A DNA stretch of 64,000 nt from an uncultured bacterium. GTDB taxonomy: Bacteria > Patescibacteriota > Patescibacteriia > SG8-24 > DYFX01. Under the pieces are notes generated by a model, which saw only the letters and a program-made list of their open reading frames with translations, searched no databases and was not told the DNA's origin. The position numbers were made by a program, and so were the translations under genes. Numbering within the stretch: the stretch's first letter is position 1; the number at the start of each line of letters is the position of its first letter. Positions 1 through 64,000 of this stretch are shown here, one piece after another. The stretch is taken from NCBI GenBank assembly GCA_937900255.1, contig CALCDZ010000001.1, positions 57,988-121,987 on the forward strand, given 5' to 3'.

Positions 1-312
1 GAGCTCATCGAGGAACTGCGCCGCTTGGAGCCGTCCGGCGTCGGCAATCCGCGCCCGAAGTTCCTCCTGCGCGACGCCCGCGTCGCGGCCGCGCAGCTGA
101 TGGGCCAAGAAGGGAAGCACCTGCGCCTGACGGTCGCTGGCGGAAAGGGCGGCCGCCTGAAGCTGGTCGGTTTCGGCTTCGGCGGACGCTTCGGGGAAGT
201 CTCGCCGGGCCAACCGATCGAAGCGGTCGTGGAGCTTGAAATCAACGGATGGAACGGCCGGGTCGAACCGCAAGGACGGCTCATCGATTTCCGCATGGCA
301 GACGGCTCGTGA
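1..312 (+). CDS. recJ: ssDNA-specific exonuclease RecJ, C-terminal fragment (5' end lies upstream of the window)
   Basis: Frame 1 is open from nt 1 to the stop at 310-312. Translation (ELIEELRRLEPSGVGNPRPKF...HLRLTV...VELEINGWNGR) resembles the RecJ C-terminal OB-fold region. Confidence 0.6.
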   Translation, partial: ELIEELRRLEPSGVGNPRPKFLLRDARVAAAQLMGQEGKHLRLTVAGGKGGRLKLVGFGFGGRFGEVSPGQPIEAVVELEINGWNGRVEPQGRLIDFRMADGS

Positions 313-338
313 CGCCGCATGTTATACTCTTTCATGAT

Positions 339-752
339 ATGCCGAAGCATCTCATTACCTACACCGACGGCGGTTCGCGCGGTAACCCGGGTCCGTCGGC
401 GTTCGGTTACGTCGTGAAGACGCCTGATGGCGAGACGATCGCAGGGCACGGGGAATACATCGGCATCACCACCAACAACCAGGCGGAGTACAAGGCCATC
501 CTGGCGGCCATCCGCAAGGCGCGCGAGCTGGGCGCCGAGACGCTGGAGATGCGGATGGATTCGGAACTGGCGATGAAGCAGCTGACGGGGGAATACAAGG
601 TGAAGGATCCCGGCATCGCCACGCTCTACATGCTGATCCACAACGAACGCGTGGCCTTCAAGAAAGTCGCCTTCAAGCACGTCCGGCGCGAGTTCAACAA
701 GGAAGCCGACGCGCTGGTCAATCAGGCGCTGGATCGGCAGATGAAGAAATGA
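339..752 (+). CDS. rnhA: ribonuclease HI
   Basis: MPKHLITYTDGGSRGNPGPSAFGYVV...NNQAEY...DSEL...NKEADAL gives the RNase H DEDD motifs. ATG at 339 is preceded by TATACT (-10 like) at 323-328. Confidence 0.85.
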   Translation: MPKHLITYTDGGSRGNPGPSAFGYVVKTPDGETIAGHGEYIGITTNNQAEYKAILAAIRKARELGAETLEMRMDSELAMKQLTGEYKVKDPGIATLYMLIHNERVAFKKVAFKHVRREFNKEADALVNQALDRQMKK

Positions 753-783
753 GAAACCCTCCGGTGACGGAGGGTTTCGGTTT

Positions 784-2649
784 TCAGCGGACTCCATCGG
801 ATGCGGACTTGCCGTTCCGTTTGGCCTTGGCGTCGCGCAGCTTCACCAGGCGCTCGGCGTCGGCGATAAGGGCGCCCAGGCCGACATCAAGGCCGCTCCC
901 CCAGAACGCCGGCGTGCCAGGGTCGAGACCGAACGGCTTCATGAGGCCCTTGGCGTCCTGGGTTCCGCCCTTGCGGAGCAGGTTCAGGTAGAGCGGCTCG
1001 AAGCGCTTGCCGTACTCGTCCTTCCGAGCATAGAGGCTCTGCGTCAGCAGTTCGCCCACGGCATAGCTGTAGACGTAGAACGGTCGGTGGAAGTGGCCGA
1101 TGTAGGCCCAGAGGTTGGACATGTCGGCATAGGTGAAGACATCGCCGTCCTTGCCGTAAAGCTCGCGGGTCACGTCCAGCCAGATGCCGGAGAGCTCTTC
1201 CGCCGAGAGCTTCTTGCCGGTGCCGTGCAGCCGCCGTTCGAAGTTCGAGAAGCTGATCTGGCGGACGACGGTGTTGAGCATGTCGCCGATCTTTCCGGAT
1301 ACGAGCGCGAGCTGGGCATCGATGTCGCCGGACAGGGCCAGTTTCTGACGCAGGTGATGGAACGCGGTCATTTCGCCGAAGACCGAGGCGGTCTCGGCAT
1401 AGGCCATCGGCGCGTGCGCCATGAGCGTGCCTTGCGCCTCGCCGGCCAGGAGGCCGTGGACCGCGTGCCCTTCCTCATGCGCGATGGTCATGACGTCGCG
1501 GCCTGAACCTTTGTAGTTCAGGAAGTTGAACGACACGGGCCGTCCGTCCGGCAGGACGATCGACATGCAGTAAGCGCCGCTTTCGCGTCCGGGTCCGGCT
1601 GGGGCGTCGATGCGCCGGTCCTTTAACATGTCGCGGATGAGGTTGGCGAGCGTCGGGCTGAAGCTCTCGTAGGCCGGGAGCACGATTTCCTCTTGGGCGA
1701 CGTGGAACGGGATGACCGAGTGGTCCTCGAACGGCAACGGTGCGTTGCGATCGCTCCAGCGCAGCTTGGGCAAGCCCAAAAGTCCGGCCTTGAGCTTGTA
1801 CCAGCGGCGCGCAAGGGGGCCGCCGGTCGCCAGGACGGCTTCATGCAGGGCGTCAACGGCCTTGTCCGGCAGCATGTTATCCATGTTGCGGGACTGCATC
1901 GGATGGCGGTACTTGCGTTCCTTGCGTTCGAGCGCGCTCGAACCGGCCACCTGCCAAAGCACCTGCGCCGAGAACTTGCCGAAGCCGCCGCCCAGGCCGT
2001 CATTGACGACCTTGAGAGCGCGAGCCCGACGTCCAGCGTCGAGGTCGTCGCTCATGACGTGCAGGGCATCGGTCAGCGTGAGTTCCTGGCCTTCGAACGG
2101 GAAGCGCAGGTCGGCCTCGACCTCGTCGTAGAACTCGCTCCAGCTGCCGGGGCCGAAAGGGCTGCGTTTGGCGAGTGCGCCCTCCACGCCCTCGGCAAGG
2201 ACGTGCGGCTTGAACTTGCGCGCCTGGCGGATCCATGGCAGATGCTTGCGCACGAACGGATCCTTGGCGGCCTGGCGGGCGATCGACGCTTCGGGCAGGG
2301 CGAGCAACTCCAGTTCGAAGAAGGTCAGGTACGCGCCGCTGGCGGACGAAAGCGCCAGGTCTGCTTCGGCGCTCTTGGCGATGATCCGGCGATCGTTCAC
2401 GTCGGTGCTCTTGGTCATGTGCAGAAAGGCGCCGATCCTGCCCATGCGAGCGTTGATGTCGGCATAGGCGCGGAGGGCCTTCCCGAGCCCGGAGGAGAGC
2501 TTGCCGCGATACGTGGCATGGAGGCGCTTGGCGCGGACGATGATGTCCTTGAGGTCCTTGTCGAGGCCGGGATCATCGATGCTCTTGTAGAGTATGGACA
2601 GGTCCCAGCGGGTCTTTTCGGCTCCGGTCGTGGCGACTGACGTAGTCAT
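784..2649 (-). CDS. pepF: oligoendopeptidase F (M3B zinc metallopeptidase)
   Basis: 621-aa ORF with the HEEGHAVH zinc-binding motif and M3-family length and layout. Confidence 0.85.
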   Translation of the reverse strand: MTTSVATTGAEKTRWDLSILYKSIDDPGLDKDLKDIIVRAKRLHATYRGKLSSGLGKALRAYADINARMGRIGAFLHMTKSTDVNDRRIIAKSAEADLALSSASGAYLTFFELELLALPEASIARQAAKDPFVRKHLPWIRQARKFKPHVLAEGVEGALAKRSPFGPGSWSEFYDEVEADLRFPFEGQELTLTDALHVMSDDLDAGRRARALKVVNDGLGGGFGKFSAQVLWQVAGSSALERKERKYRHPMQSRNMDNMLPDKAVDALHEAVLATGGPLARRWYKLKAGLLGLPKLRWSDRNAPLPFEDHSVIPFHVAQEEIVLPAYESFSPTLANLIRDMLKDRRIDAPAGPGRESGAYCMSIVLPDGRPVSFNFLNYKGSGRDVMTIAHEEGHAVHGLLAGEAQGTLMAHAPMAYAETASVFGEMTAFHHLRQKLALSGDIDAQLALVSGKIGDMLNTVVRQISFSNFERRLHGTGKKLSAEELSGIWLDVTRELYGKDGDVFTYADMSNLWAYIGHFHRPFYVYSYAVGELLTQSLYARKDEYGKRFEPLYLNLLRKGGTQDAKGLMKPFGLDPGTPAFWGSGLDVGLGALIADAERLVKLRDAKAKRNGKSASDGVR

Positions 2650-2731
2650 ATCGGTCCTTCCAGTTAAGGTGCGATGTCCCCAGTTTGCGGTGCGTGCGCG
2701 GACGTGTCAATTCAGGTAAAATGGCTCGCAT

Positions 2732-4159
2732 ATGGGGATGCTCGGACGTATCGCGAGATTCACCGCCCTTCTTTTCGCAGTGGGAGCGTTTTGGCTGTTT
2801 TCGATGCCGAAAACCGCTTTCGCCGCCGCACATAACGTCAACGGCTGGGCGTGGTCGGGAACCACCGGCTGGATCTCGACGAACTGCAACACCGACCCGA
2901 GCGGTTGCGGAGGGGCGGCGGGGGATTATGGGTTGGATATCGATGCGACCGGAAACCTTTCCGGCTGGGCATGGTCGAGCCAGGCGGGTTGGATCTGCTT
3001 CGGCTCCACCTGCAACGGCGCGCCGGGCGCTCCTCCCGGAGGCACGCCATCGAGCCCCGCGTCCGCGGCCGATCACTATTGTCCGGGCTTCGTGCCGTGC
3101 GCCCGGTACGACTCGGCGACCGGCAAGCTGCACGGATGGGCGTACGTCATCAGCCAGACCGACGGCACGGACTATCGCGGCTGGATTTCGTTGAACTGCG
3201 AGGATGTCGGAACCAATACCGCTTCCCCGCATGCATGCCCTTCTTCCGACTACGCGGTATCGTTCGACGAGTCCGCCACGCAGGCGGCGGGAGAATTCTA
3301 CGGCTTCGCCTGGAACGGCAACGGCGACAATACCGGGAACGGCTGGATCGGTTTCAGTTGCGGACAGCCTTTCAGTTCTTGCGGCGCCGGCGGGCCCGGG
3401 CGTTGGGGCGTTACGAGCGGTTGGGTCAATACCGGCTGGTCGCAGATCCTCCCGATCGAAGGCGTCTACTCGCCTCCGGGAGGGGAGCCGACCTCCACGC
3501 TGTCCGACATCCCGATCGTCTTCAAGCAGTTTTCGGCGCCTGCGGGGTCGATCCTCGATTGCGTCTTCCGCATGTCGGACGGATCGTACCGGCAAATCGA
3601 GAGCGTTTTCCCGTCGCGCATCTCGCGCGTCGATCATGTGGAAACGTACTCGATCCTTGCGGGCGACGCGGTCGTCGATGGCGCCGGCAATCCCGTCCTA
3701 TGGACGTTCAGTTCCCAACCGCCGTCCCCGCCGTACGGCTGCGAAATCAGCGGGTCGCCATCCGTCCGCAAAGCCGTCTCGAACCCGATCGCCGTCCATC
3801 CGCAGACCTGGACGTTCGCCGGTCCGGGCGGAGCGGGGACGCTCGACGCGCTGCGGGCGAAATACTGCCTTGACGGCAATGTCGTCGCGGACCCATCGCG
3901 CGCCTACTTCCTGAACACGGCGCCAGATGGCACGGTCGTGCAATGCGATACGGAAGGCGATCTGGCCCTTACGTTGCTGCGCGCGCGCGGCGTACCGGTG
4001 GAGGTGAAGTGCTACGACAATATCGACAACGACGCCAACCTCCAGAAGGATTGCGCAGGCGGGACGCCCTCCACGGCTCCGGACCGGAACTGCCGCGGCA
4101 TCACGTACCTGTGCATCCCTCATCCTGCCGCTTCGTCACCGCAACCGCCCCGTCCATGA
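2732..4159 (+). CDS. secreted Trp/Cys-rich repeat protein (four G-W-A-W...G-W-I...C repeats plus one DND Cys repeat at the C-terminus)
   Basis: N-terminal signal peptide MGMLGRIARFTALLFAVGAFWLFSMPKTAFAAA. Repeats GWAWSGTTGWISTNC / GWAWSSQAGWICFGSTC / GWAYVISQTDGTDYRGWISLNC / GFAWNGNGDNTGNGWIGFSC. C-terminal KCYDNIDNDANLQKDCAGG. Stop overlaps the next start (ATGA at 4156-4159). Confidence 0.7.
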   Translation: MGMLGRIARFTALLFAVGAFWLFSMPKTAFAAAHNVNGWAWSGTTGWISTNCNTDPSGCGGAAGDYGLDIDATGNLSGWAWSSQAGWICFGSTCNGAPGAPPGGTPSSPASAADHYCPGFVPCARYDSATGKLHGWAYVISQTDGTDYRGWISLNCEDVGTNTASPHACPSSDYAVSFDESATQAAGEFYGFAWNGNGDNTGNGWIGFSCGQPFSSCGAGGPGRWGVTSGWVNTGWSQILPIEGVYSPPGGEPTSTLSDIPIVFKQFSAPAGSILDCVFRMSDGSYRQIESVFPSRISRVDHVETYSILAGDAVVDGAGNPVLWTFSSQPPSPPYGCEISGSPSVRKAVSNPIAVHPQTWTFAGPGGAGTLDALRAKYCLDGNVVADPSRAYFLNTAPDGTVVQCDTEGDLALTLLRARGVPVEVKCYDNIDNDANLQKDCAGGTPSTAPDRNCRGITYLCIPHPAASSPQPPRP

Positions 4160-7100
4160 AGAAACGCGTCCTTATCGCCGCCGCTCTCATCGCCGCCGCT
4201 TCGGCCTGGCGCGTTTTTTGGCCGCCCGCAGCCGAAGCGCTGACCGGGTCTTCCTGCCCAGGCAACATCTGTAACGGCACGGTGAAGGTCGGCGGACAGG
4301 ATGTCGGATACTCTTGGACGGAAAACCAGGGCGCTGCGGGCGCGAGCCTCAAATTCCGTTTTCGGAGCGGTCCATACGTGGCCAGCGCGGATCCGGTGCG
4401 TTTCATCGTCACCGTCAGCGCGCCGTTCACTTCGAACTCCAGCCTGAAGAATCCGAGCCCGAGCACGGCTTTGCCTCCGAACCAGGTCGTCAACGGCCCG
4501 AGGACGATCGTCGAGCGGTCTTCCGCGTCCGTGAGTGCCGGTACCAGTTACGATTTCGTCCAGGAACTTCAGTACGGCTCGGCATCTCCGGGAACCGTTT
4601 CCGTCACGCTTGAGTTCGACGCGTACGGCACCGCCAAATTCGTCGGGCCGTTCGACGTCTACTTCGACTCCGCTTCGCCGTCGAACCGCGATGAGGGCGG
4701 ATCGCTCGCCCCCATTTATGGGGGAGGGTATCGTCAATGCTACGACGCAGTGGATAACGATCTCGATTATCGGCAGGATTGCGCCGACGCGGATTGTTCC
4801 GGAAAGCCTATCGGGGCGACCAGCGTCTGCGAAGCCTCGGAAACGACCTGCAACGACGGATTGGACAACGACGGCAACGGCAAGACGGATTGCGCCGACC
4901 CGCTCTGCAACGGCAGGCCCGGCAACGCCGCCGGCACCAAATCCTGCGGGGTGGAGAACGGTGGCGCCGCTCATGCCAACTGTGCCGACGGCTTCGATAA
5001 CGACGGCAACGGCAAGATCGATTGTTCCGACGACGCGCCCGGGACCGGCTGCTGGAAGTCCGGCTTCCAGGATTGCGCCGCGACCGAGACGTCCTGCACC
5101 GACAACATCGACAACGATCGCGACCAGGATTACTCGTCGGCCGTCGATGCGAATCCCGGAACAGGCGTCGATTGCCGCGATTACGATTGCAAGGGGCGGG
5201 GTAACTGCACGACCGACGAACGCAAGCGCTGGGATGCCGGTTCCGGCACGTTCGTCGAGGACCCGGCCCAGTGCTTCGACGGCATCGATAACGATCTTGA
5301 CGGCATGAAGGACTGTGCCGATCCTGATTGTCTCGGAGCGACGAGCGGCGCCCAACGTTGCACTACGTATGAGGCCTACCTGCCTCCGCGTCCTCTCGAC
5401 CCGACAGGCGCTTCGGCGCCGGCTTTCTATTTCAACTACTGCAACGACGGCATCGACAACGACGGTAACGGACTGACTGATGCCCTTGACCCGGCTTGCA
5501 AGAACGTTTTCGGCGAATGCGGTCCATCTCCGGCCATCGAAGACTTCACCTCCCTCTCCTGTTCGGACGGCAAGGACAATGACCTGAACGGGCGGATCGA
5601 CTGCGGCGATGCCGCTTGCCGCGCGGGCGGGAAGATCGGACGCGCCGGCTGCTTGAACGGGACGTGCGGCCTCCCTGCCAAATATGCGACGACGCAAACG
5701 GACGCGGCCGCGTGCGCCGCTTCCGAAAACGCCGCCAGCGTCTGCGGTGACGGCATCGATAACGACGGCAACGGCAAGGCGGATTGTTCGGACGCCAGCT
5801 GCGCCGGGCTGCGGCATGGCCCGACCGTCGGTTCGGTCGGCGCGCCTTACGTATGCGGTGCGGAGTCCGGGCCGCTGACCTGCCATGACGGCGCCGACAA
5901 CGATTCGGACGGCGGCGCGGACTGTTTCGACGCGGCCTGCCAGGACGGCGCGCAATGCGCCAAGCGTCCCGGAGCCGGAGGTTGGGCGCTTGCGGCCAGC
6001 TGCCCCGTCATTCCGGAAACGACTGCCCTGGCGCCGATCGCGCCGGGGAGCTTGGTCCTGCAGTACGCCCATGATGACCGCATCTACGCCGGAAGCCCAT
6101 ACCGCGTCCGCTTCGTCGGATACGGCAGCTTCAGTTCGCTGACGATCGTCATCGGGGATGCGGCGGTGCCGGCCAATGCGTTTCCGTTCGATGCCGGAAC
6201 CGGCAACTGCACGCTGGCGGGAACGGGTTCAGCCAAGCTGCGGTACGGAAGCCCTTCCGCCGGAGTGGGCGTCATCACCGAGATTCCAGGGCAGGCTCCT
6301 TCGGATTTCGACGTGACGTTGACATGCGCTTCCTCTTCGGCCATGCCCCTGGGCCCGCGCAGCTACAAGCTTTCGGTCGTGGATACGCATGCCGGCAACG
6401 TCGAGTTCGGAGAGGCGTCTCCCGTCGTCCAAGTGTTCGAGCACATGCCGCCGACGCTCACGGATCCGGCCGTCGAGGCGGAGGCGATCGTCTCCGGCAA
6501 GGTGGACGTGCCGGTCGGCGGTACCGTCCGTTTCCAGGCGACGCCGTCATCCGACCCTTCCGGAATCTGCCGCTGCGACTTCAACCTGAACGGGATGTCG
6601 ACCAGCTCGCCAGACGGCAATTGCCTGGTGACGATCGGTCCGTTCGCGAACGACGCCCCCTCCTATGCGATTTCGGCGGCTGCCGTCGACGGGGCTTCCA
6701 ATAAAAGCGCGACCAGCACGATCCAGACGATTAACGTGAACGTCATCCCGTCGGTCGCGGAAGATCTCACGCTCGGCGTCGACGGGAACGGCGCGGCTGT
6801 CACCACCTATCGCGGAGGCGATGACATCAGCCTCTCGGCGAACTACCGGACCGACACGCTCAGCACCTTCCCGGCCGCCTCGAACTGCCGCGTCTATGTC
6901 TACGACAAATCCTGGACCGGCGGCCAGGCGGCCAGCGTCTCGATGACGCCGGTGCCGGTAGGCGATATGCTCGGTTGCCAGGGCGTCTATACCGTCCCGG
7001 CTGGCCTGGCGGCGGGCCGTTATTGGATTTTCGTCGAGGCGACGGATTCGAGCGGGGACATCGTGCGTTCCAACGTCCAAACGTTCCTGAAATGCGAGCC

Positions 7101-8367
7101 TTCGGATGTCGGTACCGGCGATTGCAAGGATGCCGACTTCGATCATGACGGGGTTCCGGAAGGCCGTTATACCCCCGGCGCGTACGCTTCGCCTCCGACG
7201 CCGACGTACCCAGGCGCACAGCCTCATGCATGCGATGATTGCGTCAACCTTTACAATCCGAACCAGACCGACCGGAACGCCAATGGCATCGGCGACGCCT
7301 GCGAAGCCGGCGCGGTCGGTCGCTGTCAGTACAAATACTGCGGTTCCGCCCCGAACGACGCGACGCCTGGCGCGGCTTGCTCGACCGATGCCGATTGCGC
7401 GGCGCCGGACCTCTGCATCGTCGTCGATCAGCCGATGTGCACCGTCAACTGCGCCGCGGACGCCGATTGCCAGCCGCCGAACCTCGCGCTTTCCGGCGTG
7501 TGCAAGCTCGATTGGGGCGTCTGCGACGGAACCGGCGCGGGGGCGGGGGATTGCTGCTTCTCGAACTCCGATTGCGTTTCCGGAACCTGCAAGGCGCTCG
7601 TCAAGCCGTTCATCGAGACGGTTTCCGGCCAGATCTACAGCGGGGGCGAACTGCAGGCCGGCGAGACGCCGCCCGTCTATAACGCGACGTTCTGCCTGCA
7701 GTCCAACGGCTCGATCACCAATTTCACGAGCGCGGGCGGCTGCTCGCTCTCCGGTATCCCTGAGTACCGGATACCTTCCAAGGAGACGGGGTATTCAGGC
7801 TCCTTCGGATCGATCGACGTCGACGGTATCCTGAACGGGAAATATGGAGCGCTGAAGACGCCGGCACAGCCACCTGACCAGCTCGGCGGCGGCATCTACT
7901 ATTATCCCTCAGGCCTGACCGTGAGCGCGCCGATCGTCTTCAAGAACTCCGCGGGCGTCGCTCGCGCCAACGGGCTTGTGGTCGTCAAAGGGGACTTGCA
8001 CATCGACGCTGACCTTGAATACCAGGACCGCAACGAAAGCGACCTCAAGAACCTGGCCTCGGTCGGGTGGATCGTGCTCAAGGATGCGGGCGGGTCCGGC
8101 GGCAACGTCTACGTGTCCGGCACGGTCCGCAAGCTGGTCGGTGCGTTCTATGCCGAAAACGGCATCGATACCGGTGAAGGGACGACCCAGCTTGAGGCAG
8201 CGGGCGCCTTCGTCGCCAGGAACTTCAGCTTCAAGCGGCAGTATGCGTCGCGGACGTCGGGTTCGGAGCGCGTGACGTTCGACGCGCGCCTCATCCTCAA
8301 TCCACCGCCGGGCCTTTCGGATGCCGGACGTTCCCTGCCCGGCTTCCGTTCCGTGTCGGGGGAATGA
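4156..8367 (+). CDS. giant secreted Cys-rich repeat protein (nine CxDGxDNDGNGKxDCxDxxC repeats; thrombospondin-type-3 / MopE-like metal-binding motif) - putative surface adhesin
   Basis: Start MKKRVLIAAALIAAASA (signal peptide) at 4156; the ORF-track start at 3943 is an upstream extension. Nine tandem Asp/Cys repeats at 4738-5950. A TSP3-like YNPNQTDRNANGIGDACE at ~7243-7308. Further Cys-rich modules lie at 7300-7600. About 1403 aa. Confidence 0.75.
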   Translation: MKKRVLIAAALIAAASAWRVFWPPAAEALTGSSCPGNICNGTVKVGGQDVGYSWTENQGAAGASLKFRFRSGPYVASADPVRFIVTVSAPFTSNSSLKNPSPSTALPPNQVVNGPRTIVERSSASVSAGTSYDFVQELQYGSASPGTVSVTLEFDAYGTAKFVGPFDVYFDSASPSNRDEGGSLAPIYGGGYRQCYDAVDNDLDYRQDCADADCSGKPIGATSVCEASETTCNDGLDNDGNGKTDCADPLCNGRPGNAAGTKSCGVENGGAAHANCADGFDNDGNGKIDCSDDAPGTGCWKSGFQDCAATETSCTDNIDNDRDQDYSSAVDANPGTGVDCRDYDCKGRGNCTTDERKRWDAGSGTFVEDPAQCFDGIDNDLDGMKDCADPDCLGATSGAQRCTTYEAYLPPRPLDPTGASAPAFYFNYCNDGIDNDGNGLTDALDPACKNVFGECGPSPAIEDFTSLSCSDGKDNDLNGRIDCGDAACRAGGKIGRAGCLNGTCGLPAKYATTQTDAAACAASENAASVCGDGIDNDGNGKADCSDASCAGLRHGPTVGSVGAPYVCGAESGPLTCHDGADNDSDGGADCFDAACQDGAQCAKRPGAGGWALAASCPVIPETTALAPIAPGSLVLQYAHDDRIYAGSPYRVRFVGYGSFSSLTIVIGDAAVPANAFPFDAGTGNCTLAGTGSAKLRYGSPSAGVGVITEIPGQAPSDFDVTLTCASSSAMPLGPRSYKLSVVDTHAGNVEFGEASPVVQVFEHMPPTLTDPAVEAEAIVSGKVDVPVGGTVRFQATPSSDPSGICRCDFNLNGMSTSSPDGNCLVTIGPFANDAPSYAISAAAVDGASNKSATSTIQTINVNVIPSVAEDLTLGVDGNGAAVTTYRGGDDISLSANYRTDTLSTFPAASNCRVYVYDKSWTGGQAASVSMTPVPVGDMLGCQGVYTVPAGLAAGRYWIFVEATDSSGDIVRSNVQTFLKCEPSDVGTGDCKDADFDHDGVPEGRYTPGAYASPPTPTYPGAQPHACDDCVNLYNPNQTDRNANGIGDACEAGAVGRCQYKYCGSAPNDATPGAACSTDADCAAPDLCIVVDQPMCTVNCAADADCQPPNLALSGVCKLDWGVCDGTGAGAGDCCFSNSDCVSGTCKALVKPFIETVSGQIYSGGELQAGETPPVYNATFCLQSNGSITNFTSAGGCSLSGIPEYRIPSKETGYSGSFGSIDVDGILNGKYGALKTPAQPPDQLGGGIYYYPSGLTVSAPIVFKNSAGVARANGLVVVKGDLHIDADLEYQDRNESDLKNLASVGWIVLKDAGGSGGNVYVSGTVRKLVGAFYAENGIDTGEGTTQLEAAGAFVARNFSFKRQYASRTSGSERVTFDARLILNPPPGLSDAGRSLPGFRSVSGE

Positions 8368-8404
8368 TCGGGTCCGTCCCATCCGTGACGGTCTTGCGCG
8401 CGAG

Positions 8405-8415
8405 TGTGCTATACT
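8405..8415 (+). promoter_or_regulatory. extended -10 (TGTGCTATACT) upstream of pilM
   Basis: TGn plus TATACT, 26 nt upstream of the pilM ATG. The same TATACT hexamer recurs before rnhA (323-328), the third pilin (16116-16121) and pgi (57362-57367). Confidence 0.4.
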
Positions 8416-8440
8416 CTTTGGGAATCCACATACGGAGGCT

Positions 8441-9499
8441 ATGGCGTTTCTTGCCCGATCAAAACCCAGCTATCTCGGCATCGACTTCGGCGCGGGCGGC
8501 ATCAAGCTCGTCGAGTTGATGAACGAGAAAGGACGGGCGCGCCTCGTCACCTACGCGTTCATCGAGCGCCCGGTGGCCGAAATGCCGCACGGTTACGTCG
8601 ACGATCCGACCGCGACGGCGGAGTTGCTGAAGAAGATGCTCAAGAAGGCGAAGACGACGACGAGAAAGGCCGTGTCGGCCCTGCCGATCGCCTCGGTCTT
8701 CAGTTCCATCATCAGCGTCCAGAAGTCCTCGAAACGGGAAGAACTGGAACAATCCGTCCAATACCAGGCCAAGAAGCTGATTCCGCTGCCGCTTGAAGAG
8801 ATGTCGGTCGACTGGAAACCGCTCGCGGCGCCCTCGCAGGATCCCGAGGAGAAATATCTCCAGGTGCTGCTGACGGGAGCGGCCAAGACGCTGATCGGGA
8901 AGTATACCGGCATTTTCGCGGCGGCCGGACTCGAACTGCTCAGTCTCGAGACGGAGGCGCTGGCGATGATCCGTTCCCTGATCGGGCGCGACCGTTCGCC
9001 GACGCTGGTGCTCGATATCGGGACCGTCCGGACGAACATCCTGATCGTCGAGAATGGCATCCCGCTCGTCAGCCGGAGCGTCGCGCAAGGGGGGGCGACC
9101 GTCACCAGGGAAATGTCTTCGGCGTTGGGCGTGCCCGAAGACCAGGCGGAGAGCATGAAGATCGACGCCTCCGCGATGGCGGCGATGTACGAAAACGGTT
9201 TCCCCAAGCTGTTCGAAAACGCGTTGGCTCCGATCCTTTCGGAACTCACGTATTCGACCAACCTGTTCCTCGGGCAGAAGGCCAACGAGAACAAGCGTCT
9301 GGACAAGATCATCCTGACCGGCGGCGGCGCCCTGCTGCCGCAATTGGCGGATCATCTTTCCAAGGCGATGAATCTGCGCGTCTATATCGGCGATCCTTGG
9401 GCCCGGGTCGTCTACCCGGAGGCCTTGCGTCCCGTGCTCAACCAGATCGGGCCGCGGTTCGCGGCTGCGGTCGGTTTGGCGATGCGCGACATCGATTGA
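8441..9499 (+). CDS. pilM: type IV pilus assembly ATPase-like protein PilM
   Basis: MAFLARSKPSYLGIDFGAGGIKLVEL... actin-like fold typical of PilM. RBS GGAGG at 8435-8439. Extended -10 TGTGCTATACT at 8405-8415. Confidence 0.85.
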   Translation: MAFLARSKPSYLGIDFGAGGIKLVELMNEKGRARLVTYAFIERPVAEMPHGYVDDPTATAELLKKMLKKAKTTTRKAVSALPIASVFSSIISVQKSSKREELEQSVQYQAKKLIPLPLEEMSVDWKPLAAPSQDPEEKYLQVLLTGAAKTLIGKYTGIFAAAGLELLSLETEALAMIRSLIGRDRSPTLVLDIGTVRTNILIVENGIPLVSRSVAQGGATVTREMSSALGVPEDQAESMKIDASAMAAMYENGFPKLFENALAPILSELTYSTNLFLGQKANENKRLDKIILTGGGALLPQLADHLSKAMNLRVYIGDPWARVVYPEALRPVLNQIGPRFAAAVGLAMRDID

Positions 9500-9500
9500 T

Positions 9501-10418
9501 ATGGACGACATCAACCTGCTCACGGGCGCTCATGCGCCGAAAGAAACCAAATCCGGCGTCCGTCCTTCTCCGACTCCGAGCGAGGATGAAATGGCCCTGC
9601 ATGTGCCGGAACCTGATCCTGGCGCGCCCGAACCTCCACCCGCCGATTTCCTGAAGCCCGAATCCGCCATATCCGGAAAAAAAAAGGAGCCTGATGCCCC
9701 CGCGGCGACCGTGCGCGAACCCGCTCTGGCGCGACCGTCCGTGAAGATGTCCGAACCGGCCGTGGCTGCCTCCGTACCGCCCATCGAAGAAGCCGGCGGA
9801 GGGACGCTGCGGGTAAGCCTGATCACGACCGGATCCGAAGCCGGTTTCTCGGAAATCGCGCTCAATCGGCGTCTCAGGTCTTTTGCCTTGGTCGGCGTGG
9901 CGGGACTTCTCGTCGATGCGCTGATTTTCGGCGGCCTGACCTTCCGACAGATCCAGGTGGAAGCACGGAACGCCGATATCGATCGTCAGGTGAAGGACGT
10001 CGATGCGCAGATCGCCGCGCGCGAAAAGGCGCTTTTCCCGGCGCGGGATTTCCAACAGTTGATCCGCGCCGAACAGTCGGTGCTGGAGAACCACGCGCAT
10101 TGGAGCGGGGTCCTCAGGCTCCTTGAGGAAACGGCCTTGCCGCAGGTGCAGTTCGGCGGGCTGTCCGGAGCGGAATCGGGTACCCTTAACTTCGAGGTCT
10201 TCGCCCGCGACTACACGACGCTGGCGAAACAGATCGTGGCGTTCCGCCAGGATTCCAGGGTGAGGAAGGTCGTCTCGGGGACGGCCTCCGCGGATTTCGG
10301 GGAAAACGACCTGCTGAAAGGCGTCCGTGCGGAGATGACCTTGACCGTCGACCCCGACGTCTTCAAATACGCGCCGGAACGCGAGATCACCGGATCCGCC
10401 ACGGCCACGACATCCTGA
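9501..10418 (+). CDS. pilN: PilN-like pilus assembly protein with a long Pro/Ala-rich N-terminal insertion
   Basis: Starts MDDINLLTG (PilN-type INLL motif), has a single TM (FALVGVAGLLVDALIFGGL) then a coiled region. Lies immediately after pilM. Confidence 0.7.
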   Translation: MDDINLLTGAHAPKETKSGVRPSPTPSEDEMALHVPEPDPGAPEPPPADFLKPESAISGKKKEPDAPAATVREPALARPSVKMSEPAVAASVPPIEEAGGGTLRVSLITTGSEAGFSEIALNRRLRSFALVGVAGLLVDALIFGGLTFRQIQVEARNADIDRQVKDVDAQIAAREKALFPARDFQQLIRAEQSVLENHAHWSGVLRLLEETALPQVQFGGLSGAESGTLNFEVFARDYTTLAKQIVAFRQDSRVRKVVSGTASADFGENDLLKGVRAEMTLTVDPDVFKYAPEREITGSATATTS

Positions 10419-10428
10419 TGACTCTCCC

Positions 10429-11001
10429 GTGATTACCCTGACGAGAAGCAAAAGCGCGGTCTGGATCGCCCGGCATCTCCTGGTTTCCTGCCTGGTCCTT
10501 TTCTTGGTGCTGCTCGCATTGGGGTACGCATTTCTCTTCCGTCCCCGGATCGCCGCCGTCGTGGCTGCGGACCGCACCGCGCTCCTGGATGAGGAGCGCC
10601 GTTCGAAACAGGCATACCTGGCGAAGCTCGACGAGCTCGGGAAGCGCTACGACGCGTTCGACCATGAAGACGTCGATCGCGTCCGGAAGATGATCCCCGC
10701 CGATGAAGACGTTCCGGGGCTCCTGGCGATGCTCGAGGCTTCCGCCGTCGCGAGCGACGTCCAACTGACCGCCATCAACTTCGCCGCCAGCGACACGACC
10801 GGGTTGCCCGGCATCCAAGGGCTTTCGGCCGTCAACGTTTCCGTTTCCATCCAGCATGGCGACTACGGGCGTTTCAAGCTGTTCCTCGACGCGCTTGAAT
10901 CCAACCTGCGCATCTTCGACGTGCGCAGCGCCAGCATCAACCCGGGTTCCGCCACCTACTCCCTGACCATCCGCACCTATATTTGGGGTAAGCTCACATG
11001 A
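10429..11001 (+). CDS. pilO: PilO-like pilus assembly protein
   Basis: GTG start. N-terminal TM, then a coiled-coil, then a PilO-like C-terminal domain. Position between pilN and pilB. Confidence 0.65.
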   Translation: MITLTRSKSAVWIARHLLVSCLVLFLVLLALGYAFLFRPRIAAVVAADRTALLDEERRSKQAYLAKLDELGKRYDAFDHEDVDRVRKMIPADEDVPGLLAMLEASAVASDVQLTAINFAASDTTGLPGIQGLSAVNVSVSIQHGDYGRFKLFLDALESNLRIFDVRSASINPGSATYSLTIRTYIWGKLT

Positions 11002-11261
11002 CTATGCGGAAATTCACCAAGAGCCAAAAGCAGATGATGGTCCTCGCCGCGCTCCTCGTCGCGATCGTGGTCGTCTTGGCGATCTTCGTCTTCAAACCGA
11101 CGGTCGCGGTCCGCTCTCCGTACGTGCCGAAGGTCGTCGATACCCGCATCCCGGATGATCTCCTGCGGCAGCCCGAATACCGGAAGCTCAATCTGCCGGT
11201 CGAGCTTCCGTTGGTGCCGGGGCGCACGGGCAGGAGCAATCCTTTCGAACCGTACCGTTAA
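10998..11261 (+). CDS. small membrane protein, possibly PilP-like (R-N-P-F motif near C-terminus)
   Basis: 87 aa with an N-terminal TM helix and a C-terminal GRSNPFEPYR. ATGA overlap with pilO. The PilP assignment is tentative. Confidence 0.45.
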   Translation: MTMRKFTKSQKQMMVLAALLVAIVVVLAIFVFKPTVAVRSPYVPKVVDTRIPDDLLRQPEYRKLNLPVELPLVPGRTGRSNPFEPYR

Positions 11262-11270
11262 GAATCCTCC

Positions 11271-13025
11271 ATGCCTGTCGCCCTCAAGACCGCCGCCGGC
11301 CTGCTTGAACTGCTTGCCGGCCAGGGAAAACTCGGCAAGGAATCGTTCGTGGCGTTGTCCACGGAGTTTTCAGGACAAGACGCGCTCAACCTCGAGCGCG
11401 CGCTGGTCGAACGCAAGCTGGTGCAGGAAGAGGATCTCGCACGGGCGAAGGCCGAGGGGTTGGGAGTGGAGTTCGTCGATCTCATCGGCCGCCAGGTGGA
11501 TGCCGAAACGCTCAACATCATCCCGAAATCCGTGGCGGAAACGTATCAAGTGCTGGCCTATGAGCTTTCCGGCCCTTCGATCAAGATCGCCTACGTCGAT
11601 CCCTTGGATGCCGGCGCCGTCGAAGCGATCGGGTTCCTGACGGCCGAGCGCAACCTGCAGCCGATCCCCGGCATCATCACCCCGACGGCCTTCATGGCGG
11701 TCCTCAAGCAGTACGGCACCCTCAAGAGGGAGGTCGCGACGGCGCTCGAGACGGCCAAGGAAGAACGGGAACCGGAAAAGGAAGACCGGTTGGCGGGCGA
11801 GGAAGCCAGGATCGAGGAGGTCATCAAGGGCGCTCCGGTATCCCGCATCGTTTCCGTCATCATGCGGTATGCGGTCGAATCGAAGGCGTCCGACATCCAC
11901 ATCGAGCCGAAAGGCAAGGAAACGAGGGTGCGGTACCGCGTCGACGGGCTGCTCCGGACGCTGCTCACGCTGCCAGGCTATCTCCATGGATCGATCATCT
12001 CGCGCGTGAAGGTGCTCGCGAACCTCAAGCTCGACGAGACGCGCATCCCCCAGGACGGGCGCATCACCCAGGTCATCGGCGGCAAGAACATCGATTTCCG
12101 CATCTCCACCCTGCCGGTGGTCGACAACGAGAAAGTCGTCATGCGCGTGCTCGACACTTCCACGGGCGTGCCGAGCCTCGAGCAGCTCGGTTTCCGCGGG
12201 AAGTACCGCGAAGCCATGGAGCAGGAGATCCGCCGCCCGCACGGCATGATCCTGATCACCGGCCCGACCGGATCGGGCAAGTCGACGACGCTCCTGACCA
12301 TGCTCAGCATGATCAACGACGAAGGCATGAACATCTCGACCTTGGAGGACCCGGTCGAGTATTTCCTGCCCGGCGTCAACCAGTCCCAGGTGCGTCCCGA
12401 GATCAATTTCACCTTCGCGAACGGGCTGCGCGCGCTGCTCCGCCAGGATCCCAACGTCATCATGGTCGGCGAGATCCGCGATCGTGAGACGGGTGAACTG
12501 GCCGTCCATGCCGCGCTGACGGGTCACCTGATCTTGAGCACGATCCATACCAACGACGCCATCGGCGTGATCCCGCGCCTGAACGACCTCGGCGTCGAGG
12601 CGTTCCTGCTGTCCGCCACGCTCAACCTGATCATCGCGCAGCGGCTCGCCCGCAAGATCTGCGAGCACTGCAAGGAGCCGGCCGAAACGCCGGCCAATCT
12701 GGTGGAAACGGTACGCGAAACCCTCAAACGGATCCCCGCGGAGTATCATCCGGCCGGCCTTGATCCGGACGGCGTCCTGCCGTTCTTCAGGGGCAGGGGA
12801 TGCCCGCGTTGCAGCGACACCGGATACCTGGGGCGCACCGTCATCGCCGAGCTGATCGACGTCACGCCGGAAATCCAACGATTGATGAACGCCGGGTTCC
12901 CGACCGATCAAGTCAAAGCCGAAGTCGAACGGCAGGGCTGGATCACCATGAGACAGGACGCCATGTTGAAGGTCGTCGAAGGCGTCACTACGATTGACGA
13001 GGTCCTCCGCCTCGCGCGAGAATAG
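11271..13025 (+). CDS. pilB: type IV pilus extension ATPase PilB (GspE family)
   Basis: 584 aa with Walker A GPTGSGKST and an N-terminal GSPII_E_N-like region. Confidence 0.9.
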   Translation: MPVALKTAAGLLELLAGQGKLGKESFVALSTEFSGQDALNLERALVERKLVQEEDLARAKAEGLGVEFVDLIGRQVDAETLNIIPKSVAETYQVLAYELSGPSIKIAYVDPLDAGAVEAIGFLTAERNLQPIPGIITPTAFMAVLKQYGTLKREVATALETAKEEREPEKEDRLAGEEARIEEVIKGAPVSRIVSVIMRYAVESKASDIHIEPKGKETRVRYRVDGLLRTLLTLPGYLHGSIISRVKVLANLKLDETRIPQDGRITQVIGGKNIDFRISTLPVVDNEKVVMRVLDTSTGVPSLEQLGFRGKYREAMEQEIRRPHGMILITGPTGSGKSTTLLTMLSMINDEGMNISTLEDPVEYFLPGVNQSQVRPEINFTFANGLRALLRQDPNVIMVGEIRDRETGELAVHAALTGHLILSTIHTNDAIGVIPRLNDLGVEAFLLSATLNLIIAQRLARKICEHCKEPAETPANLVETVRETLKRIPAEYHPAGLDPDGVLPFFRGRGCPRCSDTGYLGRTVIAELIDVTPEIQRLMNAGFPTDQVKAEVERQGWITMRQDAMLKVVEGVTTIDEVLRLARE

Positions 13026-13032
13026 AACCACT

Positions 13033-13422
13033 ATGGCCGACGATCGAAAAAACGTGAAGATCCTGCTGGTGGAAGATGACGCGTTCCTGGCGGGAGTCTA
13101 CGCGACCAAGTTCGAACTCGAGGGTTTTTCCGTCCTCCTGGCTTCGGATGGCGAGCAGGGGCTGAAGATGGCCGAGAAGCACGTGCCGGACCTCGTCCTG
13201 CTGGATATCCTCATGCCGAAGATGGACGGATTCGAGATGCTGCATCGCATCAAGCTCGACCCTAAGCTTGAGCATATTCCCGTCGTGATGCTGACCAATC
13301 TCGGGCAGAAGGAGGATGTCGAGCGTTGCCTGAAGGACGGCGCGGCCGACTACCTCATCAAGGCCCATTTCGTGCCGGGCGAAGCGGTCAAGAAGGTCAA
13401 GCGGATATTGAATCTGAAGTGA
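13033..13422 (+). CDS. single-domain response regulator (CheY/PilH-like receiver)
   Basis: KILLVEDD...LLDILMPKMDGFE...DYLIKA receiver motifs. Embedded between pilB and pilC. Confidence 0.8.
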   Translation: MADDRKNVKILLVEDDAFLAGVYATKFELEGFSVLLASDGEQGLKMAEKHVPDLVLLDILMPKMDGFEMLHRIKLDPKLEHIPVVMLTNLGQKEDVERCLKDGAADYLIKAHFVPGEAVKKVKRILNLK

Positions 13423-13425
13423 CGC

Positions 13426-14634
13426 ATGCCGATTTTCAGTTATAAGGTCAAGGACGCGCGCGGCGCCCAGCTCGATGGGGCGGTCGAAGCGGTCGACGAG
13501 ACCCAGGCATCGGAAGTCCTGCGCGAGCGCGGGTATCAGGTCATCTCCGTCATCGCGCGCGAGGAACCTTCGGTCGGCAACATGCGCTTCACGTTCCTTC
13601 AGCGCGTGACGCCCAAGGACGTCGTCGTCTTTTCGCGCCAGCTTTCGGTCATGGTCGGCGCCTCCGTCGCCATCGTCCGCGCGCTTCGCACGAGCGCGCG
13701 GCAGACGAGCAACTCCAAGCTTCGGGCCATTGTGCTGGACATCGCCAACGAAGTCGAAGGGGGCGTGCGCCTGTCGGAGGCGTTCAACAAGCACCCGCGC
13801 GTCTTCGGCAGCTTTTACGTCAACATGATCCGCTCCGGCGAGACGACCGGCAAGCTGGATGATGTCCTCCTGTACCTTGCCGAGCAGCAGGAAAAGGATT
13901 ACGACCTGCGGCAGCGGGTGCGCGGCGCGATGACGTACCCTATCTTCGTCCTCGCGATGCTTTTCGCGGTCGGCACGGTCATGATGATCTTCGTCGTCCC
14001 GAAACTGACCGCCGTGCTGTCCGAGTCCGGCGTCGGACTGCCGGTCTCCACGCGCATCCTGATCGCCGTGAGCGATGTCTTCGTCAACTTCTGGTACCTG
14101 ATCGTGGGCGGCGTCCTCGGCGCCGTCCTCGGCGTGCGCGCGGCGTATCGCACGCCGGTCGGACGGCGCATTTTCGACGGTTTCGTCCTGCGCCTGCCGG
14201 TGTTCGGCTCCCTGCTGCGCCGGATCTACATGACCCGCATCACGCATAGCCTTTCGACCTTGATCGAAGGCGGCGTCGATATGGTCACGAGCCTGAAGAT
14301 CGTCTCCGGCATCGTCGGCAACGAGGTCTATCGCGAGACGCTCGTGAGGACGGTGCAGGAAGTCGCGGCCGGGAACTCCATGACGACCGTCTGGAAAGGC
14401 AACAAGGCGATCCCGGACATGGTCACCCAGATGGTGGCGGTCGGGGAGGAGAGCGGAAAGCTGCAGCAGGTCCTCGAGCGGCTGACGGATTTTTATACCC
14501 GCGAAGTCAACGCTTCCGTCGCGAACCTCTCGACCGCCATCGAGCCGATCATCATGGTCGTCATGGGCGTCGCCGTCGGGGGCCTGGTCTCGGCCATCAT
14601 CTTGCCGATGTACACGTTAGCCCAACAGATGTGA
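13426..14634 (+). CDS. pilC: type IV pilus inner-membrane platform protein PilC (GspF family)
   Basis: 402 aa with two T2SSF-like repeats and three TM segments. Confidence 0.9.
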   Translation: MPIFSYKVKDARGAQLDGAVEAVDETQASEVLRERGYQVISVIAREEPSVGNMRFTFLQRVTPKDVVVFSRQLSVMVGASVAIVRALRTSARQTSNSKLRAIVLDIANEVEGGVRLSEAFNKHPRVFGSFYVNMIRSGETTGKLDDVLLYLAEQQEKDYDLRQRVRGAMTYPIFVLAMLFAVGTVMMIFVVPKLTAVLSESGVGLPVSTRILIAVSDVFVNFWYLIVGGVLGAVLGVRAAYRTPVGRRIFDGFVLRLPVFGSLLRRIYMTRITHSLSTLIEGGVDMVTSLKIVSGIVGNEVYRETLVRTVQEVAAGNSMTTVWKGNKAIPDMVTQMVAVGEESGKLQQVLERLTDFYTREVNASVANLSTAIEPIIMVVMGVAVGGLVSAIILPMYTLAQQM

Positions 14635-15008
14635 ACAAGGGCATGAGCGCGCTTGGCGCCGTATCTTCCGTGGCGGTCATCATCCTGGTCTCAGCCTTGA
14701 TGTTCTTGGGCGTGCGCGACCAGCAGCGTCGTTCGCGGGACGCGCAGACGGTGTCGCGCGTCCGCCAGATGCAAGCGGAAATCGAGAGATATCGCGCCAG
14801 GACCGCCTCGTATCCGTCCGCGGTCTCCGAACTCGGTACCGCAGGAGCGGACGGCTTCGGGTATCAAGCCGAGCCGTCGGGGTGCGGCGTCGACCGTCTC
14901 GAATCTTGCCGAAGCTACCTCTTGCGGTTCCGCTTGGAAGGCGACGTCGGTACGCTCGCCGGGAAAAATTGCGTCGCAAAACCCCTGGAGCTCTCGTGCT
15001 CCCGCTGA
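14631..15008 (+). CDS. pilin-like protein lacking a canonical prepilin (G/FTLIE) cleavage motif
   Basis: A hydrophobic N-terminal helix is followed by RDQQRRSRDAQTVSRVRQMQ, which parallels the NSARQRSRDAKRVSDI segment of the downstream pilins. There is no G-F-T-L-I-E. GTG at 14631 overlaps the pilC stop; an alternative ATG is at 14643. Confidence 0.45.
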   Translation: MNKGMSALGAVSSVAVIILVSALMFLGVRDQQRRSRDAQTVSRVRQMQAEIERYRARTASYPSAVSELGTAGADGFGYQAEPSGCGVDRLESCRSYLLRFRLEGDVGTLAGKNCVAKPLELSCSR

Positions 15009-15022
15009 AAGCGTGCTAGACT

Positions 15023-15046
15023 GTGGATAATCTCCTTTGAATATTC
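15023..15046 (+). promoter_or_regulatory. candidate pilin promoter region
   Basis: TGTGGATAAT and TTGAATATT -10-like elements lie 20-43 nt upstream of the first pilin ATG (15066). The choice between them is ambiguous. Confidence 0.3.
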
Positions 15047-15065
15047 CCGTAAACTTCCTCATCAT

Positions 15066-15548
15066 ATGATTGAGCCGCGGCGACGAAAAGCCGGCTTCAC
15101 CCTCATCGAGCTGCTGGTCGTCATCGCCATCATCGGCCTGCTCTCCACCCTGGCCGTGGTCGCCCTCAACAGCGCCCGTCAGCGTTCCCGCGACGCCAAG
15201 CGCGTGTCCGACATCAGCCAGATCCAGACGGCCTTCGAGCTGGCGTTCTCCGAAGTCGGGAACTATCCCACGGCATCAGGCCTCGTGTTGGGAGGGACTT
15301 CCTCCAAGGTGTTCTGCAATGTCGGCAATGCCCCGACGTTCCAGGCGACGGCATCAGGTTGCAGCACGGTCTACATGGGGCTCGTTCCGAGCAATCCCTC
15401 GCCGAACGGTGCCGACTACGTCTATACCAGCGCGACGGCATCAGGGCTTTACTCGCTGACCTTCACCTTGGAAGGCGCGACCGGACAGCTCGCGGCAGGC
15501 GCCAACTGCGCCAACCAGAACGGCATCCAGGCCGGTTCCAGCTGCTGA
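15066..15548 (+). CDS. pilA: type IV pilin (class III signal peptide)
   Basis: MIEPRRRKAGFTLIELLVVIAIIGLL shows the prepilin peptidase site G|FTLIE. Confidence 0.85.
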   Translation: MIEPRRRKAGFTLIELLVVIAIIGLLSTLAVVALNSARQRSRDAKRVSDISQIQTAFELAFSEVGNYPTASGLVLGGTSSKVFCNVGNAPTFQATASGCSTVYMGLVPSNPSPNGADYVYTSATASGLYSLTFTLEGATGQLAAGANCANQNGIQAGSSC

Positions 15549-15586
15549 CCACGTTTACTAAGTCTTAGGAAGACGCATCTTCATCT

Positions 15587-16060
15587 ATGAAGCGTTCCCA
15601 ATCGGGTTTCACCCTCATCGAGCTCTTGGTCGTCATCGCCATCATCGGCTTGCTCTCCACCCTGGCCGTGGTCGCTCTCAACAGCGCCCGTCAGCGCTCC
15701 CGTGACGCCAAGCGCGTGTCCGACATCCGCCAGGTCCAGACCGCGCTCGAGCTCGGCTTCTCCGAGACGAATAACTACCCGGTCGGTTCTGCGGTCGCCC
15801 TGGGCGGCGCGTCGACCAAAGTCCTGTGCAACGTCGCGAACGCGGCCACGTTCCAGGCTACGTCCGCCGGCTGCGGCACGATCTACATGGGTCTTGTCCC
15901 GACCAACCCGACGCCGAACGGTGCCGACTACGTCTATACCAGCGCTTCCGCCTCCGGCGCGTACTCGATCACCTTCACCCTTGAAGGCGCGACCGGACAG
16001 CTCGCGGCAGGCACCAACTGCGCCAACCAGAACGGCATCCAGGCCGGTTCCAGCTGCTGA
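15587..16060 (+). CDS. pilA: type IV pilin, tandem paralog of the preceding gene
   Basis: MKRSQSGFTLIELLVVIAIIGLL. Long stretches are identical at nucleotide level to 15066-15548 at the N- and C-terminal ends. RBS AGGAAG lies upstream. Confidence 0.85.
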   Translation: MKRSQSGFTLIELLVVIAIIGLLSTLAVVALNSARQRSRDAKRVSDIRQVQTALELGFSETNNYPVGSAVALGGASTKVLCNVANAATFQATSAGCGTIYMGLVPTNPTPNGADYVYTSASASGAYSITFTLEGATGQLAAGTNCANQNGIQAGSSC

Positions 16061-16085
16061 GGCTTGAACGGCGGCGGAAAACGGA

Positions 16086-16117
16086 CCCCCGCACCTCGCG
16101 TGCGGGGGTTTCGTGTT
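16086..16117 (+). terminator. rho-independent terminator after the tandem pilin genes
   Basis: CCCCCGCAC-CTCGC-GTGCGGGGG, a 9-bp GC stem, followed by TTTCGTGTT. Confidence 0.6.
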
Positions 16118-16135
16118 ATACTGGTGGCGTCGTTC

Positions 16136-16681
16136 ATGAGCCTTGTCCCGCTTATGCCTTATCACGAAAAAACCGAAGCTTTCACCCTCATCGAGCTCTT
16201 GGTCGTCATCGCCATCATCGGCCTGCTCGCGACCGTGACGGCCGTCTCCGTCAATGCGGCGCGCGCCAAGTCACGTGATTCCAAACGCGTGTCCGACATG
16301 AAGCAGATACAGAAGGCGTTGGAGCTCTCCTATGAGCCAGGCTCCGGCTATCCGGTCGTAAGCGCTCCGGTCACGATCGGGACGCCGTCGACCGACGTGC
16401 TTTGCGCCAAGGGGGCGAGCACGGGATTCGTCGCCGATACGACGGCCGCCAACTGCGACGCCGGAAAGGTCTTCATGGGACTGGTCCCTGGCAACGCCGT
16501 TCCGGGCGGAACGGCCTATACCTACAGGAGCACCGATGCCAACGGCGCCGCCTGCACGACGGCTCCCTGCAACGGCTATTGTCTGCAGGCCAACCTGGAA
16601 ACGGGCTTGCCTCAAGGCGGACTGGCGGCCGGCGGGATCATCGGCAACCAGACCGCCCTCAAGAACGGCACATGCCCATGA
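16136..16681 (+). CDS. type IV pilin (third, divergent paralog)
   Basis: ...KTEAFTLIELLVVIAIIGLLATV. An alternative start is at 16154. Preceded by the terminator hairpin and TATACT at 16116-16121. Confidence 0.75.
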   Translation: MSLVPLMPYHEKTEAFTLIELLVVIAIIGLLATVTAVSVNAARAKSRDSKRVSDMKQIQKALELSYEPGSGYPVVSAPVTIGTPSTDVLCAKGASTGFVADTTAANCDAGKVFMGLVPGNAVPGGTAYTYRSTDANGAACTTAPCNGYCLQANLETGLPQGGLAAGGIIGNQTALKNGTCP

Positions 16682-17457
16682 TGGCAGCCCTGATCATCAG
16701 CGCGCTGCTGGGCCTCGTGATCGGCAGTTTCCTGAACGTTGTCATCTGTCGCTTGCGTTCAGGGGAGTCGGGCTGGAGAAGCCGTTCGCGATGCCCGGAG
16801 TGCCGCACGACGCTCCGACCTTCGGAACTCGTCCCTGTCGTCAGTTTCCTGATGCTGCGCGGGCGATGCCGTTCCTGCCGCAAGACGATTTCCTGGCAGT
16901 ACCCCGCCGTCGAGCTTTCGACAGCGGTACTTTTCGTGTCTGCATACCTGTCCCATGGCGGTGCCGGCATCACGGGGCTTGGCGCGTGGCTTCCGATCCT
17001 GAGGGACTGGTTATTCATCGCCGGCCTGACCGTGGTCTTCGTCATCGATCTTCTGGACATGGTCGTCTTCGATTCCGTCACGATCCCGATGGCCGCGATC
17101 GCGTTCTTCCTCAACTGGGCCGCCGGAAGCCGTCCGCTCGGCTTGGTCCTGGCGGCGGCGGTCGGGGGAGGTTTCTTCCTGGCGCAATACCTGGTTTCGC
17201 GGGGCAGATGGATCGGCGGCGGGGACATCCGCATCGGTGCGATGATGGGGTTCATGTTGGGGTTTCCCGGCATCCTGCTGGCGCTTTTCTTTTCGTACGT
17301 GAGCGGCGCCATCGTCGCGGTCTCCCTGCTTTCCGCCGGAAAGGCGAAGTGGACGAGCCAGATGGCGTTTGGGACCTTCTTGAGCCTTGGGACGGTTTTC
17401 ACTTTGTTTTTCGGCCGGTTCGTGCTGTCATGGTATGCGGGCCTCTTGGGTGCGTGA
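16672..17457 (+). CDS. pilD: prepilin peptidase PilD (A24 family)
   Basis: N-terminal tetra-Cys (CPECRT...CRSCRK), multiple TM segments, and a GGGDIRIGAMMG-type motif. The start overlaps the pilin stop. Confidence 0.85.
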   Translation: MPMMAALIISALLGLVIGSFLNVVICRLRSGESGWRSRSRCPECRTTLRPSELVPVVSFLMLRGRCRSCRKTISWQYPAVELSTAVLFVSAYLSHGGAGITGLGAWLPILRDWLFIAGLTVVFVIDLLDMVVFDSVTIPMAAIAFFLNWAAGSRPLGLVLAAAVGGGFFLAQYLVSRGRWIGGGDIRIGAMMGFMLGFPGILLALFFSYVSGAIVAVSLLSAGKAKWTSQMAFGTFLSLGTVFTLFFGRFVLSWYAGLLGA

Positions 17458-18061
17458 GGGAGCCCGGAGCGGCTTCACGCTCGTCGAGTTCCTGGTCTCG
17501 ATCGCCATCATCGGCGTCATGACCGGGATGATGATGGCGAACTTCCATGGCGGGCAGCAGAGTTCCGAAATCCGATTATCGGCCGACCTGCTCGTCTCGC
17601 AACTGAGGTCGATCCAGACTTCCAGTTACTCCGGCCGCCTCGTGGCCGTCTGCAGCGGAGGTTCGAACGACCTCGCCGTCTGCGAACCGGGCAGCGGATC
17701 GGCCCTGGGCTGTCCTGGCGGCATCTGTCAAAAGCGCGTGCCGAGCGGCTACGGGGTCCATTTCAATGCGGGATCGGCCTCTGAGTATACGCTGTTCTAC
17801 GACACCGACGGCGACAAGCGTTATGAGGCGGGGGAGCGGGCGTACGGCGTCCCGTTCGTCTCGAGCGGTACCGTCCGACTGACCGATTCGAGCGCCGGGT
17901 TGCCGCTCGATCTGGTCTACGTCCCGCCCTACGGCCAGTTGTACGTCAACGGTTCCGCATCGGGAACCGTCACGGTGACGCTCACGCTCGGTCATCGGTA
18001 TGGAGGGCTCATCCGGCACGTCAATATCCACCGGCTTTCAGGGAAAATCGATCATGACTAG
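17435..18061 (+). CDS. minor pilin / pseudopilin
   Basis: SGFTLVEFLVSIAIIGVM prepilin motif. A possible GTG start at 17450 would give the leader MREGARSG. Confidence 0.7.
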   Translation: MRASWVREGARSGFTLVEFLVSIAIIGVMTGMMMANFHGGQQSSEIRLSADLLVSQLRSIQTSSYSGRLVAVCSGGSNDLAVCEPGSGSALGCPGGICQKRVPSGYGVHFNAGSASEYTLFYDTDGDKRYEAGERAYGVPFVSSGTVRLTDSSAGLPLDLVYVPPYGQLYVNGSASGTVTVTLTLGHRYGGLIRHVNIHRLSGKIDHD

Positions 18062-18656
18062 AAACGTCCCGCGCGGACAATCCTTCATCGAGGCGATGGT
18101 GGCGATCGGCGTCATCATCTCTTCGGTTTCCAGCTCGCTGGCGCTGGTGCAGTCCTCGATCACGGCCACGACGAAAGGCGGCGCGCAGGTCGTCGCCGCC
18201 AATCTGGCGCGCGAGGGTGTGGAAGTGGTCCGCGCGGCGCGCGACACGAATTGGCTCAAGGGCCGGGGATTCCAAGTCGGCTTGATCGACCCCGGCGGCG
18301 ACAAGACCGTCCGTCCGATCCTCGACAGGGCCGCCGGCACGTGGACGCTCTCGTTCCTCCCCACGTCGCTTTCATCTTCGAACGCCGACGTTTACGTCAC
18401 GGATGAAGGCCTCTATCTGCAGGCGGACGCTCAACCGAGCGGCAGCGCGGTCAGCCCGTACGCGCGCACGGTCACGCTGCTGCATCTCTGCCGGGACGAC
18501 GCATCGGGGACGGAGCGTGCGGTCGGAGGGTCCGGGACGTGCTCTGGGTCCGAGACGTTGGTCGGCCTGCTGGTCGATTCCGACGTCCGGTGGCGCGGTG
18601 TCGGAGGCCGGTTTCAGACGTTGACGGTCGAAGAACGCCTCTATGATTGGCGCTAG
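18054..18656 (+). CDS. minor pilin / pseudopilin
   Basis: MTRNVPRGQSFIEAMVAIGVI (G|QSFIE with E at +5). Overlaps neighbouring genes. Confidence 0.65.
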   Translation: MTRNVPRGQSFIEAMVAIGVIISSVSSSLALVQSSITATTKGGAQVVAANLAREGVEVVRAARDTNWLKGRGFQVGLIDPGGDKTVRPILDRAAGTWTLSFLPTSLSSSNADVYVTDEGLYLQADAQPSGSAVSPYARTVTLLHLCRDDASGTERAVGGSGTCSGSETLVGLLVDSDVRWRGVGGRFQTLTVEERLYDWR

Positions 18657-19219
18657 GCGCGGTCTCACTCTGATGGAACTCCTGGTCGTCATGGGCGTCT
18701 TCAGCCTGACGGTCACGATCGCTTCCGCCATCTTCATCCAATCGAACCGCGCGCAGCGGCGGGTCTTGGCGTTGACGACGGCGCAGGCCGATGTCCGGTT
18801 CGCGCTGGAGGCGATCGTCCGCGAGGTCCGCGGCGGGCAGGTCGATTATGCGACCTATGAACGTTCCGGCGGCGTGCCTATTCCCGCGGCTGCGCTGCTG
18901 ATCAAGAGCGCCGATGGACGCCACTTGAAATTCCACGCCTCGACCGACCCCACGGTCTGTCCCGGGAACGTGGCCGGATGCTTGGCGGTCGACGTCGATG
19001 GCCAGACCCAGAGCGTCACTTCTTCCGGCGTCAACCTCCAGTCCCTGACGTTTTTCATCAGTCCTCAGGCCGACCCCTTCTCCGTCGACGAAGCGAGCGG
19101 CCTCTACAAGGCCGACAGCCAACCGCTCGTGACCGTCTCCATGAAAGTCAAGGTGGCGGGATCGAAGACGGAAGACGCAGCCGTCCTGTCCGCCCAGACG
19201 ACCGTAGCCTCGAGAGCCT

Positions 19220-19230
<11 letters not shown>
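18643..19230 (+). CDS. minor pilin / pseudopilin (PilW-like)
   Basis: MIGARRGLTLMELLVVMGVFSL (G|LTLME with E at +5). Confidence 0.65.
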
Positions 19231-22160
<2,930 letters not shown>

Positions 22161-22162
22161 CT

Positions 22163-22456
22163 ATGCATCTCACGAAAGACGACGTCTTGCGCATCGCCGA
22201 GTTGGCCAACCTGCGGCTGACGGAAGAGGAAATCGGAACGTCCGGAGGACAGCTCTCCTCCATCTTGGAGTACGTCGGCCAGCTTTCAAAGGTGGATGTC
22301 GCCGGTCTCGAGCCGGTCGCGCACATCACGGACGTGAGCGGGGTCCTCAGGAACGACGAAGTGCGCCCGACCGACCGGATCGTCCGGGCGGCGCTCTTGG
22401 ATGCGGCGCCGGAGCGGGAAGGGGATCTCGTCAAGGTGAAAACGGTCTTCCAATGA
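22163..22456 (+). CDS. gatC: Asp/Glu-tRNA amidotransferase subunit C
   Basis: 97 aa, MHLTKDDVLRIAELANLRLTEEE..., a typical GatC. Confidence 0.85.
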   Translation: MHLTKDDVLRIAELANLRLTEEEIGTSGGQLSSILEYVGQLSKVDVAGLEPVAHITDVSGVLRNDEVRPTDRIVRAALLDAAPEREGDLVKVKTVFQ

Positions 22457-22457
22457 T

Positions 22458-23915
22458 ATGGCTTCCCTGAACCGAATGACTCTCAAGGAAGCGGCGGACG
22501 GCCTCCGCTCCAAGGCGTTTTCCAGCCAGGAATTGACCGAGGCTTGCTTGGGGCGCATGCGAGCCGTCGAAGGGCAAGTGCACTCCATGCTGCAGGTGCT
22601 CGAAACGCCGGCGATGGAGGCGGCCAAGGAGGCGGATGCCCGATTGTCCTCCGGCAAGGCATTGGGACCGCTCGACGGCATCCCTGCCGTCGTGAAGGAT
22701 AACTTGCTCCTGCGCGGCAGTCGGACCACCTCCGGTTCGAGGATTCTCGAAACCTATGAGTCGCCATACGACGCCACGTCCGTCGCTCTGTTGAAGGCCG
22801 CCGGAGCGGTGATCTTGGGGAAGTCCAACATGGACGAGTTCGCGATGGGTTCTTCCACCGAGTCATCGGCGTACGGCCCGACGCGCAACCCCTGGAACCT
22901 GGCCAAGATACCGGGCGGATCTTCCGGCGGTTCCGCGGCGGCCGTGGCGGCAGCTGAATGCCTGTTCGCGCTCGGATCCGACACGGGAGGTTCGATCCGT
23001 CAACCGGCCGCGATGTGCGGCGTGACGGGTTTCAAGCCGACCTATGGACGGGTCTCGCGCCACGGGCTCATGGCGATGGCGTCGTCGTTCGACCAGATCG
23101 GGCCGCTCGCGCGCTCCGCGGAAGACGCCCGTCTGGCGCTTTCGGCGATTGAGGGCGAAGACCCGCTCGACGCGACCAGCGCCGGTCGTTTCAGGTATGT
23201 CGAGCCGCGCCTGCCCTCGGAAGGGCTTCAAGGCCTTCGTATCGGACTGCCGGACGAGTTTTTCACGCCCGGCATGGATGCTGACGTCAAGGACAGGACC
23301 ATGGAAGCGGCGGCGAAATTGGAGGCGCTGGGCGCCGAAATCGTGCCGGTGAGGTTCCCGTCCGCGGCGTACGGCTTGCCGGTCTATTACGTCATCGTCC
23401 CTTGTGAAGTCAGCGCCAACCTTTCTCGTTATGACGGCGTACGGTTCGGGATGTCCGTCCCGGCACCGACGTTGAAGGAGACGTACTCCGTCACGCGCGC
23501 CGAAGGGTTCGGACGGGAAGTGCGGCGTCGCATCATGCTCGGCGCCCATGCGCTGTCGTCCGGCTATTACGAGGCATATTATCTCCAAGCGCAGAAGGTG
23601 CGCGCGAAGATGCGGAGGGAGTTCGACGCGCTGATGCAGGACGTCGATCTCCTGCTTTCCCCGACATCGCCATCGGTGGCGTGGGATATCGGCGAGAAGT
23701 TCGACGATCCGATCGCCATGTACCTGACCGACATCTACACCGTGACCGCCAACGTGGTCGGCGCGCCGGCCATTTCCGCCCCGTGCGGATTCGTGCGTGA
23801 CCTGCCCGTGGGCTTCCAGCTCATCGGGCGGCCGTTCGAAGATGGGCTTGTCCTCGAGACGGCGAAGCGCTTCCAGGACACAACGGACTTCCACCTCAAG
23901 ATGCCGATGCTTTGA
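22458..23915 (+). CDS. gatA: Asp/Glu-tRNA amidotransferase subunit A (amidase signature family)
   Basis: 485 aa with the amidase signature GGSSGGSAAAVAA, immediately after gatC. Confidence 0.9.
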   Translation: MASLNRMTLKEAADGLRSKAFSSQELTEACLGRMRAVEGQVHSMLQVLETPAMEAAKEADARLSSGKALGPLDGIPAVVKDNLLLRGSRTTSGSRILETYESPYDATSVALLKAAGAVILGKSNMDEFAMGSSTESSAYGPTRNPWNLAKIPGGSSGGSAAAVAAAECLFALGSDTGGSIRQPAAMCGVTGFKPTYGRVSRHGLMAMASSFDQIGPLARSAEDARLALSAIEGEDPLDATSAGRFRYVEPRLPSEGLQGLRIGLPDEFFTPGMDADVKDRTMEAAAKLEALGAEIVPVRFPSAAYGLPVYYVIVPCEVSANLSRYDGVRFGMSVPAPTLKETYSVTRAEGFGREVRRRIMLGAHALSSGYYEAYYLQAQKVRAKMRREFDALMQDVDLLLSPTSPSVAWDIGEKFDDPIAMYLTDIYTVTANVVGAPAISAPCGFVRDLPVGFQLIGRPFEDGLVLETAKRFQDTTDFHLKMPML

Positions 23916-23940
23916 GCAGGACGCTTGTCTTGGCGTTTTC

Positions 23941-23949
23941 TGCTATAAT
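23941..23949 (+). promoter_or_regulatory. extended -10 (TGCTATAAT)
   Basis: A perfect TGnTATAAT 10 nt upstream of the ATG at 23959, suggesting a leaderless or short-leader transcript. Confidence 0.45.
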
Positions 23950-23958
23950 AGACCCATT

Positions 23959-24543
23959 ATGCCATCCAAGAAACCCTACGTCGCCGTCCGGAGCGCCAAA
24001 AAGAAGCAGACCAGGTCATCCGTCAATCGTCAGGAGACCCATTGGTGGCAAAAGGAGACGCGCAAGCTCTCTGCCGCCCAGTTGTGCGAACGTTGCAACG
24101 CCGTCTGGTTCGACGGTCATTGGCACACCGCACCGGCCATGGCCGCTGCCTTGAGAGCCAAGAAGAAACTCGCCGGGAAGTCCGGCAAGGCGGGCAAGCA
24201 GGTCCTGTGCCATGAGTGCCACTTGGCGGCCAACGGCCCGGCCGACCCGACCAAGCAGGCACTTGAAGGGGCGTTGACCCTCGACGGCCTGACCGATCCG
24301 GCAGAAAAGGCCAAGATCCTGTCCACCTGCCGTAATTTTTCGGCGAGGGCCAGCAAGCGCGACCCGGAAGACCGCATCATCAGCATCGACGATCGAGGCA
24401 AGCGGGTCGTGATCACCACCACCGAAAACCAGATGGCCGTCGGCATGGGCAAGGCCGTCGATGCGGCCTTCAAGGGAGGCAAATTGCGCATCGTCTGGTC
24501 GAAGGACGATATGCCGGCCCGCGTCTTCTGGGTCCACAAATAG
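23959..24543 (+). CDS. hypothetical basic protein with a putative zinc ribbon (C-x2-C ... C-x2-C)
   Basis: ATG at 23959 is preceded by the extended -10 TGCTATAAT at 23941-23949. Contains CERC...CHEC. No family recognised. Confidence 0.55.
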   Translation: MPSKKPYVAVRSAKKKQTRSSVNRQETHWWQKETRKLSAAQLCERCNAVWFDGHWHTAPAMAAALRAKKKLAGKSGKAGKQVLCHECHLAANGPADPTKQALEGALTLDGLTDPAEKAKILSTCRNFSARASKRDPEDRIISIDDRGKRVVITTTENQMAVGMGKAVDAAFKGGKLRIVWSKDDMPARVFWVHK

Positions 24544-24551
24544 GCTCCGAG

Positions 24552-25007
24552 ATGTTGACCGTCACTTTCGACGTCGTCGGTCTCGGGAAATTCGCGGCCG
24601 TCCTTGTCGGTCTTGCGATCGTCTTTCTTCTTATCCGCGGAGCGCGTCGTCTCATCGGAGGCCTCTTCGCTCCCAAGCTTCAAGGATCGGATCGCGGCGT
24701 CATCCGTGCCCGTTGGAACGAGATCGAACGGATGGCCGACGGCGGCGGCATCAATTTGAAGGTCGCTGTCATGGAGGCCGATGCGCTGCTCGATCACGCC
24801 CTCAAGTCCCTGGCCATGCCCGGGGCGACCATGGGTGAACGCCTGAAGTTCGCCGCTTACAAGTACCCGAAAATCAGCCGCGTCTGGAACGCGCACCGCT
24901 TGCGTAACCAGTTGGCGCACGAGGCTTCATTTTACCTGGACCCCTCCATGGCCAAATCCGCCATCAGGGACTTCAAGGACGCGCTCCGGTTGATGAGCGT
25001 CCTGTGA
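24552..25007 (+). CDS. hypothetical membrane protein
   Basis: 151 aa with an N-terminal TM helix. Its stop overlaps the lgt GTG start. Confidence 0.5.
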   Translation: MLTVTFDVVGLGKFAAVLVGLAIVFLLIRGARRLIGGLFAPKLQGSDRGVIRARWNEIERMADGGGINLKVAVMEADALLDHALKSLAMPGATMGERLKFAAYKYPKISRVWNAHRLRNQLAHEASFYLDPSMAKSAIRDFKDALRLMSVL

Positions 25008-25771
25008 TCCCGTTCTTCGAATGGAGGGTCATTCCTGCAGGACCTTTCGCCATCCAGGTCTGGGGGCTTTGGGCGGCCATCGGGGTCATCTCCGGCACCT
25101 GGTTCGCGGTGCGGACGGCAAGGCGCACCGGTCTTGACGGCGATAAGGTCGAGGCTCTGGCGTTCCGGATGATCGTGGCCGCATTCCTTGGCGCGCGGCT
25201 TTTCCACGTGCTGTTTTATGAGCCCGGCCATTATCTGAGCCATCCGCTCGAGGTCTTGGAAGTCTGGAAAGGAGGGCTGTCCTCTTTCGGCGGCTTCGTC
25301 GGGGCGGCCATCGTCTTTTTTTGGCGAGTACGCGCTTCCAAGCTGCCGATCCTTAAGACGGCGGATGTCTTCATGACCGCGCTGCCGCTCGGTTTGGGTT
25401 GCGGACGCATCGGCTGCTTCCTCATCCACGATCATCCGGGTACCTTGGCGCATGGCTTTTGGCGCTGGCTGGCCGTAAGCTATCCCGGCGGTGCCCGTTA
25501 CGACCTCGGCCTGCTATTGGGACTCTTTGACTTTTTGGCGTTCTCGGCGTTCCTCGCGCTGTCGCGACGGCCGCGCAAGGACGGTTTTTTCGCGATCTCC
25601 TTCGTCGTCGCCTACGCTCCAGCCCGTTTTTTCCTCGACTTCCTTCGTGAAATCGACATCCGGTACTTCGGGTTGACGCCCGGGCAGTATGGGGCCGTCG
25701 CCATGCTGATTTTCGGCCTCGCATCCTTGCTGCGCTTGCGGTATGCTGAAAGGGTTATGCCACGCGCATGA
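25004..25771 (+). CDS. lgt: prolipoprotein diacylglyceryl transferase
   Basis: GTG start. Multi-TM protein with Lgt-like motifs (FEW..., GARLFHVLFYEPGHY, GGFVGA). Confidence 0.8.
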   Translation: MIPFFEWRVIPAGPFAIQVWGLWAAIGVISGTWFAVRTARRTGLDGDKVEALAFRMIVAAFLGARLFHVLFYEPGHYLSHPLEVLEVWKGGLSSFGGFVGAAIVFFWRVRASKLPILKTADVFMTALPLGLGCGRIGCFLIHDHPGTLAHGFWRWLAVSYPGGARYDLGLLLGLFDFLAFSAFLALSRRPRKDGFFAISFVVAYAPARFFLDFLREIDIRYFGLTPGQYGAVAMLIFGLASLLRLRYAERVMPRA

Positions 25772-27540
25772 AATCGGATGGACGCCAAGCGTTCTGGCTC
25801 GCGATAGGGATGCCCGCCATCGTCCTGTTGGGATCGCTTTGGATTTGGTCGCAAGACCGGATCTTCAGGGGTACCGTCGTGGCACGCCTGGGCGCTTCCG
25901 TGGAGGCGGCCGCTATCGGAGTCGATCCTGACGCGTTCGGTGTCCTGCAGGCACGTCCTGAAGATGCGTCGACCGGGGAATACGCGAAGCTGCGCGGGCG
26001 GCTGGCCAGCATGGCTAAAGTCTTCAAGAGCGAAGGCGTCCGCGGTTTTTACGTGATGAAAGTAGGCATGGATGAAACGCGCTTTTACGTGGACTCAGCT
26101 CCCGCCGACGACCCATGGCACAGCGAGCCCGGAGTGATCTACCGCGAGCCGCCCGCGGCTGTCGCCGAAGCGTCCACAGGCGGAAAGCTCGTTTTTGCCG
26201 GTCCGTATACCGACGAGTATGGACGGTATTACTCCTCCTTCGTGCCGATTTTTGATCCTTCAGGCAGGGTCGCGGCCGTGATGGGGGCGGATATCGAAGT
26301 CTCAGCCTATGACGCCACGTTGTGGGGCGAGCGCTTGCCGGCGATCGGGGTGACGCTGTTCGCGCTCGCCGTCTGCGTCACGTTCTTCCTGCTCGCGAGC
26401 AAGCGCCGTCAGGAGGTCGCGCTCATCAGGAGGTATACCAAACGGCTGGAGATCCTGATCGATCAGATGCCGGTCGGCATCTTGATCCTGGAAGGCCGCA
26501 AGGGCTTCGCGACCATGTCGAATGAGGCTGCCGTCAGGCTGCTCGGGAAAGAGATCGATTCGACCGCCGCTTCGGGAAATTTCGCGGCGACATACGGTAT
26601 CGTGCGCGAGGACGGAAGCCCGTATCCTGAATCCGACCTTCCGCTCGCCGAGACGATGGCGAACGGCCGTCAAGCCGCAAAGGCGGGCCTGTTCGTGAAA
26701 AGGGGAGGCGTCGAACGACCGCTCGCGATCCGGATGGCCAGCATGCCCATCAGGGACGAGGCGGAAAGGGTCGCGGCGGTCCTTGTGGTGCTGGAGGATA
26801 TGGCCAAGGAGTATGAGATCGACCGTCAGAAGTCCGAGTTCATCTCCATCGCTTCCCATGAGCTGCGGGCGCCTCTCACCGCCATCCGTTGGAATACCGA
26901 CCTTCTCCTGGATAAGACCGAAGGCGCCTTGAATCGGGATCAGCGTGCCTACGCTTCGCATATCAAGGAAATCAACGGACGTCTCGTCAAATTGGTCAAC
27001 GAACTGCTTGATGTCTCGCGGCTGGAAACCGGGACGGTCGGCGTGGCGCCGGTCAAGACGGACGTTTCGGAGCTGCTGGCCCAGACGGTCCAGGACTTCG
27101 CCGGGCTGGCAGGGAAGAAGCGTCAGAAGCTTTCTTACGATCGCGGGAACCTTCCGGAAATCGAACTTGATCCGAGACTCATCCGGGAGGTCGTCACGAA
27201 CTTGGTCTCCAATGCCATCAAGTATACGCCGGAAGGGGGGTCCATCGCCGTCACGGCCGTGGCGGAAGCTTCGGGCATCCGCGTTTCCGTCAGCGACACG
27301 GGCATCGGTATCCCGAAGATCCAACAGGCGCAATTGTTCAAGAAATTCTTCCGCGCCTCGAACGCTTCAGACTTGAATGTCGAGGGGACGGGTCTGGGGC
27401 TCTATATCTGCAAGCAGGCGGTCGAGCTTTCCGGCGGCACGATCGGTTTCCTTTCCGACGAGGGGAAAGGGTCGACGTTCTGGTTCACGCTGCCGTTCAC
27501 GGGAAGCCGGCCCAAAGCGGGGACGAAGAAACTTTCCTGA
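25768..27540 (+). CDS. sensor histidine kinase (periplasmic Cache-like domain, PAS, HisKA, HATPase_c)
   Basis: Two TM segments bracket a ~180-aa extracytoplasmic domain. H-box ISIASHELRAPLTAI. G-boxes GTGLGL. No cognate response regulator is adjacent. Confidence 0.85.
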   Translation: MKSDGRQAFWLAIGMPAIVLLGSLWIWSQDRIFRGTVVARLGASVEAAAIGVDPDAFGVLQARPEDASTGEYAKLRGRLASMAKVFKSEGVRGFYVMKVGMDETRFYVDSAPADDPWHSEPGVIYREPPAAVAEASTGGKLVFAGPYTDEYGRYYSSFVPIFDPSGRVAAVMGADIEVSAYDATLWGERLPAIGVTLFALAVCVTFFLLASKRRQEVALIRRYTKRLEILIDQMPVGILILEGRKGFATMSNEAAVRLLGKEIDSTAASGNFAATYGIVREDGSPYPESDLPLAETMANGRQAAKAGLFVKRGGVERPLAIRMASMPIRDEAERVAAVLVVLEDMAKEYEIDRQKSEFISIASHELRAPLTAIRWNTDLLLDKTEGALNRDQRAYASHIKEINGRLVKLVNELLDVSRLETGTVGVAPVKTDVSELLAQTVQDFAGLAGKKRQKLSYDRGNLPEIELDPRLIREVVTNLVSNAIKYTPEGGSIAVTAVAEASGIRVSVSDTGIGIPKIQQAQLFKKFFRASNASDLNVEGTGLGLYICKQAVELSGGTIGFLSDEGKGSTFWFTLPFTGSRPKAGTKKLS

Positions 27541-27989
27541 TGAAATTCAATAGCCGTCCTTGCGGGACGGCTTGAGAAGCTACAGAAAGTGCGCTTGGAT
27601 GCTCTTCATTCCCAACTCCTTTCCAGAGCGTTTGAGATGTTTTCGTCATGCCGCCCCGCCCCTTGCCAGACCGGGCGAGCGGAGCCGCATGACGTGACGC
27701 TAGAAGAACTGAAATACGACCGATCTTTTCTTTTGCACGGATTCCCCGGCGGGTTGGTGGTGACCGACTTTCGTCGATCGGTTTGGCCATGCGCGAGGAG
27801 AGAGCGGTATGTCCGCTCGCGCCGACCGCTCGTTGATCCCCGGGGTGTTCCCGGTTCGGATGTGAGAGTAGCATATATGGCATTCCCTGTCAAGTCCCGG
27901 ACTGGAGCGGGGCGGTCGTCTCGTGAAACATGAGCTTCCCATCGAATTTCCATCCTGGAATCGCCATTTCCATGAATCAGGTCATCTCG

Positions 27990-28020
27990 GGAAAACAAAA
28001 ATCCCATGAAATCATGGGAT
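27990..28020 (-). terminator. rho-independent terminator downstream of tRNA-Ser (minus strand)
   Basis: Plus-strand ATCCCATG-aaat-CATGGGAT hairpin at 28001-28020, preceded on the plus strand by GAAAACAAAAA (a T-tract on the minus strand). Confidence 0.5.
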
Positions 28021-28025
28021 TCTTG

Positions 28026-28113
28026 TGGCGGAGGGGAGGAGATTCGAACTCCTGATACCTTGCGGTATACTCGCTTTCCAAGCGAGCGCACTCGACCACT
28101 ATGCGACCCCTCC
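28026..28113 (-). tRNA. tRNA-Ser (anticodon GGA), CCA encoded
   Basis: Minus-strand sequence GGAGGGGTCGCATAGTGGTCGAGTGCGCTCGCTTGGAAAGCGAGTATACCGCAAGGTATCAGGAGTTCGAATCTCCTCCCCTCCGCCA. It has a 7-bp acceptor stem, anticodon loop TTGGAAA, a long variable arm and a T-loop TTCGAAT. Confidence 0.85.
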
Positions 28114-28220
28114 GCGGGCGTGGCGGTACGGAGGCAGTCTACCGGATAGCCTTCGTTTGGGCAAGGTGGGTCCGGGCATTGCGCGGACGGGGATTTGCGC
28201 TAGTATGGACGGGAAGCCTT

Positions 28221-30065
28221 ATGACGCCTGCCGAAGAAGTAAAACAGAAGCTGGACCTGACGGAGGTGATCGGTGAGTACGTCCGGCTGCAGCCGGCCGG
28301 CGGCCAATCGCTCCGGGGCCTTTGCCCATTCCATGGCGAGAAGACGCCGAGTTTCTACGCGCATCGCGACAAGCAGTTCTGGCATTGTTTCGGCTGCGGC
28401 GAGGGCGGCGACGTCTATACCTTCTATCAGAAGATCGAAGGCGTGGATTTCCGCGACGCCCTCAAGGAACTGGCCGCCCGTGCAGGCGTGGCGCTGCCGG
28501 AATACGACCCGAAGGCCGACTCCGAGCGGTCGGCCGTGCTGGCCGTCTTGGAAGACGCGGCGAAGTATTATGAGGCCGCGTTGAAGCACGAGACGGTCGG
28601 CGCGCGCGGGCGGTCGTATCTGTCCAAACGGAAACTGAACGCGGCGACCATCGCCGAGTTCCGGCTCGGCTACGCGCCGGCGGCATGGGACGCCCTCGTC
28701 AAGGGCCTGCTCGGCAAAGGGCACATGATCGAGAAGATCGTCGCGGCCGGTCTTGCCATCCCGAGCGACCGCCAACGCAGCCACTACGACCGCTTCCGCG
28801 ACCGCGTCATGGTGCCGCTCATGGATCACAAGGGGACGGTCGTCGGTTTCACCGGCCGCATCCTGCCCGACAGTCCCGAAGCGGACAAGGCGGGCAAATA
28901 CATCAACACGCCAGAAACCGCCGTCTATCGGAAGCGCGAATTGGTCTTCGGGTTTCCGCAGGCCAAGCCGCATATCCGCGCCGCGAACTTCGCCGTCCTG
29001 GTGGAAGGCAACCTGGACGTGATTTCCTCGCACCAGGCGGGAGTCAAGAACGTGGTGGCGATCTCCGGCACCGCGCTCACCGGCGGCCAGCTCAAGCAGC
29101 TCTTCGGGAGCCGCGGCGAGGATGGCGGGCATTTCAAGATCGGCTTGGCTTTCGACAACGACGAGGCGGGACGCAAGACCATGAAGAGCAATCTTCCTGC
29201 CGTGCACGAGGCGCTTCGTGCCGCCTGGGGCAATCACGTCCAGGTCTATGGCTACCTCCTGCCGGACGGCTATAAGGATCCGGACGATCTCATCCAGAAG
29301 GACCCTGAGCTTTGGAAGGCTTTGCTGCGGGAAGCCAAGGATTGGGCCGAGATCTCGTTTTCCTTGGCGATGAAGGACTACGTCCCGCGCGACCCGTACT
29401 CGGCCGGTCGCGTCATCGCGAAGTTCAAGCCGGTGCTCGCGATCTTGCGCGAACAGGATCCGGTCATCTTCGATTTCTGGACGCACCGGTTGGGACAGGC
29501 CCTTGGCGTGACGGATGAGGCGCTCCGGAGGGAAATCGGCCAGGCCTCGGTCCTCGAAGGGCGTTCGCTCGCCATCCCGCAGAATGCCGCCGTGCCGAGG
29601 ATCGAAACGCGCGAGGGGCGGCTGGCCGAACGCCTCTTATGCCTGATGTTGCAGGAGGAGGGGTTCTTCGCCAAGCACATCGGTGCCCTGGATGGCCGTT
29701 TTCCGGAAGGCCCTCTGCGGACTCTAGCGGAAAAAATGAGGGCGTATTATACTGATTTCGGCAAAGCCCCCATCCTTCAAGACGCTTTCATCGCCTGGTA
29801 CTTCGATGCCAGGCTGGCCGATCCGGCACTGCCGGCCCTCGAACCGATCCTGCTTCTCAAGGATCGCGACATGGCCGGATGGACCCCGGAACAACTGGCC
29901 GAAGAAGCGGACGTCTGCGCGCGGGAACTCGAAAAAACCGCGGTCAAGAAGACGGAAAAGGAGCTCGTGGGCGCCCTCGCCGAGGCGGAACAGCGCGGTG
30001 ATCGCGCAGCGGCAACCCAAATCGCCAAACGCCTCGAGGCACTCGCCAAACGCCTGCACAATTGA
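28221..30065 (+). CDS. dnaG: DNA primase
   Basis: Zinc-binding [11 protein letters not shown]...[19 protein letters not shown], about 614 aa. The ORF-track start at 28101 is an upstream extension that overlaps the tRNA. Confidence 0.9.
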
Positions 30066-30094
30066 GACGAGGAGCGTTATTTTTTACGTTACGT

Positions 30095-31348
30095 ATGGCG
30101 AAAGCATCACCGAAAAAGAAGACGTCCAAAAAACCCGTCGTCAAGAAAAAGGCCCCCGTGGCCAAGAAAAAGCCCGCTCCGAAGGAAAAAGCTCCCAAGA
30201 AAGGTCCGGAACCGAAGACGAAGCGCTTGAAAGTCGAACCGCCGGCCATCGAGGCCGTCGACAACCTCTTCAAGAAAGGGTTGGCGCGCGGGTTCGTCAC
30301 CGAGATGGAAATCCTGTCGGTCTTCAACGAGGTGGAGGAATACCTGCCCGTCTATGACGAGTTCCTGAACCGCCTCGACAAAGGCGGCATCCAGATCATC
30401 GAGATGAAGGAAGGCCTGCTCGGGAAGAGCTCCGAGCGCGAAGGCGCCATGGCGATGATCCGCGTCGTCAACAAGGAGAAGGATCTCAAGAGGGACGCCA
30501 AGAAGTCGCCGCTCGACATGGAGATCTCGACCGACTCCATCCAGATGTACCTGCGCGAGATCGGCAAGATCCCGCTCCTCACCGGCGCCGAGGAAGTCGA
30601 GCTCGCCAAGCGCAAGGAGCGCAACGACCGCGAGGCCGAACGCCGCCTGATCGAAGCCAACCTGCGCCTGGTCGTCTCGATCGCCAAGAAGTTCGTGGGC
30701 AAGTCGCTTTCGCTGCTCGACCTGATCCAGGAAGGCAACATCGGCCTCTTCCGCGCGGTCAAGAAGTTCGAATACCGCAAGGGCTACAAGTTCTCGACCT
30801 ACGCCACCTGGTGGATCCGCCAGGCCATCACGCGCGCCTTGGCCGACCAGTCGCGCACCATCCGCATCCCGGTGCACATGGTCGAGACCATCAACCGCTT
30901 CCAGCAGATCGAGCGCCAGCTCATCCAGGACCTCGGCCGCGAGCCGCTGCCGGAAGAGATCGCCGCCGAGATGGGCGAGTCGGTCGAGAAGGTCCGCCAC
31001 ATCATCCAGATCTCGCAGGACACGGTCTCGCTCGAAGCCTCCGTCGGTGAAGACGACGAGGACTCCACGCTCGAGGACTTCATCGAGGACGTGAAGAACG
31101 TCTCTCCCGACCGCGCCGCCGCGCTGCAGCTGCTGCGCGATTACGTCGGAGAGATCACCAAGGACCTCTCGCCCCGCGAGCAGAAGATCCTGGAGATGCG
31201 CTTCGGCCTGACCGACGGCGTCGCCCATACGCTGGAAGAGGTCGGCAAGGAGTTCGACGTCACCCGCGAACGCATCCGCCAGATCGAAGCCAAGGCATTG
31301 GAAAAGATCCAGGCGCACTCGGGCATCGCCCGCCTGCGCGACTATTAG
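30095..31348 (+). CDS. rpoD: RNA polymerase sigma-70 factor RpoD
   Basis: Lys-rich N-terminus. Regions 2-4 ([24 protein letters not shown], and the region 4 HTH). Conserved dnaG-rpoD order. Confidence 0.9.
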
Positions 31349-31357
31349 AACGGATAC

Positions 31358-31396
31358 GGAAAAGGCCCCGGCGGAAGCCGAGGCCTTTTTCTTTCG
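31358..31396. terminator. bidirectional terminator between convergent rpoD and the surface-protein gene
   Basis: GC-rich hairpin AAAGGCCCCGGCGGAAGCCGAGGCCTTT flanked by an A-run on one side and TTTTTCTTTC on the other. Confidence 0.55.
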
Positions 31397-31400
31397 CCGT

Positions 31401-33173
31401 TCAATCCTGATAGCCGGCGGGGCGTTCGCCGTCCTGGAGCGGCGAGCCGATCCGATAATCGGCGAAGAGGCTGACGTCGACGTCACGTACGCGCGTGTTC
31501 CAGGCGGTGCCGTAGAGCGCCTTGGCTTGCGCTTCGGTCTGGACCCAGCGGAGCAGGCCATCGGGCTCGACCGCGTAGGTCTTCGGATCGCTCTGGATCT
31601 TGATCAGGTAGGCGCCTTCGCGCAACCGGACGTTGCCACCGATCACGAGGCCGCTCAGCTGGTCGGCGGGCACGGTGACGACCTTGGAGAAGTCCTGCCC
31701 GAACCAGGACCGATAGCTGGTCTCGTTCGGGAAGACGTAGCGTTTCCCGTTCTTGTACCAGTAGACGGCTGGGGAGGCAGAGGCCTTGATGAGGTCTCCG
31801 TCCTTCAAAGGAAGGAAACCGACGCCCTGCGGCGCCGAAGCCTGGGCGGTGATAGGAGCCGACTCGATTGAGAGGGCATCCTTGACTCCGTCGGAAACGG
31901 CGAAGCGGCAGGTGACGGGAGTCGCGGTCAGGCCTTCTGCCAGCGTCGCCAGGCGCGCCGGTCGGTCGCCGACCACCGTGACGGTGGAGGGCCTGCCTCC
32001 GCAAGAGGCGGTGACGGAGGTCGGCGCCCGGTCGAGTTCAACGGAAACCTGCGCGGCGGAGTCCGTGAGGCGGGCGACGTCGGGTCCAGAGACGACCCTC
32101 GGGGCCGCGGTAGCCGGCGTCGAGATCATCACCGGGCTGACGACCGAAACGTTCATCACTGCGCCGGCGGCGTTCAGCGCTTCGGCCTTGAGCGTGAGCG
32201 CGCCGTTCACGGCGGGCGGATACCAGACGTAGGCGCCGTCGGTCACCGGCCGTTCGACGATGGGGCGATAGCTGCCGCTGCCGTCCGTCGAGTAACTGAG
32301 CCGTACCTTCACGACGCCCGCTTCGTTGGCGTACCAAGCCAGCGGGCTCGGCGCCCCGGCTTGGAAGGACGGAAGGCCATGGGGCGACGTCAAGGCGAAG
32401 ACGGTATCCTTGGAAGGCGTGGGGTCGTTCGAAGTGCCGGTCCGGAAACTGAAAGGATTCGGATAGCTGCCGAGCGCGACGGAGTTCCCGGCCGCGTCCT
32501 TCGCGTCGATCCCGAAAGTTTCGGCCGCTCCGCGCGCGTACGGCGCATGCGAGATCGTCAGTACGTTTCCGGAGAAGGCGTAGCCCCACCCATCAGGATT
32601 CTTTTCGGAGAAGGGGACGACGCTGCCTGACAAGACCGGCTCGCTGAAGGTGAGGACGAGGTCAGCGTCACGCGAAGCGTCGATCGTCCCGGCGGCTGGG
32701 TTGGAGGAAAGCAGCACCGGCGGAGCCTGGTCGATTTCCGTGTCGGAAGCGCCGGTGTCTCCGATGGCGATCGCCGAAAGTTCGGTCGTGCCGTCGCTCA
32801 CGCCCGCGTTCGCGCCCTGTGGCGCATAGGTGACTTCAAAACCCTGGGCAGAAGTCGTGACCGGCAAGCGCGCGTCGGACTCATCCAACGCGATTTCCAG
32901 CGACGCCGGGTCGCCCGAAACGGCCACGAAGGCGGAGCGGACGGCCAACGCCTGCCCTTGATAGCTCACGCCGATCCCTTTCGTGCCGCGAACGCGCCAA
33001 TCCGTCTTAGCGGGGTTGGCGAAGGCGATGACGGCATGGTCGATCCGTCCGTCGTGATTGAGGTCCCGGAGGGCGATGGACGTGACGTTCCCCGCCGCCG
33101 GGGCGGCAAGGGCCGGCAGGGCGGTCACCGCAAGCAAGGCGGCGAAAGAGCCCAAAAGAAGTTTGTTGCGCAT
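31401..33173 (-). CDS. secreted surface protein with Ig-like regions and a C-terminal ~100-aa domain shared with two other proteins in the window
   Basis: Start at MRNKLLLGSFAALLAVTALPALAA (signal peptide); the ORF-track start at 33329 is an extension. The C-terminus (AVYWYKNGKRYVFPNETSYRSWF...KIQSDPKTYAV...LRWV) matches domains in 54059-56668 and 49982-51391. Confidence 0.65.
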   Translation of the reverse strand: MRNKLLLGSFAALLAVTALPALAAPAAGNVTSIALRDLNHDGRIDHAVIAFANPAKTDWRVRGTKGIGVSYQGQALAVRSAFVAVSGDPASLEIALDESDARLPVTTSAQGFEVTYAPQGANAGVSDGTTELSAIAIGDTGASDTEIDQAPPVLLSSNPAAGTIDASRDADLVLTFSEPVLSGSVVPFSEKNPDGWGYAFSGNVLTISHAPYARGAAETFGIDAKDAAGNSVALGSYPNPFSFRTGTSNDPTPSKDTVFALTSPHGLPSFQAGAPSPLAWYANEAGVVKVRLSYSTDGSGSYRPIVERPVTDGAYVWYPPAVNGALTLKAEALNAAGAVMNVSVVSPVMISTPATAAPRVVSGPDVARLTDSAAQVSVELDRAPTSVTASCGGRPSTVTVVGDRPARLATLAEGLTATPVTCRFAVSDGVKDALSIESAPITAQASAPQGVGFLPLKDGDLIKASASPAVYWYKNGKRYVFPNETSYRSWFGQDFSKVVTVPADQLSGLVIGGNVRLREGAYLIKIQSDPKTYAVEPDGLLRWVQTEAQAKALYGTAWNTRVRDVDVSLFADYRIGSPLQDGERPAGYQD

Positions 33174-33262
33174 ATGCCCATATCTTAGCAGTTTTTCCGA
33201 GACATGGCACATCCACGTTTGAAACGCTGTCCCGACCTTTAAATATGAGGTGCACAGGGGCC

Positions 33263-33291
33263 TTGATGCGCTCGGGCCCCTCGTGTATAGT
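33263..33291 (+). promoter_or_regulatory. sigma-70-like promoter for tRNA-Asn (TTGATG-N17-TATAGT)
   Basis: TTGATG at 33263-33268, a 17-nt spacer, TATAGT at 33286-33291, about 38 nt upstream of the tRNA 5' end. Confidence 0.5.
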
Positions 33292-33329
33292 GTGCCTGGT
33301 ACCGACCGCCCATCCGGGGCGTGAGCCAT

Positions 33330-33404
33330 TCCGAGGTAGCTCAGCGGTAGAGCAGTGGACTGTTAATCCATTGGTCCTGGGTTCGAATCCCAGCCTCGGA
33401 GCCA
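33330..33404 (+). tRNA. tRNA-Asn (anticodon GTT), CCA encoded
   Basis: TCCGAGGTAGCTCAGCGGTAGAGCAGTGGACTGTTAATCCATTGGTCCTGGGTTCGAATCCCAGCCTCGGAGCCA. Acceptor TCCGAGG/CCTCGGA, anticodon loop CTGTTAA, T-loop TTCGAAT. Confidence 0.85.
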
Positions 33405-33441
33405 TGAGCAGGCGTGTGGGGCGACCCACGTGCTTGGTCAA
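33394..33441 (+). repeat. 48-bp direct repeat copy 1 (tRNA-Asn 3' end plus 37 nt downstream)
   Basis: cctcggagccatgagcaggcgtgtggggcgacccacgtgcttggtcaa. Copy 2 at 35157-35204 is identical except for one mismatch. Confidence 0.75.
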
Positions 33442-33443
33442 AA

Positions 33444-33478
33444 GCCAGCCAAAAAATTGGCTGGCTTTTGTGTTTTTT
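33444..33478 (+). terminator. rho-independent terminator after tRNA-Asn
   Basis: GCCAGCCAA-aaaa-TTGGCTGGC hairpin followed by TTTTGTGTTTTTT. Confidence 0.6.
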
Positions 33479-33708
33479 AGGTCGTTCGGATTAGCGACCT
33501 GAACCAGTGTGATTTCGCATTGGAAACGCACCCACGTGGGAATCAAGAACTTTAACCTTATTTCCTGGTTCGAATCCCACGTGTTTTCACGCGCCGTCAC
33601 TGCATGACCTCGGGCGCATTGGTTGACCCAATGCATCAGAAAAGCTACTCTTAAAGGAGGATTTCCAACGTAATTCGATATAGCACCTATTTTGCAAATG
33701 ATAATGTT

Positions 33709-34305
33709 ATGAAGCGAGCATATATTTTGCTGCTTGTCGTTACGTATAGCCTTGGACTGATCGGGGTGACATCCTGGTTTTGGTTGCGGCAAAATCGGAA
33801 TAATCAAACCGGATCTTCCTGCTTCGACTCCGCGATTTTTTGCAGGCCCGCGGAATACATGGCGGAGGACGGCATCGTTTATGCTCATCTGCGTCGGGGC
33901 GAAGAGGAGGCAATGATTGAACGTATCCGCGAGTATTACACTGCAGACTATCGCAAGACGCTACCTAAGAAGTTCGAAGCGGAATTGACCTCTGCCGATA
34001 CTCCTCAGGAAAAGCAAAAGTACGCAGACGCCCTTGCGTCCCTGAAAAAGTGGATTGACGTGGATACGTCCTTTAGCGCGCCTCGTACTTATAAGGACTT
34101 GGACGGCGTCGTGGCTGTGGTCACGGGCGCCTCGGCATTCGTACCGGGCGTAGGATACGTTGAGTCGAGAGCTAACGTTTTTTTCTTCCGCCGCGATGAT
34201 ACGTCGTACCGGCTCGCGGCTGTCACGCCCGTCGGGGAAGATGCAAGGACGTATGAATCGGCGCCGGTCGACATGTTCAAGAGGGGTGTGGGGGCTATAG
34301 AATAG
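33709..34305 (+). CDS. hypothetical membrane-anchored protein (island cargo)
   Basis: 198 aa with an N-terminal TM helix. It sits in an AT-richer segment and is convergent with the CHAP-like gene. Confidence 0.5.
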   Translation: MKRAYILLLVVTYSLGLIGVTSWFWLRQNRNNQTGSSCFDSAIFCRPAEYMAEDGIVYAHLRRGEEEAMIERIREYYTADYRKTLPKKFEAELTSADTPQEKQKYADALASLKKWIDVDTSFSAPRTYKDLDGVVAVVTGASAFVPGVGYVESRANVFFFRRDDTSYRLAAVTPVGEDARTYESAPVDMFKRGVGAIE

Positions 34306-34360
34306 CTTACCGAACAAAAAAGAGGCATTCTGACAGTGGATGCCTCTGATGATCTCGATC

Positions 34361-35041
34361 CTAGTACGTGTACGTGGCCTTGAGCCTGAATCCCTGGAAG
34401 ATGACGTTGGGGAAATAGTTCTGCCGTACCTGCCTGAGTGACATGTCGCCACAACGATTCGTCGTGTGCGCGGCGAGCCAGACGTCGTCCCCGTTTTGTC
34501 CCGTCACGAAGTAGGCGTGATCCCAGCTGCCGTCTCCGGTCCAGTCCGCTAGGATCACATCCCCGGCATAGAAGCGCGGAATGGTCGAGAGGCTCTGTGG
34601 AATGGACACGGCGCCATATGTCCTTCCGGAGTTAAGCATGAAGGTGCGGAACTCGCTGACACCGGCCCAGGAGTTGCTTCGGTTGTGATCACCGGCGCTG
34701 AGGTAGTACCAGGCATCGCTACACCACCAACACGTTCCGCCGACCGGCTGCCAACCGCCGAATGCGAGTGCTTGAGACACGAAGTTGGTGCAGTCGCTTG
34801 AGTATGCCTCGTAAGCCTTGTTGTACCCAGTGGTGAGTGACGTGTTGGTTATTCCGCAGTAGTGCAGCGCGTACGTGACTGCGGAACTCGCGGAATAGGT
34901 GCCGGTCGTGACCGACTGCACCACGGACCCCGTGTCGCTGCCGTCGCTGTCTCCGGACGTCGAGGCGTCCATGTCGGCAACGCACGACATCGATACCGAT
35001 CCAATGAGCGCGAAGACCAAAAGAGCTGTTCCTAGTCGCAT
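34361..35041 (-). CDS. secreted CHAP/NlpC-P60-like cysteine amidase (putative peptidoglycan hydrolase)
   Basis: Signal peptide MRLGTALLVFALIGSVSMSC. Cys motif SDCTNFVSQALAFGGW and downstream His GSWDHAYFV give the papain-fold Cys/His arrangement. RBS GGAAGAGGA before ATG 35041; an alternative start is at 35059. Confidence 0.55.
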   Translation of the reverse strand: MRLGTALLVFALIGSVSMSCVADMDASTSGDSDGSDTGSVVQSVTTGTYSASSAVTYALHYCGITNTSLTTGYNKAYEAYSSDCTNFVSQALAFGGWQPVGGTCWWCSDAWYYLSAGDHNRSNSWAGVSEFRTFMLNSGRTYGAVSIPQSLSTIPRFYAGDVILADWTGDGSWDHAYFVTGQNGDDVWLAAHTTNRCGDMSLRQVRQNYFPNVIFQGFRLKATYTY

Positions 35042-35156
35042 CTGTCCTCTTCCTTTCATGCAATGCCATCGACACTATGTCGATGCGGGAGGAGACTAGC
35101 ACGCGGTTGGCGTTGGCGTCAACCGTGCCTAGGGACTCCAGTGGGAATCGCTACCT

Positions 35157-35204
35157 GGGAGCCATGAGCAGGCGTGTGGGGCGACCCACGTGCTTGGTCA
35201 ATAG
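35157..35204 (+). repeat. 48-bp direct repeat copy 2 (att-like duplicate of the tRNA-Asn 3' end)
   Basis: cctgggagccatgagcaggcgtgtggggcgacccacgtgcttggtcaa, preceded by a degenerate T-arm-like gggaatcgctacc. Confidence 0.75.
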
Positions 35205-35250
35205 ATCATCAAATCATTGGTGGGCTGTTGACTGATAGCAACACGAGTCT

Positions 35251-35847
35251 ATGTGGTTCCACAAGGAGGAAAACCAAATAGATAAAATGTCAAAAGTTTT
35301 TATTGACGAATTTCCTTCTTGGGCGATTAAGCACTCGGCCAAATTGATTTCGGAACTTAAGGAATCACGAAACGAGTATGAGAAGAGTTGGGCCAATCTT
35401 CTCAAGGAACAAAATGCACTTGGAGATACTCTAATTGATTATTTTACGGCCGCGCACGCCATCTACATCAATTCACTGCCTGATGCTTATATTCAATTAT
35501 TGGGAGGTGGCAAAAAAATTGCATCAGCGCTCTCCCTGTGGCCAAGTCGATCCCAAAACTTTTTCCTAATAGCATCGAAGTTCCATCAAAAAGTTTCGTC
35601 TGATGTAGGTCGCGGCGGCAAGAGTTCACTGGTTGAATCATTTGAAAAAGTGTTTTCAAGCGGTGGAAATCTTGAACCCTTGGCTGTGCACATCAGCACT
35701 GCAATTGCGCATTCAATTTCCCAAGAAATGGGCGTGGACACAGATGACCCATTTTCAGCTGCAGGCCTATACTCAACTCTTTTTCGATTATCGCAGGAGC
35801 AACTGGAGTGGGTTTCCAGCCACATTATCAAGCGGGATGCCCGTTGA
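35251..35847 (+). CDS. hypothetical all-alpha protein, low-GC orphan gene
   Basis: 198 aa with markedly AT-rich coding sequence. Lies between the tRNA-end repeat (35157-35204) and the R-M flanking repeat (35935). No family recognised. Confidence 0.5.
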   Translation: MWFHKEENQIDKMSKVFIDEFPSWAIKHSAKLISELKESRNEYEKSWANLLKEQNALGDTLIDYFTAAHAIYINSLPDAYIQLLGGGKKIASALSLWPSRSQNFFLIASKFHQKVSSDVGRGGKSSLVESFEKVFSSGGNLEPLAVHISTAIAHSISQEMGVDTDDPFSAAGLYSTLFRLSQEQLEWVSSHIIKRDAR

Positions 35848-35934
35848 GACCCAAGTACGGCAGTGGCCCACAAATTGACCCCTTCAAAAGCCCTAAGGTG
35901 CCCACAGGAATTGGGCACCAGACCCACCAGCGGA

Positions 35935-36040
35935 GCCAGCAAGACCCATCACGCAAGTGGCGGGTCTTTGCTTTCCGTAAGTCGATTTCCCTTTGGGGGT
36001 GTCGTCTGCTAAAATTGGTCAACATCAGCCAAGGCCGCCT
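35935..36040 (+). repeat. ~105-bp imperfect direct repeat, copy A (immediately upstream of hsdM)
   Basis: gccagcaagacccatcacgcaagtggcgggtctttgctttccgtaagtcgatttccctttgggggtgtcgtctgctaaaattggtcaacatcagccaagg... is about 90% identical to copy B. Confidence 0.75.
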
Positions 36041-36070
36041 CTTTTTTGCTGAAATCAGCGACATACCGCT

Positions 36071-37522
36071 ATGTTCGAGCAAGCCTTCAAGAACATCGAC
36101 GACATCCTCCGCACGGATTCCGGTTCGGCTACGGAGCTGGACTACGTGGAGCAGACTTCCTGGATCATTTTCCTGAAGTACCTGCATGACCTGGAGCTCG
36201 AGAACGCGAAGAAGGCGGAGCTCTCCGGCAAGAAGCACGAGCATACCTTTGAACCGAAGTTCCGCTGGGATACCTGGGCCTGCCCACGGACACCCGACGG
36301 CAAGATCGACCACCATAAAGCGCTCGACGGTAAGGACCTCAAGGAGTTCGTCGACGAAAAGCTTTTCCCGTACCTCAAGAAGTTCAAGAGCGCAGATCCG
36401 GACACCGTCGAATACAAAGTCGGTGAGATCTTCAGCGAACTCAAGAATAAAATCACGAGCGGCTACAAGCTCCGCGAGATTTTGAACATCGTCTGCGATT
36501 TGCACTTCCAGCGTAGCGAGGAGAAGCATGAGCTCTCGCATCTGTACGAGGCCCGAATCGCCAAGATGGGCAACGCGGGACGGAACGGCGGCGAGTACTA
36601 CACGCCTCGCCCCCTCATCCGCACCATCGTGCAAGTGGTCAGGCCTGAAATCGGCGACAAGATCTACGACGGCGCCTGCGGCTCAGCCGGCTTCCTGGTC
36701 GAGGCCTTCAAGTACCTGACGGAAAACAGCGCCAAGCTCTCCACGGCCGAAATGCGCACGCTCCAGACCAAGACCTTCTACGGCAAGGAGATCAAGTCCT
36801 TGGCCTACATCATCGGCGTGATGAACATGATCCTGCACGGGGTCGAGGCGCCGCACATCCGGCACATGGACACGCTGTCCCAGAACGTCAACGACATCCA
36901 GGAGAAGGACCGCTTCGAGGTCATCCTGGCCAACCCGCCGTTCGGCGCCGGTATCGGCAAGGAAGTCCAGCAGAACTTCCCGATCAAGACCGGCGAGACG
37001 GCCTACCTGTTCCTCCAGCACTTCATCAAGAGCCTCAAGGCCGGCGGCCGGGCGGGCATCGTCATCAAGAACACCTTCCTTTCCAACACCGATGACGCCT
37101 CCGTGCGCCTGCGCAGGCACTTGCTTGAGAGCTGCAATCTCCACACCGTGCTGGACTTGCCGGGCGGCGTCTTTTCAGGCGCTGGGGTGAAAACTGTGGT
37201 GCTGTTCTTCGAGAAAGGCGCGCCCACCAAGAAGGTCTGGTACTACCAGCTCAAGCTCGACCGCAATCTCGGCAAGACCAACCCGATCAACGAGAAGGAT
37301 CTGGCGGACTTCGTGAAGCTCCAGAAGACCAAGGCCGATTCCTCCAACGCCTGGTCGGTCAAGGTTTCGGATCTCGATCAGGAAACGCTTGATTTGTCGG
37401 TGAAGAACCCTAAGGGCACCGAGACTGTCGCGCACCGCAGCCCCAAGGACATTCTCAAGGAGATGGTGAAATTGGATGCAGAGAGCGCGAAAGCGTTGGC
37501 TGGTATCAAGGGGTTGCTATGA
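36071..37522 (+). CDS. hsdM: type I restriction-modification system methyltransferase subunit
   Basis: MFEQAFKNIDDILRTDSG... N-terminus. N6-adenine MTase motif NPPFG. AdoMet motif DGACGSAGFL. Confidence 0.9.
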   Translation: MFEQAFKNIDDILRTDSGSATELDYVEQTSWIIFLKYLHDLELENAKKAELSGKKHEHTFEPKFRWDTWACPRTPDGKIDHHKALDGKDLKEFVDEKLFPYLKKFKSADPDTVEYKVGEIFSELKNKITSGYKLREILNIVCDLHFQRSEEKHELSHLYEARIAKMGNAGRNGGEYYTPRPLIRTIVQVVRPEIGDKIYDGACGSAGFLVEAFKYLTENSAKLSTAEMRTLQTKTFYGKEIKSLAYIIGVMNMILHGVEAPHIRHMDTLSQNVNDIQEKDRFEVILANPPFGAGIGKEVQQNFPIKTGETAYLFLQHFIKSLKAGGRAGIVIKNTFLSNTDDASVRLRRHLLESCNLHTVLDLPGGVFSGAGVKTVVLFFEKGAPTKKVWYYQLKLDRNLGKTNPINEKDLADFVKLQKTKADSSNAWSVKVSDLDQETLDLSVKNPKGTETVAHRSPKDILKEMVKLDAESAKALAGIKGLL

Positions 37523-38679
37523 GTGGTGAGTGGCCCACGAGAAAATTGGGCGCTGTTTTGCAGATAATCAATGGTTACGCGTTTGATTCCAAACATTTTG
37601 ATGCCACAAATGGAATGCCGCTGATTAGGATCCGTGATTTAAAATCTGGTACTCACACGGAAACGCGATTTGCAGGGGCATACGACAAAAAATATATAGT
37701 TAAAGCAGGAGATTTGCTCATTGGAATGGATGGTGAGTTTGGTTGCTACGAATGGGGTGGTGAACCCGGCTTATTAAATCAGCGAGTATGCAAGTTACAG
37801 TCGTTTGCAACATCGCTAGCGCCGCGCTTCTTATTTTACGGAGTTAACAGTTACCTTAAGGACATTGAGAATGAGACTGGATATACCACAGTAAAGCACC
37901 TGTCTTCAAAACAAATCCTCGACATCGAATTTCCAATTCCGCCGCTACCGGAGCAACGGCGGCTCATTAAGTTACTCGACCAAGCTTTTTTGGATATCGC
38001 CATCGCCAAGGCGAATGCCGAAAGGAACTTGCAAAATGCGCGCGATCTTTTTGAGAGCCGTCTCAATGAGATTTTTACCAAGCGGGGACTGGGGTGGGTG
38101 GAAAAACGGCTCGATCAGATTGGAACAACACAAACCGGTTCGACTCCGTCGACTTCCGATAAAGAAAACTACGGCAACTTCATTCCTTTTATAAAGCCGG
38201 CAGACTTTAATGAAGATGGCTCATTGAACTATGGCAATGCTGGTCTTACCGAAAAGGGATTATTGAAAGCGCGCAAAGTGCGAGCTGGATCAGTCCTAAT
38301 GGTGTGCATCGGTGCGACTATCGGGAAATGTGGTTATTGTGATCGTGATGTAACCACAAATCAGCAAGTTAACTCACTCACCCCATTCAAAGGTACTTTC
38401 TACAAGCTTGTTTATTATCAGATGCGTACCAGAGACTTTCAAAGACGCATGCTTTTGAGTTCTGCTCAGGCCACGTTGCCGATAATAAACAAGTCTAAGT
38501 GGGAGGCTTTAACAATTTTGCTGCCACAAAAGACGGGAGAACAATCACGTATCGTTATGGAGCTGGCCGGCTTGGACAAAGAAGCAGCCCGCCTCAAGTC
38601 CACCTATCAGAAAAAGCTCCACGCATTGGAAGCGCTAAAGAAATCCTTGCTCAACAAGGCTTTTCGTGGTGAGCTGTAG
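37519..38679 (+). CDS. hsdS: type I restriction-modification system specificity subunit
   Basis: 386 aa with two target-recognition-domain halves separated by conserved helical repeats. ATGA overlap with hsdM. AT-rich relative to hsdM and hsdR. Confidence 0.85.
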   Translation: MSGEWPTRKLGAVLQIINGYAFDSKHFDATNGMPLIRIRDLKSGTHTETRFAGAYDKKYIVKAGDLLIGMDGEFGCYEWGGEPGLLNQRVCKLQSFATSLAPRFLFYGVNSYLKDIENETGYTTVKHLSSKQILDIEFPIPPLPEQRRLIKLLDQAFLDIAIAKANAERNLQNARDLFESRLNEIFTKRGLGWVEKRLDQIGTTQTGSTPSTSDKENYGNFIPFIKPADFNEDGSLNYGNAGLTEKGLLKARKVRAGSVLMVCIGATIGKCGYCDRDVTTNQQVNSLTPFKGTFYKLVYYQMRTRDFQRRMLLSSAQATLPIINKSKWEALTILLPQKTGEQSRIVMELAGLDKEAARLKSTYQKKLHALEALKKSLLNKAFRGEL

Positions 38680-38685
38680 GCGCAT

Positions 38686-40989
38686 ATGAACGAAGCCGAA
38701 ACGCGCGCGGAATACGTCGACCCCAAGCTTAAGGCGAGCGGGTGGGGCGAAATCGAAGGATCGAAGGTCCTGCGCGAGTTTCGGATCACCGAGGGCAAGA
38801 TCCAGACGGGCGGCACGCGCGGGAAGCCGGAGATCGCCGATTATGTGCTGGTCTACAAGAACCGCAAGCTCGCCGTCGTCGAAGCTAAACCGGAAGGGAT
38901 GGAGGCGACGGAGGGCGCAGTCCAGGCCAAGGCCTATGCGGCGAAGCTCGGTTTGGAATACACCTACGCCACCAATGGTCGGGACATCTACGAGGTGTCG
39001 ATGAAGACCGGGCACGAAGGTGCCGTGGGCAGCTTCCCGACGCCTGACGAACTCTGGGCCCGCACCTTCGCCGAGCAGAACGCCTGGCGCGAGAAGTTCG
39101 CCGCCGTCCCGACGGAGGGCGAAAAGGGCCGCCGGTATTATCAGGAGCTGGCCATTGACAACGCGCTCGAGGCCGTGGCCGAGGGCAAGAAGCGGATCCT
39201 GGTGACCATGGCCACCGGTACCGGCAAGACGGCCGTGGCGGCGCAGTTCTCCTGGAAGCTGTTCCAGTCGCGTTGGAACCTCCGGGGCGACGGCGCGCGC
39301 CGGCCGAGGATCCTGTTCCTGGCCGACCGCAACATCCTCGCGGACCAGGCCTTCACGAACGACTTCGCGATCTTCGAGCGCGACGCCCGGGTGCGCATCA
39401 ACCCGCTCGACATCCGCAAGAAGGGCGGCGTGCCGACCGGCGGCAGCGTCTTCTTCACCATCTTCCAGACGTTCATGAGCGGGCCGGGCGATACGCCGTA
39501 CTTCGGCGAGTACCCGCCGGATTTCTTCGACCTCGTCATCATCGACGAGTGCCATCGCGGCGGCGCCAACGACGAGGGCAACTGGCGCGGCATCTTGGAA
39601 TACTTCGCCCCGGCCGTGCAGCTCGGTCTGACGGCGACGCCGAAGCGCAAGGACAACGTGGATACTTATAGATATTTCGGCGAGCCGGTCTACACGTATT
39701 CCCTCAAACAAGGCATCAATGACGGCTTCCTGACGCCGTTCAAGGTCAAGCGCATTCAGACGACGCTGGACGAGTACGTCTACACCTCGGACGACCAGGT
39801 CATCGAGGGCGAAGTCGAGGAGGGCAAGATCTACGAGGAAGTTGACTTCAACAGGATCATCTTCATCAAGGAACGCGAAGCCAAGCGCGTGCGCATCGTG
39901 CTGGACGAGATCGACCAGGACGAGAAGACGATCGTCTTCTGCGCGACCCAGGACCACGCCTTGGCCGTCCGCGACCTGATCAACCAATACAAGGACAGCC
40001 GAGACCCGAATTACTGCGTCCGCGTGACCGCCAACGACGGCGCGCGCGGCGAGCAGTTCCTGCGGGAGTTCCAGGACAACGAGAAGACCATCCCGACCGT
40101 CCTGACCACTTCGCAGAAGCTCTCGACGGGCGTGGACGCCCGCAACGTCCGCAACATCGTGCTGATGCGGCCGGTCAACTCCATGATCGAGTTCAAGCAG
40201 ATCATCGGGCGCGGCACGCGGCTTTTCGACGGCAAGGAGTATTTCACCATCTACGACTTCGTCGACGCCTATCACCACTTTTCGGACCCGGAGTGGGACG
40301 GCGAACCGATCGAGGAAACGGAAGAGAAACCCCGCCACTCCAAGGAGTCCCAAGGAGATCCCAAGAAACCGCGCCAGGTGTCCGAACAGCCGGAAGACCA
40401 GCCGGCGAAAAAGCTTCGGATCAAGTTGCGTGACGGCAAGGAACGCGAGATCCAGCACATGATCTCGACCTCGTTCTGGAGCGCCGACGGCAAACCGCTT
40501 TCGATCCAGGAGTTCATGGACAACCTGTTCGGGGCGATGCCTGAGTTCTTCAGAGACGAGGAGGAGCTCCGCAAGATCTGGTCCGACCCGCGCACGCGCC
40601 AGGCCTTCCTCGATAAGATCGCAGAACTCGGCTACGGCAAGGATGCGCTGGAGACGCTCCAGAAGATGATCGACGCTGAGGACAGTGACCTGTTCGACGT
40701 GCTTTCGTATGTCTCGTTCCTGACGCCGCCGATCACGCGCGAGGAGCGCGTCAGCCACGCGAAGGATCGCATCTACCAAGGCCTCGGCGAACTCCAGCAG
40801 GATTTCCTCGGGTTCGTCCTCGGGAAGTACGAGGAGAGCGGGGTCGACGAGCTCGGCGAGCACCAACTGCCGATCCTGCTGAACCTGAAATACCAGGCCA
40901 TCGCTGACGCCGAGCAGGCGCTCGGGAATGTCGGCACAATCCGCACGCTCTTCCTGGATCTGCAGAGGAAGCTGTATGCTAAGATGTGA
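38686..40989 (+). CDS. hsdR: type I restriction enzyme R subunit (shorter than usual at 767 aa)
   Basis: N-terminal MNEAETRAEYVDPKLKASGW, helicase motifs ATGTGKT and DECHRG, then a C-terminal helical region. Confidence 0.85.
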   Translation: MNEAETRAEYVDPKLKASGWGEIEGSKVLREFRITEGKIQTGGTRGKPEIADYVLVYKNRKLAVVEAKPEGMEATEGAVQAKAYAAKLGLEYTYATNGRDIYEVSMKTGHEGAVGSFPTPDELWARTFAEQNAWREKFAAVPTEGEKGRRYYQELAIDNALEAVAEGKKRILVTMATGTGKTAVAAQFSWKLFQSRWNLRGDGARRPRILFLADRNILADQAFTNDFAIFERDARVRINPLDIRKKGGVPTGGSVFFTIFQTFMSGPGDTPYFGEYPPDFFDLVIIDECHRGGANDEGNWRGILEYFAPAVQLGLTATPKRKDNVDTYRYFGEPVYTYSLKQGINDGFLTPFKVKRIQTTLDEYVYTSDDQVIEGEVEEGKIYEEVDFNRIIFIKEREAKRVRIVLDEIDQDEKTIVFCATQDHALAVRDLINQYKDSRDPNYCVRVTANDGARGEQFLREFQDNEKTIPTVLTTSQKLSTGVDARNVRNIVLMRPVNSMIEFKQIIGRGTRLFDGKEYFTIYDFVDAYHHFSDPEWDGEPIEETEEKPRHSKESQGDPKKPRQVSEQPEDQPAKKLRIKLRDGKEREIQHMISTSFWSADGKPLSIQEFMDNLFGAMPEFFRDEEELRKIWSDPRTRQAFLDKIAELGYGKDALETLQKMIDAEDSDLFDVLSYVSFLTPPITREERVSHAKDRIYQGLGELQQDFLGFVLGKYEESGVDELGEHQLPILLNLKYQAIADAEQALGNVGTIRTLFLDLQRKLYAKM

Positions 40990-41120
40990 CGACGTGGGTA
41001 CGATCGTCGATTGCTGATTCGCCGGAATCAATAAACCGAATCCGCCCCTGTGAGGCGGGGGAGATGGACGTACTCGGCCTGTCTCCGTATCGAGGTTTCA
41101 ACGTCCTCCACGACGTGGAA

Positions 41121-41226
41121 GCCAGCAAGACACATCACGCAAGTGGTGTGTTTTGCTTTCCATAAGTCGATTTCCCTTTGGGGGTGTCGTCTGCTAAAAT
41201 TAGTCGACATCAGCCAAGACGCATTT
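41121..41226 (+). repeat. ~105-bp imperfect direct repeat, copy B (immediately downstream of hsdR)
   Basis: gccagcaagacacatcacgcaagtggtgtgttttgctttccataagtcgatttccctttgggggtgtcgtctgctaaaattagtcgacatcagccaagac... Confidence 0.75.
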
Positions 41227-41240
41227 TTTCCAAGTCCTAG

Positions 41241-41705
41241 GTGAAGGTTCATGGTCAACCTTATGAAACGGTGCCGTATATTCACATGACCAAAAGCCCC
41301 CTCAAAAATATACCTGCCGATTTTCGTAAAGCACTTGCGGCTGCGCCCAAAGCCAGGGAGCAATGGGAATCGTTGACGGCGATCGCGCGGAGGGATTTCA
41401 TCAGTTGGATCGCATCGGCCAAGCAAGAGAAGACGCATGCGCGTCGGATCGAGGTGGCGTGTTCGAAGCTTGCCGCCGGGCAGCGTCGTCCTTGCTGCTA
41501 CGCGGTCGTGCCGATGGATCTTTATAAGGCGCTTGCCACGGCGCCGAAGGCCAGGACGCAGTGGAGCGGCCTCACGCCGGATGAGCGCCGGGATCTTGTC
41601 GGTTGGATCGGGATATCCGGGAAACCGGGGGCGAGGGTGGGCCGAATCGCCGAAGCTTGCGCGATGCTCGCAGCCAGGAAAAGACGTTTTAAACCAGCGA
41701 AATAG
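41241..41705 (+). CDS. YdeI/OmpD-associated-family-like protein with an internal duplication
   Basis: Two ~55-aa repeats (ALAAAPKAREQWESLTAIARRDFISWIASAK / ALATAPKARTQWSGLTPDERRDLVGWIGISGK). GTG start at 41241; an alternative ATG is at 41286. Confidence 0.5.
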   Translation: MKVHGQPYETVPYIHMTKSPLKNIPADFRKALAAAPKAREQWESLTAIARRDFISWIASAKQEKTHARRIEVACSKLAAGQRRPCCYAVVPMDLYKALATAPKARTQWSGLTPDERRDLVGWIGISGKPGARVGRIAEACAMLAARKRRFKPAK

Positions 41706-41779
41706 CTTGCGAACGTTCCCGCCACACGGCATGGCACCGAACGTTTGATATTTCGGCCTCTTTCGGGCAAAATAGGGCC

Positions 41780-43219
41780 ATGTCGAACGGCGTGGCCAAG
41801 AACATCTTTCACCTGCTGACCTCCTCGGTCCTCCAAAAGGGCATCGCTTTCGTGTACTTCGCGCTCATCGCCCGTTGGGCCGGCGTCGCGCATACGGGGG
41901 CGTATTTCTTCGCCCTCTCCTGGACGTTGATGTTCACGACGATCACCGACATGGGCCTCACGCCCGTCCTGATCCGCGAATCGGCCAAAGACCACGCCAA
42001 TACCGAGAAGTTCCTGAACCAGACGCTTTCGCTCAAGCTTCCGCTCACGGCCGTGGCGGTACTCTCCGCCATCGTCGGCGCCTGGCTGTTCCATATCGAA
42101 CCGGTCACGCGTACGCTCGTCATGCTCTCCACCATCGTCATTTCGCTGGATGCCGTCTCCCTTACATTCTACGGCGTCCTGCGCGGGCACCATGTCCTGA
42201 AGCACGAAGGCCTCGGGCTGGTCATCGGCCAGTCCGTCACCATGCTCATCGGCCTCGCATCCTTGAAGCTCCACATGCCGCTCTGGGTGCTGGTCGTCGC
42301 GCTCATCGCCGGCAGTTCCTGGAACGCGCTGGCGTCCTGGTGGGTCGTGACCCGCAAGCTCCGTATCCGCGTCCGTCCGAGCTGGGACCGGAACTTCGCC
42401 CTGACGATCCTGCGTACCGCCTTCCCGTTCGCGCTCGCGGGCTTTTTCGTGAAGATCTACACCAGCGCCGACGCCGTGCTGCTCACGCACTTCCATGGAG
42501 AGGCGGCGGCCGGCCTTTACAGCGTCCCGTATAAGCTGACCTTCGCCTTCCAGTTCGTGCCAATGACGTTCACGGCGGCGTTCTACCCGGCCATGAGCCG
42601 CGCCTTCGCGACGGACAAGAAGGCGCTCGGCGATCTCCTGTACCAGGCGCTGCGGTCGCTGACGCTGATCGTCGCCCCGATCGTCTCCGGCATCGCCGCC
42701 CTGGCGCCGCAATTGGTGCAATCCGTTTTCGGCAAGGAGTACCTGCCGTCCGTCCTTGCGGTCGAGACGCTTATTTTCGTACTCGTCCCGATCTTCCTGG
42801 ATTTCCCGATCGGCTCGCTCCTGAACGCCTCCGACCGCCAGATGACGCAGACGAAACTGATGGCGGCTGCGACCGCCGTCTCGCTCGCGCTCAACCTCGC
42901 CCTCATCCGGGATTACGGCTTGGTCGGGGTCGTCGTCGCATCGATCGTCAGCCACATGGTCCTGATCGTCGGCGGCCTCATCGTCATCGGGAAGTTCCTG
43001 GAATGGCCGGCGGCCCGGTTCGCCGGGGCTGCCGTCCGCACGGGTCTGGCGGCCGGCGCGATGGCGCTCGTCGTGACGTTCACGAAGTCGCTCCTGCCTC
43101 TTCCGGCCGTGGTGTTCCTCGGTGCGCTCAGTTACCCGGCCGCTGCCTTCGCGTTCGGCGCGATCGGCGTGAAGGATCTCAAGATGCTGGCCGCGGGGGT
43201 GCTGAAGCCAAGCGCATGA
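41780..43219 (+). CDS. polysaccharide/oligosaccharide flippase (Wzx / MOP superfamily)
   Basis: 479 aa with about 12-14 TM helices. The N-terminus has the typical polysaccharide-biosynthesis-protein layout. Confidence 0.75.
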   Translation: MSNGVAKNIFHLLTSSVLQKGIAFVYFALIARWAGVAHTGAYFFALSWTLMFTTITDMGLTPVLIRESAKDHANTEKFLNQTLSLKLPLTAVAVLSAIVGAWLFHIEPVTRTLVMLSTIVISLDAVSLTFYGVLRGHHVLKHEGLGLVIGQSVTMLIGLASLKLHMPLWVLVVALIAGSSWNALASWWVVTRKLRIRVRPSWDRNFALTILRTAFPFALAGFFVKIYTSADAVLLTHFHGEAAAGLYSVPYKLTFAFQFVPMTFTAAFYPAMSRAFATDKKALGDLLYQALRSLTLIVAPIVSGIAALAPQLVQSVFGKEYLPSVLAVETLIFVLVPIFLDFPIGSLLNASDRQMTQTKLMAAATAVSLALNLALIRDYGLVGVVVASIVSHMVLIVGGLIVIGKFLEWPAARFAGAAVRTGLAAGAMALVVTFTKSLLPLPAVVFLGALSYPAAAFAFGAIGVKDLKMLAAGVLKPSA

Positions 43220-44253
43220 GACTGCTTCTCGCCACCTACGAATATCCGCCGGACAAAGGCGGCATCGCCAGTTACCTGGGCGGTCTGTTCGGTGCCATGC
43301 CCGAGCATGATGTCAGGGTCCTGAAATTGAGAATACCGGCCAGGCGGCTCGGCTGGCTCCTGCAGCTGCCGAAGCTTTGGATCGCTTCGAGATGGGCGGA
43401 CGCCGTGGTCGTCTCGCATGTGCTGCCGCTCGGCACCGCCGCGGCCTTGATCGGAAAACCGTACGCCGTCATCGTGCACGGGCTTGATTTGCGTGCGGCC
43501 GCCGCGCAGCCGCGGAAAAGACCGACGGCCGCCCGCGTGCTGAAGGCCGCAAAATTGATCGTCGCCAACAGCCGCGCGACCGCCGATGAGCTGGCGGGTT
43601 TCGGAGTGGATCCCGCATCCGCGCTCGTCGTGACGCCCTGTCCGGACCCGGAACTGGAACGGAAAGGGCTGGGCATCGATGCACGAGAGATATTCGATCT
43701 CAGCGGAAAGAAAGTACTGCTCTCGGTCGGACGTCTCGTCGGGCGCAAAGGCTTCGATCGGCTCGTCCGCCTGCTTCCGGAACTCCGCAAGGCATGCGAG
43801 GATGTGGTGCTCGTCATCGCGGGGGCGGGGCCGGAGGAGGGGAGGCTCCGCAGCGAAGCCGCCTTGTCCGGCATGGAACCCTACGTGCGCTTCGTCATCG
43901 GTCCCGACCAGGAGACGCTCGCGGCTTTGTATCGCGCCGCCGACGTCTTCGCGCTCGCGGTGCGCGCGTCGAAGGGTGACGTCGAAGGGTTCGGGATCGT
44001 CTTCCTGGAAGCGGCGCTCTTCGGCGTACCGTCCGTCGGTTCGCGGGTCGGAGGCGTGCCGGAAGCGATCGTGGATGGGCGCACCGGCCTCCTGACGGAT
44101 CCGGATTCCGAAAGCGATCTCCATGAGAAACTCCGGCGCTTGCTGAACGATGCGGACGGCGCCACGCGCCTTGGTGCGGCCGCCCGCGCCCGCGCCCTTG
44201 AAGATTTCCGGTGGCCGGAGCGGGCAGCTCGGTTGATCGAAAGGCTTTCATGA
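43216..44253 (+). CDS. glycosyltransferase family 4
   Basis: MRLLLATYEYPPDKGGIASY... plus the C-terminal EGFGIVFLEA...G.P GT4 motif. ATGA overlap with the flippase. Confidence 0.8.
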   Translation: MRLLLATYEYPPDKGGIASYLGGLFGAMPEHDVRVLKLRIPARRLGWLLQLPKLWIASRWADAVVVSHVLPLGTAAALIGKPYAVIVHGLDLRAAAAQPRKRPTAARVLKAAKLIVANSRATADELAGFGVDPASALVVTPCPDPELERKGLGIDAREIFDLSGKKVLLSVGRLVGRKGFDRLVRLLPELRKACEDVVLVIAGAGPEEGRLRSEAALSGMEPYVRFVIGPDQETLAALYRAADVFALAVRASKGDVEGFGIVFLEAALFGVPSVGSRVGGVPEAIVDGRTGLLTDPDSESDLHEKLRRLLNDADGATRLGAAARARALEDFRWPERAARLIERLS

Positions 44254-44954
44254 GACGCATTTCCGTCATCATCCCGTGCTACAACCACGCGTCTTCCATC
44301 GGGAAGTGCCTTGGGAGCGTTTTTGCGCAGACGTATCCGGAGATCGAGGTCATCGTGGTGGATGACGGGTCGACGGACGATCTCGAAACCGCCCTCAAAC
44401 CGTTCCAAGGCCGTTTCCGATTCATCCGGCAAGAGAACCGCGGCGGGCCCGCGGCGCGCAATCGCGGATTCAGAGAGAGCTCGGGCGCATTCGTCATCTT
44501 CTGCGACGCGGACATCATCTGGACCAAGGATGCGCTTTCCAGCATGATCGCGGCGCTCGATGCGCATCCGGAGGCCGCCTATGCCTATGCCTCCTTCAGG
44601 TTCGGTTGGAAGAGCTTCCGGGGGGGGTCGTTCGACTCGGAGCGCTTGAAGCGTCATAACTACATCCATACCGGTTCGCTCATCCGCAGGGAGAAGTTCC
44701 CGGGTTTCGACGAATCGCTGCGCCGCTTCCAGGATTGGGACCTATGGCTTACGATGTCCGAGAGGGGAGACGCCGGCGTCTGGATCCCGCGCGAACTCTG
44801 CCGGGTGATGACGAGGCGCGGCGGCATCTCGAGCTGGTTGCCGAAGGTCGCCTACCGCATCCCATGGGCGCGCCTGGGCTGGAAGCCCGCCCGCGTGCGC
44901 GCGTACGAGGAAGCGGCCGCCGTCATCAGGAAGAAGCATCATCTTTCGCCATGA
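44250..44954 (+). CDS. glycosyltransferase family 2
   Basis: ISVIIPCYNHA...VVDDGSTDD DxD-type GT2 N-terminus. ATGA overlap. Confidence 0.8.
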   Translation: MRRISVIIPCYNHASSIGKCLGSVFAQTYPEIEVIVVDDGSTDDLETALKPFQGRFRFIRQENRGGPAARNRGFRESSGAFVIFCDADIIWTKDALSSMIAALDAHPEAAYAYASFRFGWKSFRGGSFDSERLKRHNYIHTGSLIRREKFPGFDESLRRFQDWDLWLTMSERGDAGVWIPRELCRVMTRRGGISSWLPKVAYRIPWARLGWKPARVRAYEEAAAVIRKKHHLSP

Positions 44955-45844
44955 GCCGTCCCGCCGATCTCAGCATCATCACGGTCAATTGGAAGGTCGC
45001 CGATCTGGTCGGCGAGCTTTTGGGATCGATCCAAGCGAACCGTGAAGGCTTGTCGATCGAGATTTTCGTCGTCGACAACGATTCCGGCGACCGCATCGAG
45101 GACGTCGTCGCCGGGTTCCGCTCCCGTTCCGACATCCCCGTCACGTTCATCCGTAACGGACGGAACCTCGGTTTCGCCGCCGCCAACAATCAGGCGATCC
45201 GTCGCTCTTCCGGGCGGGTAGTCGCGCTCTTGAATCCGGACGCGCGCGTCATGAAAGGCGCCTTGAAGCGGATGGTCGAATGGATGGACGCGCACCCCCG
45301 CGTCGGCATCGCTGGTCCGCGGCTCCTCGAGACCGACGGATCGACCCAACGCTCCGTCCGCCGGGACCCGTGGTTGTCCGACCAGATCCTCATCCTGCTC
45401 AAGACGCATCATCTTTGGCCGGCCGCTCCGCCGTTCCGACGCTACTTGGCCGACGGTTTCGATTACGGCAAGGAACAGGACGTCGAGCAGCTGATGGGCG
45501 CGGCGCTCTTCATCCGTCGGGAGGTCTTCACCGGCATCGGTCTGCTCGACGAGTCGTTCTTCATCTGGTTCGAGGAGGTCGACTTCTGCAAGCGGGCTCG
45601 TGATGCCGGTTGGCGGGTGTCATACGTGCCTTCCGCCGCCGTCGTTCATCATGGGGGGGCCAGTTTCGCCAAGGCGATGACGCTCAGGAAGCAGCGGTAT
45701 TTTTCCGGCAGCATGCGAACGTACTTCAAGAAGCACCGCGGCGCATGGACCGGCGCGGTGCTGGCCTTGCCGGTCCTGCTCGGTCTTGCGGCGGCTGCCA
45801 TGCTTTCGCTATGGAACAACCTGCAAAAAAAAACGAAGGCCTGA
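44951..45844 (+). CDS. glycosyltransferase family 2
   Basis: LSIITVNWKVADL...FVVDNDSGD. ATGA overlap with the preceding GT2. Confidence 0.75.
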   Translation: MSRPADLSIITVNWKVADLVGELLGSIQANREGLSIEIFVVDNDSGDRIEDVVAGFRSRSDIPVTFIRNGRNLGFAAANNQAIRRSSGRVVALLNPDARVMKGALKRMVEWMDAHPRVGIAGPRLLETDGSTQRSVRRDPWLSDQILILLKTHHLWPAAPPFRRYLADGFDYGKEQDVEQLMGAALFIRREVFTGIGLLDESFFIWFEEVDFCKRARDAGWRVSYVPSAAVVHHGGASFAKAMTLRKQRYFSGSMRTYFKKHRGAWTGAVLALPVLLGLAAAAMLSLWNNLQKKTKA

Positions 45845-47361
45845 ACGCCTCAAGGGCCGTTTTCCTGCTCTGCGTGGCGGCTGAGCTGCTTTCTTTCCTC
45901 ACGTTCTACCGTCCCTGGCTCGCGGCCCCGTTCCTGTACGCGCTGGGTCTCGGAGCGATCGCATTGGCGTTCACGGACCTAAGGAAACTCTTTTCGGTCG
46001 TCGTGGTGGAGGCGATCATCGGCAGTCATGGGCGGCTCTTCTCCGCCGAAGTCGCAGGTTTTTCGGTCTCCGTCCGCATGGTCCTCTTCGCCGTCCTAGT
46101 CATCGGATGGGCGCTTCATACGGTTCATGGGCGTTCGCGCATCCTGCATTTCCGGCATGTCGGGATAGGCGCCCCGCTGACGCTGCTGCTTTCGGCGCTG
46201 GCGCTTGCCGCCGCACGCGGGTTGGAGCGCGGGGTGGGCGCGGCCTTTTCCGACGCGAACGGGTACGCCTTCCTTCTCATGCTGCCGATAGGCCTCGACC
46301 TGTTCGCTGGGCGCGAACCTTTCGCGAAGCTGCTCGGCGTCATGGCCGGTGCCGCGGCCTGGCTGGCGGCCAAGAGCCTGATCCTGCTCTATCTTTTTTC
46401 GCACGACTTCGGCCCGTTCCTGAAAGACCTGTTCAGATGGCAGAGAACGTACGGCCTGAGCGAGATGACGCGCCTTGCGGGGGGTGCCGTCCGTGTCTTC
46501 GCCGCTTCCGACCTCTTCCTGATCCCGGCCGTGGCCCTCGGAATCCTTCTCTCCTGGAAATTCCGGCGCCGTTGGACCTTTGCCTGGACCATCCTCGTCA
46601 CGGCCGCCTTCCTTCTCAGCCTTTCCAGAAGTTTCTGGCTCGGCATCGCGTTTTCCGCGGCGATCATGCTGCCCGCGCTCGTGAAACATGAAACCAGGCC
46701 GCTCCGGGAGATCGGGCGGCTGTCCGGGAGCGCTTTTGTCGCCCTGGCGATCGGAACGGCGCTGCTTGCCGGGCTGCTGTTCCTCCCCTCACCGAAGCGT
46801 CTTCAGGATGCCGGGGCATGGGGTGCATACGGCGGGCGCTTCCTGAACGCCTCCGACGCAGCCGTTTCCAGCCGTTGGAACATGATCGCGCCGCTCCGCC
46901 AGGCGATCTCCGTTTCACCGGTCTTCGGATCCGGTTTTGGATCGGTCATCAGCTATCAGTCGGACGATCCGCGCATGCATGACCTCTACCCGGGCGGGCG
47001 CGTCACGACCGGAGCGATCGAATGGCAGTACTTGGAAATCTGGCTGAAGACGGGACTCTTCGGCCTCTTCGCCGTCCTGTGGCTCTGGTGGCGCATCGCG
47101 ATATTCCTCTGGAAATCGATCGGGGGGGCATCACGGGAAACGGGCCGGCTCATGGCGTCAGGAGCGATGCTGTCGTTCCTCGCTTTCGTGATCGCCAACG
47201 TCTTCACCCCTTACATCAATCATCCGCTCGGATGGATGTATCTGGCACTCGTCGTCGTCGGGGCGCATGCCTACGGCGGTCACGAGGCTCCGGAGCGCGA
47301 ATTTCCGGCTAGTCCAATTCCGCGTTGGCGAAGTCAGGATAGCCGTTCAGGAAACTCTTGA
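45811..47361 (+). CDS. O-antigen ligase-like (Wzy_C) membrane protein; candidate O-oligosaccharyltransferase
   Basis: Multi-TM protein with a large loop, a Wzy_C-type layout. The ATG at 45811 overlaps the GT2 3' end; the ORF-track start at 45610 is probably too far upstream. The start is uncertain. Confidence 0.6.
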   Translation: MEQPAKKNEGLNASRAVFLLCVAAELLSFLTFYRPWLAAPFLYALGLGAIALAFTDLRKLFSVVVVEAIIGSHGRLFSAEVAGFSVSVRMVLFAVLVIGWALHTVHGRSRILHFRHVGIGAPLTLLLSALALAAARGLERGVGAAFSDANGYAFLLMLPIGLDLFAGREPFAKLLGVMAGAAAWLAAKSLILLYLFSHDFGPFLKDLFRWQRTYGLSEMTRLAGGAVRVFAASDLFLIPAVALGILLSWKFRRRWTFAWTILVTAAFLLSLSRSFWLGIAFSAAIMLPALVKHETRPLREIGRLSGSAFVALAIGTALLAGLLFLPSPKRLQDAGAWGAYGGRFLNASDAAVSSRWNMIAPLRQAISVSPVFGSGFGSVISYQSDDPRMHDLYPGGRVTTGAIEWQYLEIWLKTGLFGLFAVLWLWWRIAIFLWKSIGGASRETGRLMASGAMLSFLAFVIANVFTPYINHPLGWMYLALVVVGAHAYGGHEAPEREFPASPIPRWRSQDSRSGNS

Positions 47362-48292
47362 GATCTGAGGCGTTCTTCCCTTCGAGCTGGACCGTCTTGA
47401 GGATGAGCGAACCTTCACCGCAGTTCACTCCGACGGTGCCGTCCGAAAGCTTGCAGACGGTTCCCGGCCTTTCCGGGTTTCCGCAGCGGCTGACGGGATG
47501 CAGCACGGTTGCTTTCTTGATCGTCAGCTTGAGCGGCGTCTTGCCGCCGCGCGCCCAGCGGGTGAACGCCTCGGGCCACGGTTGCATGGCCCGTACCAGA
47601 CGCTCGATCTCTACGGCGCTTCTTGACCAGTCGATGCGGCCGTCTTCCCGCGTGAGGATGCCGCAGACGGTGGCCTTGGACGGATCCTGCGGTTCCGGGA
47701 CGAGCGTGCCCTCGAAGTAGCCTTTGAGCGTCGGTCCGATGAGCATGGATGCCGCCCGCGAGAGCTTGGCGGCGAGCGAGGCGGTCGTATCTTCATCGTC
47801 GATCGGAAGGCGCTGCACGGCCAGGATCGGGCCTTCGTCCATCTTGGCATCCATCCGCATGATGCTGTTGCCCGTTTCCTTTTCGCCGGCGGCGATGGCG
47901 GCATTGATGGGGGAAGCGCCGCGATAACGGGGCAGGAGCGAGGCATGCACGTTCACTCCGCCGAAGCGCGGGATGTCCAACAGCTTTCCAGGCAAGATCT
48001 TCCCGTACGACACCACGACGTACGCGTCGGCCTGCAGCGCCTTGAAGTGGGAGATCGCCGCTTCGTCGCGGAGCGACTCCGGCTGATGGACCTTGATGCC
48101 CAGCGAGAGCGCGGCGCGCTTGACGTCCGGGGCGGTCAGCAGCCGCTTGCGCCCGGCCGGGCGGTCCGGCTGCGTCACGGCCTCCAAGACAGAAAAACCG
48201 CCGTCATGATGGAGGCGTTCGAGGATAGGGACGGCGAAATCCGACGTGCCGAAGAAGACGATCCTGTAGGGTTTCTCCGGTGGACGGCTCAT
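47309..48292 (-). CDS. fmt: methionyl-tRNA formyltransferase
   Basis: MSRPPEKPYRIVFFGTSDFAVPIL... typical Fmt. 3' end convergently overlaps the ligase-like gene. Confidence 0.85.
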   Translation of the reverse strand: MSRPPEKPYRIVFFGTSDFAVPILERLHHDGGFSVLEAVTQPDRPAGRKRLLTAPDVKRAALSLGIKVHQPESLRDEAAISHFKALQADAYVVVSYGKILPGKLLDIPRFGGVNVHASLLPRYRGASPINAAIAAGEKETGNSIMRMDAKMDEGPILAVQRLPIDDEDTTASLAAKLSRAASMLIGPTLKGYFEGTLVPEPQDPSKATVCGILTREDGRIDWSRSAVEIERLVRAMQPWPEAFTRWARGGKTPLKLTIKKATVLHPVSRCGNPERPGTVCKLSDGTVGVNCGEGSLILKTVQLEGKNASDLKSFLNGYPDFANAELD

Positions 48293-48756
48293 GGCTGCGG
48301 ATCGATGATCTTTTTCGCCCGATCGACGAAGAGCACGCCGTCAAGATGGTCGAGTTCGTGCTGCAGCACGCGCGCGAAGAACCCGTGCGCGTCATGGGTC
48401 ACTTGGGCGCCATTGCGGTCGAGCCCCCTGATCTTGAAATCCCGATAACGCCGCACGATCCCGTAGGTGCCCGGAACGGACAGGCAACCCTCTTCGCCAT
48501 CCTCCATGCGCCAGGACTTCCTGACGACCACGGGGTTGATGACGACATGCGGCGTCGTGCCGTCGACCGCCACGAAGACTCGCGCCGGACGGCCGACCTG
48601 GGGCGCGGCGATCCCCACGCCGTCGGCCTTCCACATCGTCTCCACGAGATCATCAATCCAGCCCTGGAACTCCTTAGTCAGGATCGTCGGGTGATCGACT
48701 TCCACGGAGCGCTTGCGCAACTCTGGGTTCGGCAGCGTGATGATAGGGAGAAGCAT
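48289..48756 (-). CDS. def: peptide deformylase
   Basis: GCLSVPG, EGCLS and HELDHLDG motifs. ATGA overlap with fmt. Confidence 0.9.
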   Translation of the reverse strand: MLLPIITLPNPELRKRSVEVDHPTILTKEFQGWIDDLVETMWKADGVGIAAPQVGRPARVFVAVDGTTPHVVINPVVVRKSWRMEDGEEGCLSVPGTYGIVRRYRDFKIRGLDRNGAQVTHDAHGFFARVLQHELDHLDGVLFVDRAKKIIDPQP

Positions 48757-48765
48757 GCGCTCAGA

Positions 48766-49185
48766 TTAGCCTAAAAAAACGTTCATGTCAAGCTGCTTGC
48801 CCGGACGTTTTTTCTTCGGGCCTCTCTTTTTTTCCGGCTTCGGGGAAGCGGCTTCCTCTTTTCCCGACTTCGAGAGCCACATGAAGAACTTGCGGGGGCT
48901 CCGGACGTCGGCGTGATCGGACTTCACCGATGAGAACAAGGCGCGCGCCTGGGCGATTCCCAGCCGCCTGACGATCCCGAGATAGAGCCCGAACTTCGCC
49001 CGTTCGGCGAAATAGGCGCTGATTTCCGCCGCGAGCGCGTGCTCGCCGCTATGGATGCGCCGCTCTTTCCTGGCGTCCGGCGACTCGAGTCCTGGCAACT
49101 GGCCTTTCTTTCCAGGCGGCGGATCTCCCGCTTGCCGCGCCGGGCGCCGTTTGATGACGCCGCCGATGCCTTCCATGGCGGTCAT
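48766..49185 (-). CDS. hypothetical basic protein
   Basis: The ATG at 49185 overlaps the upstream stop in ATGA fashion; the ORF-track start at 49308 would overlap the upstream gene by 126 nt. Lys/Pro-rich C-terminus. Confidence 0.4.
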   Translation of the reverse strand: MTAMEGIGGVIKRRPARQAGDPPPGKKGQLPGLESPDARKERRIHSGEHALAAEISAYFAERAKFGLYLGIVRRLGIAQARALFSSVKSDHADVRSPRKFFMWLSKSGKEEAASPKPEKKRGPKKKRPGKQLDMNVFLG

Positions 49186-49976
49186 GCGAAGCGATAATGG
49201 ATCGCCGCGCAGCCGATGCCGAACGGGCTTTCGTAGCTGAGAAGTTCCGGCACGGCGTCGATCTTGTCGAGGATGCCGGAGAGGATGGTCAGGACGGGCA
49301 ATCCGCACTGCGCGGCCTTTTCGGCCAGCTCGGTCTCGAAGGAAAGCAGCGCCGAGAACTTCCTTTCGCTGAAGATGTCCAGGATCTTCTGGTCGAACTT
49401 CTTCCCGAAGGGCGAGTACCCGGCCGGAGCGGAACGGGTCAGTCGATGCGAGAGGTCCGCCGAAGCGATGACCGCGACGCGCCGGTCGGTGTGCAGAAGG
49501 ACTTCCTGCACGGCTTGTCCGAACTCGAACTGCGCTTTGGGCGGCAGGGAAGCTGGAGTGATCGGGACGATCTGCATGGATGGCAAGTGCGCCGTCAGGT
49601 AGCTGAGCGGTACCGCGACGCCATAATCGAGTCCCGGTTCGGACCGGAGCATGAGCGGGATACCGCGGTCTTCCAGGTGCTCCTGCAAGGCGCTGGCCAG
49701 CCGCATGTCCGCGCGGAAGGTCATGTCGGAATCCATGATCCCGAACTCCTTGAGGTCGCAGATGTACCGTTCGTTCAGGTCGATCGTGAAATGCCCGTCA
49801 GCAGCCGCGCCATGCGGGGAAATCAGGAGGATCGTGTCCGGGTGCGCGGCGTACAGTTCCTGCTCGAGACGGCGCATGGCCGTCACGGTCTTGCGGAGCT
49901 TCTTCAAGTGCTCCTTGCCGATCGACGGCAGGAGGACGGGGGAATGCGGCGTGACGGCGGCGAAGACGATCGGCAT
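49182..49976 (-). CDS. Memo/LigB-like class III extradiol-dioxygenase-fold protein
   Basis: MPIVFAAVTPHSPVL...ISPHGAAADG...ASADLSHRL resembles the Memo1/AmmeMemoRadiSam-B and LigB family. Confidence 0.6.
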   Translation of the reverse strand: MPIVFAAVTPHSPVLLPSIGKEHLKKLRKTVTAMRRLEQELYAAHPDTILLISPHGAAADGHFTIDLNERYICDLKEFGIMDSDMTFRADMRLASALQEHLEDRGIPLMLRSEPGLDYGVAVPLSYLTAHLPSMQIVPITPASLPPKAQFEFGQAVQEVLLHTDRRVAVIASADLSHRLTRSAPAGYSPFGKKFDQKILDIFSERKFSALLSFETELAEKAAQCGLPVLTILSGILDKIDAVPELLSYESPFGIGCAAIHYRFA

Positions 49977-49981
49977 GGCGA

Positions 49982-51391
49982 TCAGTTGGAGGCGAGCGTC
50001 GCCTGGATCGATGCATCGCTGGGCGCCGAAGGGGCCGTGACGGCCGGGCCGAGCGGATGCAAGAGCAGCGCATCAGCCGTGGTCCATACGACGCGCTTCC
50101 ACGAGTACCCGAGCTGCTCGAAGGCCTGGCCCGAGACGATCGGGCGGCGTTGTCCGTTCGAAATCACGTAGACCGTCCGATCGGCTCCGGAGGCGGTGAC
50201 GAGATCGCCGTCCTTGAAGCGGATCGGGTCAGTCGATTCGTATTTTGCGAGCGTCGAAGGCGAGACCTTCGTAGGCTTCTTTCCGGGATAGTCCGCTTTC
50301 ATGATGGCATCGTCGACGACAGGGGATTTCCGGCCGTTCTCCACGAAATAGACGGCTCCAGTCTTCGAGTCCTTCAGGAAGGCGCCGGTCGGATAAGCGC
50401 TTTTCAGGGTGATCATGTCGCCATCCTCGTAGCCGTCCAGGTCGGCCGGGTCGACATCATCGATCTCCTCCGGATTGAAGCCGATCGAACGGAAGACCGT
50501 CATTGACTGGATCGGCCTCTTCCGGTCGCCGACGAGGAGGTAGACCGTTCCGGCGGGAACACGCACCAAAGAGTACTCCGCGAACCTGATAGGCGCACCT
50601 TCCTGGTAAGCGGCCAGGACCGCATCCGAGACCTGGATGATCTTCCCGGCATCGACACGGGTGTGCAGGGCGCTTTTGTTTTCAAAGCGCCTCTTCAAGC
50701 CGCCTTGAATCAGGTACACCTTGCCGTCGGGGCCGGAAAGCGCCGAGCCGTCCGGATAGTCGAGCGCGAACCAATCGGACCAGATGGACTTCAGGTTCTG
50801 GTTGCCATGGAGATGCGGCGTATACGTATAGAGGATGGCCGTGGCCGTGTTCGCCGGCGTGACATCGCGCCCGTCGATCGTGGCCTGCACGCCCGGGAAA
50901 AAGCCGAAGGTGCGTTTCGCGTTCATCCGCTCCTGGTCGTAAATGAAACGGACGAAGGCGGCCGCATTCACGATCTGCGAGGTGAACCCGCGATATCGTT
51001 GCCAGCTCGGGTCGTCGCATGTCGAACCGTCCGGTCGGCCATATCCGGCCGCCCAGTCGATCTGGCAACGGCTTGGATCGCGGTCTTCCACGAGGCTTTG
51101 TTCCTTCTGGATGAGGGCCAGCAGGAAACGCGGGTTCACCCCCGATGCCTTGCCATAATAGTCGATGATGTACCCGGGCGATCTCTGGGAACCGTCCAGG
51201 TCGGGGAAGGTCATCTTCGCCAATGCGCCTCCATGCGCTTCCAGGAACTTCTGCGAAAAACCGGCCGGCACGTCCGTGTCGGTCAAGTCCTGGTCGGAGA
51301 GGACATAGCCTGGATCCGTATCGGCGGCGCGGGCCGGCAACGCTCCGGCCAGCAGGCAGATTTGGAGCAAGATCAGCGGGAATTTCTTCAT
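49982..51391 (-). CDS. secreted protein with four tandem copies of a ~55-aa G-x-V-Y-(L/F)-(I/V)-x-x-G-x-(K/R)-R-P-(I/V) repeat
   Basis: Signal peptide MKKFPLILLQICLLAGALPARA. Repeats GKVYLIQGGLKRRF / GTVYLLVGDRKRPI / GAVYFVENGRKSPV / RTVYVISNGQRRPI. Confidence 0.65.
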   Translation of the reverse strand: MKKFPLILLQICLLAGALPARAADTDPGYVLSDQDLTDTDVPAGFSQKFLEAHGGALAKMTFPDLDGSQRSPGYIIDYYGKASGVNPRFLLALIQKEQSLVEDRDPSRCQIDWAAGYGRPDGSTCDDPSWQRYRGFTSQIVNAAAFVRFIYDQERMNAKRTFGFFPGVQATIDGRDVTPANTATAILYTYTPHLHGNQNLKSIWSDWFALDYPDGSALSGPDGKVYLIQGGLKRRFENKSALHTRVDAGKIIQVSDAVLAAYQEGAPIRFAEYSLVRVPAGTVYLLVGDRKRPIQSMTVFRSIGFNPEEIDDVDPADLDGYEDGDMITLKSAYPTGAFLKDSKTGAVYFVENGRKSPVVDDAIMKADYPGKKPTKVSPSTLAKYESTDPIRFKDGDLVTASGADRTVYVISNGQRRPIVSGQAFEQLGYSWKRVVWTTADALLLHPLGPAVTAPSAPSDASIQATLASN

Positions 51392-51446
51392 ATCTGCCGA
51401 TAGGATAGCATGACGTCAGGTCTCCTGACAATCGTGCGCGGTCATC

Positions 51447-52655
51447 ATGCCGACGACCGCGTTGCCCTTCCCGTCCATCCCGGATACAATCTCTCATATG
51501 CTGATTTCCCGCGCTCATTTCCGCACGATCGGCCTCGTGGGGCTGAACTTGATCGTCGCTGTTGCCGTACACTCCGCTTGGACGGCATGGCTGCCCGCAG
51601 CTGACGCTGCCCAAAAGCCGTCCTCGACAGCCGTCCTCGACAGCGAGGAACAGTTGATTCGCATGGTCGCGAAAGCATCGCCGGCCGTCGTTTCCATCCT
51701 GATAGAAAAGCGGCAGCAGACCGCCCCCGGAGAGGAAGGCGGTTCGGGATCATCGACGGACGGCCTCGCCGAGGTCGGTCGCGGGACCGGTTTCCTGGTC
51801 GATCCGGGCGGCATGATCGTGACGAATCGCCACGTGGCAGGAGACCGGGCGGCGGCGTACACGGTCTTCTTGACGGATGGGCGCTCCTTCAAGGCGGATG
51901 TCGTCGACATCGACCCCGTCAATGACCTGGCCCTGCTCAAGATCGATGCGAACGGCCTGCCGACCGTGCCGCTCGCGGCGGCGGACGACGTACGGATCGG
52001 GCAGACGACCGTCGCGATCGGGAACGCCTTGGGAAAATACGCGAACACCGTCACGCGCGGCATCCTTTCCGGCCTCGGCAGGGACCTCGACGCCACCGAC
52101 GGCCTCACCGGGACGTCCGAACGGCTTGAAGAGCTCCTGCAGACCGACGCCGCTATCAACGCCGGAAATTCCGGTGGGCCGCTCCTGAACAGTCGCGGTG
52201 AAGTCATCGGCGTCGATACGGCGGTGGAGAACGGAGCGCATGGCCTCGGATTCGCGATTCCCGTTTCCGAAGTCCGGAAGGTGCTCGGCTCGTACGCCCG
52301 GTACGGAGCCATCGCCCGGCCTCGTTTCGGAGTGCGGTACGTGGCGATCACGCCCGAACTGGTCCGGGAGCGCGCGCTCCCGTATACATACGGCGCACTG
52401 GTCGACGCGGATGACCCGAACGACGCTTCCGTCCTGCCCGGCAGCCCCGCGTATGCGGCGGGGGTACGCCAAGGCGACATCATCCTGGAAGTCGACGGCA
52501 AGAGGCTGGAAGGGAAGCGCACGCTCGCCAAGGTCATCCAATCGAAAGAAGTCGGTGACGCGGTGACGCTGAAGATCGCGCGCGGCGGCGAGCTCCTGGC
52601 GCTTTCGGCGCAGCTCGATGCCTTTCCGCCGTACGCGCCCGCGCAGACCCGGTAA
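51447..52655 (+). CDS. htrA: HtrA/DegP-family serine protease with PDZ domain
   Basis: Catalytic triad context TNRHV, DLALLKI, GNSGGPLLN, plus a C-terminal PDZ. An alternative start is at 51498. Confidence 0.85.
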   Translation: MPTTALPFPSIPDTISHMLISRAHFRTIGLVGLNLIVAVAVHSAWTAWLPAADAAQKPSSTAVLDSEEQLIRMVAKASPAVVSILIEKRQQTAPGEEGGSGSSTDGLAEVGRGTGFLVDPGGMIVTNRHVAGDRAAAYTVFLTDGRSFKADVVDIDPVNDLALLKIDANGLPTVPLAAADDVRIGQTTVAIGNALGKYANTVTRGILSGLGRDLDATDGLTGTSERLEELLQTDAAINAGNSGGPLLNSRGEVIGVDTAVENGAHGLGFAIPVSEVRKVLGSYARYGAIARPRFGVRYVAITPELVRERALPYTYGALVDADDPNDASVLPGSPAYAAGVRQGDIILEVDGKRLEGKRTLAKVIQSKEVGDAVTLKIARGGELLALSAQLDAFPPYAPAQTR

Positions 52656-52686
52656 GAAACGCCTGACTCATCCGTCTCAACAAGGC

Positions 52687-54015
52687 ATGACACCTATGCG
52701 GAACCTCTCGCGTTTCTCCATCGCCTTCTTCTTCCTCATTTCCATCTCCGGCGCTGCCGGGGTCGCGCACGCGGAAGAGCCGTATTCCGATTCTCTCGGC
52801 CTTTCCGTCCCTCTTGCGGCACCTGCCGCGGAAACCTCCGCATCGGACCAGCCCGCGACCTCGGATGCCGGTAACAGGGCGGCGCTGCCTTCGGAGCCGC
52901 CGTTGATTTCCGCGATCCAAAGGGCCCGCACCCTTTTGCGGGAACGGATCGACACCGATGTCGAGCGGCGGACGAAGCCTGAGGTGGTGAGCGGGTACGA
53001 CGTCTGGGTGAACGTGACCCTGGCCGTATGGGATGCCCGCACTGACGGGATTTCCTTGATCGAAGCGCGCAAGAACGGCACGAAACTGAAGTTCGAAGGC
53101 CTGGAAGACCCCGGCATCAGGGTGCGTTTCAATAACGGCGTCAATACGCAGTTCGCGGTCGACGACGGCGACAAGGTCGTCGTAGCCATCCGTTACCCGA
53201 TCTTCAAGGACGTCACCGTAAAAAAGAAGCATCCTCGGTATGAGCTGCAGGATGTCGTGTACGCGCCGTATTCTCCCGCATTGCGGCAGCCGGAAGTCGT
53301 TTCCTATGGAAGGGGCACCTTGAAAAGCTACATCACCCAGGCGTTCGACGCATATCGGGCCGCAGGCATCCGTTCGCGTGCGTTCCCCGACAAGCTGATG
53401 GCCGACGTGGTCGACCCACAGCTCGTCGAATCGATCGCCCTCATCGAGCACTTGAACGTGGGAGCGCTGGACGGACAGAACGCCCAGGCGGCCCTGGAGT
53501 CCGTGTACGTCACCGTGGCGGCCAACCAGGAAGACGCGTTCGATTATTCGCGTTCTCCCGCCGGAGCGCTCGGGATGGTCCAGTTCATCCCGAGCACCTA
53601 TGCACTCATGGCCAAACGCGCGGAGCTCGGCCTCATCAAGGACTTCACGGCCGGCATGTCCGATCCGGTGAACGCCATCAAGGCGGAGATCGCCTACCTC
53701 GATGCGGAACTGGCCTCGATGCCGCTCTCCGTCAAAGACCTGTACTACGTGGATAACGACCGGGTGAAGGAGTATCTCGCGGCCGGTTACAATGCCGGCG
53801 ATACGCGGGTCAAACGCGCCATCGCCTTGTGGGGCGACGCCTGGTCCGAGACGCATGAAGAGGAGATCGCCACGCTCGCCAAGAAGAAAGGGACGCGCAG
53901 CGCGGCCGTGAAGGCGATGAAGAACGCGACCTTGCGTGCGGAGACCATCGGCTACGTGCGGAAGATGCGCCAGGCGCTCAAGATGCTGAGACCGCCGGAA
54001 CTTCCCATGACCTGA
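52687..54015 (+). CDS. secreted SLT (lytic transglycosylase)-like domain protein
   Basis: Signal peptide MTPMRNLSRFSIAFFFLISISGAAGVAHA. SLT-like SPAGALGMVQFIPSTYA, but the usual catalytic E-S is replaced by D-Y-S. Confidence 0.55.
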   Translation: MTPMRNLSRFSIAFFFLISISGAAGVAHAEEPYSDSLGLSVPLAAPAAETSASDQPATSDAGNRAALPSEPPLISAIQRARTLLRERIDTDVERRTKPEVVSGYDVWVNVTLAVWDARTDGISLIEARKNGTKLKFEGLEDPGIRVRFNNGVNTQFAVDDGDKVVVAIRYPIFKDVTVKKKHPRYELQDVVYAPYSPALRQPEVVSYGRGTLKSYITQAFDAYRAAGIRSRAFPDKLMADVVDPQLVESIALIEHLNVGALDGQNAQAALESVYVTVAANQEDAFDYSRSPAGALGMVQFIPSTYALMAKRAELGLIKDFTAGMSDPVNAIKAEIAYLDAELASMPLSVKDLYYVDNDRVKEYLAAGYNAGDTRVKRAIALWGDAWSETHEEEIATLAKKKGTRSAAVKAMKNATLRAETIGYVRKMRQALKMLRPPELPMT

Positions 54016-54058
54016 CGCGCGCCGGACGTGATAGGCCCGTGTGATACACTGTGGAAAT

Positions 54059-56668
54059 ATGCCGAGACATCGTCTGTACGCCGCCAGTGCGCTCCTGGCA
54101 GGGTTGTTGCCTTTTTCCGTTCATGCGTCCGGCCTCATCAAGGGTTCTTCTTCTGCCGTCTATTACGTCGAGGAAGGCAGGCGGTATGTCTTCCCGAACG
54201 AAAGCGTCTACCGTTCTTGGTATCAGGATTTCTCCGGGGTCGAGACCGTCGACGACCGCGAACTGGCTTCATACCTGATCGGAGGGAACGTGACGTATAA
54301 GCCCGGTTCGCGGCTGGTCAAGATCCAGAGCGACCCGAAAGTCTACGCGGTTGGTCCCGGAGGGGCCTTGCGATGGATAGCGTCGGAAGACGCGGCGCGC
54401 GCCCTCTACGGCGACGGATGGCCGAAGCGCGTGGACGACATCCCGGACGGGCAGTTTCCGGACTATCGCCAAGGGTCGTCGGTCGCGGGCGCGCCCGATT
54501 TCGACATGAACGCCGCAAAGGCGGTCTCTTCCATTTCCGACGATCTGGCGGCACGTACAGGCGCTCCGGCGCCGCAGGATTTCACGGCGGTCAGGTCCGG
54601 GGCCTGGAGCGAGAATTCCACGTGGGGAGGAAAACGCCCTTCGTCCGGCGCGCACGTGACGATCCCCTCGGGCATCAAGGTCCTTTATGACCTGGCGGAT
54701 GCTCCCAGCGTGAAATCGCTTGATGTCGATGGTGCTCTTGAATTTTATCCGGGCATGTCGACCAGGCTTTCCGTCCGGAAGATCGCCGTACGGGGCGCGC
54801 TGACGATCGGCACGAGCGAAGCGCCTCTTCCTTCCGACGTGCAAGCGGAGATCTTCTTGACCGCCGATGCGCCGGGAGACGATGGATTCGTCATCGACGG
54901 CGGGCGTCTTTCCTTGCATGGAGCGGTGAGCGGTCCGTCTTGGACCCGGCTCTCAGCGCCAAGCGCGAACGGCGCTCGCTCGCTGGAAGTCGATCCGCCG
55001 GTCCGATGGCCGGTCGGCGGCGAAGTCGCGGTGCTTGGAGCGAAGGCGGGATCGGCACCGGAAATCCGCAAGATCGCCGCCATCGAAGGCGCGAAGATCG
55101 TCCTGGACGCGCCCCTCGCGGCAACACATCGGTCCGAAGAAGGGCTGCGCACGGAAATCGTCCTCTTGTCCCGCAACGTGACCATAAGAGGGGTAGGGGC
55201 AGGCAACGGAAGTTATGTCCGCGCTTTCGATCGTGCGAGCGTCGACGTATCCAGCGTCGCGTTCCGGGATCTCGGACGGAAGGGGACGGAAGGCCAGTAT
55301 CCGCTCGGGTTGGAAGGGCTGGAGGCCGGTTCGATCAAGGACAGCGTCATCCGATCTTCCGGCAACCGCTGCCTGACGCTCCGCCGTACGAGCGGCGTCA
55401 CGGTCGAAGGGGTCGTAGGCATCGACGCCTACGGCCATTGCTTCGCGACTGCCGAAGGAACGGAAACGGGGAACGTCTTCAGGCATGACCTGGCTGCGTA
55501 CATACATCCGGGCGCGATGGCGGAAGACGCGATTCCGGCCGCATTTTTCATGAAGAATCCGGATAACGTCCTTTCGGAAAATGTCGCGGTCGGCTCCGAA
55601 GGGCACGGTTACTGGTATGACCTGCCGGAAAACGCCATGAAGGACGGCGGTGCCGCGCTCAAGCCGCGCGAGACGGCGCTCGGCGCGTTCATGGGGAATT
55701 ACGCGCGGGGAAACAGGAAAGCCGGCCTCTATCTCGACGATGAGGCGAAGGGGCGCCTGAATTACGCGCCGGAACGGAAAGCAGTCTTTTCCAAGTTCTC
55801 ATCCGTCATGAACGGCGAGCGCGGTTTCTGGATCCGCGGATCGAACATCGAGGTTTCCGGGGCCTATCTGGCCGAAAATCCGATCGGCGGGACGTTCGCG
55901 GCGTTCGGGGCGGCGCTCAAGGATTCCGACGTCCTTGGGCGGCTAAAGGGGTCCGAGGCGCCAGGTCCCGCCCGATACGGTTTCACATATCTTGACGGTC
56001 CGGTCAGCGTGCAGGACGTGCGCTTCTCCCGTTTTGTCGCGCCTTCGGCGGCGCTCGGTTTCGAAGAGAAGGATCCTGCGTTGCCTGACCCTCGGAACAG
56101 TCTGCGCGGCGTGTCGTTCACGGATGCGCGGGCTTGGCGTTTCCAGGACCCGGTGACGCCGGGAGATGCCATGGCCATGGTGCGTGACCTCGACAACGGG
56201 GACGTGATCGCCGGAAGATCCGATTTCCTCGGGCCCCACTGCGTGCCGGACAAGGACAGCGGCGGCGTACGTTGCGCAGACGCCTATGCGCAGGTATCGG
56301 TGGCGCTCCGGGATTCCCCGGGCGACAAGAACATCACCTTCACCAACCTCTCGACGAAGGCTTCGGTGACGCTCGTTCCCGGCCCGGCTTTCGACGGACG
56401 CTACGCCTATGCCACCGTCGCCGAGGGAGGGTCTTATCGCGTGGAGGTCCCGAACGTGAACACGGTACGCGTGGAGTACGACGGCTTGAGCGCCCCTCTG
56501 AAGATACGCATCCCGGCAAGCCTCTCTGCGCAGGTGATTTCGGACGGGAGACTTTTGCCGAAAAAAGAGCTTCCGGACCTCGTACCGGGCGCATGGGCCT
56601 ATGACGCCGCCGCGAAAGAAGCGGCGCTTTGGCTCGCGCAGGGAGACGCTTACGAACTCAGCCGTTGA
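54059..56668 (+). CDS. secreted G8-domain / parallel beta-helix protein with an N-terminal shared ~100-aa domain
   Basis: Signal peptide MPRHRLYAASALLAGLLPFSVHASG. N-terminal AVYYVEEGRRYVFPNESVYRSW...KIQSDPKVYAV...LRWI. G8-like WSENSTWGGKRPSSGAHVTIPSGIKVLYD...LDVDGALEF, then PbH1-like repeats. Confidence 0.65.
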   Translation: MPRHRLYAASALLAGLLPFSVHASGLIKGSSSAVYYVEEGRRYVFPNESVYRSWYQDFSGVETVDDRELASYLIGGNVTYKPGSRLVKIQSDPKVYAVGPGGALRWIASEDAARALYGDGWPKRVDDIPDGQFPDYRQGSSVAGAPDFDMNAAKAVSSISDDLAARTGAPAPQDFTAVRSGAWSENSTWGGKRPSSGAHVTIPSGIKVLYDLADAPSVKSLDVDGALEFYPGMSTRLSVRKIAVRGALTIGTSEAPLPSDVQAEIFLTADAPGDDGFVIDGGRLSLHGAVSGPSWTRLSAPSANGARSLEVDPPVRWPVGGEVAVLGAKAGSAPEIRKIAAIEGAKIVLDAPLAATHRSEEGLRTEIVLLSRNVTIRGVGAGNGSYVRAFDRASVDVSSVAFRDLGRKGTEGQYPLGLEGLEAGSIKDSVIRSSGNRCLTLRRTSGVTVEGVVGIDAYGHCFATAEGTETGNVFRHDLAAYIHPGAMAEDAIPAAFFMKNPDNVLSENVAVGSEGHGYWYDLPENAMKDGGAALKPRETALGAFMGNYARGNRKAGLYLDDEAKGRLNYAPERKAVFSKFSSVMNGERGFWIRGSNIEVSGAYLAENPIGGTFAAFGAALKDSDVLGRLKGSEAPGPARYGFTYLDGPVSVQDVRFSRFVAPSAALGFEEKDPALPDPRNSLRGVSFTDARAWRFQDPVTPGDAMAMVRDLDNGDVIAGRSDFLGPHCVPDKDSGGVRCADAYAQVSVALRDSPGDKNITFTNLSTKASVTLVPGPAFDGRYAYATVAEGGSYRVEVPNVNTVRVEYDGLSAPLKIRIPASLSAQVISDGRLLPKKELPDLVPGAWAYDAAAKEAALWLAQGDAYELSR

Positions 56669-56669
56669 T

Positions 56670-57023
56670 ATGATCAGGATCATCCTGCACGCGCTGGCTT
56701 TCCCCGCCATGCTTTGGCTCGAACGGAAAGGCGGACCGAAGCTCCCTCCGCTCCGCGCGACGCTCGCATGGTATGCGCTCGGCATTCCGCTCATGACCGT
56801 CGAAGCTTCGGTGGGCGGACGCGATTGGCCGATCATCCTCCTGCAGAACCTGCTCATCGCCCTGTTCTTCCTGCCTCCGGCGTACCTGGCTTTCCGTTCC
56901 GCGCGCGGCAAGAAAGGGGTCGCCGGCCCCTTCGCGCTGTTCCTCGCCCTCTCGCTCCTGGCCGGTTTCGTCGTCGCTTCCATTCTCGCTCGCGCGCCTT
57001 CCGTGCAAGGGGTCGCGGACTGA
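56670..57023 (+). CDS. small multi-TM membrane protein
   Basis: 117 aa, 3-4 TM helices, stop/start overlap with the G8 gene. Confidence 0.45.
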   Translation: MIRIILHALAFPAMLWLERKGGPKLPPLRATLAWYALGIPLMTVEASVGGRDWPIILLQNLLIALFFLPPAYLAFRSARGKKGVAGPFALFLALSLLAGFVVASILARAPSVQGVAD

Positions 57024-57065
57024 CGCTTGCGTGGAAGGCGGAACGCCGGTACCCTAGCGGCATAT

Positions 57066-57335
57066 ATGGGATACGCCTCCGACGCAAAAATCGACATCCA
57101 GAGATCCTTGAGGGATTGCGGGGCGTGCGGGTCCGTAAAAGGTCACCTGCATCTTTTCGGCCAAGAGCGCATCGTCAGCGTGTCGTGCCGTTGCGTGTCA
57201 CCGCAATGCCCGCGCTGTGGGCGCCAGCTTCTCGTCGCTCCTGTCACCATGCTCATGAACGACACCGGGGGCATGAGCCGGGAGCATGATTTGCTTCGTG
57301 CGCGATGCGCCTCCTGCGGACCGATGTACGCCTGA
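57066..57335 (+). CDS. small Cys-rich (zinc-ribbon-like) protein
   Basis: CGACGS...CRCVSPQCPRCG...CASCG. The start is uncertain (TTG at 57027 or ATG at 57066). It is overlapped by a long antisense GC-shadow ORF. Confidence 0.35.
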   Translation: MGYASDAKIDIQRSLRDCGACGSVKGHLHLFGQERIVSVSCRCVSPQCPRCGRQLLVAPVTMLMNDTGGMSREHDLLRARCASCGPMYA

Positions 57336-57376
57336 AACCCGTCATTCGGCGGGTTTCGTGCTATACTTACGTCGGT

Positions 57377-58708
57377 ATGACCATGCGTTACGATTTCCTC
57401 AACATGATGCGCGGGCGGGTCGGATCCGAAGGCGTCGCGCCCGAGGAACTGCAGGCGCTCTCCGGCCGGTTGGAAATCGCCCGCCGAGCGTTGAAAGAGG
57501 CGAAGGCGGCGGGCAAGCTCGGTTTCTTCGACGTGCCGAAACGCCAACCGAGCCGCGAAGCCATGCGCACGCTGCTCCGAAAGCTCGACAAAGAGATCGA
57601 CACGCTGGTCGTGATCGGCATCGGCGGCTCCTTGCTCGGGGCCCAGGCCATCCATCAGGCGCTTGAAGGCTTGGATGCGCCGCGTCGGGGTGCGCGGATC
57701 CTGCGCCTGGTCTTCGCCGGAGACGCGACCGACCCGCGCGCCATCGCCGACACCATCGGTTCGGTCGATTGGAAACGGTCGGCCATCAACGTCATCTCGA
57801 AAAGCGGCGACACCATCGAACCGATGGCCGTCTTCACGTTGCTGAGAGCCGAACTCGTCAGGGCCGTCGGAGCGCGGAAGGCCGCCGCAAGGATTATCGC
57901 CACGACCGACGGCAAGAAGGGGACGCTGCGATGCATCGTGGAGCGCGAAGGGTACGCCGCGCTGCCGATCCCGGAAAACGTCGGCGGGCGTTTTTCCGTC
58001 TTCACGGAGGTCGGAGCGTTCCCGCTTTTGGCGGCCGGCATCGACGTCGACCGCCTCTGGAAAGGGGCCGCGGAGGCGGACGCTTCGTTCTGGAGGACGG
58101 TCCCGCTTCGGAACGTCCCGATGCTTTATGCGGGGCTGCACTACCTGCTGATGCGGAAGGGAAAGCCGCTCTCCGTCCTCATGCCTTATGCCAAACGGCT
58201 GACGCTCGTCGGTCAATGGTATCGCCAGCTATGGGCGGAAAGCCTCGGCAAGAAGACCGATCGCAGGGGCCGGCCTGCGGACCTCGGACCCACTCCGATC
58301 GCCGCCGTCGGTCCCGCGGACCAGCATTCGCAAATGCAGCTCTATAATGAAGGGCCGAACGACAAGACGGTCAGTTTCCTGGAAGTCGACGGATTCGGAG
58401 TCGACTGGAGGCTGCCGGAGCCATGGCCCGACATCGAGGGGGTGGCGTATTTCGCAGGCCACACTTTGGAGGAGATCGTCCACATCGAACGGCAGGCATC
58501 GGCGGAAGCCTTGACCGGAAATCGTCGACCGAACGGCACGCTCTTCATCCCTGATCTGACGGGACGTTCGATCGGCGGCCTGCTCCAGGACCTGATGTGC
58601 GCGGCCTCCGTCGCCGGAGAACTCATGGACATCGACGCCTTCGATCAGCCGGGCGTCGAGGCCGGCAAGCAGGCGATGTACCGACTCATGGGACGGAGAA
58701 AAAACTAA
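57377..58708 (+). CDS. pgi: glucose-6-phosphate isomerase (short bacterial/archaeal-type PGI)
   Basis: VIGIGGSLLGAQAI..., SKSGDTIEP, and the GGRFSV-type motif. TATACT at 57362-57367 lies 9 nt before the ATG. Confidence 0.85.
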   Translation: MTMRYDFLNMMRGRVGSEGVAPEELQALSGRLEIARRALKEAKAAGKLGFFDVPKRQPSREAMRTLLRKLDKEIDTLVVIGIGGSLLGAQAIHQALEGLDAPRRGARILRLVFAGDATDPRAIADTIGSVDWKRSAINVISKSGDTIEPMAVFTLLRAELVRAVGARKAAARIIATTDGKKGTLRCIVEREGYAALPIPENVGGRFSVFTEVGAFPLLAAGIDVDRLWKGAAEADASFWRTVPLRNVPMLYAGLHYLLMRKGKPLSVLMPYAKRLTLVGQWYRQLWAESLGKKTDRRGRPADLGPTPIAAVGPADQHSQMQLYNEGPNDKTVSFLEVDGFGVDWRLPEPWPDIEGVAYFAGHTLEEIVHIERQASAEALTGNRRPNGTLFIPDLTGRSIGGLLQDLMCAASVAGELMDIDAFDQPGVEAGKQAMYRLMGRRKN

Positions 58709-58716
58709 CGGACACT

Positions 58717-58986
58717 ATGCCCATCATCCTTGCGCTGCTCGTGCTCTACTTCCCGCGCCTCCTGCTCGCGTACCTCGCCATCTTCACGCACTGGTTCGAT
58801 GCCGCCAGGCTGTCCCTGCTTTGGCTCCTGCTCGGGTTCTTCTTCGCGCCGTTCTCCCTGCTCTGGTACTCTGCCGTGCACGGCTGGTTCGGCGGCTCCT
58901 GGGGCTTGGTCGAGAAGGTCGTGATGGCCATCGCCGTGGTGGTGGATCTGAGCGGAGGTTTCGGCGCGATGCGCAAGCGCAAGTGA
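58717..58986 (+). CDS. small Trp-rich membrane protein
   Basis: 89 aa with two TM helices. Confidence 0.4.
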   Translation: MPIILALLVLYFPRLLLAYLAIFTHWFDAARLSLLWLLLGFFFAPFSLLWYSAVHGWFGGSWGLVEKVVMAIAVVVDLSGGFGAMRKRK

Positions 58987-58987
58987 C

Positions 58988-59608
58988 ATGAAGATCATCG
59001 ACATCACCGTCCCGTACCACGAAGGGATGGCGACGTTCCCCGGGACGGAACCGCCGGAATTCGTCCAGTCGAAGTCGCTCGAACGTGACGGAAAGAGCCT
59101 TTGGACGATGCGGATGACGACCGTGACCGGCACCCACATCGAAGCGCCGTGCCATACGGTCAAGGATGCGGCTTGCGTCGACCAGATCGATCTCCATAAG
59201 TGTTACGGGCCGTGCGAGGTGCGCGAGGTCGCGGCGAAAGACGGCTTCATCCAATTCACCGACGTCCGCGACGTGAGAGCCGAGCGCGTGCTCTTCAAGA
59301 CGACGAATTCGGAAATGATCCGCCAGGACCGCTTCTTCGATGACTACGTGGCGCTCTCGCTCGAAGCGGCCGAAACCCTGGTCGCCAACGGGGTGAAGCT
59401 GGTCGGCCTGGATTATTACGGCATCGAAAGGCGCGGTTCGCTTGATCATCCGGTGCATACGACGCTGCTCAAGGCAGGGGTCGTCATCCTCGTCGGCATC
59501 GACCTCAGTTTCGTCACGCCGGGCCGTTACACGCTGGTCGCCATGCCGCAACGCCTGCGCGGACTGGACGGTTCTCCCGTGCGTGCGGCGCTGATCCAAG
59601 AAGAATGA
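58988..59608 (+). CDS. cyclase-family protein (kynurenine formamidase-like fold)
   Basis: MKIIDITVPYHEGMATFPG...GTHIEAPCH, the putative-cyclase motif pattern. Confidence 0.75.
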   Translation: MKIIDITVPYHEGMATFPGTEPPEFVQSKSLERDGKSLWTMRMTTVTGTHIEAPCHTVKDAACVDQIDLHKCYGPCEVREVAAKDGFIQFTDVRDVRAERVLFKTTNSEMIRQDRFFDDYVALSLEAAETLVANGVKLVGLDYYGIERRGSLDHPVHTTLLKAGVVILVGIDLSFVTPGRYTLVAMPQRLRGLDGSPVRAALIQEE

Positions 59609-59817
59609 CGTCGGAACACGGCGACAAACCGACCCTGTTCTCCCTGATGACGCGCCTCACGGCGGAGGAGCGCCAGAGGCTTGCGGAACGCCGACGGGCG
59701 CTGCTGGCGTCGGGCGATCTCGAAGAGCGCTTGGTCAAGACGGGGGAGGGTATCTGGAGCCTGGAATATTGGAACCGGGATGGGAAGGCGCACGAGATGC
59801 GGATCGCCCATACATGA
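59605..59817 (+). CDS. small hypothetical protein
   Basis: 70 aa; start/stop overlaps with its neighbours. No family recognised. Confidence 0.35.
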   Translation: MTSEHGDKPTLFSLMTRLTAEERQRLAERRRALLASGDLEERLVKTGEGIWSLEYWNRDGKAHEMRIAHT

Positions 59818-59824
59818 TTTACGT

Positions 59825-60478
59825 ATGAAGTGGAAACCTGGCCCGTCCGGACTCGTCACGTACGCATCCATCGCGGCCTCGACGGCCGTGACGGCCTTCT
59901 TTTACCGGGCCTTGCCGGAACGGCTCGCGACGCACTGGAACGCTTCCGGCCAGGCCGACGGGACGTCCGGCAAGGCTTTAGGCGCCTTCCTGCTGCCGGC
60001 GATTTCTGCGGCGCTCTCCCTGCTTCTCTTCGTGCTGCCGTCCATCGATCCCATGCGAGAGGGCTTTTCCGTTTCCAGGAAAGCTTACGATCGGATGGTC
60101 ATGGCGCTGGCCGTCTTCTTTTTCCTGCTGCAGATGATGATCCTCTCCTGGAACCTCGGCGTCCGTTTCGACTTCAGCCGATTCCTCATGCCCGCGCTCG
60201 GTGCCCTCTTCTTCTCCATCGGCACGTTCTTGCCAGGCATCAGGCGCAACTGGTTCGCGGGGATCCGCACCCCGTGGACCTTGTCCTCTGAAGAGGTCTG
60301 GACGAAGACGCACGTTCAGGCCGGTGCCGTCTTCCGCCTGATCGGGGTCGCGGCATGCTTCGGCGCCCTTTTCCCGCGAAGCGCCTTGGCGCTGCTGGTC
60401 ATCCCGACCCTCGTGGGACTCGCCTGGCTGACCTTCTATTCGTATCTGGCCTATCGCCGCGCCTTGACCGCCCGATGA
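59825..60478 (+). CDS. SdpI/YhfL-family-like membrane protein
   Basis: Multi-TM with NWFAGIRTPWTLSSEEVWTKTH, the SdpI-family signature region. Confidence 0.6.
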   Translation: MKWKPGPSGLVTYASIAASTAVTAFFYRALPERLATHWNASGQADGTSGKALGAFLLPAISAALSLLLFVLPSIDPMREGFSVSRKAYDRMVMALAVFFFLLQMMILSWNLGVRFDFSRFLMPALGALFFSIGTFLPGIRRNWFAGIRTPWTLSSEEVWTKTHVQAGAVFRLIGVAACFGALFPRSALALLVIPTLVGLAWLTFYSYLAYRRALTAR

Positions 60479-60512
60479 GTAGTTAGGTATCCTAAGTACC
60501 TTGAGCCTACGC

Positions 60513-62252
60513 ATGAAGCATCGTCCTACGCCCCAGAAACCTGCCGGTCTCGGATCGCTGCTCAGGCCCTACCGGGCGTCCTTGTCGCTCCTGGCGTTCT
60601 TGGCGATCGCCGGCAACCTCATCGGCTTGGCCGTGCCGCAGCTCATCGCGCGCGGCATCGACAGCTATTCCGCCGGGACTTTCCGGCCCTGGGCGAGCGC
60701 GCTCGGTCTCCTATCCGTGGCGATCGGAGTGCTGGTCTTCAGCTATTTCCAGAACATGGTCCAGACGCGCGTCTCCGAGAAAGTCGGACGTGACCTGCGC
60801 ACGCGCCTCATCGCCAAGCTCTCGCGGCAAAGCGCGATTTTCGTGGAACGCGCGGATCCATCGAAATTGCTGACCAACCTGACCGCGGACGTCGACGCCA
60901 TCAAGACGTACGTCGCCCAAGCGATCGCCTCGCTGATCTCATCGGCCGTCGTCATCATGGGAGTCAGCGTGCTCTTGCTCCTGACCGACTGGAAGCTGGC
61001 GCTCGCGGTCCTCGCGGTGCTGCCGATCATCGCCGTGACGTTCTTCACGGTCCTGAAGCGCGTGCGCGAGCTATTCCTCAAGAGCCGCGAGGTCATCGAC
61101 CGCCTCAACAAGGTCATCAACGAGAGCATCCTGGGCGCCGCCCTCATCCGTATCCTGCACGCCCAGAAGCGCGAGCAGGCCAAATTCGCCGTCACTAATG
61201 CGGAAGCGCGCGAGCTGAGCCTGCGCATCCTCGGGCTGTTTTCGGCCATGATCCCGGTCATCGTCTTCGTCTCGAACTTCGCCGTCCTGATCATCCTGGT
61301 CCTGGGAGGGCACTTCGTGATCCAGGGCGACCTCAGCCTCGGACAGTTCACGGCCTTCAACAGCTACGTGATGATCCTGATCTTCCCGATCCTGATCATC
61401 GGTTTCGTGAGCAACCTGATCGCCCAGGCGACCGCTTCTTATGGCCGCATCATCGGCGTGCTGGAAGCGCCTGAAGACCCGCAGGGAGGGGAGCTGAAGG
61501 CCGCGCTGCGCGGCGACATCGAAGTCAGGGACGTGAGCCTGGCCCATGGGGAGAGGCCGGCCCTGAAAGGCGTCTCGTTTTCCGCTCGAGCCGGCACCAA
61601 GACCGCCATCATCGGCCCCACGGCGGCAGGGAAGACTTCGCTCATGTACCTGCTGACGGGCCTGGGGCGTCCGGATGCGGGCAGCATCGAATACGACGGC
61701 CGGCCCATCGACGCTTACGACAGCGAAGACCTGCATCGGCAGATCGGGTTCGTCTTCCAGGACAGCGTGCTCTTCAACATGACGCTCCGCCAGAACATCG
61801 CCTTCAGCGAAACGACGACGGACGCTTCGCTCGCCAAGGCCATCGAGGCGTCCGAGCTTCTTGATTTCATCGGTACGCTGCCGGAAGGCCTGGAAACGGT
61901 GGTCTCCGAACGCGGCACCAGCCTTTCCGGCGGGCAGAAGCAGCGCATCATGCTGGCGCGCGCCCTGGCGCTCGACCCGAAAGTGCTGCTTCTCGACGAC
62001 TTCACCGCTCGCGTCGACGGCCGGACGGAACGGAAGATCCTCTCCAACCTGGAACGCCTCTACCCGGACCTGACCCTCATTTCCGTCACCCAGAAGATCG
62101 CTTCGGTCGAACATTACGACCAGATCCTCCTGCTCATGGAAGGCGAGCTGCTGGCCAAGGGCTCGCACGAGCAGCTGATGGCGTCCTCCCCCGAATACGT
62201 CCAGATCCACGAATCGCAACGCAGTACCGAGCAATATGAACTACGCGCTTGA
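60513..62252 (+). CDS. ABC exporter, fused permease/ATPase (half-transporter with a degenerate Walker B)
   Basis: 6-TM domain plus NBD. Walker A GPTAAGKTS, signature LSGGQKQR, Walker B LLLDDF (D where the catalytic E is expected). TTG at 60501 or ATG at 60513. Confidence 0.85.
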   Translation: MKHRPTPQKPAGLGSLLRPYRASLSLLAFLAIAGNLIGLAVPQLIARGIDSYSAGTFRPWASALGLLSVAIGVLVFSYFQNMVQTRVSEKVGRDLRTRLIAKLSRQSAIFVERADPSKLLTNLTADVDAIKTYVAQAIASLISSAVVIMGVSVLLLLTDWKLALAVLAVLPIIAVTFFTVLKRVRELFLKSREVIDRLNKVINESILGAALIRILHAQKREQAKFAVTNAEARELSLRILGLFSAMIPVIVFVSNFAVLIILVLGGHFVIQGDLSLGQFTAFNSYVMILIFPILIIGFVSNLIAQATASYGRIIGVLEAPEDPQGGELKAALRGDIEVRDVSLAHGERPALKGVSFSARAGTKTAIIGPTAAGKTSLMYLLTGLGRPDAGSIEYDGRPIDAYDSEDLHRQIGFVFQDSVLFNMTLRQNIAFSETTTDASLAKAIEASELLDFIGTLPEGLETVVSERGTSLSGGQKQRIMLARALALDPKVLLLDDFTARVDGRTERKILSNLERLYPDLTLISVTQKIASVEHYDQILLLMEGELLAKGSHEQLMASSPEYVQIHESQRSTEQYELRA

Positions 62253-63987
62253 TGCCCGGCCCAAGGAGACGTCCGGAGCGCTGACGGCCGTGAAGCGGCT
62301 CTGGCTTCTGATGCGTGACGAGAAACGGACGCTCATCCTGGCGCTCGCTTCGGTCATCGCCAATGCCGCGCTCAACCTGACGGCGCCGGTCCTGGTCGGC
62401 CGCGCGGTGGACCGCTACGTCATGACGAAGCAGTATCACGGCGTGCTCATGTACTCCGCGATCCTCCTGGGCGTCTATCTGACGGCGCTCATCACCCAGT
62501 ATCTCCAGACGCGCCTCATGGGCGGCGTCGGCCAGCGCGTGCTCTACAAGCTGCGCGACGCCATCTTCGCCAAGTTGCAGGCCTTGCCGATCGGCTTCTT
62601 CAACCAGAACAAGTCCGGCGACCTCATCTCCCGCATCAATAACGACACCGACAAGCTCAACCAGTTCTTTTCGCAGGCTTTGGTGCAGTTCGTCGGCAGC
62701 CTGTTCATCATGATCGGCGCCGGCATCTTCCTCATCAGCCTGAACCCGATGCTCGGTGCGGCTGCCTTGGCGCCGGCCGCTCTCGTCGTGATCTTTACGC
62801 GCGCGGTCTCGCCGTGGGTCAAGCGTCGCAACGCCTTGAGCCTCAAGAGCACCGGGGGATTGAGCGCCGAAATCCAGGAAAGCCTTGAGAACTTCAAGGT
62901 CATCGTCGCCTTCAACCGCCGGGATTTCTTCCGCCGACGTTTCGAGACGGCCAATGACGACAACTTCCGGGCCGCCGTCGGCGCCGGTGTCGCCAATAGC
63001 CTCTTCGTGCCGGTCTACACCTTTTCCTCGCAGCTGGCGCAACTGCTGGTACTGAGCTTCGGCGTCTACCTGATCCTGGTCGGACGTTCCACGCTCGGAT
63101 TGCTGATCAGTTTCCTGGCCTACGTCAACAGCTTCTACAATCCGATGCGCCAGTTGGCGGCGCTGTGGGCCAACTTCCAGGTGGCGCTGGCCGGATGGGA
63201 CCGCATCGCCGCCATCCTGTCGCTTGAAACGGACCTTGTACGCATGCCGGAGGTTTCGGCCGCCAAGACGGGGCCGCTCCTGGAGTTCGATCACGTGCGC
63301 TTCAGCTACGCGGGCGGGAGAGACGTCCTCCACCAGGTGAGTTTTTCGCTGGAGCGCGGCAAGACGTATGCGTTCGTCGGGCCGACCGGCGGCGGCAAGA
63401 CGACCACCGCTTCGCTCATGGCGCGCCTGTACGATCCGGACGAGGGGGCGGTACGGCTGGACGGCAGGGACATACGCGGCTACGCGGAGTCCGAACGCGC
63501 CGCCAGGATCGGATTCATCCTGCAGGAGCCGTTCCTGTTCTCCGGCACGGTCTGGGAGAACCTGGCCTACGGAAACGGCCGCCAGGAGGGCTTGGACAAG
63601 GCAGGCGTCGAGGGTCTGATCGCCAGGCACGACCTTCGGGAGCTGCTGAAGCGTTTCGATAACGGGCTCGATACGTCCGTGTCCGGGAACCAGGGACTGA
63701 GCCTCGGCCAGCGCCAACTGATCGCGTTCATGCGAGCGGTCATCAGGGAGCCGGAGTTATTGATCCTCGACGAGGCGACCGCCAACGTCGACACCGTCAC
63801 CGAGAAGCTGCTCGACGGGATCCTGAAGAAACTGCCGGCGACCACGACCCGCGTGATCATCGCGCATCGCCTCAGCACGATCGAGAATGCCGACGAGATC
63901 TTCTTCGTCAACGGCGGATCCATCACCCGCGCGGGTTCTATGGAGCACGCCGTCGAACTGCTCATGCACGATAAACGTCAAAGCTGA
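62236..63987 (+). CDS. ABC exporter, fused permease/ATPase (half-transporter with consensus Walker B, degenerate signature)
   Basis: Walker A GPTGGGKTT, signature LSLGQRQ (degenerate), Walker B LILDEAT. Overlaps the upstream paralog by 17 nt. Confidence 0.85.
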   Translation: MNYALDARPKETSGALTAVKRLWLLMRDEKRTLILALASVIANAALNLTAPVLVGRAVDRYVMTKQYHGVLMYSAILLGVYLTALITQYLQTRLMGGVGQRVLYKLRDAIFAKLQALPIGFFNQNKSGDLISRINNDTDKLNQFFSQALVQFVGSLFIMIGAGIFLISLNPMLGAAALAPAALVVIFTRAVSPWVKRRNALSLKSTGGLSAEIQESLENFKVIVAFNRRDFFRRRFETANDDNFRAAVGAGVANSLFVPVYTFSSQLAQLLVLSFGVYLILVGRSTLGLLISFLAYVNSFYNPMRQLAALWANFQVALAGWDRIAAILSLETDLVRMPEVSAAKTGPLLEFDHVRFSYAGGRDVLHQVSFSLERGKTYAFVGPTGGGKTTTASLMARLYDPDEGAVRLDGRDIRGYAESERAARIGFILQEPFLFSGTVWENLAYGNGRQEGLDKAGVEGLIARHDLRELLKRFDNGLDTSVSGNQGLSLGQRQLIAFMRAVIREPELLILDEATANVDTVTEKLLDGILKKLPATTTRVIIAHRLSTIENADEIFFVNGGSITRAGSMEHAVELLMHDKRQS

Positions 63988-64000
63988 TGAAATTCATCCT

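Follow-up and report, generated by a model that had tools for sequence, protein, structure and literature searches.

Adjacent major-type pilin genes with probable short-tract gene conversion at their ends in a patescibacterial type IV pilus locus

The stretch of DNA analysed here (the window, 64,000 nucleotides from an uncultured patescibacterium) carries a complete type IV pilus (T4P) cluster of the monoderm style on its forward strand, at 8441-20071, in which two neighbouring genes encode the closely similar pilins designated here as pilin A and pilin B. Comparison of this locus with its relatives makes it rather probable that A and B are two intact pilin paralogues of the major type which would be expressed from a bicistronic message and co-assemble, and whose ends have been homogenised by passive gene conversion.

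The machinery cognate to the pilins (PilM, PilB, PilC and PilD) was encoded near the pair (Table 1), and the GC content was 63% throughout the pilin region of the window. Homologues of pilins A and B came nearly all from metagenome bins of Patescibacteria/CPR, the closest match in the genome collection being 73% identical. An independent assembly contig (L081) was identical to the window over 6.5 kb, both pilin genes included, and the tandem arrangement is therefore no accident of assembly. The small ORF that precedes the pair was 28.6% identical to pilin A over 147 aa (tblastn, E 1e-9), had no Pfam match and lacked the G/FTLIE cleavage motif; repeat family D4 tied it to the pilin genes, and a gene of 121-134 aa was found at the same position in those syntenic loci having upstream sequence. 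The start of pilin C is most likely the ATG listed in Table 1, because orthologues share it, read ATA in place of the ATG at 16136 and are 175 aa long as well. An Rfam scan of the window returned tRNAs only, none of them in the pilin region.

Table 1. Features of the pilus cluster and of the pilin region, in window coordinates
Feature	Positions	Strand	Remarks
PilM	8441-9499	+	Followed by PilN/O-like ORFs
PilB (T2SSE)	11271-13025	+	
Receiver-only response regulator (REC)	Between PilB and PilC	+	
PilC (T2SSF)	13426-14634	+	
Small ORF, divergent pilin-like paralogue	14631-15008	+	Closes the upstream pilM-N-O-pilB-REC-pilC unit
Candidate promoter P1	15014-15031	+	Extended -10 TGCTAGACT then GTGGATAAT; reads TGCTAGACTGTGGATAAT; 44 nt 5' of the pilin A ATG
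Pilin A, 160 aa	15066-15548	+	ORF; Pfam N_methyl, E 1.6e-9
N-terminal tract, putatively homogenised	15096-15215 (A) = 15608-15727 (B)	+	95% identity, exact runs of at most 25 nt
Internal 34-nt exact run (PNGADYVYTSA)	15400-15433 (A) = 15912-15945 (B)	+	Candidate short conversion tract
C-terminal tract, 78 nt, putatively homogenised	15471-15548 (A) = 15983-16060 (B)	+	One base differs
A-B spacer, 38 nt	15549-15586	+	Conserved element TTACTAAGTCTTAGGAA at 15555-15571
Pilin B, 157 aa	15587-16060	+	ORF; Pfam N_methyl, E 1.1e-9
43-nt exact run shared by B and C	15607-15649 (B) = 16180-16222 (C)	+	
Intrinsic-terminator-like hairpin	16086-16117	+	9-bp GC stem, 5-nt loop, then TTTCGTGTT
Candidate promoter P2	16114-16122	+	Extended -10 TGTTATACT; overlaps the terminator tail
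Pilin C, 175 aa	16155-16681	+	Ala at -1; Pfam N_methyl; PilD directly 3', then minor pilins
Prepilin peptidase PilD	16681-17457	+	Pfam A24_N_bact, E 3.8e-31; Peptidase_A24, E 1.5e-10
Minor-pilin-like genes, at least 4	3' of PilD, within the cluster to 20071	+	

Both reading frames of the pair lay exactly where the first-pass annotation had placed them, and both gave N_methyl (PF07963) scores exceeding the gathering score (E approximately 1e-9). Pilin A begins with an Arg-rich leader of 10 aa (MIEPRRRKAG) and pilin B with a leader of 7 aa (MKRSQSG), each followed by FTLIE; the two proteins share the layout of a class III signal peptide, that is a short basic leader, Gly, Phe at +1 and Glu at +5. 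An AlphaFold model of pilin A (pLDDT 90.4) contained an alpha1 helix at residues 13-64 and a beta head, with 8 strands. The best Foldseek match in the PDB was full-length PAK pilin (1oqw, probability 1.00, TM 0.48-0.52, with a weak E of 8.6e-3), and in a sequence search of the PDB the solved pilins matched the alpha1 helix only (8pfb over residues 8-75, E 9e-6). As modelled, pilin A has the lollipop fold of pilins, with an alpha1 of approximately 50 residues on a beta-sheet head. We infer the "major" status of A and B from their small size, their position ahead of a terminator and the abundance of the family.

The two genes form direct repeats with a period of 512 nt. A floor of 70% nucleotide identity, with long identical blocks, had been set beforehand for the claim that they are near-identical paralogues; global alignment gave 80.4% at the DNA level (381/474) and 81% at the protein level, and the longest exact runs were 47, 34, 30, 25, 24 and 23 nt. 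The 47-nt and 30-nt runs fell at the 3' end, the 34-nt run was internal and runs of 20-25 nt were located in the N-terminal region. The long identical runs that had been reported for both ends were accordingly found at the C-terminus, where G15501 of A against A16013 of B (Ala/Thr) is the sole difference in the last 78 nt, and not at the N-terminus, where identity is high and the exact runs are shorter (Table 1). The shared block at the N-terminus starts at Gly-1/Phe+1 and is identical in protein, with 6 synonymous changes in 120 nt. The prepilin leader, which the same account had included in the shared sequence, proved to be the most divergent segment of all, with a DNA identity of only 43%. 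The 26 residue differences between A and B in the mature region all lay between residues 51 and 146, the majority of them in alpha1-C, the alpha-beta loop and the first strands, and they sat at sites which vary across the family (entropy 1.9 vs 0.79).

A predicted promoter and terminator of its own, bracketing the A/B pair, is well supported by conservation. A generic sigma-70 scan of 14400-17000 gave 0 sites and is uninformative for this lineage; in its place promoters were called by phylogenetic footprinting and motif enrichment. Upstream of pilin A, a TG.TA.ACTGTGGATAAT block was kept in 10 related loci while its flanks had diverged, and variation within the block was confined to the base following TG and the base following TA, which supports the suggestion that the pair has a promoter of its own. 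The motif TGNTAKACTG occurred at just two sites in the 64-kb window, namely the 15014 block and 16114, with 0.11 expected. The looser motif TGNTANAMT gave 9 matches in the window against 2.3 expected; all nine were on the forward strand, intergenic and just 5' of forward-strand genes, and four of the nine have an ATG 9-11 nt downstream. This class most likely represents the extended -10 consensus of the lineage. A scan of the A-B spacer for a terminator-like site or promoter motif found neither, and TAATAAGTCWTTAGRAA-type elements were observed in the A-B spacers of L082, L002, L083, L084 and L086.

Downstream of pilin B the arms of the hairpin (CCCCCGCAC/GTGCGGGGG) occupy 16086-16108 and TTTCGTGTT runs to 16117; the minimum free energy was -37.2 kcal/mol in an 81-nt context (z = -2.4). 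The position given for this terminator in the first-pass annotation was right, and a GC hairpin with a T-run followed the last major-type pilin in 10/10 related loci, with at least 4 different stem sequences. In the window the T-tract is interrupted. RNAalifold returned 0 pairs on the terminator regions, MAFFT being unable to align hairpins of differing sequence and length, and conservation of the terminator was judged from per-locus folds. A TATACT -10 element had also been predicted to follow the terminator. It was found within TGTTATACT, and TGnTATA[CA]T immediately followed the T-run in 9 related loci out of 10 and lay approximately 14 nt further on in the remaining one (L004).

The order A-B-C-PilD was also present in at least five related genomes (L082, L002, L083, L084 and L086), in which the first gene has an Arg-rich leader and the second the leader MKR[ST]QS(K)G. 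Since gene order and leader types are kept across genomes, A and B are, by this comparison, old groups of positional orthologues. The dN/dS values between orthologues were 0.12-0.43 for both A and B, and both genes are under purifying selection. Tandem arrays of 2-3 such pilins were found in 19 of 39 related Patescibacteria loci, and even close relatives differ in copy number, with 1 to 3 genes; this is therefore a common trait of the lineage, and an adjacent pair is nothing unusual among the pilin loci of the group. In protein sequence, conserved ends and a variable middle were seen in 120 relatives from many samples, in which the first 40 mature residues were nearly invariant, the last 30 or so were conserved at 90-97% and residues 51-130 were hypervariable. 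Dozens of unrelated family members had the very same N-terminal 40 aa (100% identity), and when 119 proteins were ranked by similarity to the middle of pilin B, pilin A came 21st, with 20 proteins of other organisms closer. Being family-wide, the protein pattern is uninformative about this A/B pair, and identity of the protein ends was rejected as evidence of conversion since unrelated family members are equally identical. In translation, the identical ends and divergent middle mainly reflect purifying selection on the assembly helix and on the C-terminal Cys-bounded loop.

At the DNA level the ends of A and B are probably kept alike by short gene-conversion events. The syntenic loci of relatives were used to align 17 genes by codon. 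Synonymous divergence (pS) between A and B was high in the leader (0.75) and the middle (0.66) and low in the N-terminus (0.18) and the C-terminus (0.05). The C-terminal value (1/21.2 over 31 codons) compares with 0.19-0.52 to other genomes and the N-terminal value with 0.28-0.66. The middle, which had rightly been described as divergent, is saturated and equal to the between-genome distance. Bootstrap support for A and B as mutual nearest neighbours was 0.74 in the N-terminus, 0.93 in the C-terminus, 0.006 in the middle and 0 in the leader. The nearest neighbour thus switches along the gene, the ends pairing A with B while the leaders and the middle of B pair with orthologues. In GENECONV-style permutation tests (polymorphic and third-position sites) the longest fragment had P of approximately 0.005-0.007 and the second 5e-5 to 2e-4. 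The internal 34-nt run was the longest fragment over polymorphic sites (P approximately 0.005), with a sliding-window identity of 0.97 between A and B against 0.75 between genomes, and the C-terminal tract gave P of approximately 0.007 in the silent-site fragment test. These statistics come from short segments (87-120 nt) of 17 sequences, with P values of approximately 0.001-0.01, and synonymous sites in this 63% GC genome are partly constrained.

Purifying selection alone, with the assembly helix and C-terminal loop constrained down to codon usage and no conversion involved, is one competing account. It would fit the family-wide conservation described above, and between-genome DNA identity is likewise 0.82-0.89 at the ends against 0.55-0.66 in the middle. 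When expectations were scaled by site-specific between-genome rates, however, A and B differed at too few sites at both ends (3 differences vs 11.4 expected at the C-terminus, P = 0.001; 6 vs 12.7 at the N-terminus, P = 0.011) and at too many in the middle (72 vs 56.9), so that silent sites cluster beyond rate heterogeneity, on what is a modest sample. The C-terminal pS, which is lower than that to any other genome, and the mosaic nearest-neighbour topology also speak against selection alone, as do the derived state QLAAG common to A and B and the presence in pilin C of the synonymous CTC-TTG codons of B within the 43-nt exact run. The 48 nt that open the mature part of pilin C are 96-98% identical to A and B of its own genome, against 65-83% in other genomes, and past nt 48 the identity to A/B drops to 0.63-0.65. 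By the same rate-controlled test the C-terminal deficit was repeated in the L084 and L086 pairs and was absent from the L082, L002, L083 and L001 pairs. That 4 of the 7 within-genome pairs have no excess homogenisation would suit selection alone; since the deficit occurs in some pairs and not in others, we read it as sporadic conversion, and we regard selection alone as unlikely. Alternatively, the mosaic may have arisen because A took up a central segment of foreign origin. The N-terminal tract, which still holds its synonymous differences, is old or partial. The first-pass view of the pair as a substrate for conversion or antigenic variation accordingly holds for the footprint of conversion at the ends and not for programmed antigenic variation.

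Programmed antigenic or phase variation, with a donor and an expression copy as in Neisseria or an invertible pair in the manner of Moraxella tfpQ/tfpI, would be consistent with the shared flanks around a variable core, the copy number of 1-3 in relatives and a truncated extra copy in L084. It would also draw on a contig from a sibling sample (L087, 1.9 kb, 1.6x coverage), in which pilin A has the B-state base at the lone C-terminal difference (G15501A) and the second gene fuses the B leader to the body of pilin C at a point that falls exactly within the 43-nt run shared by B and C. Against these points, both A and B are full length, have start codons of their own and leaders conserved by position, and are under purifying selection; moreover, it is the conserved ends that are homogenised, not the variable region. 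With A and B as queries, blastn and tblastn found no silent, promoterless or 5'-truncated pilin cassettes in the 64-kb window, the only matches being A, B, pilin C, the minor pilins and the small pilin-like ORF. No G4 motif (G3+N1-7 x4) was present on either strand of 13000-18000, no recombinase gene lay in the pilus cluster, and flanking inverted repeats were not found at A/B, where inverted matches were weak and scattered. Programmed variation of the Neisseria or Moraxella kind lacks its defining features at this locus; it is not supported by the sequence and we consider it very improbable. Contig L087 was set aside as direct proof of recombinants. Compared with the window it shows three breakpoints in 1.9 kb, and neither of its ends matches the window; given these breakpoints, the low coverage and a junction inside the 43-nt repeat, the contig is most likely chimeric. 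Recombination among A, B and C in natural populations through exact runs of 30-47 nt, giving hybrid pilins of the sort seen on L087 and a shuffling of full-length genes, would be quite unlikely on our estimate; if true, such shuffling would vary the pilus surface of an episymbiotic CPR bacterium and might also alter its host range or its susceptibility to phage.

The mechanism that we propose for co-assembling paralogues with passively converted ends is as follows. A and B would be carried on one bicistronic mRNA which starts at P1 and ends at the hairpin downstream of B, while P2, lying over the terminator tail, would set a level of its own for the transcription of pilin C, PilD and the minor pilins. 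PilD would cut both prepilins after Gly-1. With an alpha1-N helix that is identical over mature residues 1-40 and a C-terminal Cys-bounded loop that is nearly so, either subunit should fit the same filament core, because the assembly helices are the same, and the differences would form exposed surface on alpha1-C, the alpha-beta loop and the first beta strands, as modelled. By analogy with PilE1/PilE2 of Streptococcus sanguinis, the most likely product would be a heteropolymeric pilus in which the two pilins are mixed and the surface is a mosaic. Family-wide constraint on the ends would keep runs of identical DNA, these runs would seed short-tract homologous conversion among the tandem copies, pilin C included, and the ends would be homogenised further, while the central region would be too diverged to recombine and would stay distinct. 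Conversion would then be a passive by-product of the tandem arrangement and the constrained ends, with no programmed switch. A different arrangement, in which A and B are functionally separate pilins that build different filaments or serve under different conditions or hosts, has parallels in Thermus PilA4/PilA5 and Saccharibacteria PilA1/PilA2. It would accord with A-type and B-type pilins being distinct, long-lived orthologue groups with different leaders, with the retention of only A in L085 and only B in L003 and L004, and with the two distinct pili made by TM7x (PMC11623550). Since the cluster has one PilB/PilC/PilM set, only 38 nt with neither a terminator nor a promoter motif separate the two genes, and the assembly helices are identical over 40 residues, we give this arrangement little credence and retain the mixed pilus as the favoured product.

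The locus overturns no current understanding, and its value lies in annotation and in a well-controlled case of short-tract conversion. It also provides a likely promoter consensus for an uncultured lineage, namely TGnTATACT, which in many cases is followed after 9-11 nt by a leaderless ATG, and a recurrent arrangement of a terminator that would overlap a promoter. To our knowledge almost nothing is known of the pilin repertoire of CPR outside Saccharibacteria. The A/B locus offers a clean and conserved case with predicted co-transcription, identical assembly interfaces and differing surfaces, in bacteria whose T4P are thought to be central to host attachment and DNA uptake (PMC6744442, PMC11623550).

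Among known systems, A/B resembles Neisseria pilE/pilS in having pilin paralogues with conserved segments and a probable non-reciprocal transfer between copies. Unlike pilE/pilS, the window has no silent truncated donors and no G4, and gives no evidence of high-frequency switching. In Neisseria, pilE/pilS transfers variable-region minicassettes, whereas the A/B tracts cover the conserved ends. Moraxella tfpQ/tfpI is an invertible pilin switch that works with Piv. Interlocus gene conversion and concerted evolution of tandem paralogues (general examples in PMC3966223 and PMC2720389) match in signature, with paralogues more alike than orthologues in stretches, mosaic divergence and tracts seeded at high identity; unlike general concerted evolution, A and B appear to be affected only in short terminal tracts (approximately 35-120 nt), and the centre is independent.

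The nearest precedent for the proposed mixed pilus is the S. sanguinis pair PilE1/PilE2, adjacent major pilins for which stochastic heteropolymeric T4P have been shown experimentally (PMC10628169, PMC6497953). As there, two adjacent, full-length and highly similar major-type genes stand in a monoderm-style cluster without PilQ, and the N-terminal helices are conserved with the differences on the globular surface. In contrast to S. sanguinis, co-assembly of A and B is a prediction; there is little closeness in sequence to that pair beyond alpha1, the 8pfb match being confined to residues 8-75, and A and B have a C-terminal Cys-bounded loop and a dedicated predicted promoter/terminator bracket. 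The A/B locus is a candidate for a second bacterial heteropolymeric T4P. The CPR Pam pilus (10.64898/2026.03.03.709456), a different, chaperone-usher-like system, is not relevant here. In its components, PilM/N/O, PilB, PilC, PilD and several pilins with no PilQ, the cluster is like the T4P of other Patescibacteria/CPR, among them T4P-1 and T4P-2 of TM7x (PMC11623550) and the CPR-enriched pilin family (PMC6744442). The two major pilins of TM7x are found in different loci and build different filaments (PMC11623550), whereas A and B are adjacent, 81% identical and in what is predicted to be one transcription unit.

Pilin genes B and C of the type IV pilus cluster were found to have a 43-nt exact run in common (15607-15649 in pilin B and 16180-16222 in pilin C). 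The N-terminus of pilin C was 96-98% identical to those of pilins A and B from its own genome, as against 65-83% in other genomes, and because of this difference the sequence suggests that the pilin C N-terminus is a third conversion tract, lying beyond the A and B pair which the first-pass annotation had put forward as a substrate for gene conversion. Comparison with related loci shows that the pilin array undergoes birth-and-death turnover, since one locus (L084) carries an additional truncated copy (see table) and others retain only A or only B.

A variant contig, L087 (1-1899, ENA ERZ650225, 1.6x coverage), contained a gene in which the pilin C body was placed behind a B leader, with the junction falling within the 43-nt shared run, and its pilin A carried G15501A, which is the B state. 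Neither end of this contig was related to the window. Chimeric assembly is the probable explanation for L087, though it could be a true recombinant. Among the related MAGs, many (L001, L002, L005 and others) are labelled "uncultured Gammaproteobacteria" though their pilus locus is of the Patescibacteria type, and these labels look like batch mis-annotations.

The product of the small ORF upstream of pilin A has a hydrophobic N-terminus, a helix (RRSRDAQ..VRQMQ) and a tail (LEG..G.LAGKNC..SC), and was without the G|FTLIE cleavage/methylation motif and without Glu5. It had no Pfam matches, and its position was kept in those syntenic loci whose upstream sequence is present. A Pfam search with the 1474-aa ORF gave nothing.

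Features in and around the pilin cluster and the downstream regions (window coordinates unless a locus is named)
Feature	Position	Strand	Remarks
1474-aa ORF	3943-8367	+	directly 5' of pilM promoter motif
Small ORF, divergent pilin-like paralogue	14631-15008	+	between PilC and pilin A
tRNA-Asn att-like duplication	33385-33470; 35145-35230		83% identity; tRNA-Asn 3' end and next 66 nt
Amidase_6-domain ORF	34361-35059	-	within ~1.7 kb between tRNA-Asn repeats
67-nt direct repeats	35967-36033; 41152-41218		96% identical; bracket HsdM/HsdS/HsdR
HsdM	36071-37522		type I restriction-modification
HsdS	37519-38679		type I restriction-modification
HsdR	38686-40989		type I restriction-modification
Second copy of 16086-16122 predicted terminator-promoter module	57334-57367		hairpin GAAACCCG/CGGGTTTC followed by G and TGCTATACT
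Truncated extra pilin, 111 aa, A-type leader	L084 3663-3998		directly upstream of L084's A gene

The motif TGnTA(T/G/C)A(C/A)T was located on the + strand at 320, 8407, 15014, 16114, 23941, 54042 and 57359, in each case in an intergenic gap with + strand genes downstream. At 320, 23941, 54042 and 57359 an ATG follows 9-11 nt past the motif, a spacing which suggests that these genes would be transcribed as leaderless mRNAs.

The type I restriction-modification region (35967-41218) lies inside a low-GC stretch (53-59% GC), and both of its flanking repeats contain TGCTAAAAT. The tRNA-Asn duplication (region 33330-35230) encloses approximately 1.7 kb, which may be the leftover of an integrated element.

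Follow-up and report, generated by a model that had tools for sequence, protein, structure and literature searches.

A paired module of about 57 residues with a predicted EccB-repeat/PlyCB-like fold in three secreted proteins of an uncultured member of the Patescibacteriota

The window analysed here is a stretch of 64,000 nt from an uncultured member of the Patescibacteriota (SG8-24; DYFX01), corresponding to positions 57,988-121,987 of the forward strand of contig CALCDZ010000001.1 (GCA_937900255.1). It encodes three secreted proteins, here called A, B, and C, that share a module of ~57 residues, present as two units in A, two in B, and four in C. These genes and units, together with the two genes lying between C and B, are listed below with positions in the window.

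31401-33173, minus strand: gene A, secreted surface protein of 590 aa (open reading frame and translation; the exact 590-aa product is on record)
31434-31622, minus strand: unit A2, aa 518-580, the divergent second unit of the pair (hhalign)
31623-31805, minus strand: unit A1, aa 457-517 (BLASTP, HMM, hhalign)
49982-51391, minus strand: gene C, secreted protein of 469 aa, lysozyme-like N-terminal domain and four units
50036-50212, minus strand: unit C4, aa 394-452 (HMM, hhalign, model)
50213-50389, minus strand: unit C3, aa 335-393 (HMM, hhalign, model)
50390-50578, minus strand: unit C2, aa 272-334 (HMM, hhalign, model)
50579-50755, minus strand: unit C1, aa 213-271 (HMM, hhalign, model)
50762-51304, minus strand: N-terminal domain of C, aa ~30-210, lysozyme-like with a GH73-like fold (predicted model)
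51447-52655, plus strand: HtrA-type serine protease with PDZ, between C and the SLT gene (Pfam Trypsin_2, E 6e-32, and PDZ)
52618-54015, plus strand: SLT lytic transglycosylase gene, with 25 nt between its end and gene B (Pfam SLT, E 7e-9)
54041-56668, plus strand: gene B, secreted protein of 875 aa, N-terminal two-unit module, then G8 and a CEMIP-type beta-helix
54125-54298, plus strand: unit B1, aa 29-86 (BLASTP, HMM, hhalign, model)
54299-54484, plus strand: unit B2, aa 87-148 (BLASTP, hhalign, model)

Protein A carries an Ig-like Big_5 domain at aa 148-245 (Pfam, E 2e-6) and has its two-unit module at the C-terminus (aa 457-580, nt 31434-31805). In B the module comes first (aa 29-148, nt 54125-54484), followed by G8 (aa 194-305) and the CEMIP-type beta-helix (aa 390-563); an earlier placement at 54128-54420 was close, with the true end lying ~60 nt further, at 54484. 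The four tandem units of C (aa 213-452, nt 50036-50755) follow the predicted lysozyme-like domain, which has the invariant motifs K-E97-Q-S-L and Y-T-Y-T-P-H. All three proteins are probably extracytoplasmic, as direct reading of their N-termini reveals hydrophobic, signal-peptide-like segments (in A, MRNKLLLGSFAALLAVTALPALA).

The window neighbours examined were HtrA, SLT, LigB/Memo-like, flippase, and Wzy_C genes, and gene C adjoins housekeeping genes. The cluster of C, HtrA, SLT, and B is kept in relatives (synteny, L001-L007), six of which (L001, L002, and L004-L007) have B orthologues of ~870 aa with the layout unchanged. At least 586 homologues of C were found, of ~465 aa and without a Pfam match; the family is near-universal, has a single architecture, and is conserved at 40-75% identity.

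The modules of A and B are clearly related (56% identity over 117 aa, E 7e-36 in composition-adjusted BLASTP), whereas either one matches C only weakly by the same method (E 1e-3 to 3e-3). Profile methods connect all three proteins. An HMM built from the four C units alone ranked A (E 4e-4) and B (E 4.8e-4) as the top two of 836 six-frame ORFs, with the next-best ORF at 0.78, and an HMM built from A/B units alone recovered C at 8e-9. Comparison by hhalign of independent family alignments (57 C homologues and 42 A/B homologues) gave E values of 2e-6 to 7e-10 between the C units and the first A/B unit, 6e-6 between the first and second A/B units, and 1e-6 between C4 and the second A/B unit. The eight units are thus homologous, far beyond chance.

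The first-pass annotation had described a domain of 90-100 residues, shared by these proteins and present in shortened form in C. The sharing is borne out at all three sites by the A-B comparison and the cross-validated HMMs, but the four copies in C are full units of ~57 residues, and the 120 shared residues of A and B consist of two such units in tandem. C can itself be read as two pairs, as a two-unit HMM matches its residues 344-451 (i-E 1.6e-4). The long motif thought to occur three times is found in its literal form (AVY..FPN..SW, KIQSDPK.YAV, LRW[IV]) only twice, in A and B. No further copy of the unit was found in the window at E <= 1 by HMM search of the six-frame ORFs.

An origin of the similarity in chance or in biased composition merits almost no credence. 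It could draw on the modest pairwise E value of 1e-3 between A or B and C, and on the spurious match of a profile of just the eight units to designed 'Pizza' propellers through a 19-residue motif. However, the Pizza matches disappeared once the profile was deepened, and the significant matches obtained with cross-validated HMMs and between independent profiles span the whole unit. The similarity is not one of low-complexity segments. Together with the A-B E value, homologues numbering in the thousands, and confident models that give every unit the same fold, this refutes the artefact.

In AlphaFold2 models (pLDDT 94.8 for the B domain and 90.7 for C) every unit has the same beta3-alpha-beta-alpha fold, in which three strands form a beta meander and are followed by a helix, one more strand, and a final helix. 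The A/B pair is modelled as a single compact body (pTM 0.83). The best matches of the modelled fold are the EccB1 repeats and phage-lysin cell-wall-binding domains (CBDs), and on these models the unit belongs to the fold superfamily of the EccB periplasmic repeats and PlyCB-like lysin domains. EccB repeats consist of a four-stranded sheet and two helices, and their resemblance to PlyCB has been described (PMC4769845). Structure prediction, which the first-pass annotation had proposed, gives a name by fold to a module it could not name. The A/B form is covered by no Pfam model.

Sequence comparison also points to EccB. A profile of the unit, made from 78 sequences, has EccB1 as its sole significant PDB match (4kk7, E 8e-6; 3x3m, 1e-5), through repeats R1 and R4; single EccB1 repeats match weakly (i-E 0.6-0.9), the significance coming from their sum. 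The Pfam EccB model (PF05108) matches C weakly (E 0.0023, 17.1 bits against a cut-off of 27 bits), 6 of 57 C family members weakly, 17 of 72 multi-unit relatives (best E 8.8e-17), and, among 42 A/B-type proteins, none. The three secreted proteins are not themselves EccB proteins: even their highest scores with this model fall far short of what a genuine EccB would give, and they have signal-peptide-like N-termini and a Big_5, G8/beta-helix, or lysozyme-like domain instead.

The unit superfamily comprises 13,919 cluster representatives and is largely invisible to Pfam save through the EccB model. Its best-scoring representatives have 4-17 units in a row, and the unit is often fused to domains of the peptidoglycan hydrolase type (SpoIID, Amidase_2, M23, CHAP, and glucosaminidase). 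Actinomycetota have it too, as do actinophage proteins in their predicted structures. Patescibacteria are rich in the two-unit form, which is present in at least 1,574 protein clusters and often recurs several times within one genome. It is attached to the N-terminal or C-terminal end of cupredoxins, CAP proteins, a subtilase, Ig-like surface proteins, and the G8/beta-helix protein, and also makes up stand-alone proteins of ~180 aa, several with a lipoprotein-type N-terminus on direct reading. In other Patescibacteria (L044, L045, L064), adjacent genes each carry a pair. The two-unit form is a sizeable new subfamily, as yet unnamed, within a known fold and not a new kind of biology.

The suggestion that the module serves cell-wall or surface anchoring, or partner binding, on otherwise unrelated secreted proteins draws support from the fold, the hydrolase fusions, the N-termini, the promiscuous placement, and the GH73-like domain of C. 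We consider it probable, at roughly 0.6, that the module binds peptidoglycan or a wall glycan for retention or targeting. Gene neighbourhoods also favour this reading, through the conserved cluster of C, HtrA, SLT, and B and through the lysozyme-like or SLT genes close to didomain genes in L082 and L081, described below. The pair would bind a polymer in the envelope of this single-membrane bacterium (peptidoglycan, or else a glycan linked to the wall), and secreted enzymes and surface proteins would thereby be retained at the wall. One pair would be used C-terminally in A, one N-terminally in B, and two behind the lysozyme-like domain in C, where they may target a glycan-cleaving domain to its substrate as the binding domain of a lysin does. 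Some observations run counter to this, among them the weak matches of single EccB1 repeats and the result that the Pfam EccB model hits none of the 42 A/B-type proteins. Cupredoxin and CAP partners have no obvious need for the wall, the lysin domains offered as analogues act as homo-oligomeric rings, and the pI of the A pair (9.2) is far from that of the B pair (5.1), so there is no uniform electrostatic signature.

Another function would be that of a protein-protein scaffold in which units pack within or between chains into rigid stalks or oligomers, as lysin binding domains form rings. The EccB repeats are a periplasmic scaffold in the type VII machine, packing pairwise into an elongated rigid structure without a demonstrated ligand (PMC4769845), and the LysIME-EF1 CBD is active only as a tetramer (PMC7098653). 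The compact modelled pair and the relatives with 4-17 consecutive units are consistent with such packing, and pairs encoded by adjacent genes could mean hetero-oligomers. Scaffolding alone would nevertheless leave unexplained the recurrent fusion to peptidoglycan hydrolase domains and the stand-alone lipoproteins that contain little besides the pair. Oligomerisation and wall binding are not exclusive, lysin domains doing both, and we regard a purely structural role as unlikely.

A slightly less probable alternative directs the binding outwards, with the pair recognising wall or surface glycans of a host rather than the cell's own wall, and the hydrolases (C, and B with the neighbouring SLT) and adhesins (A) being delivered to the host envelope. 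Patescibacteria are episymbionts, commonly attached to other cells, and Actinomycetota are known hosts of some. The abundance of the two-unit form in Patescibacteria, the presence of the superfamily in Actinomycetota and in modelled actinophage proteins, and the degradative character of several partners (GH73-like in C, G8/beta-helix in B, and the subtilase) would all suit host attack. Against this, C is near-universal, conserved, and located beside housekeeping genes, and therefore resembles a housekeeping autolysin more than a host-range factor. For predicted phage contigs with the pair, moreover, the wall to be bound would have to be that of the phage's own Patescibacterial host.

If the module does bind the wall, a pair of ~120 residues would explain part of the at least 1,574 clusters, including many 'plastocyanin' and 'hypothetical' surface proteins, in a group with small genomes and mostly unannotated secreted proteins, and the universally conserved C family would become a candidate autolysin. 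A bolder extension, which we hold only tentatively and think doubtful, makes the two-unit form the main wall-anchoring device of Patescibacteria, with a role like that of LysM, SLH, and sortase signals elsewhere, borrowed by phages for lysis. It would then decorate the wall with cupredoxins (redox), CAP proteins, proteases, glycan-degrading enzymes, and adhesins. Homology to EccB and the hydrolase fusions would further make EccB an anchor of the type VII machine on peptidoglycan, an idea hinted at since 2016; the EccB1 authors give peptidoglycan binding as no more than a hint (PMC4769845). The frequency of SpoIID, amidase, M23, CHAP, and glucosaminidase fusions lends comparative support to the idea of such binding by the EccB repeats.

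The proposed logic, a small repeated wall-retention module at either end of a protein, is that of LysM, SH3b, SLH, choline-binding repeats, CW_binding_2, and Cpl-7. These classical modules have a different fold and are absent among the fold matches of the unit models. Pfam models for LysM, SH3b, SLH, CW_binding_1/2, PG_binding, SPOR, and Cpl-7 found no match in A, B, or C at E <= 1, nor in the 42 A/B-type proteins at E <= 0.1. The EccB repeats R1-R4 are closer, being extracytoplasmic units of ~50-57 residues with a four-stranded sheet and two helices, in packed pairs and four per protein as in C. However, EccB, a core component of mycobacterial type VII secretion, has an N-terminal cytoplasmic segment, a transmembrane helix, and a central core domain, whose sheet is flanked in the periplasm by R1/R4 and R2/R3; A, B, and C lack these parts, and their units are attached to enzymes or surface proteins, whereas those of EccB belong to a secretion machine.

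Phage proteins provide further parallels. A phage family of 118 positions (phrog_9616) matches C at residues 332-448 (E 5e-15) and the B pair at E 0.0045, and a Rhodococcus phage Weasels2 protein (A0A1I9SA71) matches the whole pair by Foldseek (E 6e-6, TM 0.64/0.70). These and the Streptomyces phage LukeCage proteins share the two-unit arrangement but are stand-alone phage proteins of ~100-115 aa without an assigned function. On one predicted phage contig (L082), the start of the didomain gene overlaps the end of a lysozyme-like gene, an order that recalls the two-gene PlyCA/PlyCB arrangement, although the lysozyme-like match is weak (SLT_3, E 7.7e-5; 23.5 bits where the cut-off is 27). L081 has an SLT gene that does pass the cut-off, on the opposite strand and one gene away from the didomain gene.

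PlyCB (4f87) and the CBDs of Lys170 (7d55) and LysIME-EF1 (6ist) have, by model, the same fold as the unit, with no detectable sequence similarity to it. The LysIME-EF1 CBD comprises a four-stranded sheet with a two-helix cap (PMC7098653). Wall binding is shown for these lysin domains and is what we infer for the module. The lysin domains are single units in homo-oligomeric rings, whereas the units here are covalently linked in tandem and paired, on carriers that are mostly cellular secreted proteins rather than lysins. Endolysin CBDs accompany a peptidoglycan-cleaving catalytic domain, and the units of C follow a predicted lysozyme-like domain that may have such an activity. Four (or eight) lysin copies act together, supplied by four separate chains in Lys170 and LysIME-EF1, and the four copies of C, on a single chain, may do likewise.

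Three proteins of the window, here called A, B and C, share a unit of about 57 residues, and the N-termini of all three are hydrophobic and signal-peptide-like on direct reading:

31401-33173, minus strand: protein A, 590 aa; Ig-like Big_5 domain (Pfam)
49982-51391, minus strand: protein C, 469 aa; a sub-threshold match to EccB alone (Pfam)
54041-56668, plus strand: protein B, 875 aa; G8 domain and CEMIP-type beta-helix (Pfam)

The match of C to EccB, a core component of type VII secretion, reaches E 0.0023 and 17.1 bits, where the cut-off is 27, and an NCBIfam search of the three proteins returned nothing beyond a sub-threshold EccB equivalog. The listed start of gene B is GTG (MIHCGNMPRH..., window 54041-54061), while an ATG in the same frame, six codons further downstream (MPRHRLYAASALL...), is equally plausible; the exact GTG-start product is absent from the protein collection.

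The first-pass annotation had proposed a domain common to these proteins, and this is borne out by BLASTP of A against B, by cross-validated HMMs and by hhalign. With composition-based statistics, A 461-577 and B 32-146 align at 56% identity (BLASTP, E 7e-36), the domain stretches being 61% identical at the DNA level, and matches of A or B to C are weak (E 1e-3 to 3e-3). The alignment of B to C covers two consecutive C repeats, which suggests that the A/B domain arose by duplication. Eight ~57-residue units cut from A, B and C align along their whole length. Three HMMs were cross-validated against the six-frame ORFs of the window, 836 in total. The one built solely on the four C units places A (4e-4) and B (4.8e-4) at the head of the list, with the next ORF at 0.78; the one built solely on the A/B units recovers C at 8e-9, and the one limited to the first A/B unit recovers it at 4e-6. 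Apart from A, B and C, the profile search detected no unit-bearing ORF in the window at E <= 1. Independent family alignments (57 C homologues and 42 A/B-domain homologues) compared by hhalign gave E-values of 2e-6 to 7e-10 for the C units against the first A/B unit, 1e-6 for the fourth C unit against the second, 6e-6 for the first A/B unit against the second, and 6e-10 to 3e-19 for the C units against one another. Chance resemblance is excluded as an account of the shared domain.

In all there are eight units of a single kind, which come as pairs: A and B have one pair each and C has two, a two-unit HMM matching C 344-451. The four copies described earlier in C stand, whereas the supposed single domain of ~90-100 aa in A and B is two units. 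A long motif said to occur three times was found literally twice, in A and B; a short core, V-Y-x-h-x(1-3)-G-x-[KR], has six occurrences in the six-frame translation, all within A, B and C. A uniform basic charge across the module was looked for and not found (pI 5.1-9.2).

In AlphaFold2 models of the B pair (pLDDT 94.8, pTM 0.83) and of full-length C (pLDDT 90.7), every unit has the order strand-strand-strand-helix-strand-helix. A profile of the eight units searched against the PDB placed EccB1 at E 0.06-0.09, below designed 'Pizza' beta-propellers (top hits, E 5e-5), which were ruled out as spurious because a 19-residue G-x-V-Y-V-x-D-x-G motif is summed over six identical blades. These hits disappeared with a 78-sequence unit profile built from the homologue families, for which EccB1 was the top and sole significant match (4kk7, E 8e-6; 3x3m, E 1e-5), the M. 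smegmatis EccB1 structure 5cyu following at E 0.035. The alignment spans the whole unit in EccB repeat R1 and part of it in R4. As judged from sequence, the units are probably homologous to the EccB repeats, a grade short of proven since single aligned stretches are weak alone. We take the EccB repeat superfamilies to be Gene3D 3.30.2390.20 and 2.40.50.910.

The family of C comprises at least 586 members of ~465 aa without a Pfam domain. In the 57-homologue alignment, K-E97-Q-S-L and Y-T-Y-T-P-H of the lysozyme-like N-terminal domain are invariant or nearly so, and the layout of C is therefore a putative wall hydrolase followed by four putative binding units. YdcF (3ca8) was rejected as a relative of C, the sequence match against the PDB being non-significant (E 0.088) and finding no support in the fold search; the full-length C-family profile had no match in the PDB.

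A single-sequence search with the pair returned 60 clusters, mostly proteins of ~180-190 aa, several of them with a lipoprotein-type N-terminus on direct reading; the few clusters bearing a source name are all Patescibacteria. The pair profile, with 8,000 candidates scored, found at least 1,574 clusters. The pair stands alone or is fused to cupredoxin (~265-aa 'plastocyanins'), CAP or a purple-acid-phosphatase N-terminal domain. The cupredoxin/plastocyanin-like domain is its commonest partner (e.g. P0192, P0204 and P0237), a pairing that points to copper redox proteins tethered to the wall in organisms presumed to lack respiratory chains. The species-representative genomes scanned hold at least 594 confirmed pair loci, and the informative titles among the loci listed are Uhrbacteria, Falkowbacteria, Buchananbacteria, Parcubacteria, Minisyncoccota and 'Patescibacteria group'. 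Many pair-carrying MAGs syntenic with the window bear the title 'uncultured Gammaproteobacteria bacterium', probably a placeholder or wrong label in the deposited records. The 80 loci kept contain 106 ORFs with the pair. Its usual place is directly behind the signal peptide, though it is sometimes C-terminal; one protein has it twice, and two or three adjacent genes each with a pair are frequent. Other partners are Ig-like domains (Big_7; Big_1/invasin D3), CAP and a subtilase, and a large number of partners lack any Pfam match. The pair itself falls outside every Pfam model, and that for EccB matches none of the 42 A/B-family members. At three loci of other Patescibacteria, consecutive genes with the pair at the start of each encode products of ~180 aa, of ~470 aa ending in an Ig-like tail, and of ~262 aa that include a cupredoxin:

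L044, 1758-5269: three-gene pair-led set
L064, 2247-5170: three-gene pair-led set
L045, 571-3746: three-gene pair-led set

In a search space of 1.84 billion 50%-identity clusters, the 78-sequence unit profile matched 13,919 representatives at E <= 1e-3, of which 8,475 reach E <= 1e-10; the 150 best-scoring ones carry 4 to 17 units per protein. Among 72 multi-unit relatives drawn from these 150 and scanned with Pfam, the EccB model matched 17 (best E 8.8e-17), and the partners met most often are peptidoglycan-acting domains: SpoIID (12), Amidase_2 (8), M23 (3), CHAP (1) and Glucosaminidase (1). Subtilases, CAP, a nuclease, LGFP and Ig-like domains are additional partners. One multi-unit protein, annotated SpoIID/LytB, comes from an Actinomycetota MAG, and the unit therefore extends beyond Patescibacteria.

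Links to phages are also seen. The unannotated phage protein family phrog_9616 matches C 332-448 (E 5e-15), and yet 50,697 GenBank phage records searched by tblastn with C units 3-4 contained no match. Foldseek retrieved two-unit proteins of ~100-115 aa in Rhodococcus and Streptomyces phages and, more weakly, single units in phage lysins of the M23, CHAP, lysozyme and amidase types. Two IMG/VR contigs predicted to be viral, L081 and L082, encode the pair. On L081 (584-4973) an SLT/transglycosylase protein lies one gene from the pair gene, on the opposite strand. L082 also encodes the small subunit of a terminase (phrog_4102, E 1e-22). In its stretch 3363-4819, a weakly lysozyme-like gene (SLT_3, E 8e-5, below cut-off) overlaps by 4 nt the start of the gene for the pair carrier, a 296-aa protein.

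In the window, the order at 49982-58708 is C (minus strand), an HtrA-type protease, an SLT transglycosylase, B, a 140-aa membrane protein and glucose-6-phosphate isomerase (pgi). This order is kept in relatives (L001-L007) whose B orthologues are 54-60% identical. B begins 25 nt past the SLT gene, which suggests co-transcription. Homologues of this SLT occur only next to B orthologues (L001-L007), and SLT adjacency as a general trait of pair carriers was rejected, as it does not hold among the 80 genomic loci. Elsewhere in the window, a stretch of lower GC (33330-41750; 53-59% vs ~63%) begins directly after tRNA-Asn (33330-33404) and looks like an island inserted there, with the following genes:

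34361-35059: Amidase_6 protein
36071-37522: hsdM, of a complete type I restriction-modification system
37519-38679: hsdS, same system
38686-40989: hsdR, same system
41241-41705: YdeI/OmdA-like gene

ARAGORN also calls a tRNA-Val (GAC) at 42628-42701, within a flippase ORF (41780-43219; Polysacc_synt, E 8e-32); either the call is false or the ORF is shorter than listed.

We infer, with a probability of about 0.6, that the module serves in cell-wall binding or retention, and this inference extends to the ligand and to the binding itself; we do so because its fold is shared with lysin binding domains, because it is fused to a putative wall hydrolase in C and to wall hydrolases across the superfamily, because it is apparently extracytoplasmic, and because it is placed promiscuously on unrelated secreted proteins. 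The fold is also compatible with an assembly or scaffold role, as in EccB, which we regard as unlikely, and with binding to the envelope of a host cell, which seems slightly less likely still. Both the fold and the idea of wall binding are already known; the Patescibacterial pair is an unnamed subfamily that Pfam does not cover. Literature searches found nothing linking EccB or PlyCB to Patescibacteria or the candidate phyla radiation, and nothing on 'EccB-like' or 'PlyCB-like' modules or on wall-binding modules of Patescibacteria; EccB together with SpoIID returned type VII papers alone. Recognising the pair and the unit would give a very large number of dark proteins an annotation, and the frequent fusion of the unit to peptidoglycan-acting domains lends comparative support to peptidoglycan binding by EccB.

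The proposed wall binding has known counterparts in phage lysins. In LysIME-EF1 two helices cap the four-stranded sheet of the binding domain, whose activity requires a tetrameric ring (PMC7098653). Lys170 and LysIME-EF1 have a 1+3 arrangement of chains, of which C is the covalent equivalent. The overlapping lysozyme-like and pair-protein genes of L082 recall the two-gene lysin PlyCA/PlyCB.

Follow-up and report, generated by a model that had tools for sequence, protein, structure and literature searches.

What does a second copy of a tRNA 3′ end, found downstream of an intact tRNA gene, record about the history of a bacterial chromosome? Patescibacteria (CPR) have genomes of about 1 Mb, and to our knowledge their mobile DNA is poorly charted. 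The window, by which we mean the whole stretch of 64,000 nucleotides (64 kb) analyzed here, carries an intact tRNA-Asn (GTT) gene with an encoded CCA on the forward strand (33330-33404; ARAGORN, and Rfam at 74.9 bits), the sequence of which is 100% identical in three loci from related genomes (L003, L004, and L006; such numbers denote related loci throughout). A preliminary description had reported a 48-bp repeat of the tRNA end with one mismatch and had read it as the footprint of site-specific integration. The repeat is confirmed: positions 33394-33441 and 35154-35201 (offset 1760) agree at 47 of 48 positions in register, the sole mismatch being C33397 versus G35157. The second copy had been placed at 35157-35204, which is off by 3 nt, since the 47/48 register match is 35154-35201. 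Within this repeat, the 44-mer GGAGCCATGAGCAGGCGTGTGGGGCGACCCACGTGCTTGGTCAA has exactly two copies in the window (33398-33441 and 35158-35201) and 0 matches in 100 shuffles. Hence, it does not behave within the window as a generic genome-wide repeat family.

The homology is strongest over the repeat and weaker on both sides of it. Repeat finding returned 86 nt at 83% identity (33385-33470 versus 35145-35230), and the identities in register per 20 nt from 33380 to 33479 are 13, 20, 20, 12, and 10, compared with a background of 5.4 ± 2.0. The tRNA contributes only 8 (to 11) nt, the remainder being mostly trailer sequence: the tRNA-Asn 3′ end is repeated together with a conserved trailer hairpin of 37 nt, H. 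Core copy 1 consists of the final 8 nt of the tRNA, CGGAGCCA (33397-33404), and core copy 2, GGGAGCCA, lies at 35157-35164 on the same strand. The T-arm-like sequence noted earlier upstream of copy 2 is real but degenerate (GAATCGCTACCT versus GAATCCCAGCCT). It corresponds to TCCAGTGGGAATCGCTACCT (35137-35156, forward strand), here referred to as right arm R1, and the derived sequence GAATCGCTxCxx is also present upstream of the core in L009, L011, L013, and L015. Comparison of copy 2 with the rest of the tRNA gave 25 matches of 64 without gaps (p ~0.014), and the local alignment was not significant. A full-length pseudo-tRNA was therefore rejected, clear homology being limited to the last ~25 nt. 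A tRNA-Val at 42628, predicted by ARAGORN only, was likewise rejected as a boundary because it lies inside a Polysacc_synt ORF and has no Rfam match at the gathering score.

Hairpin H (copy 1, 33405-33441, forward strand) is predicted to have a 12-bp stem and a GCGA loop (-23.7 kcal/mol, z = -4.75). It is followed by an intrinsic terminator, "A", with a 14-bp stem and a T-run (33439-33478, forward strand; terminator scan), whose stem is also found in L004, L008, L012, L013, and L016. Copy 2 of H (35165-35201, forward strand) is identical to copy 1 and precedes a decayed "B"-type terminator, H and terminator together spanning 35165-35232; L009 has an intact B terminator at the corresponding place. 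H is present in L004, L006, L008-L013, and L016, and it is retained even at sites without a preceding tRNA. Covariation in H is weak, with one pair only (A-U/G-U/G-C) and the shuffle control not exceeded, and Rfam searches with H and the conserved left-end block (see below) returned no family at E values up to 1. Because H is a trailer hairpin conserved in relatives, the perfect 44-bp identity of the two copies reflects constraint on H and not a recent event.

The motif CCCACGTG, which had been suggested as part of the recombination core, occurs six times in the window versus 2.1 expected, and five of the six occurrences are at 33425, 33531/33533, 33576, and 35185. Two additional copies belong to a conserved left-end block, ACCCACGTGGGAA...GGTTCGAATCCCACGTG (33520-33585, forward strand), which has 86% identity to positions 130-186 of L009, while the spacer on either side is not conserved. 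A related motif, ACCCAnnTGGGAAnnnnGAACT, comes after the terminator in L001, L007, and L008. The motif is thus indeed present in what had been taken for a tRNA-like fragment (~33563-33583), a stretch that belongs to the left-end block. The role suggested for CCCACGTG does not hold: the boundary common to all junctions is the 8-nt tRNA end CGGAGCCA. Since CCCACGTG forms the hairpin's 3′ arm and also belongs to the left-end block, it is at most an accessory site and not the crossover core.

Four tRNA-end cores in a single orientation are found within 8 kb, each followed by either H or a second type of left arm, T. Because two further tRNA-end fragments (35931 and 41116), together with a ~100-nt repeat, bracket a type I restriction-modification (R-M) operon, the region from 33405 to ~41750 reads as a tandem array of about four modules. 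The suspicion that the repeat is part of a larger composite island reaching into the R-M cassette is borne out by the same arrangement around hsdMSR. Module 1 encodes a hypothetical protein with an N-terminal hydrophobic segment and no Pfam or PHROG match (33709-34305, forward strand; 148 aa with the start at 33859 in the ENA assembly), and a homologous block is present in L011, L013, and L016. On the reverse strand, it also encodes a predicted secreted Amidase_6-domain protein (34361-35059; PF12671, E = 1.8e-24; database entry 226 aa, start 35041) with homologues that are 71-78% identical. Module 2 carries another hypothetical protein without a family match (35251-35847, forward strand; likely start 35288, after AAGGAGG) and ends with right arm R3 (35886-35930, forward strand), followed by core copy 3, CGGAGCCA (35931-35938, forward strand). 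In L013 (position 774) and L016 (position 9218), CGGAGCCA likewise comes after 45 nt homologous to R3.

Module 3 opens with the first T arm (35939-36033, forward strand), which consists of GCAAGA, a B-type terminator hairpin, and a 65-nt block with TGCTAAAAT. The latter (36007-36015) resembles an extended -10 element facing hsdM and is a putative promoter. The second T arm (41125-41218, forward strand) forms a direct repeat with the first, 35 nt at 89% plus 67 nt at 96%, and the hairpins have calculated stabilities of -20.1 (copy 1) and -26.9 kcal/mol (copy 2). The cargo is a complete type I R-M operon (36071-40989, forward strand; hsdM 36071-37522, hsdS 37519-38679, and hsdR 38686-40989). Pfam domains identify the products as a predicted HsdM (N6_Mtase, 2e-62, and HsdM_N), an HsdS with two target-recognition domains (Methylase_S, 2.8e-37, in 2 stretches), and an HsdR (ResIII, 3e-34, with Helicase_C and EcoEI_R_C). 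Right arm R2 (41026-41115, forward strand) ends with the 13-mer GTCCTCCACGACG, which is identical upstream of the core in L008 and L016 and has one-mismatch variants in L013 and L001. About 90 nt of R2 are conserved in L001, L008, L013 (twice), and L016, and the cargo is different each time. Core copy 4, TGGAAGCCA (41116-41124, forward strand), has a 1-nt insertion and precedes the second T arm, after which comes a gene for an OmdA/YdeI-family protein (41286-41705, forward strand; PF13376, E = 1.4e-33) that is either module 4 or native flank. The right limit of the array (~41750) is marked by no repeat, and the polysaccharide-synthesis genes beyond it begin at 41780 (Polysacc_synt, 41780-43219). 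The order of types is consequently H...R1 (module 1), H...R3 (module 2), T...R2 (module 3), and then a T arm with the OmdA-family gene.

The region has the properties of a tRNA-linked island, with an intact tRNA at one boundary, distal repeats of the tRNA 3′ end (35157, 35931, and 41116), and atypical GC content (0.49-0.58 over 33-39 kb versus 0.61-0.67 in the flanks; 0.51-0.57 in hsdM/hsdS versus ~0.63 in the genome). Modules 1-3 have cores at both ends and no recombinase in the cargo, as expected for cis-mobilizable elements.

The related loci show the same junction parts with other content. Across nine loci, the arm pairs around the core are tRNA|H, tRNA|T, R1|H, R2|H, R2|T, and R3|T, and only the core is universal. 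Three right-arm types and two left-arm types combine freely around the 8-nt CGGAGCCA. The cargo also changes between ends of the same types: T...R2 encloses the type I R-M operon in the window, a creatininase in L008, and a 149-aa ORF in L013; H...R1 encloses the hypothetical protein and amidase in the window and PAS and Fic in L009; and H...R3 encloses the ORF without family match in the window, a zeta toxin in L013, and a 49-aa ORF in L016. This free pairing of arms together with the differing cargo favors site-specific recombination at the core. L008, the closest relative (rpoD 89% nt identity), has a different first module, module 1 being absent from that position, and it carries a module flanked by just an 8-bp repeat. 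A search for empty sites among the relatives gave one candidate, L006, in which tRNA, H, and terminator are followed by ordinary unrelated genes with no second core within 10 kb. The content after the tRNA also differs in L003, L004, L008, L009, L011, and L012, a comparison among different species and not among same-species alleles. Collectively, the extra cores, the differing content, and the recombined arms support the original suggestion of site-specific integration at the tRNA-Asn 3′ end.

The 1.76-kb cargo of module 1 (hypothetical protein and Amidase_6) is 72-73% identical in three other genomes, where it occupies other array positions, and it appears to be an old module. Moreover, module 1 and its L011 counterpart are 72% identical and core genes 66-79%. 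Since this divergence is about that of core genes, module 1 may be a fixed, vertically inherited remnant. A contig scan with the flanking Big_5 protein gave one non-syntenic locus, L001, informative only for the R2|core|T junction. A degenerate 44-mer pattern recovered L008-L010 from metagenomes and had no match in IMG/VR. The exact 44-mer was not found in IMG/VR or in JGI metagenome contigs, nor the R2|core|T pattern in IMG/VR, and neither an excised circle nor an attP form was recovered. In ENA, the contig of the same organism stops at window position 34459, which is not at a repeat, and it was set aside as evidence for a structural variant.

These results suggest a model in which small recombinase-less integrative modules accreted as a tandem array at the tRNA-Asn 3′ end, with the 48-bp repeat as one of the junctions; this is the explanation that we favor, with some reserve. 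In this model, a junction would be composed of a family-specific right arm (R1, R2, or R3), the 8-nt core CGGAGCCA, and a left arm, either H (hairpin and terminator) or T (GCAAGA, terminator, and a TGCTAnAAT promoter-like element). A circular module, in the order right arm, core, and left arm, would recombine at the tRNA core or at a core copy already in place. Integration would restore the tRNA end, supply a terminator, and displace older modules outward. That the crossover takes place at the core is probable, as judged from the junctions compared here. The recombinase would be supplied in trans, or else it has been lost; a family of large serine recombinases (LSRs) beside tRNA-Asn in four relatives (see below) is the leading candidate.

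The strongest alternative is that cassettes are exchanged by homologous recombination, with the junctions as conserved landmarks between which imported DNA replaces the cargo without any site-specific recombinase, while gene conversion keeps the junction copies alike. The repeats extend ~90-100 nt past the core, a length that suffices for RecA-type recombination. The window, L013, and L016 differ in cargo but have a similar succession of junction types: an amidase block, then an H module closed by R3, then a T module closed by R2. H is identical at 37 of 37 positions between the window and L013 while the adjoining DNA is 73% identical. Moreover, no recombinase was found among the large ORFs of the window, which encodes type IV pilus parts (PilB-like, PilM, and prepilin peptidase); type IV pili of Patescibacteria are thought to serve DNA uptake. 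Exchange of this kind, however, leaves unexplained why every junction starts exactly at the last 8 nt of the tRNA, why R2 pairs with both H and T arms, how the L008 module came to have only its 8-bp flanking repeat, and where the tRNA-end fragments originated. We regard it as unlikely, but as more probable than the other alternatives.

The absence of an integrase, already remarked upon in the preliminary description, extends to the whole 64-kb window: Pfam and NCBIfam searches of its ~48 ORFs of at least 120 aa gave no integrase, resolvase, or transposase domain, and the search for a tyrosine integrase that had been proposed, run on the same ORFs, was negative. No tyrosine recombinase was found in the neighboring loci examined either. 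Four relatives (L003, L004, L011, and L012) do carry LSR elements directly 3′ of tRNA-Asn and in the same orientation, the recombinases being Resolvase+Recombinase+Zn_ribbon_recom proteins (59% identity between L003 and L004). The L003 element begins right after CGGAGCCA. In L011, a 6.3-kb LSR island lies between the tRNA and module 1, as expected if newer insertions lie closer to the tRNA; the repeat that bounds this island is 41 nt of the B terminator and not a core copy. Among 60 LSR relatives from IMG/VR, 16 loci have a tRNA to the right of the LSR gene, and in every one of them the nearest such tRNA is on the opposite strand, with its 3′ end toward the LSR. No tRNA-end repeats were detected within 10 kb of the LSR in 16 LSR-bearing viral contigs, nothing convincing was seen as tRNA-end direct repeats around the LSR genes of L003 and L004 in the stretches compared, which end within the elements, and no recombinase could be linked to the core sequence. 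The integrase to expect is more likely an LSR than a tyrosine integrase. Tentatively, and at somewhat less than even probability, this LSR family may be the enzyme that acts at the core.

The same architecture could also be built by a host tyrosine recombinase acting in trans (Xer-like or an unlinked integrase), with H as the binding site. Identity over 8 nt, as in the core, is typical for the overlap regions of tyrosine recombinases, although LSRs such as Bxb1 also have common cores of ~8 bp. H can be written as CAGGCGTGTGG-GGCGAC-CCACGTGCTTG, an imperfect palindrome with the dif-like geometry 11-6-11, its conservation extends to sites without a preceding tRNA, and modules without a recombinase are also seen in IMEX and pdif modules. 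In this scenario, however, the T-type junctions, which are entirely without H, are difficult to accommodate, and it is LSRs that recur at tRNA-Asn. We consider a tyrosine recombinase improbable in this role. A local segmental duplication would involve no mobile DNA: slippage or unequal crossing-over would have duplicated the 3′ region of tRNA-Asn, and copy 2 would be the decayed product. This would account for in-register homology of ~95 nt that decays on both sides, the weak likeness to the whole tRNA (see above), and an old block shared with L011, but it is already disfavored and very improbable. One event cannot yield four cores whose three right arms are unrelated, at least eight other loci have these arms with other cargo and in other combinations, and the L008 repeat is only 8 bp.

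The proposed tandem array of integrated modules has precedents. The Dehalococcoides ssrA-GIs are tandem islands downstream of ssrA bounded by a direct repeat of the gene 3′ end, each repeat being preceded by a short conserved motif without a match in the gene (McMurdie et al. 2011, PMC3146451). An LSR lies near attL on the opposite strand in the integrase-bearing elements, which also carry ParB-like and methyltransferase genes, and many ssrA-GIs lack the integration module and were read as possible cis-mobilizable elements, a concept cited in the same study (PMC3146451). The array described here is likewise a series of islands after a small-RNA gene, with 3′-end repeats and a conserved non-gene motif upstream of each, and L012 can be compared with the integrase-bearing ssrA-GIs. 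It differs in its target (tRNA-Asn versus tmRNA), its core (8 nt versus 20 bp), the much smaller modules (0.8-5 kb, often one gene), and the three families with conserved arms of ~50-100 nt. Furthermore, the window has no CcrB-like LSR by attL, the candidate LSRs being confined to the relatives L003, L004, L011, and L012.

CIMEs of the Streptococcus ICE/IME and the staphylococcal SCC elements are also att-flanked, lack integrase and transfer genes, and occur in tandem or at the same site as autonomous elements. Such arrays grow at their att sites (rlmH/orfX for SCC) by successive site-specific integration, and SCC uses large serine recombinases (Ccr) and 15-18-bp repeats. The att-type flanks and the modules without recombination or transfer genes are alike in the present array. 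Unlike CIMEs and SCC, it resides in a patescibacterial host, its mobilization in trans is putative, its arms hold an apparent terminator-plus-promoter pair, and three types of right arm and two of left arm reassort at its junctions. It shares with classical P4-type tRNA islands (e.g., at enterobacterial asn-tRNA) an intact tRNA at one end, a 3′-end repeat at the other, atypical GC content, and accessory or defense cargo. Contrary to these islands, neither the 64-kb window nor the relatives' islands examined encode a tyrosine integrase, no island-encoded integrase of any kind was found in the window, and the elements are tiny and arrayed. As in integron arrays and the pdif modules of Acinetobacter, small recombinase-less units, often single genes with varied cargo, are separated by conserved hairpin-forming sites. 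Here, however, intI, attI, and attC architecture are missing and the junction core is tRNA-derived, which makes this a resemblance of design and not membership. Likewise, IMEX and pdif modules have a 28-bp XerC/XerD site (11-6-11) at every boundary, whereas the junctions at 35931 and 41116 are without H. The array reads as a set of accreted att-flanked islets, a known kind of tRNA-linked island build-up in unusually modular form.

Taken jointly, the data raise the possibility, which we still consider doubtful, that the tRNA-Asn 3′ end is a dedicated integron-like gene-capture platform in this clade of Patescibacteria. Three families of mini-modules without a recombinase of their own, each with a conserved right arm, would carry a "plug-and-play" left arm that provides an upstream terminator and a TGCTAnAAT promoter for their own cargo. 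A tRNA-targeting LSR of resident prophage-like elements would insert, excise, and reshuffle the modules at the 8-nt core, with H as a putative binding site for the recombinase or an accessory factor.

How Patescibacteria acquire defense and accessory genes is an open practical question, and the locus offers a compact, apparently reusable architecture in which one tRNA gene holds a stack of modules from single-gene to operon size. Depending on the genome, the same ends enclose an R-M system, a zeta toxin, Fic, a creatininase, or a cell-wall amidase. For this clade, an annotation rule follows: CGGAGCCA followed by an H or T arm can serve to delimit islets. If the tRNA-facing LSR family is the enzyme, tRNA 3′ ends would join the known LSR targets, and the junctions would provide natural attB/attP pairs with short cores. 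Should the array be a fixed remnant, it would represent an ordinary decayed tRNA island; if the platform reading is true, the tRNA-Asn 3′ end would be a swap-shop for defense and accessory genes in very small genomes.

Four copies of the last 8 nt of the tRNA-Asn(GTT) gene (33330-33404, + strand) are present in the window. These cores all have one orientation, and each is followed by one of two left arms: H, a 37-nt trailer hairpin, or T. Named with the three types of right arm (R1 to R3) that may precede the core, the junctions are tRNA-core-H at 33397, R1-core-H at 35157, R3-core-T at 35931, and R2-core-T at 41116. The first two bracket module 1, which encodes a hypothetical protein (33709-34305, + strand) and a secreted Amidase_6 protein (34361-35059, - strand). 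After the second repeat copy follow an unknown ORF, a complete type I restriction-modification operon (hsdMSR; 36071-40989), and an OmdA-family gene. The GC content, 0.61-0.67 in the window, drops to 0.49-0.58 at 33-39 kb. The core at 35931-35938 (CGGAGCCA, the last 8 nt of the tRNA) was found through a comparison with the relative L011, which pointed to a B-type terminator at 35941-35972; downstream of the core come GCAAGA, this terminator hairpin, and then a block of 65 nt. A second copy of these ~100 nt, preceded by TGGAAGCCA, is found at 41116-41218. The resulting direct repeat of the T arm (35 nt at 89% and 67 nt at 96%, spacing 5185/5186 nt) flanks hsdMSR on both sides. The preliminary description had proposed, as one of two possibilities, a composite island that runs into the restriction-modification cassette, and this bracketing by cores and T-arm repeats supports it. 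It had also reported no integrase; indeed, a scan of ~48 ORFs of at least 120 aa throughout the 64 kb detected no integrase, resolvase, or transposase domain.

Genes flanking this region are ligA, gatA (next to which gatC is annotated in an ENA contig of the same organism), lgt, a histidine kinase gene, tRNA-Ser, dnaG, and rpoD, then the gene for a secreted Ig-like (Big_5) protein (31401-33176, - strand), after which comes tRNA-Asn. The Big_5 protein has its homologues in Patescibacteria MAGs, and identical copies are encoded on the 143.6-kb NCBI contig and on the 24-kb ENA contig, which corresponds to window 21401-34459. The latter (NODE_667, an independent assembly) stops at 34459, inside the 3′ end of the amidase gene and not at a repeat; low coverage or strain heterogeneity could be the cause of this break within module 1. 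Elsewhere in the window, a small ORF with an RNase H/RVT_3 domain is located at the left edge (249-752), and a 1474-aa protein with five acidic double-disulfide repeats (NF033662; 3943-8367) adjoins type IV pilus genes encoding PilM (8321-9499), a PilB-like ATPase (11271-13025), and a prepilin peptidase (16402-17457), together with two ORFs carrying prepilin-type N-methylation motifs. The tRNA-Val(GAC) called by ARAGORN at 42628-42701, inside a Polysacc_synt/flippase ORF (41780-43219), has no Rfam tRNA match at gathering score and is probably a false positive.

The 48-bp repeat of the tRNA end is real, with 47/48 positions matching in register between 33394-33441 and 35154-35201; the first of these ranges had been given correctly, while the second (35157-35204) was off by 3 nt. 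The 44-mer GGAGCCATGAGCAGGCGTGTGGGGCGACCCACGTGCTTGGTCAA occurs exactly twice (33398-33441 and 35158-35201) and in none of 100 shuffles. Weaker homology extends on both flanks (86 nt at 83% in a repeat search; 13, 20, 20, 12, and 10 in-register matches per 20 nt, background 5.4 +/- 2.0) and spans from the T-loop to the terminator end. Similarity of copy 2 to the remaining tRNA is not convincing. The motif CCCACGTG, considered earlier as a possible part of the recombination core, forms the 3′ arm of H and also occurs within a conserved left-end block; it is not the crossover boundary that the junctions share. Around that block, CACGTGGGAATC (33531-33540) and GAATCCCACGTG (33572-33583) form an 11/12 inverted repeat (-21.4 kcal/mol, z = -3.3); in L009 the primary sequence is kept and the pairing is not.

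Relatives were retrieved via the Big_5 protein and via a degenerate DNA pattern, and their tRNA-Asn genes show no or hardly any differences from that of the window. The adjoining 37 nt are also conserved, matching the window at 36/37 positions in L004, L008, L009, and L010, 35/37 in L011, and 31/37 in L006. H is a 12-bp hairpin with a GCGA loop (-23.7 kcal/mol, z = -4.75), matched by no Rfam family. The intrinsic terminator behind it has one of two stems, GCCAGCC (type A) or GACCCATCAC (type B). One stem pair has A-U, G-U, and G-C variants and the loop varies in L006, L012, and L016; the covariation statistics are weak. At a copy-2-type site in L013, H is identical (37/37) despite only 73% identity in the adjoining coding DNA. 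Hence, constraint on H explains why the two copies in the window are perfectly identical, and their identity is not a sign of recent duplication. The tRNA-Asn of the window is without an intron; in three relatives a 275-540-nt insertion interrupts the anticodon loop of the gene (L008, 1759-2380; L007, 98-711; L010, 48-466). Matches of the insertion to the Rfam group I intron are full-length and sub-threshold (E = 2e-5 in L010, 9.5e-4 in L007). The L008 insertion has an ORF in which an HNH-like CxxC...H..H motif can be read by eye; its long ORF has no Pfam match.

The same parts are arranged differently in the relatives. In the closest, L008 (rpoD 89% identical at the nucleotide level), tRNA-Asn and its core are followed by a T arm, a creatininase gene, an R2 arm ending in the same 13-mer as in the window (GTCCTCCACGACG), and a core with H and terminator A; this 0.9-kb module is bounded by only an 8-bp repeat. 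L009 and L010 match the architecture of module 1: core, H, terminator A, a conserved block that includes what had been described as a tRNA-like fragment, cargo (PAS and Fic proteins), the R1 degenerate T-arm, core, H, and an intact terminator B. L013 has four junctions in 7 kb (R2-T, R1-H, R3-T, and R2-T), with the amidase block, a zeta toxin, and others as cargo. In L016 the amidase block ends in R2 rather than R1, followed by core-H and then R3-core-T, and L001 has one R2-core-T junction. R2 is conserved over ~90 nt (six occurrences) and R3 over ~45 nt (three occurrences). Every junction has the 8-nt core, nothing else is common to all, and right and left arms pair freely around it.

Such pairing is hard to obtain from simple duplication. 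It is the pattern to be expected if putative attP-like (R-core-L) and attB-like (tRNA-core-trailer) sites recombine at the core, and we regard crossover at the core as the probable origin of the array. The main rival is DNA uptake followed by a swap of cargo through homologous recombination in the ~100-nt arms. This process would explain why junction types come in a similar order in the window, L013, and L016, but not why the boundary that they share at the tRNA end is so sharp, nor the L008 module with its 8-bp flanks. Alternatively, H might be the site of a tyrosine or Xer-type enzyme, but this gives no account of the junctions without H.

Module 1 is an old resident of the array. Against L011, window 33620-35191 is 72% identical over 1.6 kb (73% against L013 and, for the genes only, L016), and rpoD/dnaG and Big_5 are 73-79% and 66% identical, respectively; module 1 is thus about as diverged as the core genes. 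Moreover, L011 carries a 6.3-kb island (a PHP/SMC-type ATPase and a large serine recombinase, LSR) between tRNA-H-terminator and the amidase block, and its two H copies have drifted to 85% over 54 nt. Here, a newer element has inserted tRNA-proximal to the module 1 block. The ends of this island are a 41-nt, 90% repeat (7775-7815 and 14060-14100) of terminator B (ATCAAAGACCCATCACGAAAGTGGTGGGT), which elsewhere forms the T-type left arm, and not the core. A 146-nt direct repeat (5725-5870 and 7587-7732; 99% identical) surrounds the hypothetical-plus-amidase block of L011; it comprises the 3′ end of a NUDIX gene and its terminator, a second duplication of a gene 3′ end around that module.

In L003, L004, L011, and L012, one or two large defense-type genes (KAP NTPase; Gabija-like OLD-family nuclease and UvrD helicase; PHP/SMC ATPase; a 1264-aa protein) lie directly 3′ of tRNA-Asn, followed by an LSR gene on the strand opposite to the tRNA. 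L003 and L012 additionally have terminase-like and ParB/methyltransferase genes. The foreign DNA of L003 starts directly after CGGAGCCA, and its LSR is 59% identical to that of L004. The family is very large in Patescibacteria. Of 60 LSR relatives on IMG/VR viral contigs (L017-L076), 16 have a tRNA to the right of the recombinase gene. In every one of these loci, the nearest tRNA (Ser, Asp, Gln, Glu, Arg, or Trp) is encoded on the other strand and points its 3′ end toward the LSR, the geometry of the four tRNA-Asn loci. This fixed arrangement suggests tRNA 3′ ends as the integration target of the family. The L011 island has no core at its ends, and no tRNA-end repeats were found within 10 kb of the viral LSRs; we therefore propose the LSR only tentatively as the enzyme acting at the core.

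By their defining tests, the array is neither an integron nor a set of pdif/IMEX modules, and the integrase of a classical tRNA island is missing. The nearest described case is the Dehalococcoides ssrA islands. These lie in tandem between 20-bp repeats of the tmRNA gene 3′ end, each repeat is preceded by a conserved motif, and a CcrB-like serine recombinase is encoded near attL; fifteen of the islands without an integration module were read as possible cis-mobilizable elements from accretion (PMC3146451). The same principle underlies SCC composite islands and streptococcal CIMEs. Here, in contrast, the target is tRNA-Asn, the core only 8 nt, the host from another phylum, the modules very small, and the conserved ends in three families. 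With crossover at the core, modules (R arm, core, L arm) would integrate at the terminal 8 nt of the tRNA or at a core already present, and the L arm would give a terminator to whatever lies upstream. The T arm may also give a predicted extended -10-like element facing the cargo (TGCTAAAAT; 36007-36015), with TGCTATAAT as the putative equivalent in L009 and L010. Successive integrations, with the recombinase acting in trans, would stack modules at the tRNA, the newest nearest to it.

Follow-up and report, generated by a model that had tools for sequence, protein, structure and literature searches.

An exported Amidase_6 hydrolase and its constant neighbour, a membrane-anchored protein of no described family, on a small tRNA-Asn cassette

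Analysis of the window, the whole 64,000-nucleotide stretch of DNA studied here, revealed a gene of a predicted exported hydrolase of the Amidase_6 family adjacent to a gene of a small protein (hereafter, the partner) that belongs to no described family. The partner gene adjoins an Amidase_6 gene in all 13 distinct loci with usable context, far beyond chance. In the window, the pair occupies a 1.76-kb cassette, the first of three (Table 1), on either side of which a 44-bp sequence from the tRNA-Asn 3' end and downstream bases is repeated perfectly. The best guess at the role of the partner, put forward tentatively, is that of an inhibitor or immunity factor of the amidase. No paper describing this pair was found in the literature search.

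Table 1. Coordinates of the amidase–partner pair, the repeats and the neighbouring cassettes in the window
Feature	Positions	Strand	Remarks
tRNA-Asn (GTT)	33330..33404	+	ARAGORN; Rfam tRNA, 74.9 bits; last bases open the left repeat
Left 44-bp att-like core (GGAGCCATGAGCAGGCGTGTGGGGCGACCCACGTGCTTGGTCAA)	33398..33441	+	Overlaps tRNA 3' end; exact repeat of 35158-35201
Terminator hairpin, strong	33439..33470	+	14-bp stem and T-run, directly after the left core
Partner gene	33709..34305	+	198 aa; N-terminal membrane helix, two-Cys segment (C38, C45), helical hairpin, curved beta-sheet (predicted)
Intergenic 10-bp hairpin	34321..34347	.	-18.4 kcal/mol, z -2.3; then TTTTTTGTT on the minus strand
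Amidase_6 gene	34361..35041	-	226 aa from M7; Pfam PF12671
Amidase ORF, longer form	34361..35059	-	232 aa, upstream ATG at 35059
Right repeat	35145..35201	+	Degenerate tRNA-Asn 3' end copy (35145-35164), then exact 44-bp core (35158-35201)
Second cassette ORF, 198 aa	35251..35847	+	No family; low GC3 (0.42)
Third att-like site	35925..36033	+	Pseudo-tRNA 3' end (CGGAGCCAGCAA), hairpin, about 65 bp
Third cassette, type I restriction-modification (hsdM, hsdS, hsdR)	36071..40989	+	Pfam families
Fourth att-like site	41112..41218	+	Closes the restriction-modification cassette; 89-96% identical to 35934-36033

The sequence-only reading of this DNA had placed here a convergent pair consisting of a secreted enzyme with a papain-fold Cys/His motif and a small N-terminally anchored protein. 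Both reading frames were recovered with the same ends, 35041 being the second Met of the minus-strand frame, and the signal peptide, the motif, the anchor and the convergent orientation were all borne out. The start at the second Met gives the form of the amidase deposited in the public database (P0001), and the amidase orthologs begin at the equivalent MR. The product matches Pfam Amidase_6 over residues 55-203 with 87.1 bits (cut-off 23.2, E 1.8e-24), and this family alone was reported; no Pfam match at E <= 1 was obtained for CHAP (PF05257) or NlpC_P60 (PF00877), so that of the families proposed earlier only Amidase_6 stands. The motif D89-C90-TNFVSQ, H181 (WDH) and H198 (AAHT), numbered in the 232-aa form, are invariant in 12 amidase homologs with identity down to about 29%; variability of these Cys and His residues had been set beforehand as a ground for abandoning the assignment. 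On the basis of its sequence, the enzyme is taken to be a Cys-His-His hydrolase of the papain fold that is exported and belongs to Amidase_6, not to CHAP or NlpC_P60.

In the amidase, a signal peptide of the lipoprotein type (...SVSMSC) and a linker rich in Asp, Ser and Gly precede the papain-fold catalytic domain; no delivery domain was found in it, the only export determinant being the Sec/lipoprotein signal. A conserved [AGS]-C closes the signal peptide. In five high-GC orthologs its hydrophobic region ends in LASC, SASC, SAGC, SVSC or SMSC, position -3 often being Ser rather than Leu, and a distant amidase clade has Ala-X-Ala sites and no Cys at the signal-peptide end. In the lineage of the window, the enzyme is probably lipid-anchored, as judged from this signal. 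In the AF2 model, the core of which has a pLDDT of about 90, residue 90 and the His residues are located at the start of a helix (84-94 in 226-aa numbering) and on strands, respectively. The best PDB match in the fold search was Bacillus subtilis YjcM (9a4p, E 2.6e-7), with NlpC/P60 next, represented by a fold-level match only to structure 4xcm (E 0.04); the YjcM model surfaced in this search alone, PDB sequence and profile searches with the amidase having given nothing useful. No NCBIfam match was found for the amidase, and its PHROG matches were weak (phrog_13513, E 2e-11). We infer that it probably cuts peptide or amide bonds of peptidoglycan. No Amidase_6 protein with a biochemically defined substrate was found in the literature consulted; the B. 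subtilis members YhbB and YjcM are listed as uncharacterised, and the family is named 'putative amidase'.

The N-terminal hydrophobic segment of the partner is represented by one long predicted helix, residues 2-33, present in every full-length ortholog given the correct ATG, several orthologs having been shortened to 141-148 aa by public gene calls. A conserved Cys pair follows the helix, and the rest of the protein, about 160 aa, is a globular domain with a predicted NTF2/cystatin-like fold, in which a cone of helices is packed on an antiparallel sheet that is curved. An F-S-x-P-R-x-Y motif at residues 122-128 is invariant in the partner. Scores in the fold comparison are generic for NTF2, and NTF2-like matches score at least as high as cystatin matches. 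From the predicted helix, the partner appears to be bitopic, with the ectodomain on the outer, extracytoplasmic face of the membrane. A Pfam scan of 14 partner sequences and 10 longer homologs gave only scattered sub-threshold matches (TcpC, E 0.025, in one member); no NCBIfam or PHROG match was found for the partner, and a search of its profile against PDB sequences yielded nothing useful. The partner family, with 60 representatives, is very rare; one member comes from a MAG labelled Patescibacteria, and one contig is labelled Gammaproteobacteria, a label that is doubted. Among five orthologs, the amidase gave dN/dS values of 0.13-0.22 and the partner values of 0.12-0.29; accordingly, both reading frames are real, constrained coding sequences under purifying selection.

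The stop codons of the two convergent genes are separated by 55 bp. On the amidase strand, a T-run (TTTTTTGTT) comes after the intergenic hairpin, which is therefore likely the terminator of the amidase gene; possibly, the hairpin acts in both directions. Twelve of the 13 pairs are convergent, which implies that enzyme and partner are not co-transcribed; the sole co-directional pair is that of locus L094.

The 13 pairs are those of the window, L001, L002, L003 (two divergent pairs about 2 kb apart), L004, L007, L008, L091, L092, L094, L105 and L107. The two genes stay adjacent down to identities of 26% for the amidase and about 18% for the partner, at contig GC of 0.30-0.63, with differing flanking genes and also in loci with no detectable att repeats, and the pairwise identities of the two proteins are correlated (r = 0.94). 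That the two genes never occur together elsewhere had also been set beforehand as a refuting condition, and the outcome was the opposite. In L105 and L107 the partner domain is duplicated and still faces an amidase. A metagenome scan with the low-GC partner subgroup yielded three loci, two of them of the partner family (L093 and L094), with usable context for L094 only. Orphan partner genes were not seen among the loci examined. The partner HMM gave no match at 79 other Amidase_6 loci of reference genomes, mostly of Streptomyces with some of Bacillaceae, or at eight viral Amidase_6 loci, which points to a partner specific to this amidase clade. Genes for T6SS, T7SS, T4SS or polymorphic-toxin domains were absent from every pair neighbourhood. 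The GC content of the pair is 0.55, compared with 0.62 for the rest of the window.

The proposal that the pair is tRNA-island cargo was confirmed: the tRNA-Asn gene is genuine and the pair lies inside a tRNA-linked, repeat-flanked islet. The 44-bp cores have a start-to-start spacing of 1760 bp. The same core was found beside the amidase gene in L001 and L004, where the terminator hairpin is kept next to it and the att junctions are hybrid. In both loci the order is amidase side, 44-bp core, terminator hairpin, as predicted for the junction of an excised circle; the contig of L004, checked for circularity as an explanation of the hybrid junction, has no terminal overlap. The third att-like element recurs in L001, L003 and L004, and L003 shows an analogous repeat arrangement, in which pseudo-tRNA ends delimit the neighbouring cassettes as well. 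The 198-aa ORF of the second cassette, for which no NCBIfam match was found, also adjoins the pair in L010 and L104. Upstream of the pair, L003 carries an identical tRNA-Asn and L105 likewise carries a tRNA-Asn; L105 has the order dnaG-rpoD-tRNA-Asn in common with the window. The RpoD proteins of the window, a short form of 428 aa, and of L105 share 56% identity. Like other tRNA-linked islets, the unit is bracketed by tRNA-Asn 3'-end repeats, but it is very small, with two genes, and lacks an integrase: no integrase or recombinase gene was found between 33404 and 41732, a region covering the pair cassette and the three-cassette array. In L105, a serine recombinase is encoded 1.6 kb beyond the pair. 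A tRNA-Val called by ARAGORN at 42628 was rejected, being unconfirmed by Rfam and located inside a polysaccharide-synthesis CDS.

In the tentatively preferred explanation, the pair would be a self-contained two-gene envelope module carried on the repeat-flanked tRNA-Asn cassette. The NTF2/cystatin-like domain of the partner would be exposed on the outer side of the membrane that also carries the enzyme, where it may bind the enzyme one-to-one and restrain it, shielding the producer's own wall; we infer both the binding and the inhibition. Activity of the enzyme would then be confined to places or times at which it is free of the partner; a host cell, a neighbouring cell or a defined site would be examples of such places. 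Consistent with this are the tight linkage, which survives the change of gene order in L094, the predicted extracytoplasmic location of both products, and a setting resembling that of mobile accessory genes for competition (att flanks, two pairs in L003, a rare family and the low GC of the pair). There is also a precedent in YjcM and YjcN, an Amidase_6 enzyme reported to contact a small protein encoded by a neighbouring gene. The prevailing convergent orientation, which is unusual for toxin-immunity pairs, the absence of a delivery domain and of a neighbouring secretion system, and the lack of orphan partner genes argue against inhibition. Of the features by which toxin-immunity pairs are recognised, conserved adjacency was found, and operon co-transcription and a link to delivery or secretion were not. 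Moreover, the apparently lipid-tethered enzyme would suit a role as a cis-acting wall enzyme better than as a diffusible weapon.

An improbable extension of the inhibitor reading is that the partner represents a new family of protein inhibitors, anchored in the membrane and cystatin/NTF2-like, with specificity for wall hydrolases of Amidase_6. The pair would then be a miniature, integrase-less 'attack and self-protect' cassette hopping from one tRNA-Asn att site to another in bacteria of the Patescibacteria type, which have small genomes and are probably episymbiotic, with the surface-tethered enzyme breaching the wall of the cell to which the bacterium is attached.

The partner could instead have a positive role: as a scaffold or targeting subunit in the membrane, it would hold, position or activate a housekeeping autolysin at the cell surface during, for example, the separation of cells, the turnover of the wall or the insertion of envelope machines. 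This role is doubtful in itself, yet nearly as likely as one in inhibition or immunity. Both proteins seem to be tethered to the same membrane face, one through a lipobox-type Cys and the other through the membrane helix; separate promoters, risky for an antitoxin, are tolerable for an activator; and the genes are strictly paired one to one. Among other NTF2-like domains there are some that bind peptidoglycan or organise complexes of the envelope, as exemplified by the NTF2 domain of Pgp2, which binds peptidoglycan and directs a carboxypeptidase (PMC8038945). The position of the pair downstream of tRNA-Asn in the window, L003 and L105, with dnaG-rpoD upstream in the window and L105, could mean an old chromosomal location. 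However, a housekeeping function fits poorly with the att flanks, the differing flanking genes, the hybrid junctions of L001 and L004, the two pairs of L003 and the rarity of the partner family, and many other Amidase_6 clades manage without such a partner.

The absence of any direct functional link, the two genes merely sharing one small mobile cassette, appears quite unlikely. The cassette moves as a repeat-bounded unit, and simple co-inheritance would also give the observed co-divergence; nevertheless, adjacency persists at the lowest identities of both proteins, across the whole range of GC content, at loci with no att repeats and through the orientation change of L094, the duplicated partner domains of L105 and L107 still face an amidase, and both genes are under purifying selection.

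Bitopic envelope proteins with NTF2 domains, namely, VirB8-like proteins, TcpC (3ub1), PrgL, TraH and the N-terminal domain of PBP2a, resemble the partner at the fold level only. It is very improbable that the pair represents diverged VirB8-like and VirB1-like components, a channel scaffold and a wall hydrolase, of a monoderm-type type IV secretion or conjugation system. VirB8 homologs are reported to be seldom detected in Patescibacteria, where they may have diverged strongly (PMC12102498), and the weak TcpC match is in line with such an origin, but no gene of VirB4, a coupling protein, a relaxase or another T4SS component was detected near the pair in the 13 loci, the fold scores do not rise above the generic NTF2 level, and the cassette is only 1.76 kb long.

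The least credible alternative, already suggested by the sequence-only reading as a lysin and holin, is a phage-derived lysis cassette of an endolysin and a holin-like or spanin-like membrane protein: Amidase_6 domains do occur on viral contigs (eight loci), the amidase has weak PHROG matches and the partner has one membrane helix, but the partner, with a large folded ectodomain and no PHROG match, is absent from all eight viral loci, no phage structural, replication or other phage genes flank the pair in any locus, and the amidase has its own signal peptide. A holin proper, small, mostly membrane-spanning and with a short charged C-terminus, was likewise rejected for the partner, in view of its single helix and folded domain.

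Among known systems, YjcM, itself a member of Amidase_6, is the best structural match to the amidase. Its contact with the small protein YjcN is reported from one in-cell crosslink and an AlphaLink score of 0.609. In the YjcM-like loci L039 and L070 of Bacillaceae, a co-directional downstream ORF of about 95 aa, lacking a membrane helix, encodes a putative YjcN; the partner HMM gave no match to these ORFs, and chain B of 9a4p was absent from the Foldseek matches of the partner. Lysostaphin (with Lif) and zoocin A (with Zif) are Sec-exported wall hydrolases whose genes, on mobile elements, adjoin a self-protection gene with its own transcription; the pair would share this arrangement if the partner is protective. 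Lysostaphin and zoocin A are, however, M23 metallopeptidases, not papain-fold enzymes, and immunity factors of the Lif/Zif type are cytoplasmic FemABX-type proteins that alter the wall cross-bridge, not extracytoplasmic binders. Among proteinaceous inhibitors of papain-fold enzymes, B. subtilis IseA/YoeB inhibits D,L-endopeptidases; the partner has no sequence similarity to it or to the cystatins, and neither the QxVxG loop nor the PW loop typical of cystatins was identified in the partner. In Tae/Tai systems, including Tae3-Tai3 (PDB 4HZ9/4HZB), a papain-fold peptidoglycan amidase is likewise matched by a small cognate protein in the compartment of the enzyme, and Amidase_6 is grouped beside the T6SS amidase effector Tae3 in a classification paper (PMC10318531). 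In contrast, the structural match of the window amidase to Tae3 is weak (E 0.95), no T6SS or other injection system is encoded nearby, the enzyme carries a Sec/lipoprotein signal, the genes are mostly convergent, and the partner is membrane-anchored and NTF2-like, not a member of a Tai family.

Amidase_6 is a widespread hydrolase family with members lacking an assigned role even in B. subtilis, and one of its clades is strictly tied to an envelope protein of its own that had not been described before, providing a concrete two-protein system for studying the control of a papain-fold wall hydrolase. If the partner inhibits, it would represent a new class of proteinaceous wall-hydrolase inhibitors or immunity factors in uncultivated bacteria; if it activates or anchors, a novel mode of autolysin positioning. 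The tRNA-Asn cassettes, bounded by att sites and free of an integrase, are a compact example of the shuffling of accessory envelope and defence genes in these genomes. The pair does not overturn current ideas; it is no surprise, but offers a clean lead that can be tested.

A 109-nt repeat bracketing the pair in L105 was considered as an att site and rejected: it is common to the amidase gene and a gene of a 116-aa protein, and corresponds to a duplicated promoter and signal-peptide region.

The partner gene directly adjoins an Amidase_6 gene in all 13 distinct loci with usable context: the window (also represented by L010), the homolog-bearing loci L001, L002, L004, L007, L008, L091, L092, L094, L105 and L107, and L003 with two separate pairs. 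Genomic neighbourhoods were examined for homologs of the amidase and for those of the partner, and every locus so obtained was scanned with HMMs of both families. The genes are convergent in 12 of the 13 pairs, with 17-90 bp between the reading frames; the pair of L094 is co-directional, amidase first. Even where identity falls to 26% for the amidase and about 18% for the partner, the pairing persists; the contigs span 30-63% GC, and the genes around the pairs are unrelated. Pairwise identity matrices of the two proteins are correlated (Pearson 0.94), the partner diverging faster than the amidase, and L003 carries two divergent pairs about 2 kb apart on one contig (4537-5743, 7825-9031; 33% amidase and 26% partner identity). 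The amidase and its partner form an evolutionarily inseparable unit, moving as a small cassette; that two unrelated genes merely hitch-hike together is unlikely. The sequence-only reading of a toxin/immunity or lysin/holin-like pair depended on the genes co-occurring elsewhere, and such co-occurrence is strongly supported.

No match to the partner HMM turned up in the 79 other Amidase_6 loci drawn from reference genomes (chiefly Streptomyces, with some Bacillaceae and others) or in eight viral Amidase_6 loci; therefore, the partner is restricted to a single amidase clade. In two YjcM-like loci of Bacillaceae a co-directional ORF of about 95 aa is found instead, unrelated to the partner and probably YjcN.

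The two convergent ORFs of the sequence-only reading are confirmed at their stated place, and both are coding sequence under constraint, with low dN/dS among five orthologs (0.13-0.22 for the amidase, 0.12-0.29 for the partner). The second Met of the amidase, at 35041, where the sequence-only reading placed the gene's end, yields a 226-aa form equal to the public entry P0001; four orthologs start at the equivalent MR. The pair has 55% GC versus 62% in the remaining window, and lies in a GC-poor stretch (about 33 to 39 kb) against a background of 62-66%.

Features of the pair and the att-like sites in the window
Feature	Position	Strand	Remarks
tRNA-Asn	33330-33404		ARAGORN and Rfam
Left 44-bp core	33398-33441		begins within last tRNA bases; perfect repeat
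Terminator hairpin, strong	33439-33470		inside cassette
Partner ORF	33709-34305	+	198 aa
Amidase ORF	34361-35059	-	232 aa
Right 44-bp core	35158-35201		perfect repeat; preceded by degenerate copy of tRNA 3' arm
Third att-like site	about 35925		pseudo-tRNA 3' end CGGAGCCAGCAA and hairpin
Fourth att-like site	about 41112		pseudo-tRNA 3' end CGGAGCCAGCAA and hairpin

The minus-strand product belongs to the Pfam family Amidase_6 (PF12671; 87.1 bits, cut-off 23.2), and no CHAP or NlpC_P60 match was listed in the Pfam search; the description "CHAP-like" is accordingly correct at clan level and incorrect at family level. The motif D89-C90-x-N-F-V-S-Q, together with H181 and H198 (numbering of the 232-aa form), is invariant in 12 homologs, down to about 29% identity. 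In the AF2 model the catalytic core is confident (pLDDT about 90 over residues 130-226); disorder is seen in the signal peptide and in a linker rich in Asp, Ser and Gly. Among PDB structures the sole significant match is YjcM of Bacillus subtilis, from 9a4p, an integrative model of YjcM with YjcN (E 2.6e-7); next come an NlpC/P60 endopeptidase at E 0.04 and assorted folds of the CHAP and amidase types, and Tae3 is listed with E about 1. Amidase_6 has been classed together with Tae3-type effectors (PMC10318531), and YhbB and YjcM, which represent it in B. subtilis, continue to be listed as uncharacterised (PMC10653849). The protein adds an exported papain-fold hydrolase of the Cys-His-His type to a known family, which is assumed to cut peptidoglycan. 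A Cys is conserved at the signal-peptide end of the five high-GC orthologs (LASC, SASC, SAGC, SVSC or SMSC), which suggests a lipoprotein; the distant clade has an Ala-X-Ala ending without Cys.

The partner has no family in Pfam, NCBIfam or PHROG, and a profile of 14 homologs matches only 60 cluster representatives (E <= 0.001) among 1.84 billion; it represents a family without earlier description. The AF2 model is confident (pLDDT 82.5): residues 2-33 form a long N-terminal helix, a stretch of low confidence (29-41) includes C38, with C45 just past it, and two long helices (63-95, 99-114) precede a curved sheet (117-174). Foldseek agrees with the fold, but nothing is significant (best E 0.03), and YjcN (9a4p chain B) is not among the matches. 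Anchored in the membrane and probably facing outward, the partner is an NTF2/cystatin-like protein. Public gene calls misplace its start at an internal Met (141-148 aa, e.g., entries P0014, P0015, P0026), stripping the conserved membrane anchor from the window copy (148 aa, P0026) and the orthologs in L002, L003 and L004; the upstream in-frame MKR... start and membrane helix are kept in all shortened orthologs. Homologs in L105 (4001-5071, 356 aa) and L107 (4001-5200, 399 aa) carry the NTF2-like domain twice in tandem, and each still faces a convergent Amidase_6 gene.

The co-occurrence part of the toxin/immunity proposal holds, and its functional part is a reasonable hypothesis. We tentatively favour, at somewhat less than an even chance, an immunity-like inhibitor: the partner would be a cognate binder restraining the enzyme on the producer's surface. 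This role is preferred because the module is mobile and rare, one locus holds two divergent pairs, the partner sits in the compartment where self-damage would occur, its fold is akin to inhibitors of papain-fold enzymes, and effector-immunity pairs are known among related amidases. Against it stand chiefly the convergent orientation, hence uncoupled expression, the absence of a delivery apparatus, the likely lipid tether of the enzyme, and the generic fold match of the partner. The same features speak for the chief rival, only somewhat less probable, in which the partner would serve a surface autolysin as scaffold, targeting subunit or activator; other NTF2 domains act so in VirB8-like proteins, PBP2a and Pgp2. 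A remnant of a VirB8/VirB1-type secretion system is unlikely, as T4SS genes are absent near every pair. A phage lysin/holin cassette is likewise unlikely, and the holin idea is rejected: the partner is a helix plus a folded domain, has no PHROG match and is missing from the viral Amidase_6 loci.

The perfect 44-bp repeats, spaced by 1760 bp, enclose only the terminator hairpin and the gene pair with the intergenic hairpin that the genes share. Three cassettes stand in tandem in the region 33398-41218: one with the pair, one with an orphan ORF of 198 aa, and one with a type I restriction-modification system. The four att-like tRNA 3'-end copies separate them, the third and fourth bounding the one-gene and restriction-modification cassettes. 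Direct repeats of about 100 bp (35934-36033, 41120-41218) flank the latter, and no integrase is encoded in the array. The same design was found in L003: an identical tRNA-Asn precedes the first pair, a pseudo-tRNA end lies 1746 bp past the real one, and a third copy follows 1188 bp further, then the second pair; each pair is downstream of a tRNA-Asn 3'-end copy. In L004 (1561-1758) and L001 (7763-7839) the core adjoins the amidase gene in a hybrid junction of amidase-side flank, core and the terminator hairpin seen after the window's tRNA, an order that would be expected for an excised circle or a tandem-element junction; terminal overlap, the sign looked for in support of a circle, was not found on the L004 contig. 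L105, from a 37% GC genome, has the window's dnaG-rpoD-tRNA-Asn order, with the pair two genes further on and a serine recombinase just past it. Either integration has recurred downstream of tRNA-Asn or the position is an old one; the repeats speak for recurrent integration. A wall hydrolase accompanied by its own partner on a tRNA-linked islet is a familiar theme, of which the pair and its att cassette without integrase are a variation.

The organism may plausibly be of a Patescibacteria type with a single membrane. Encoded in the window are PilB and PilC of the type IV pilus, LigA, GatA and a short RpoD (428 aa), 56% identical to that of L105, which shares the local gene order. One partner homolog is from a MAG labelled Patescibacteria, and one contig is labelled Gammaproteobacteria. 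Upstream of pilB (11271-13025) and pilC (13426-14634), the window encodes a 1474-aa protein (3943-8367) with at least five "acidic double-disulfide" repeats (NCBIfam NF033662, E 1.6e-46).

The orphan ORF (35251-35847) has a very low GC3 of 0.42, its sole family match is sub-threshold (viral capsid SPV1_VP10, E 0.002), and it is kept beside the pair in L010 and L104. The specificity gene hsdS (37519-38679) has GC3 0.48 versus 0.85 in hsdM and 0.87 in hsdR, which flank it; by composition it looks foreign to its own system and may have been swapped. The tRNA-Val called by ARAGORN at 42628-42701, without an Rfam report at the gathering threshold, is probably a false positive, because it is located inside a 479-aa Polysacc_synt/MurJ-like CDS (41780-43219); the same call occurs in L104. 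A Zeta_toxin/AAA_33 kinase gene just past the att junction beside the L004 pair (993-1499) may be cargo of a neighbouring element. In L105 a 109-nt direct repeat (3786-3894, 5673-5781; 83% identical) copies the amidase 5' end, i.e., the upstream region and signal-peptide codons, onto the adjoining gene, and therefore the amidase and a 116-aa exported protein have a common 5' end.
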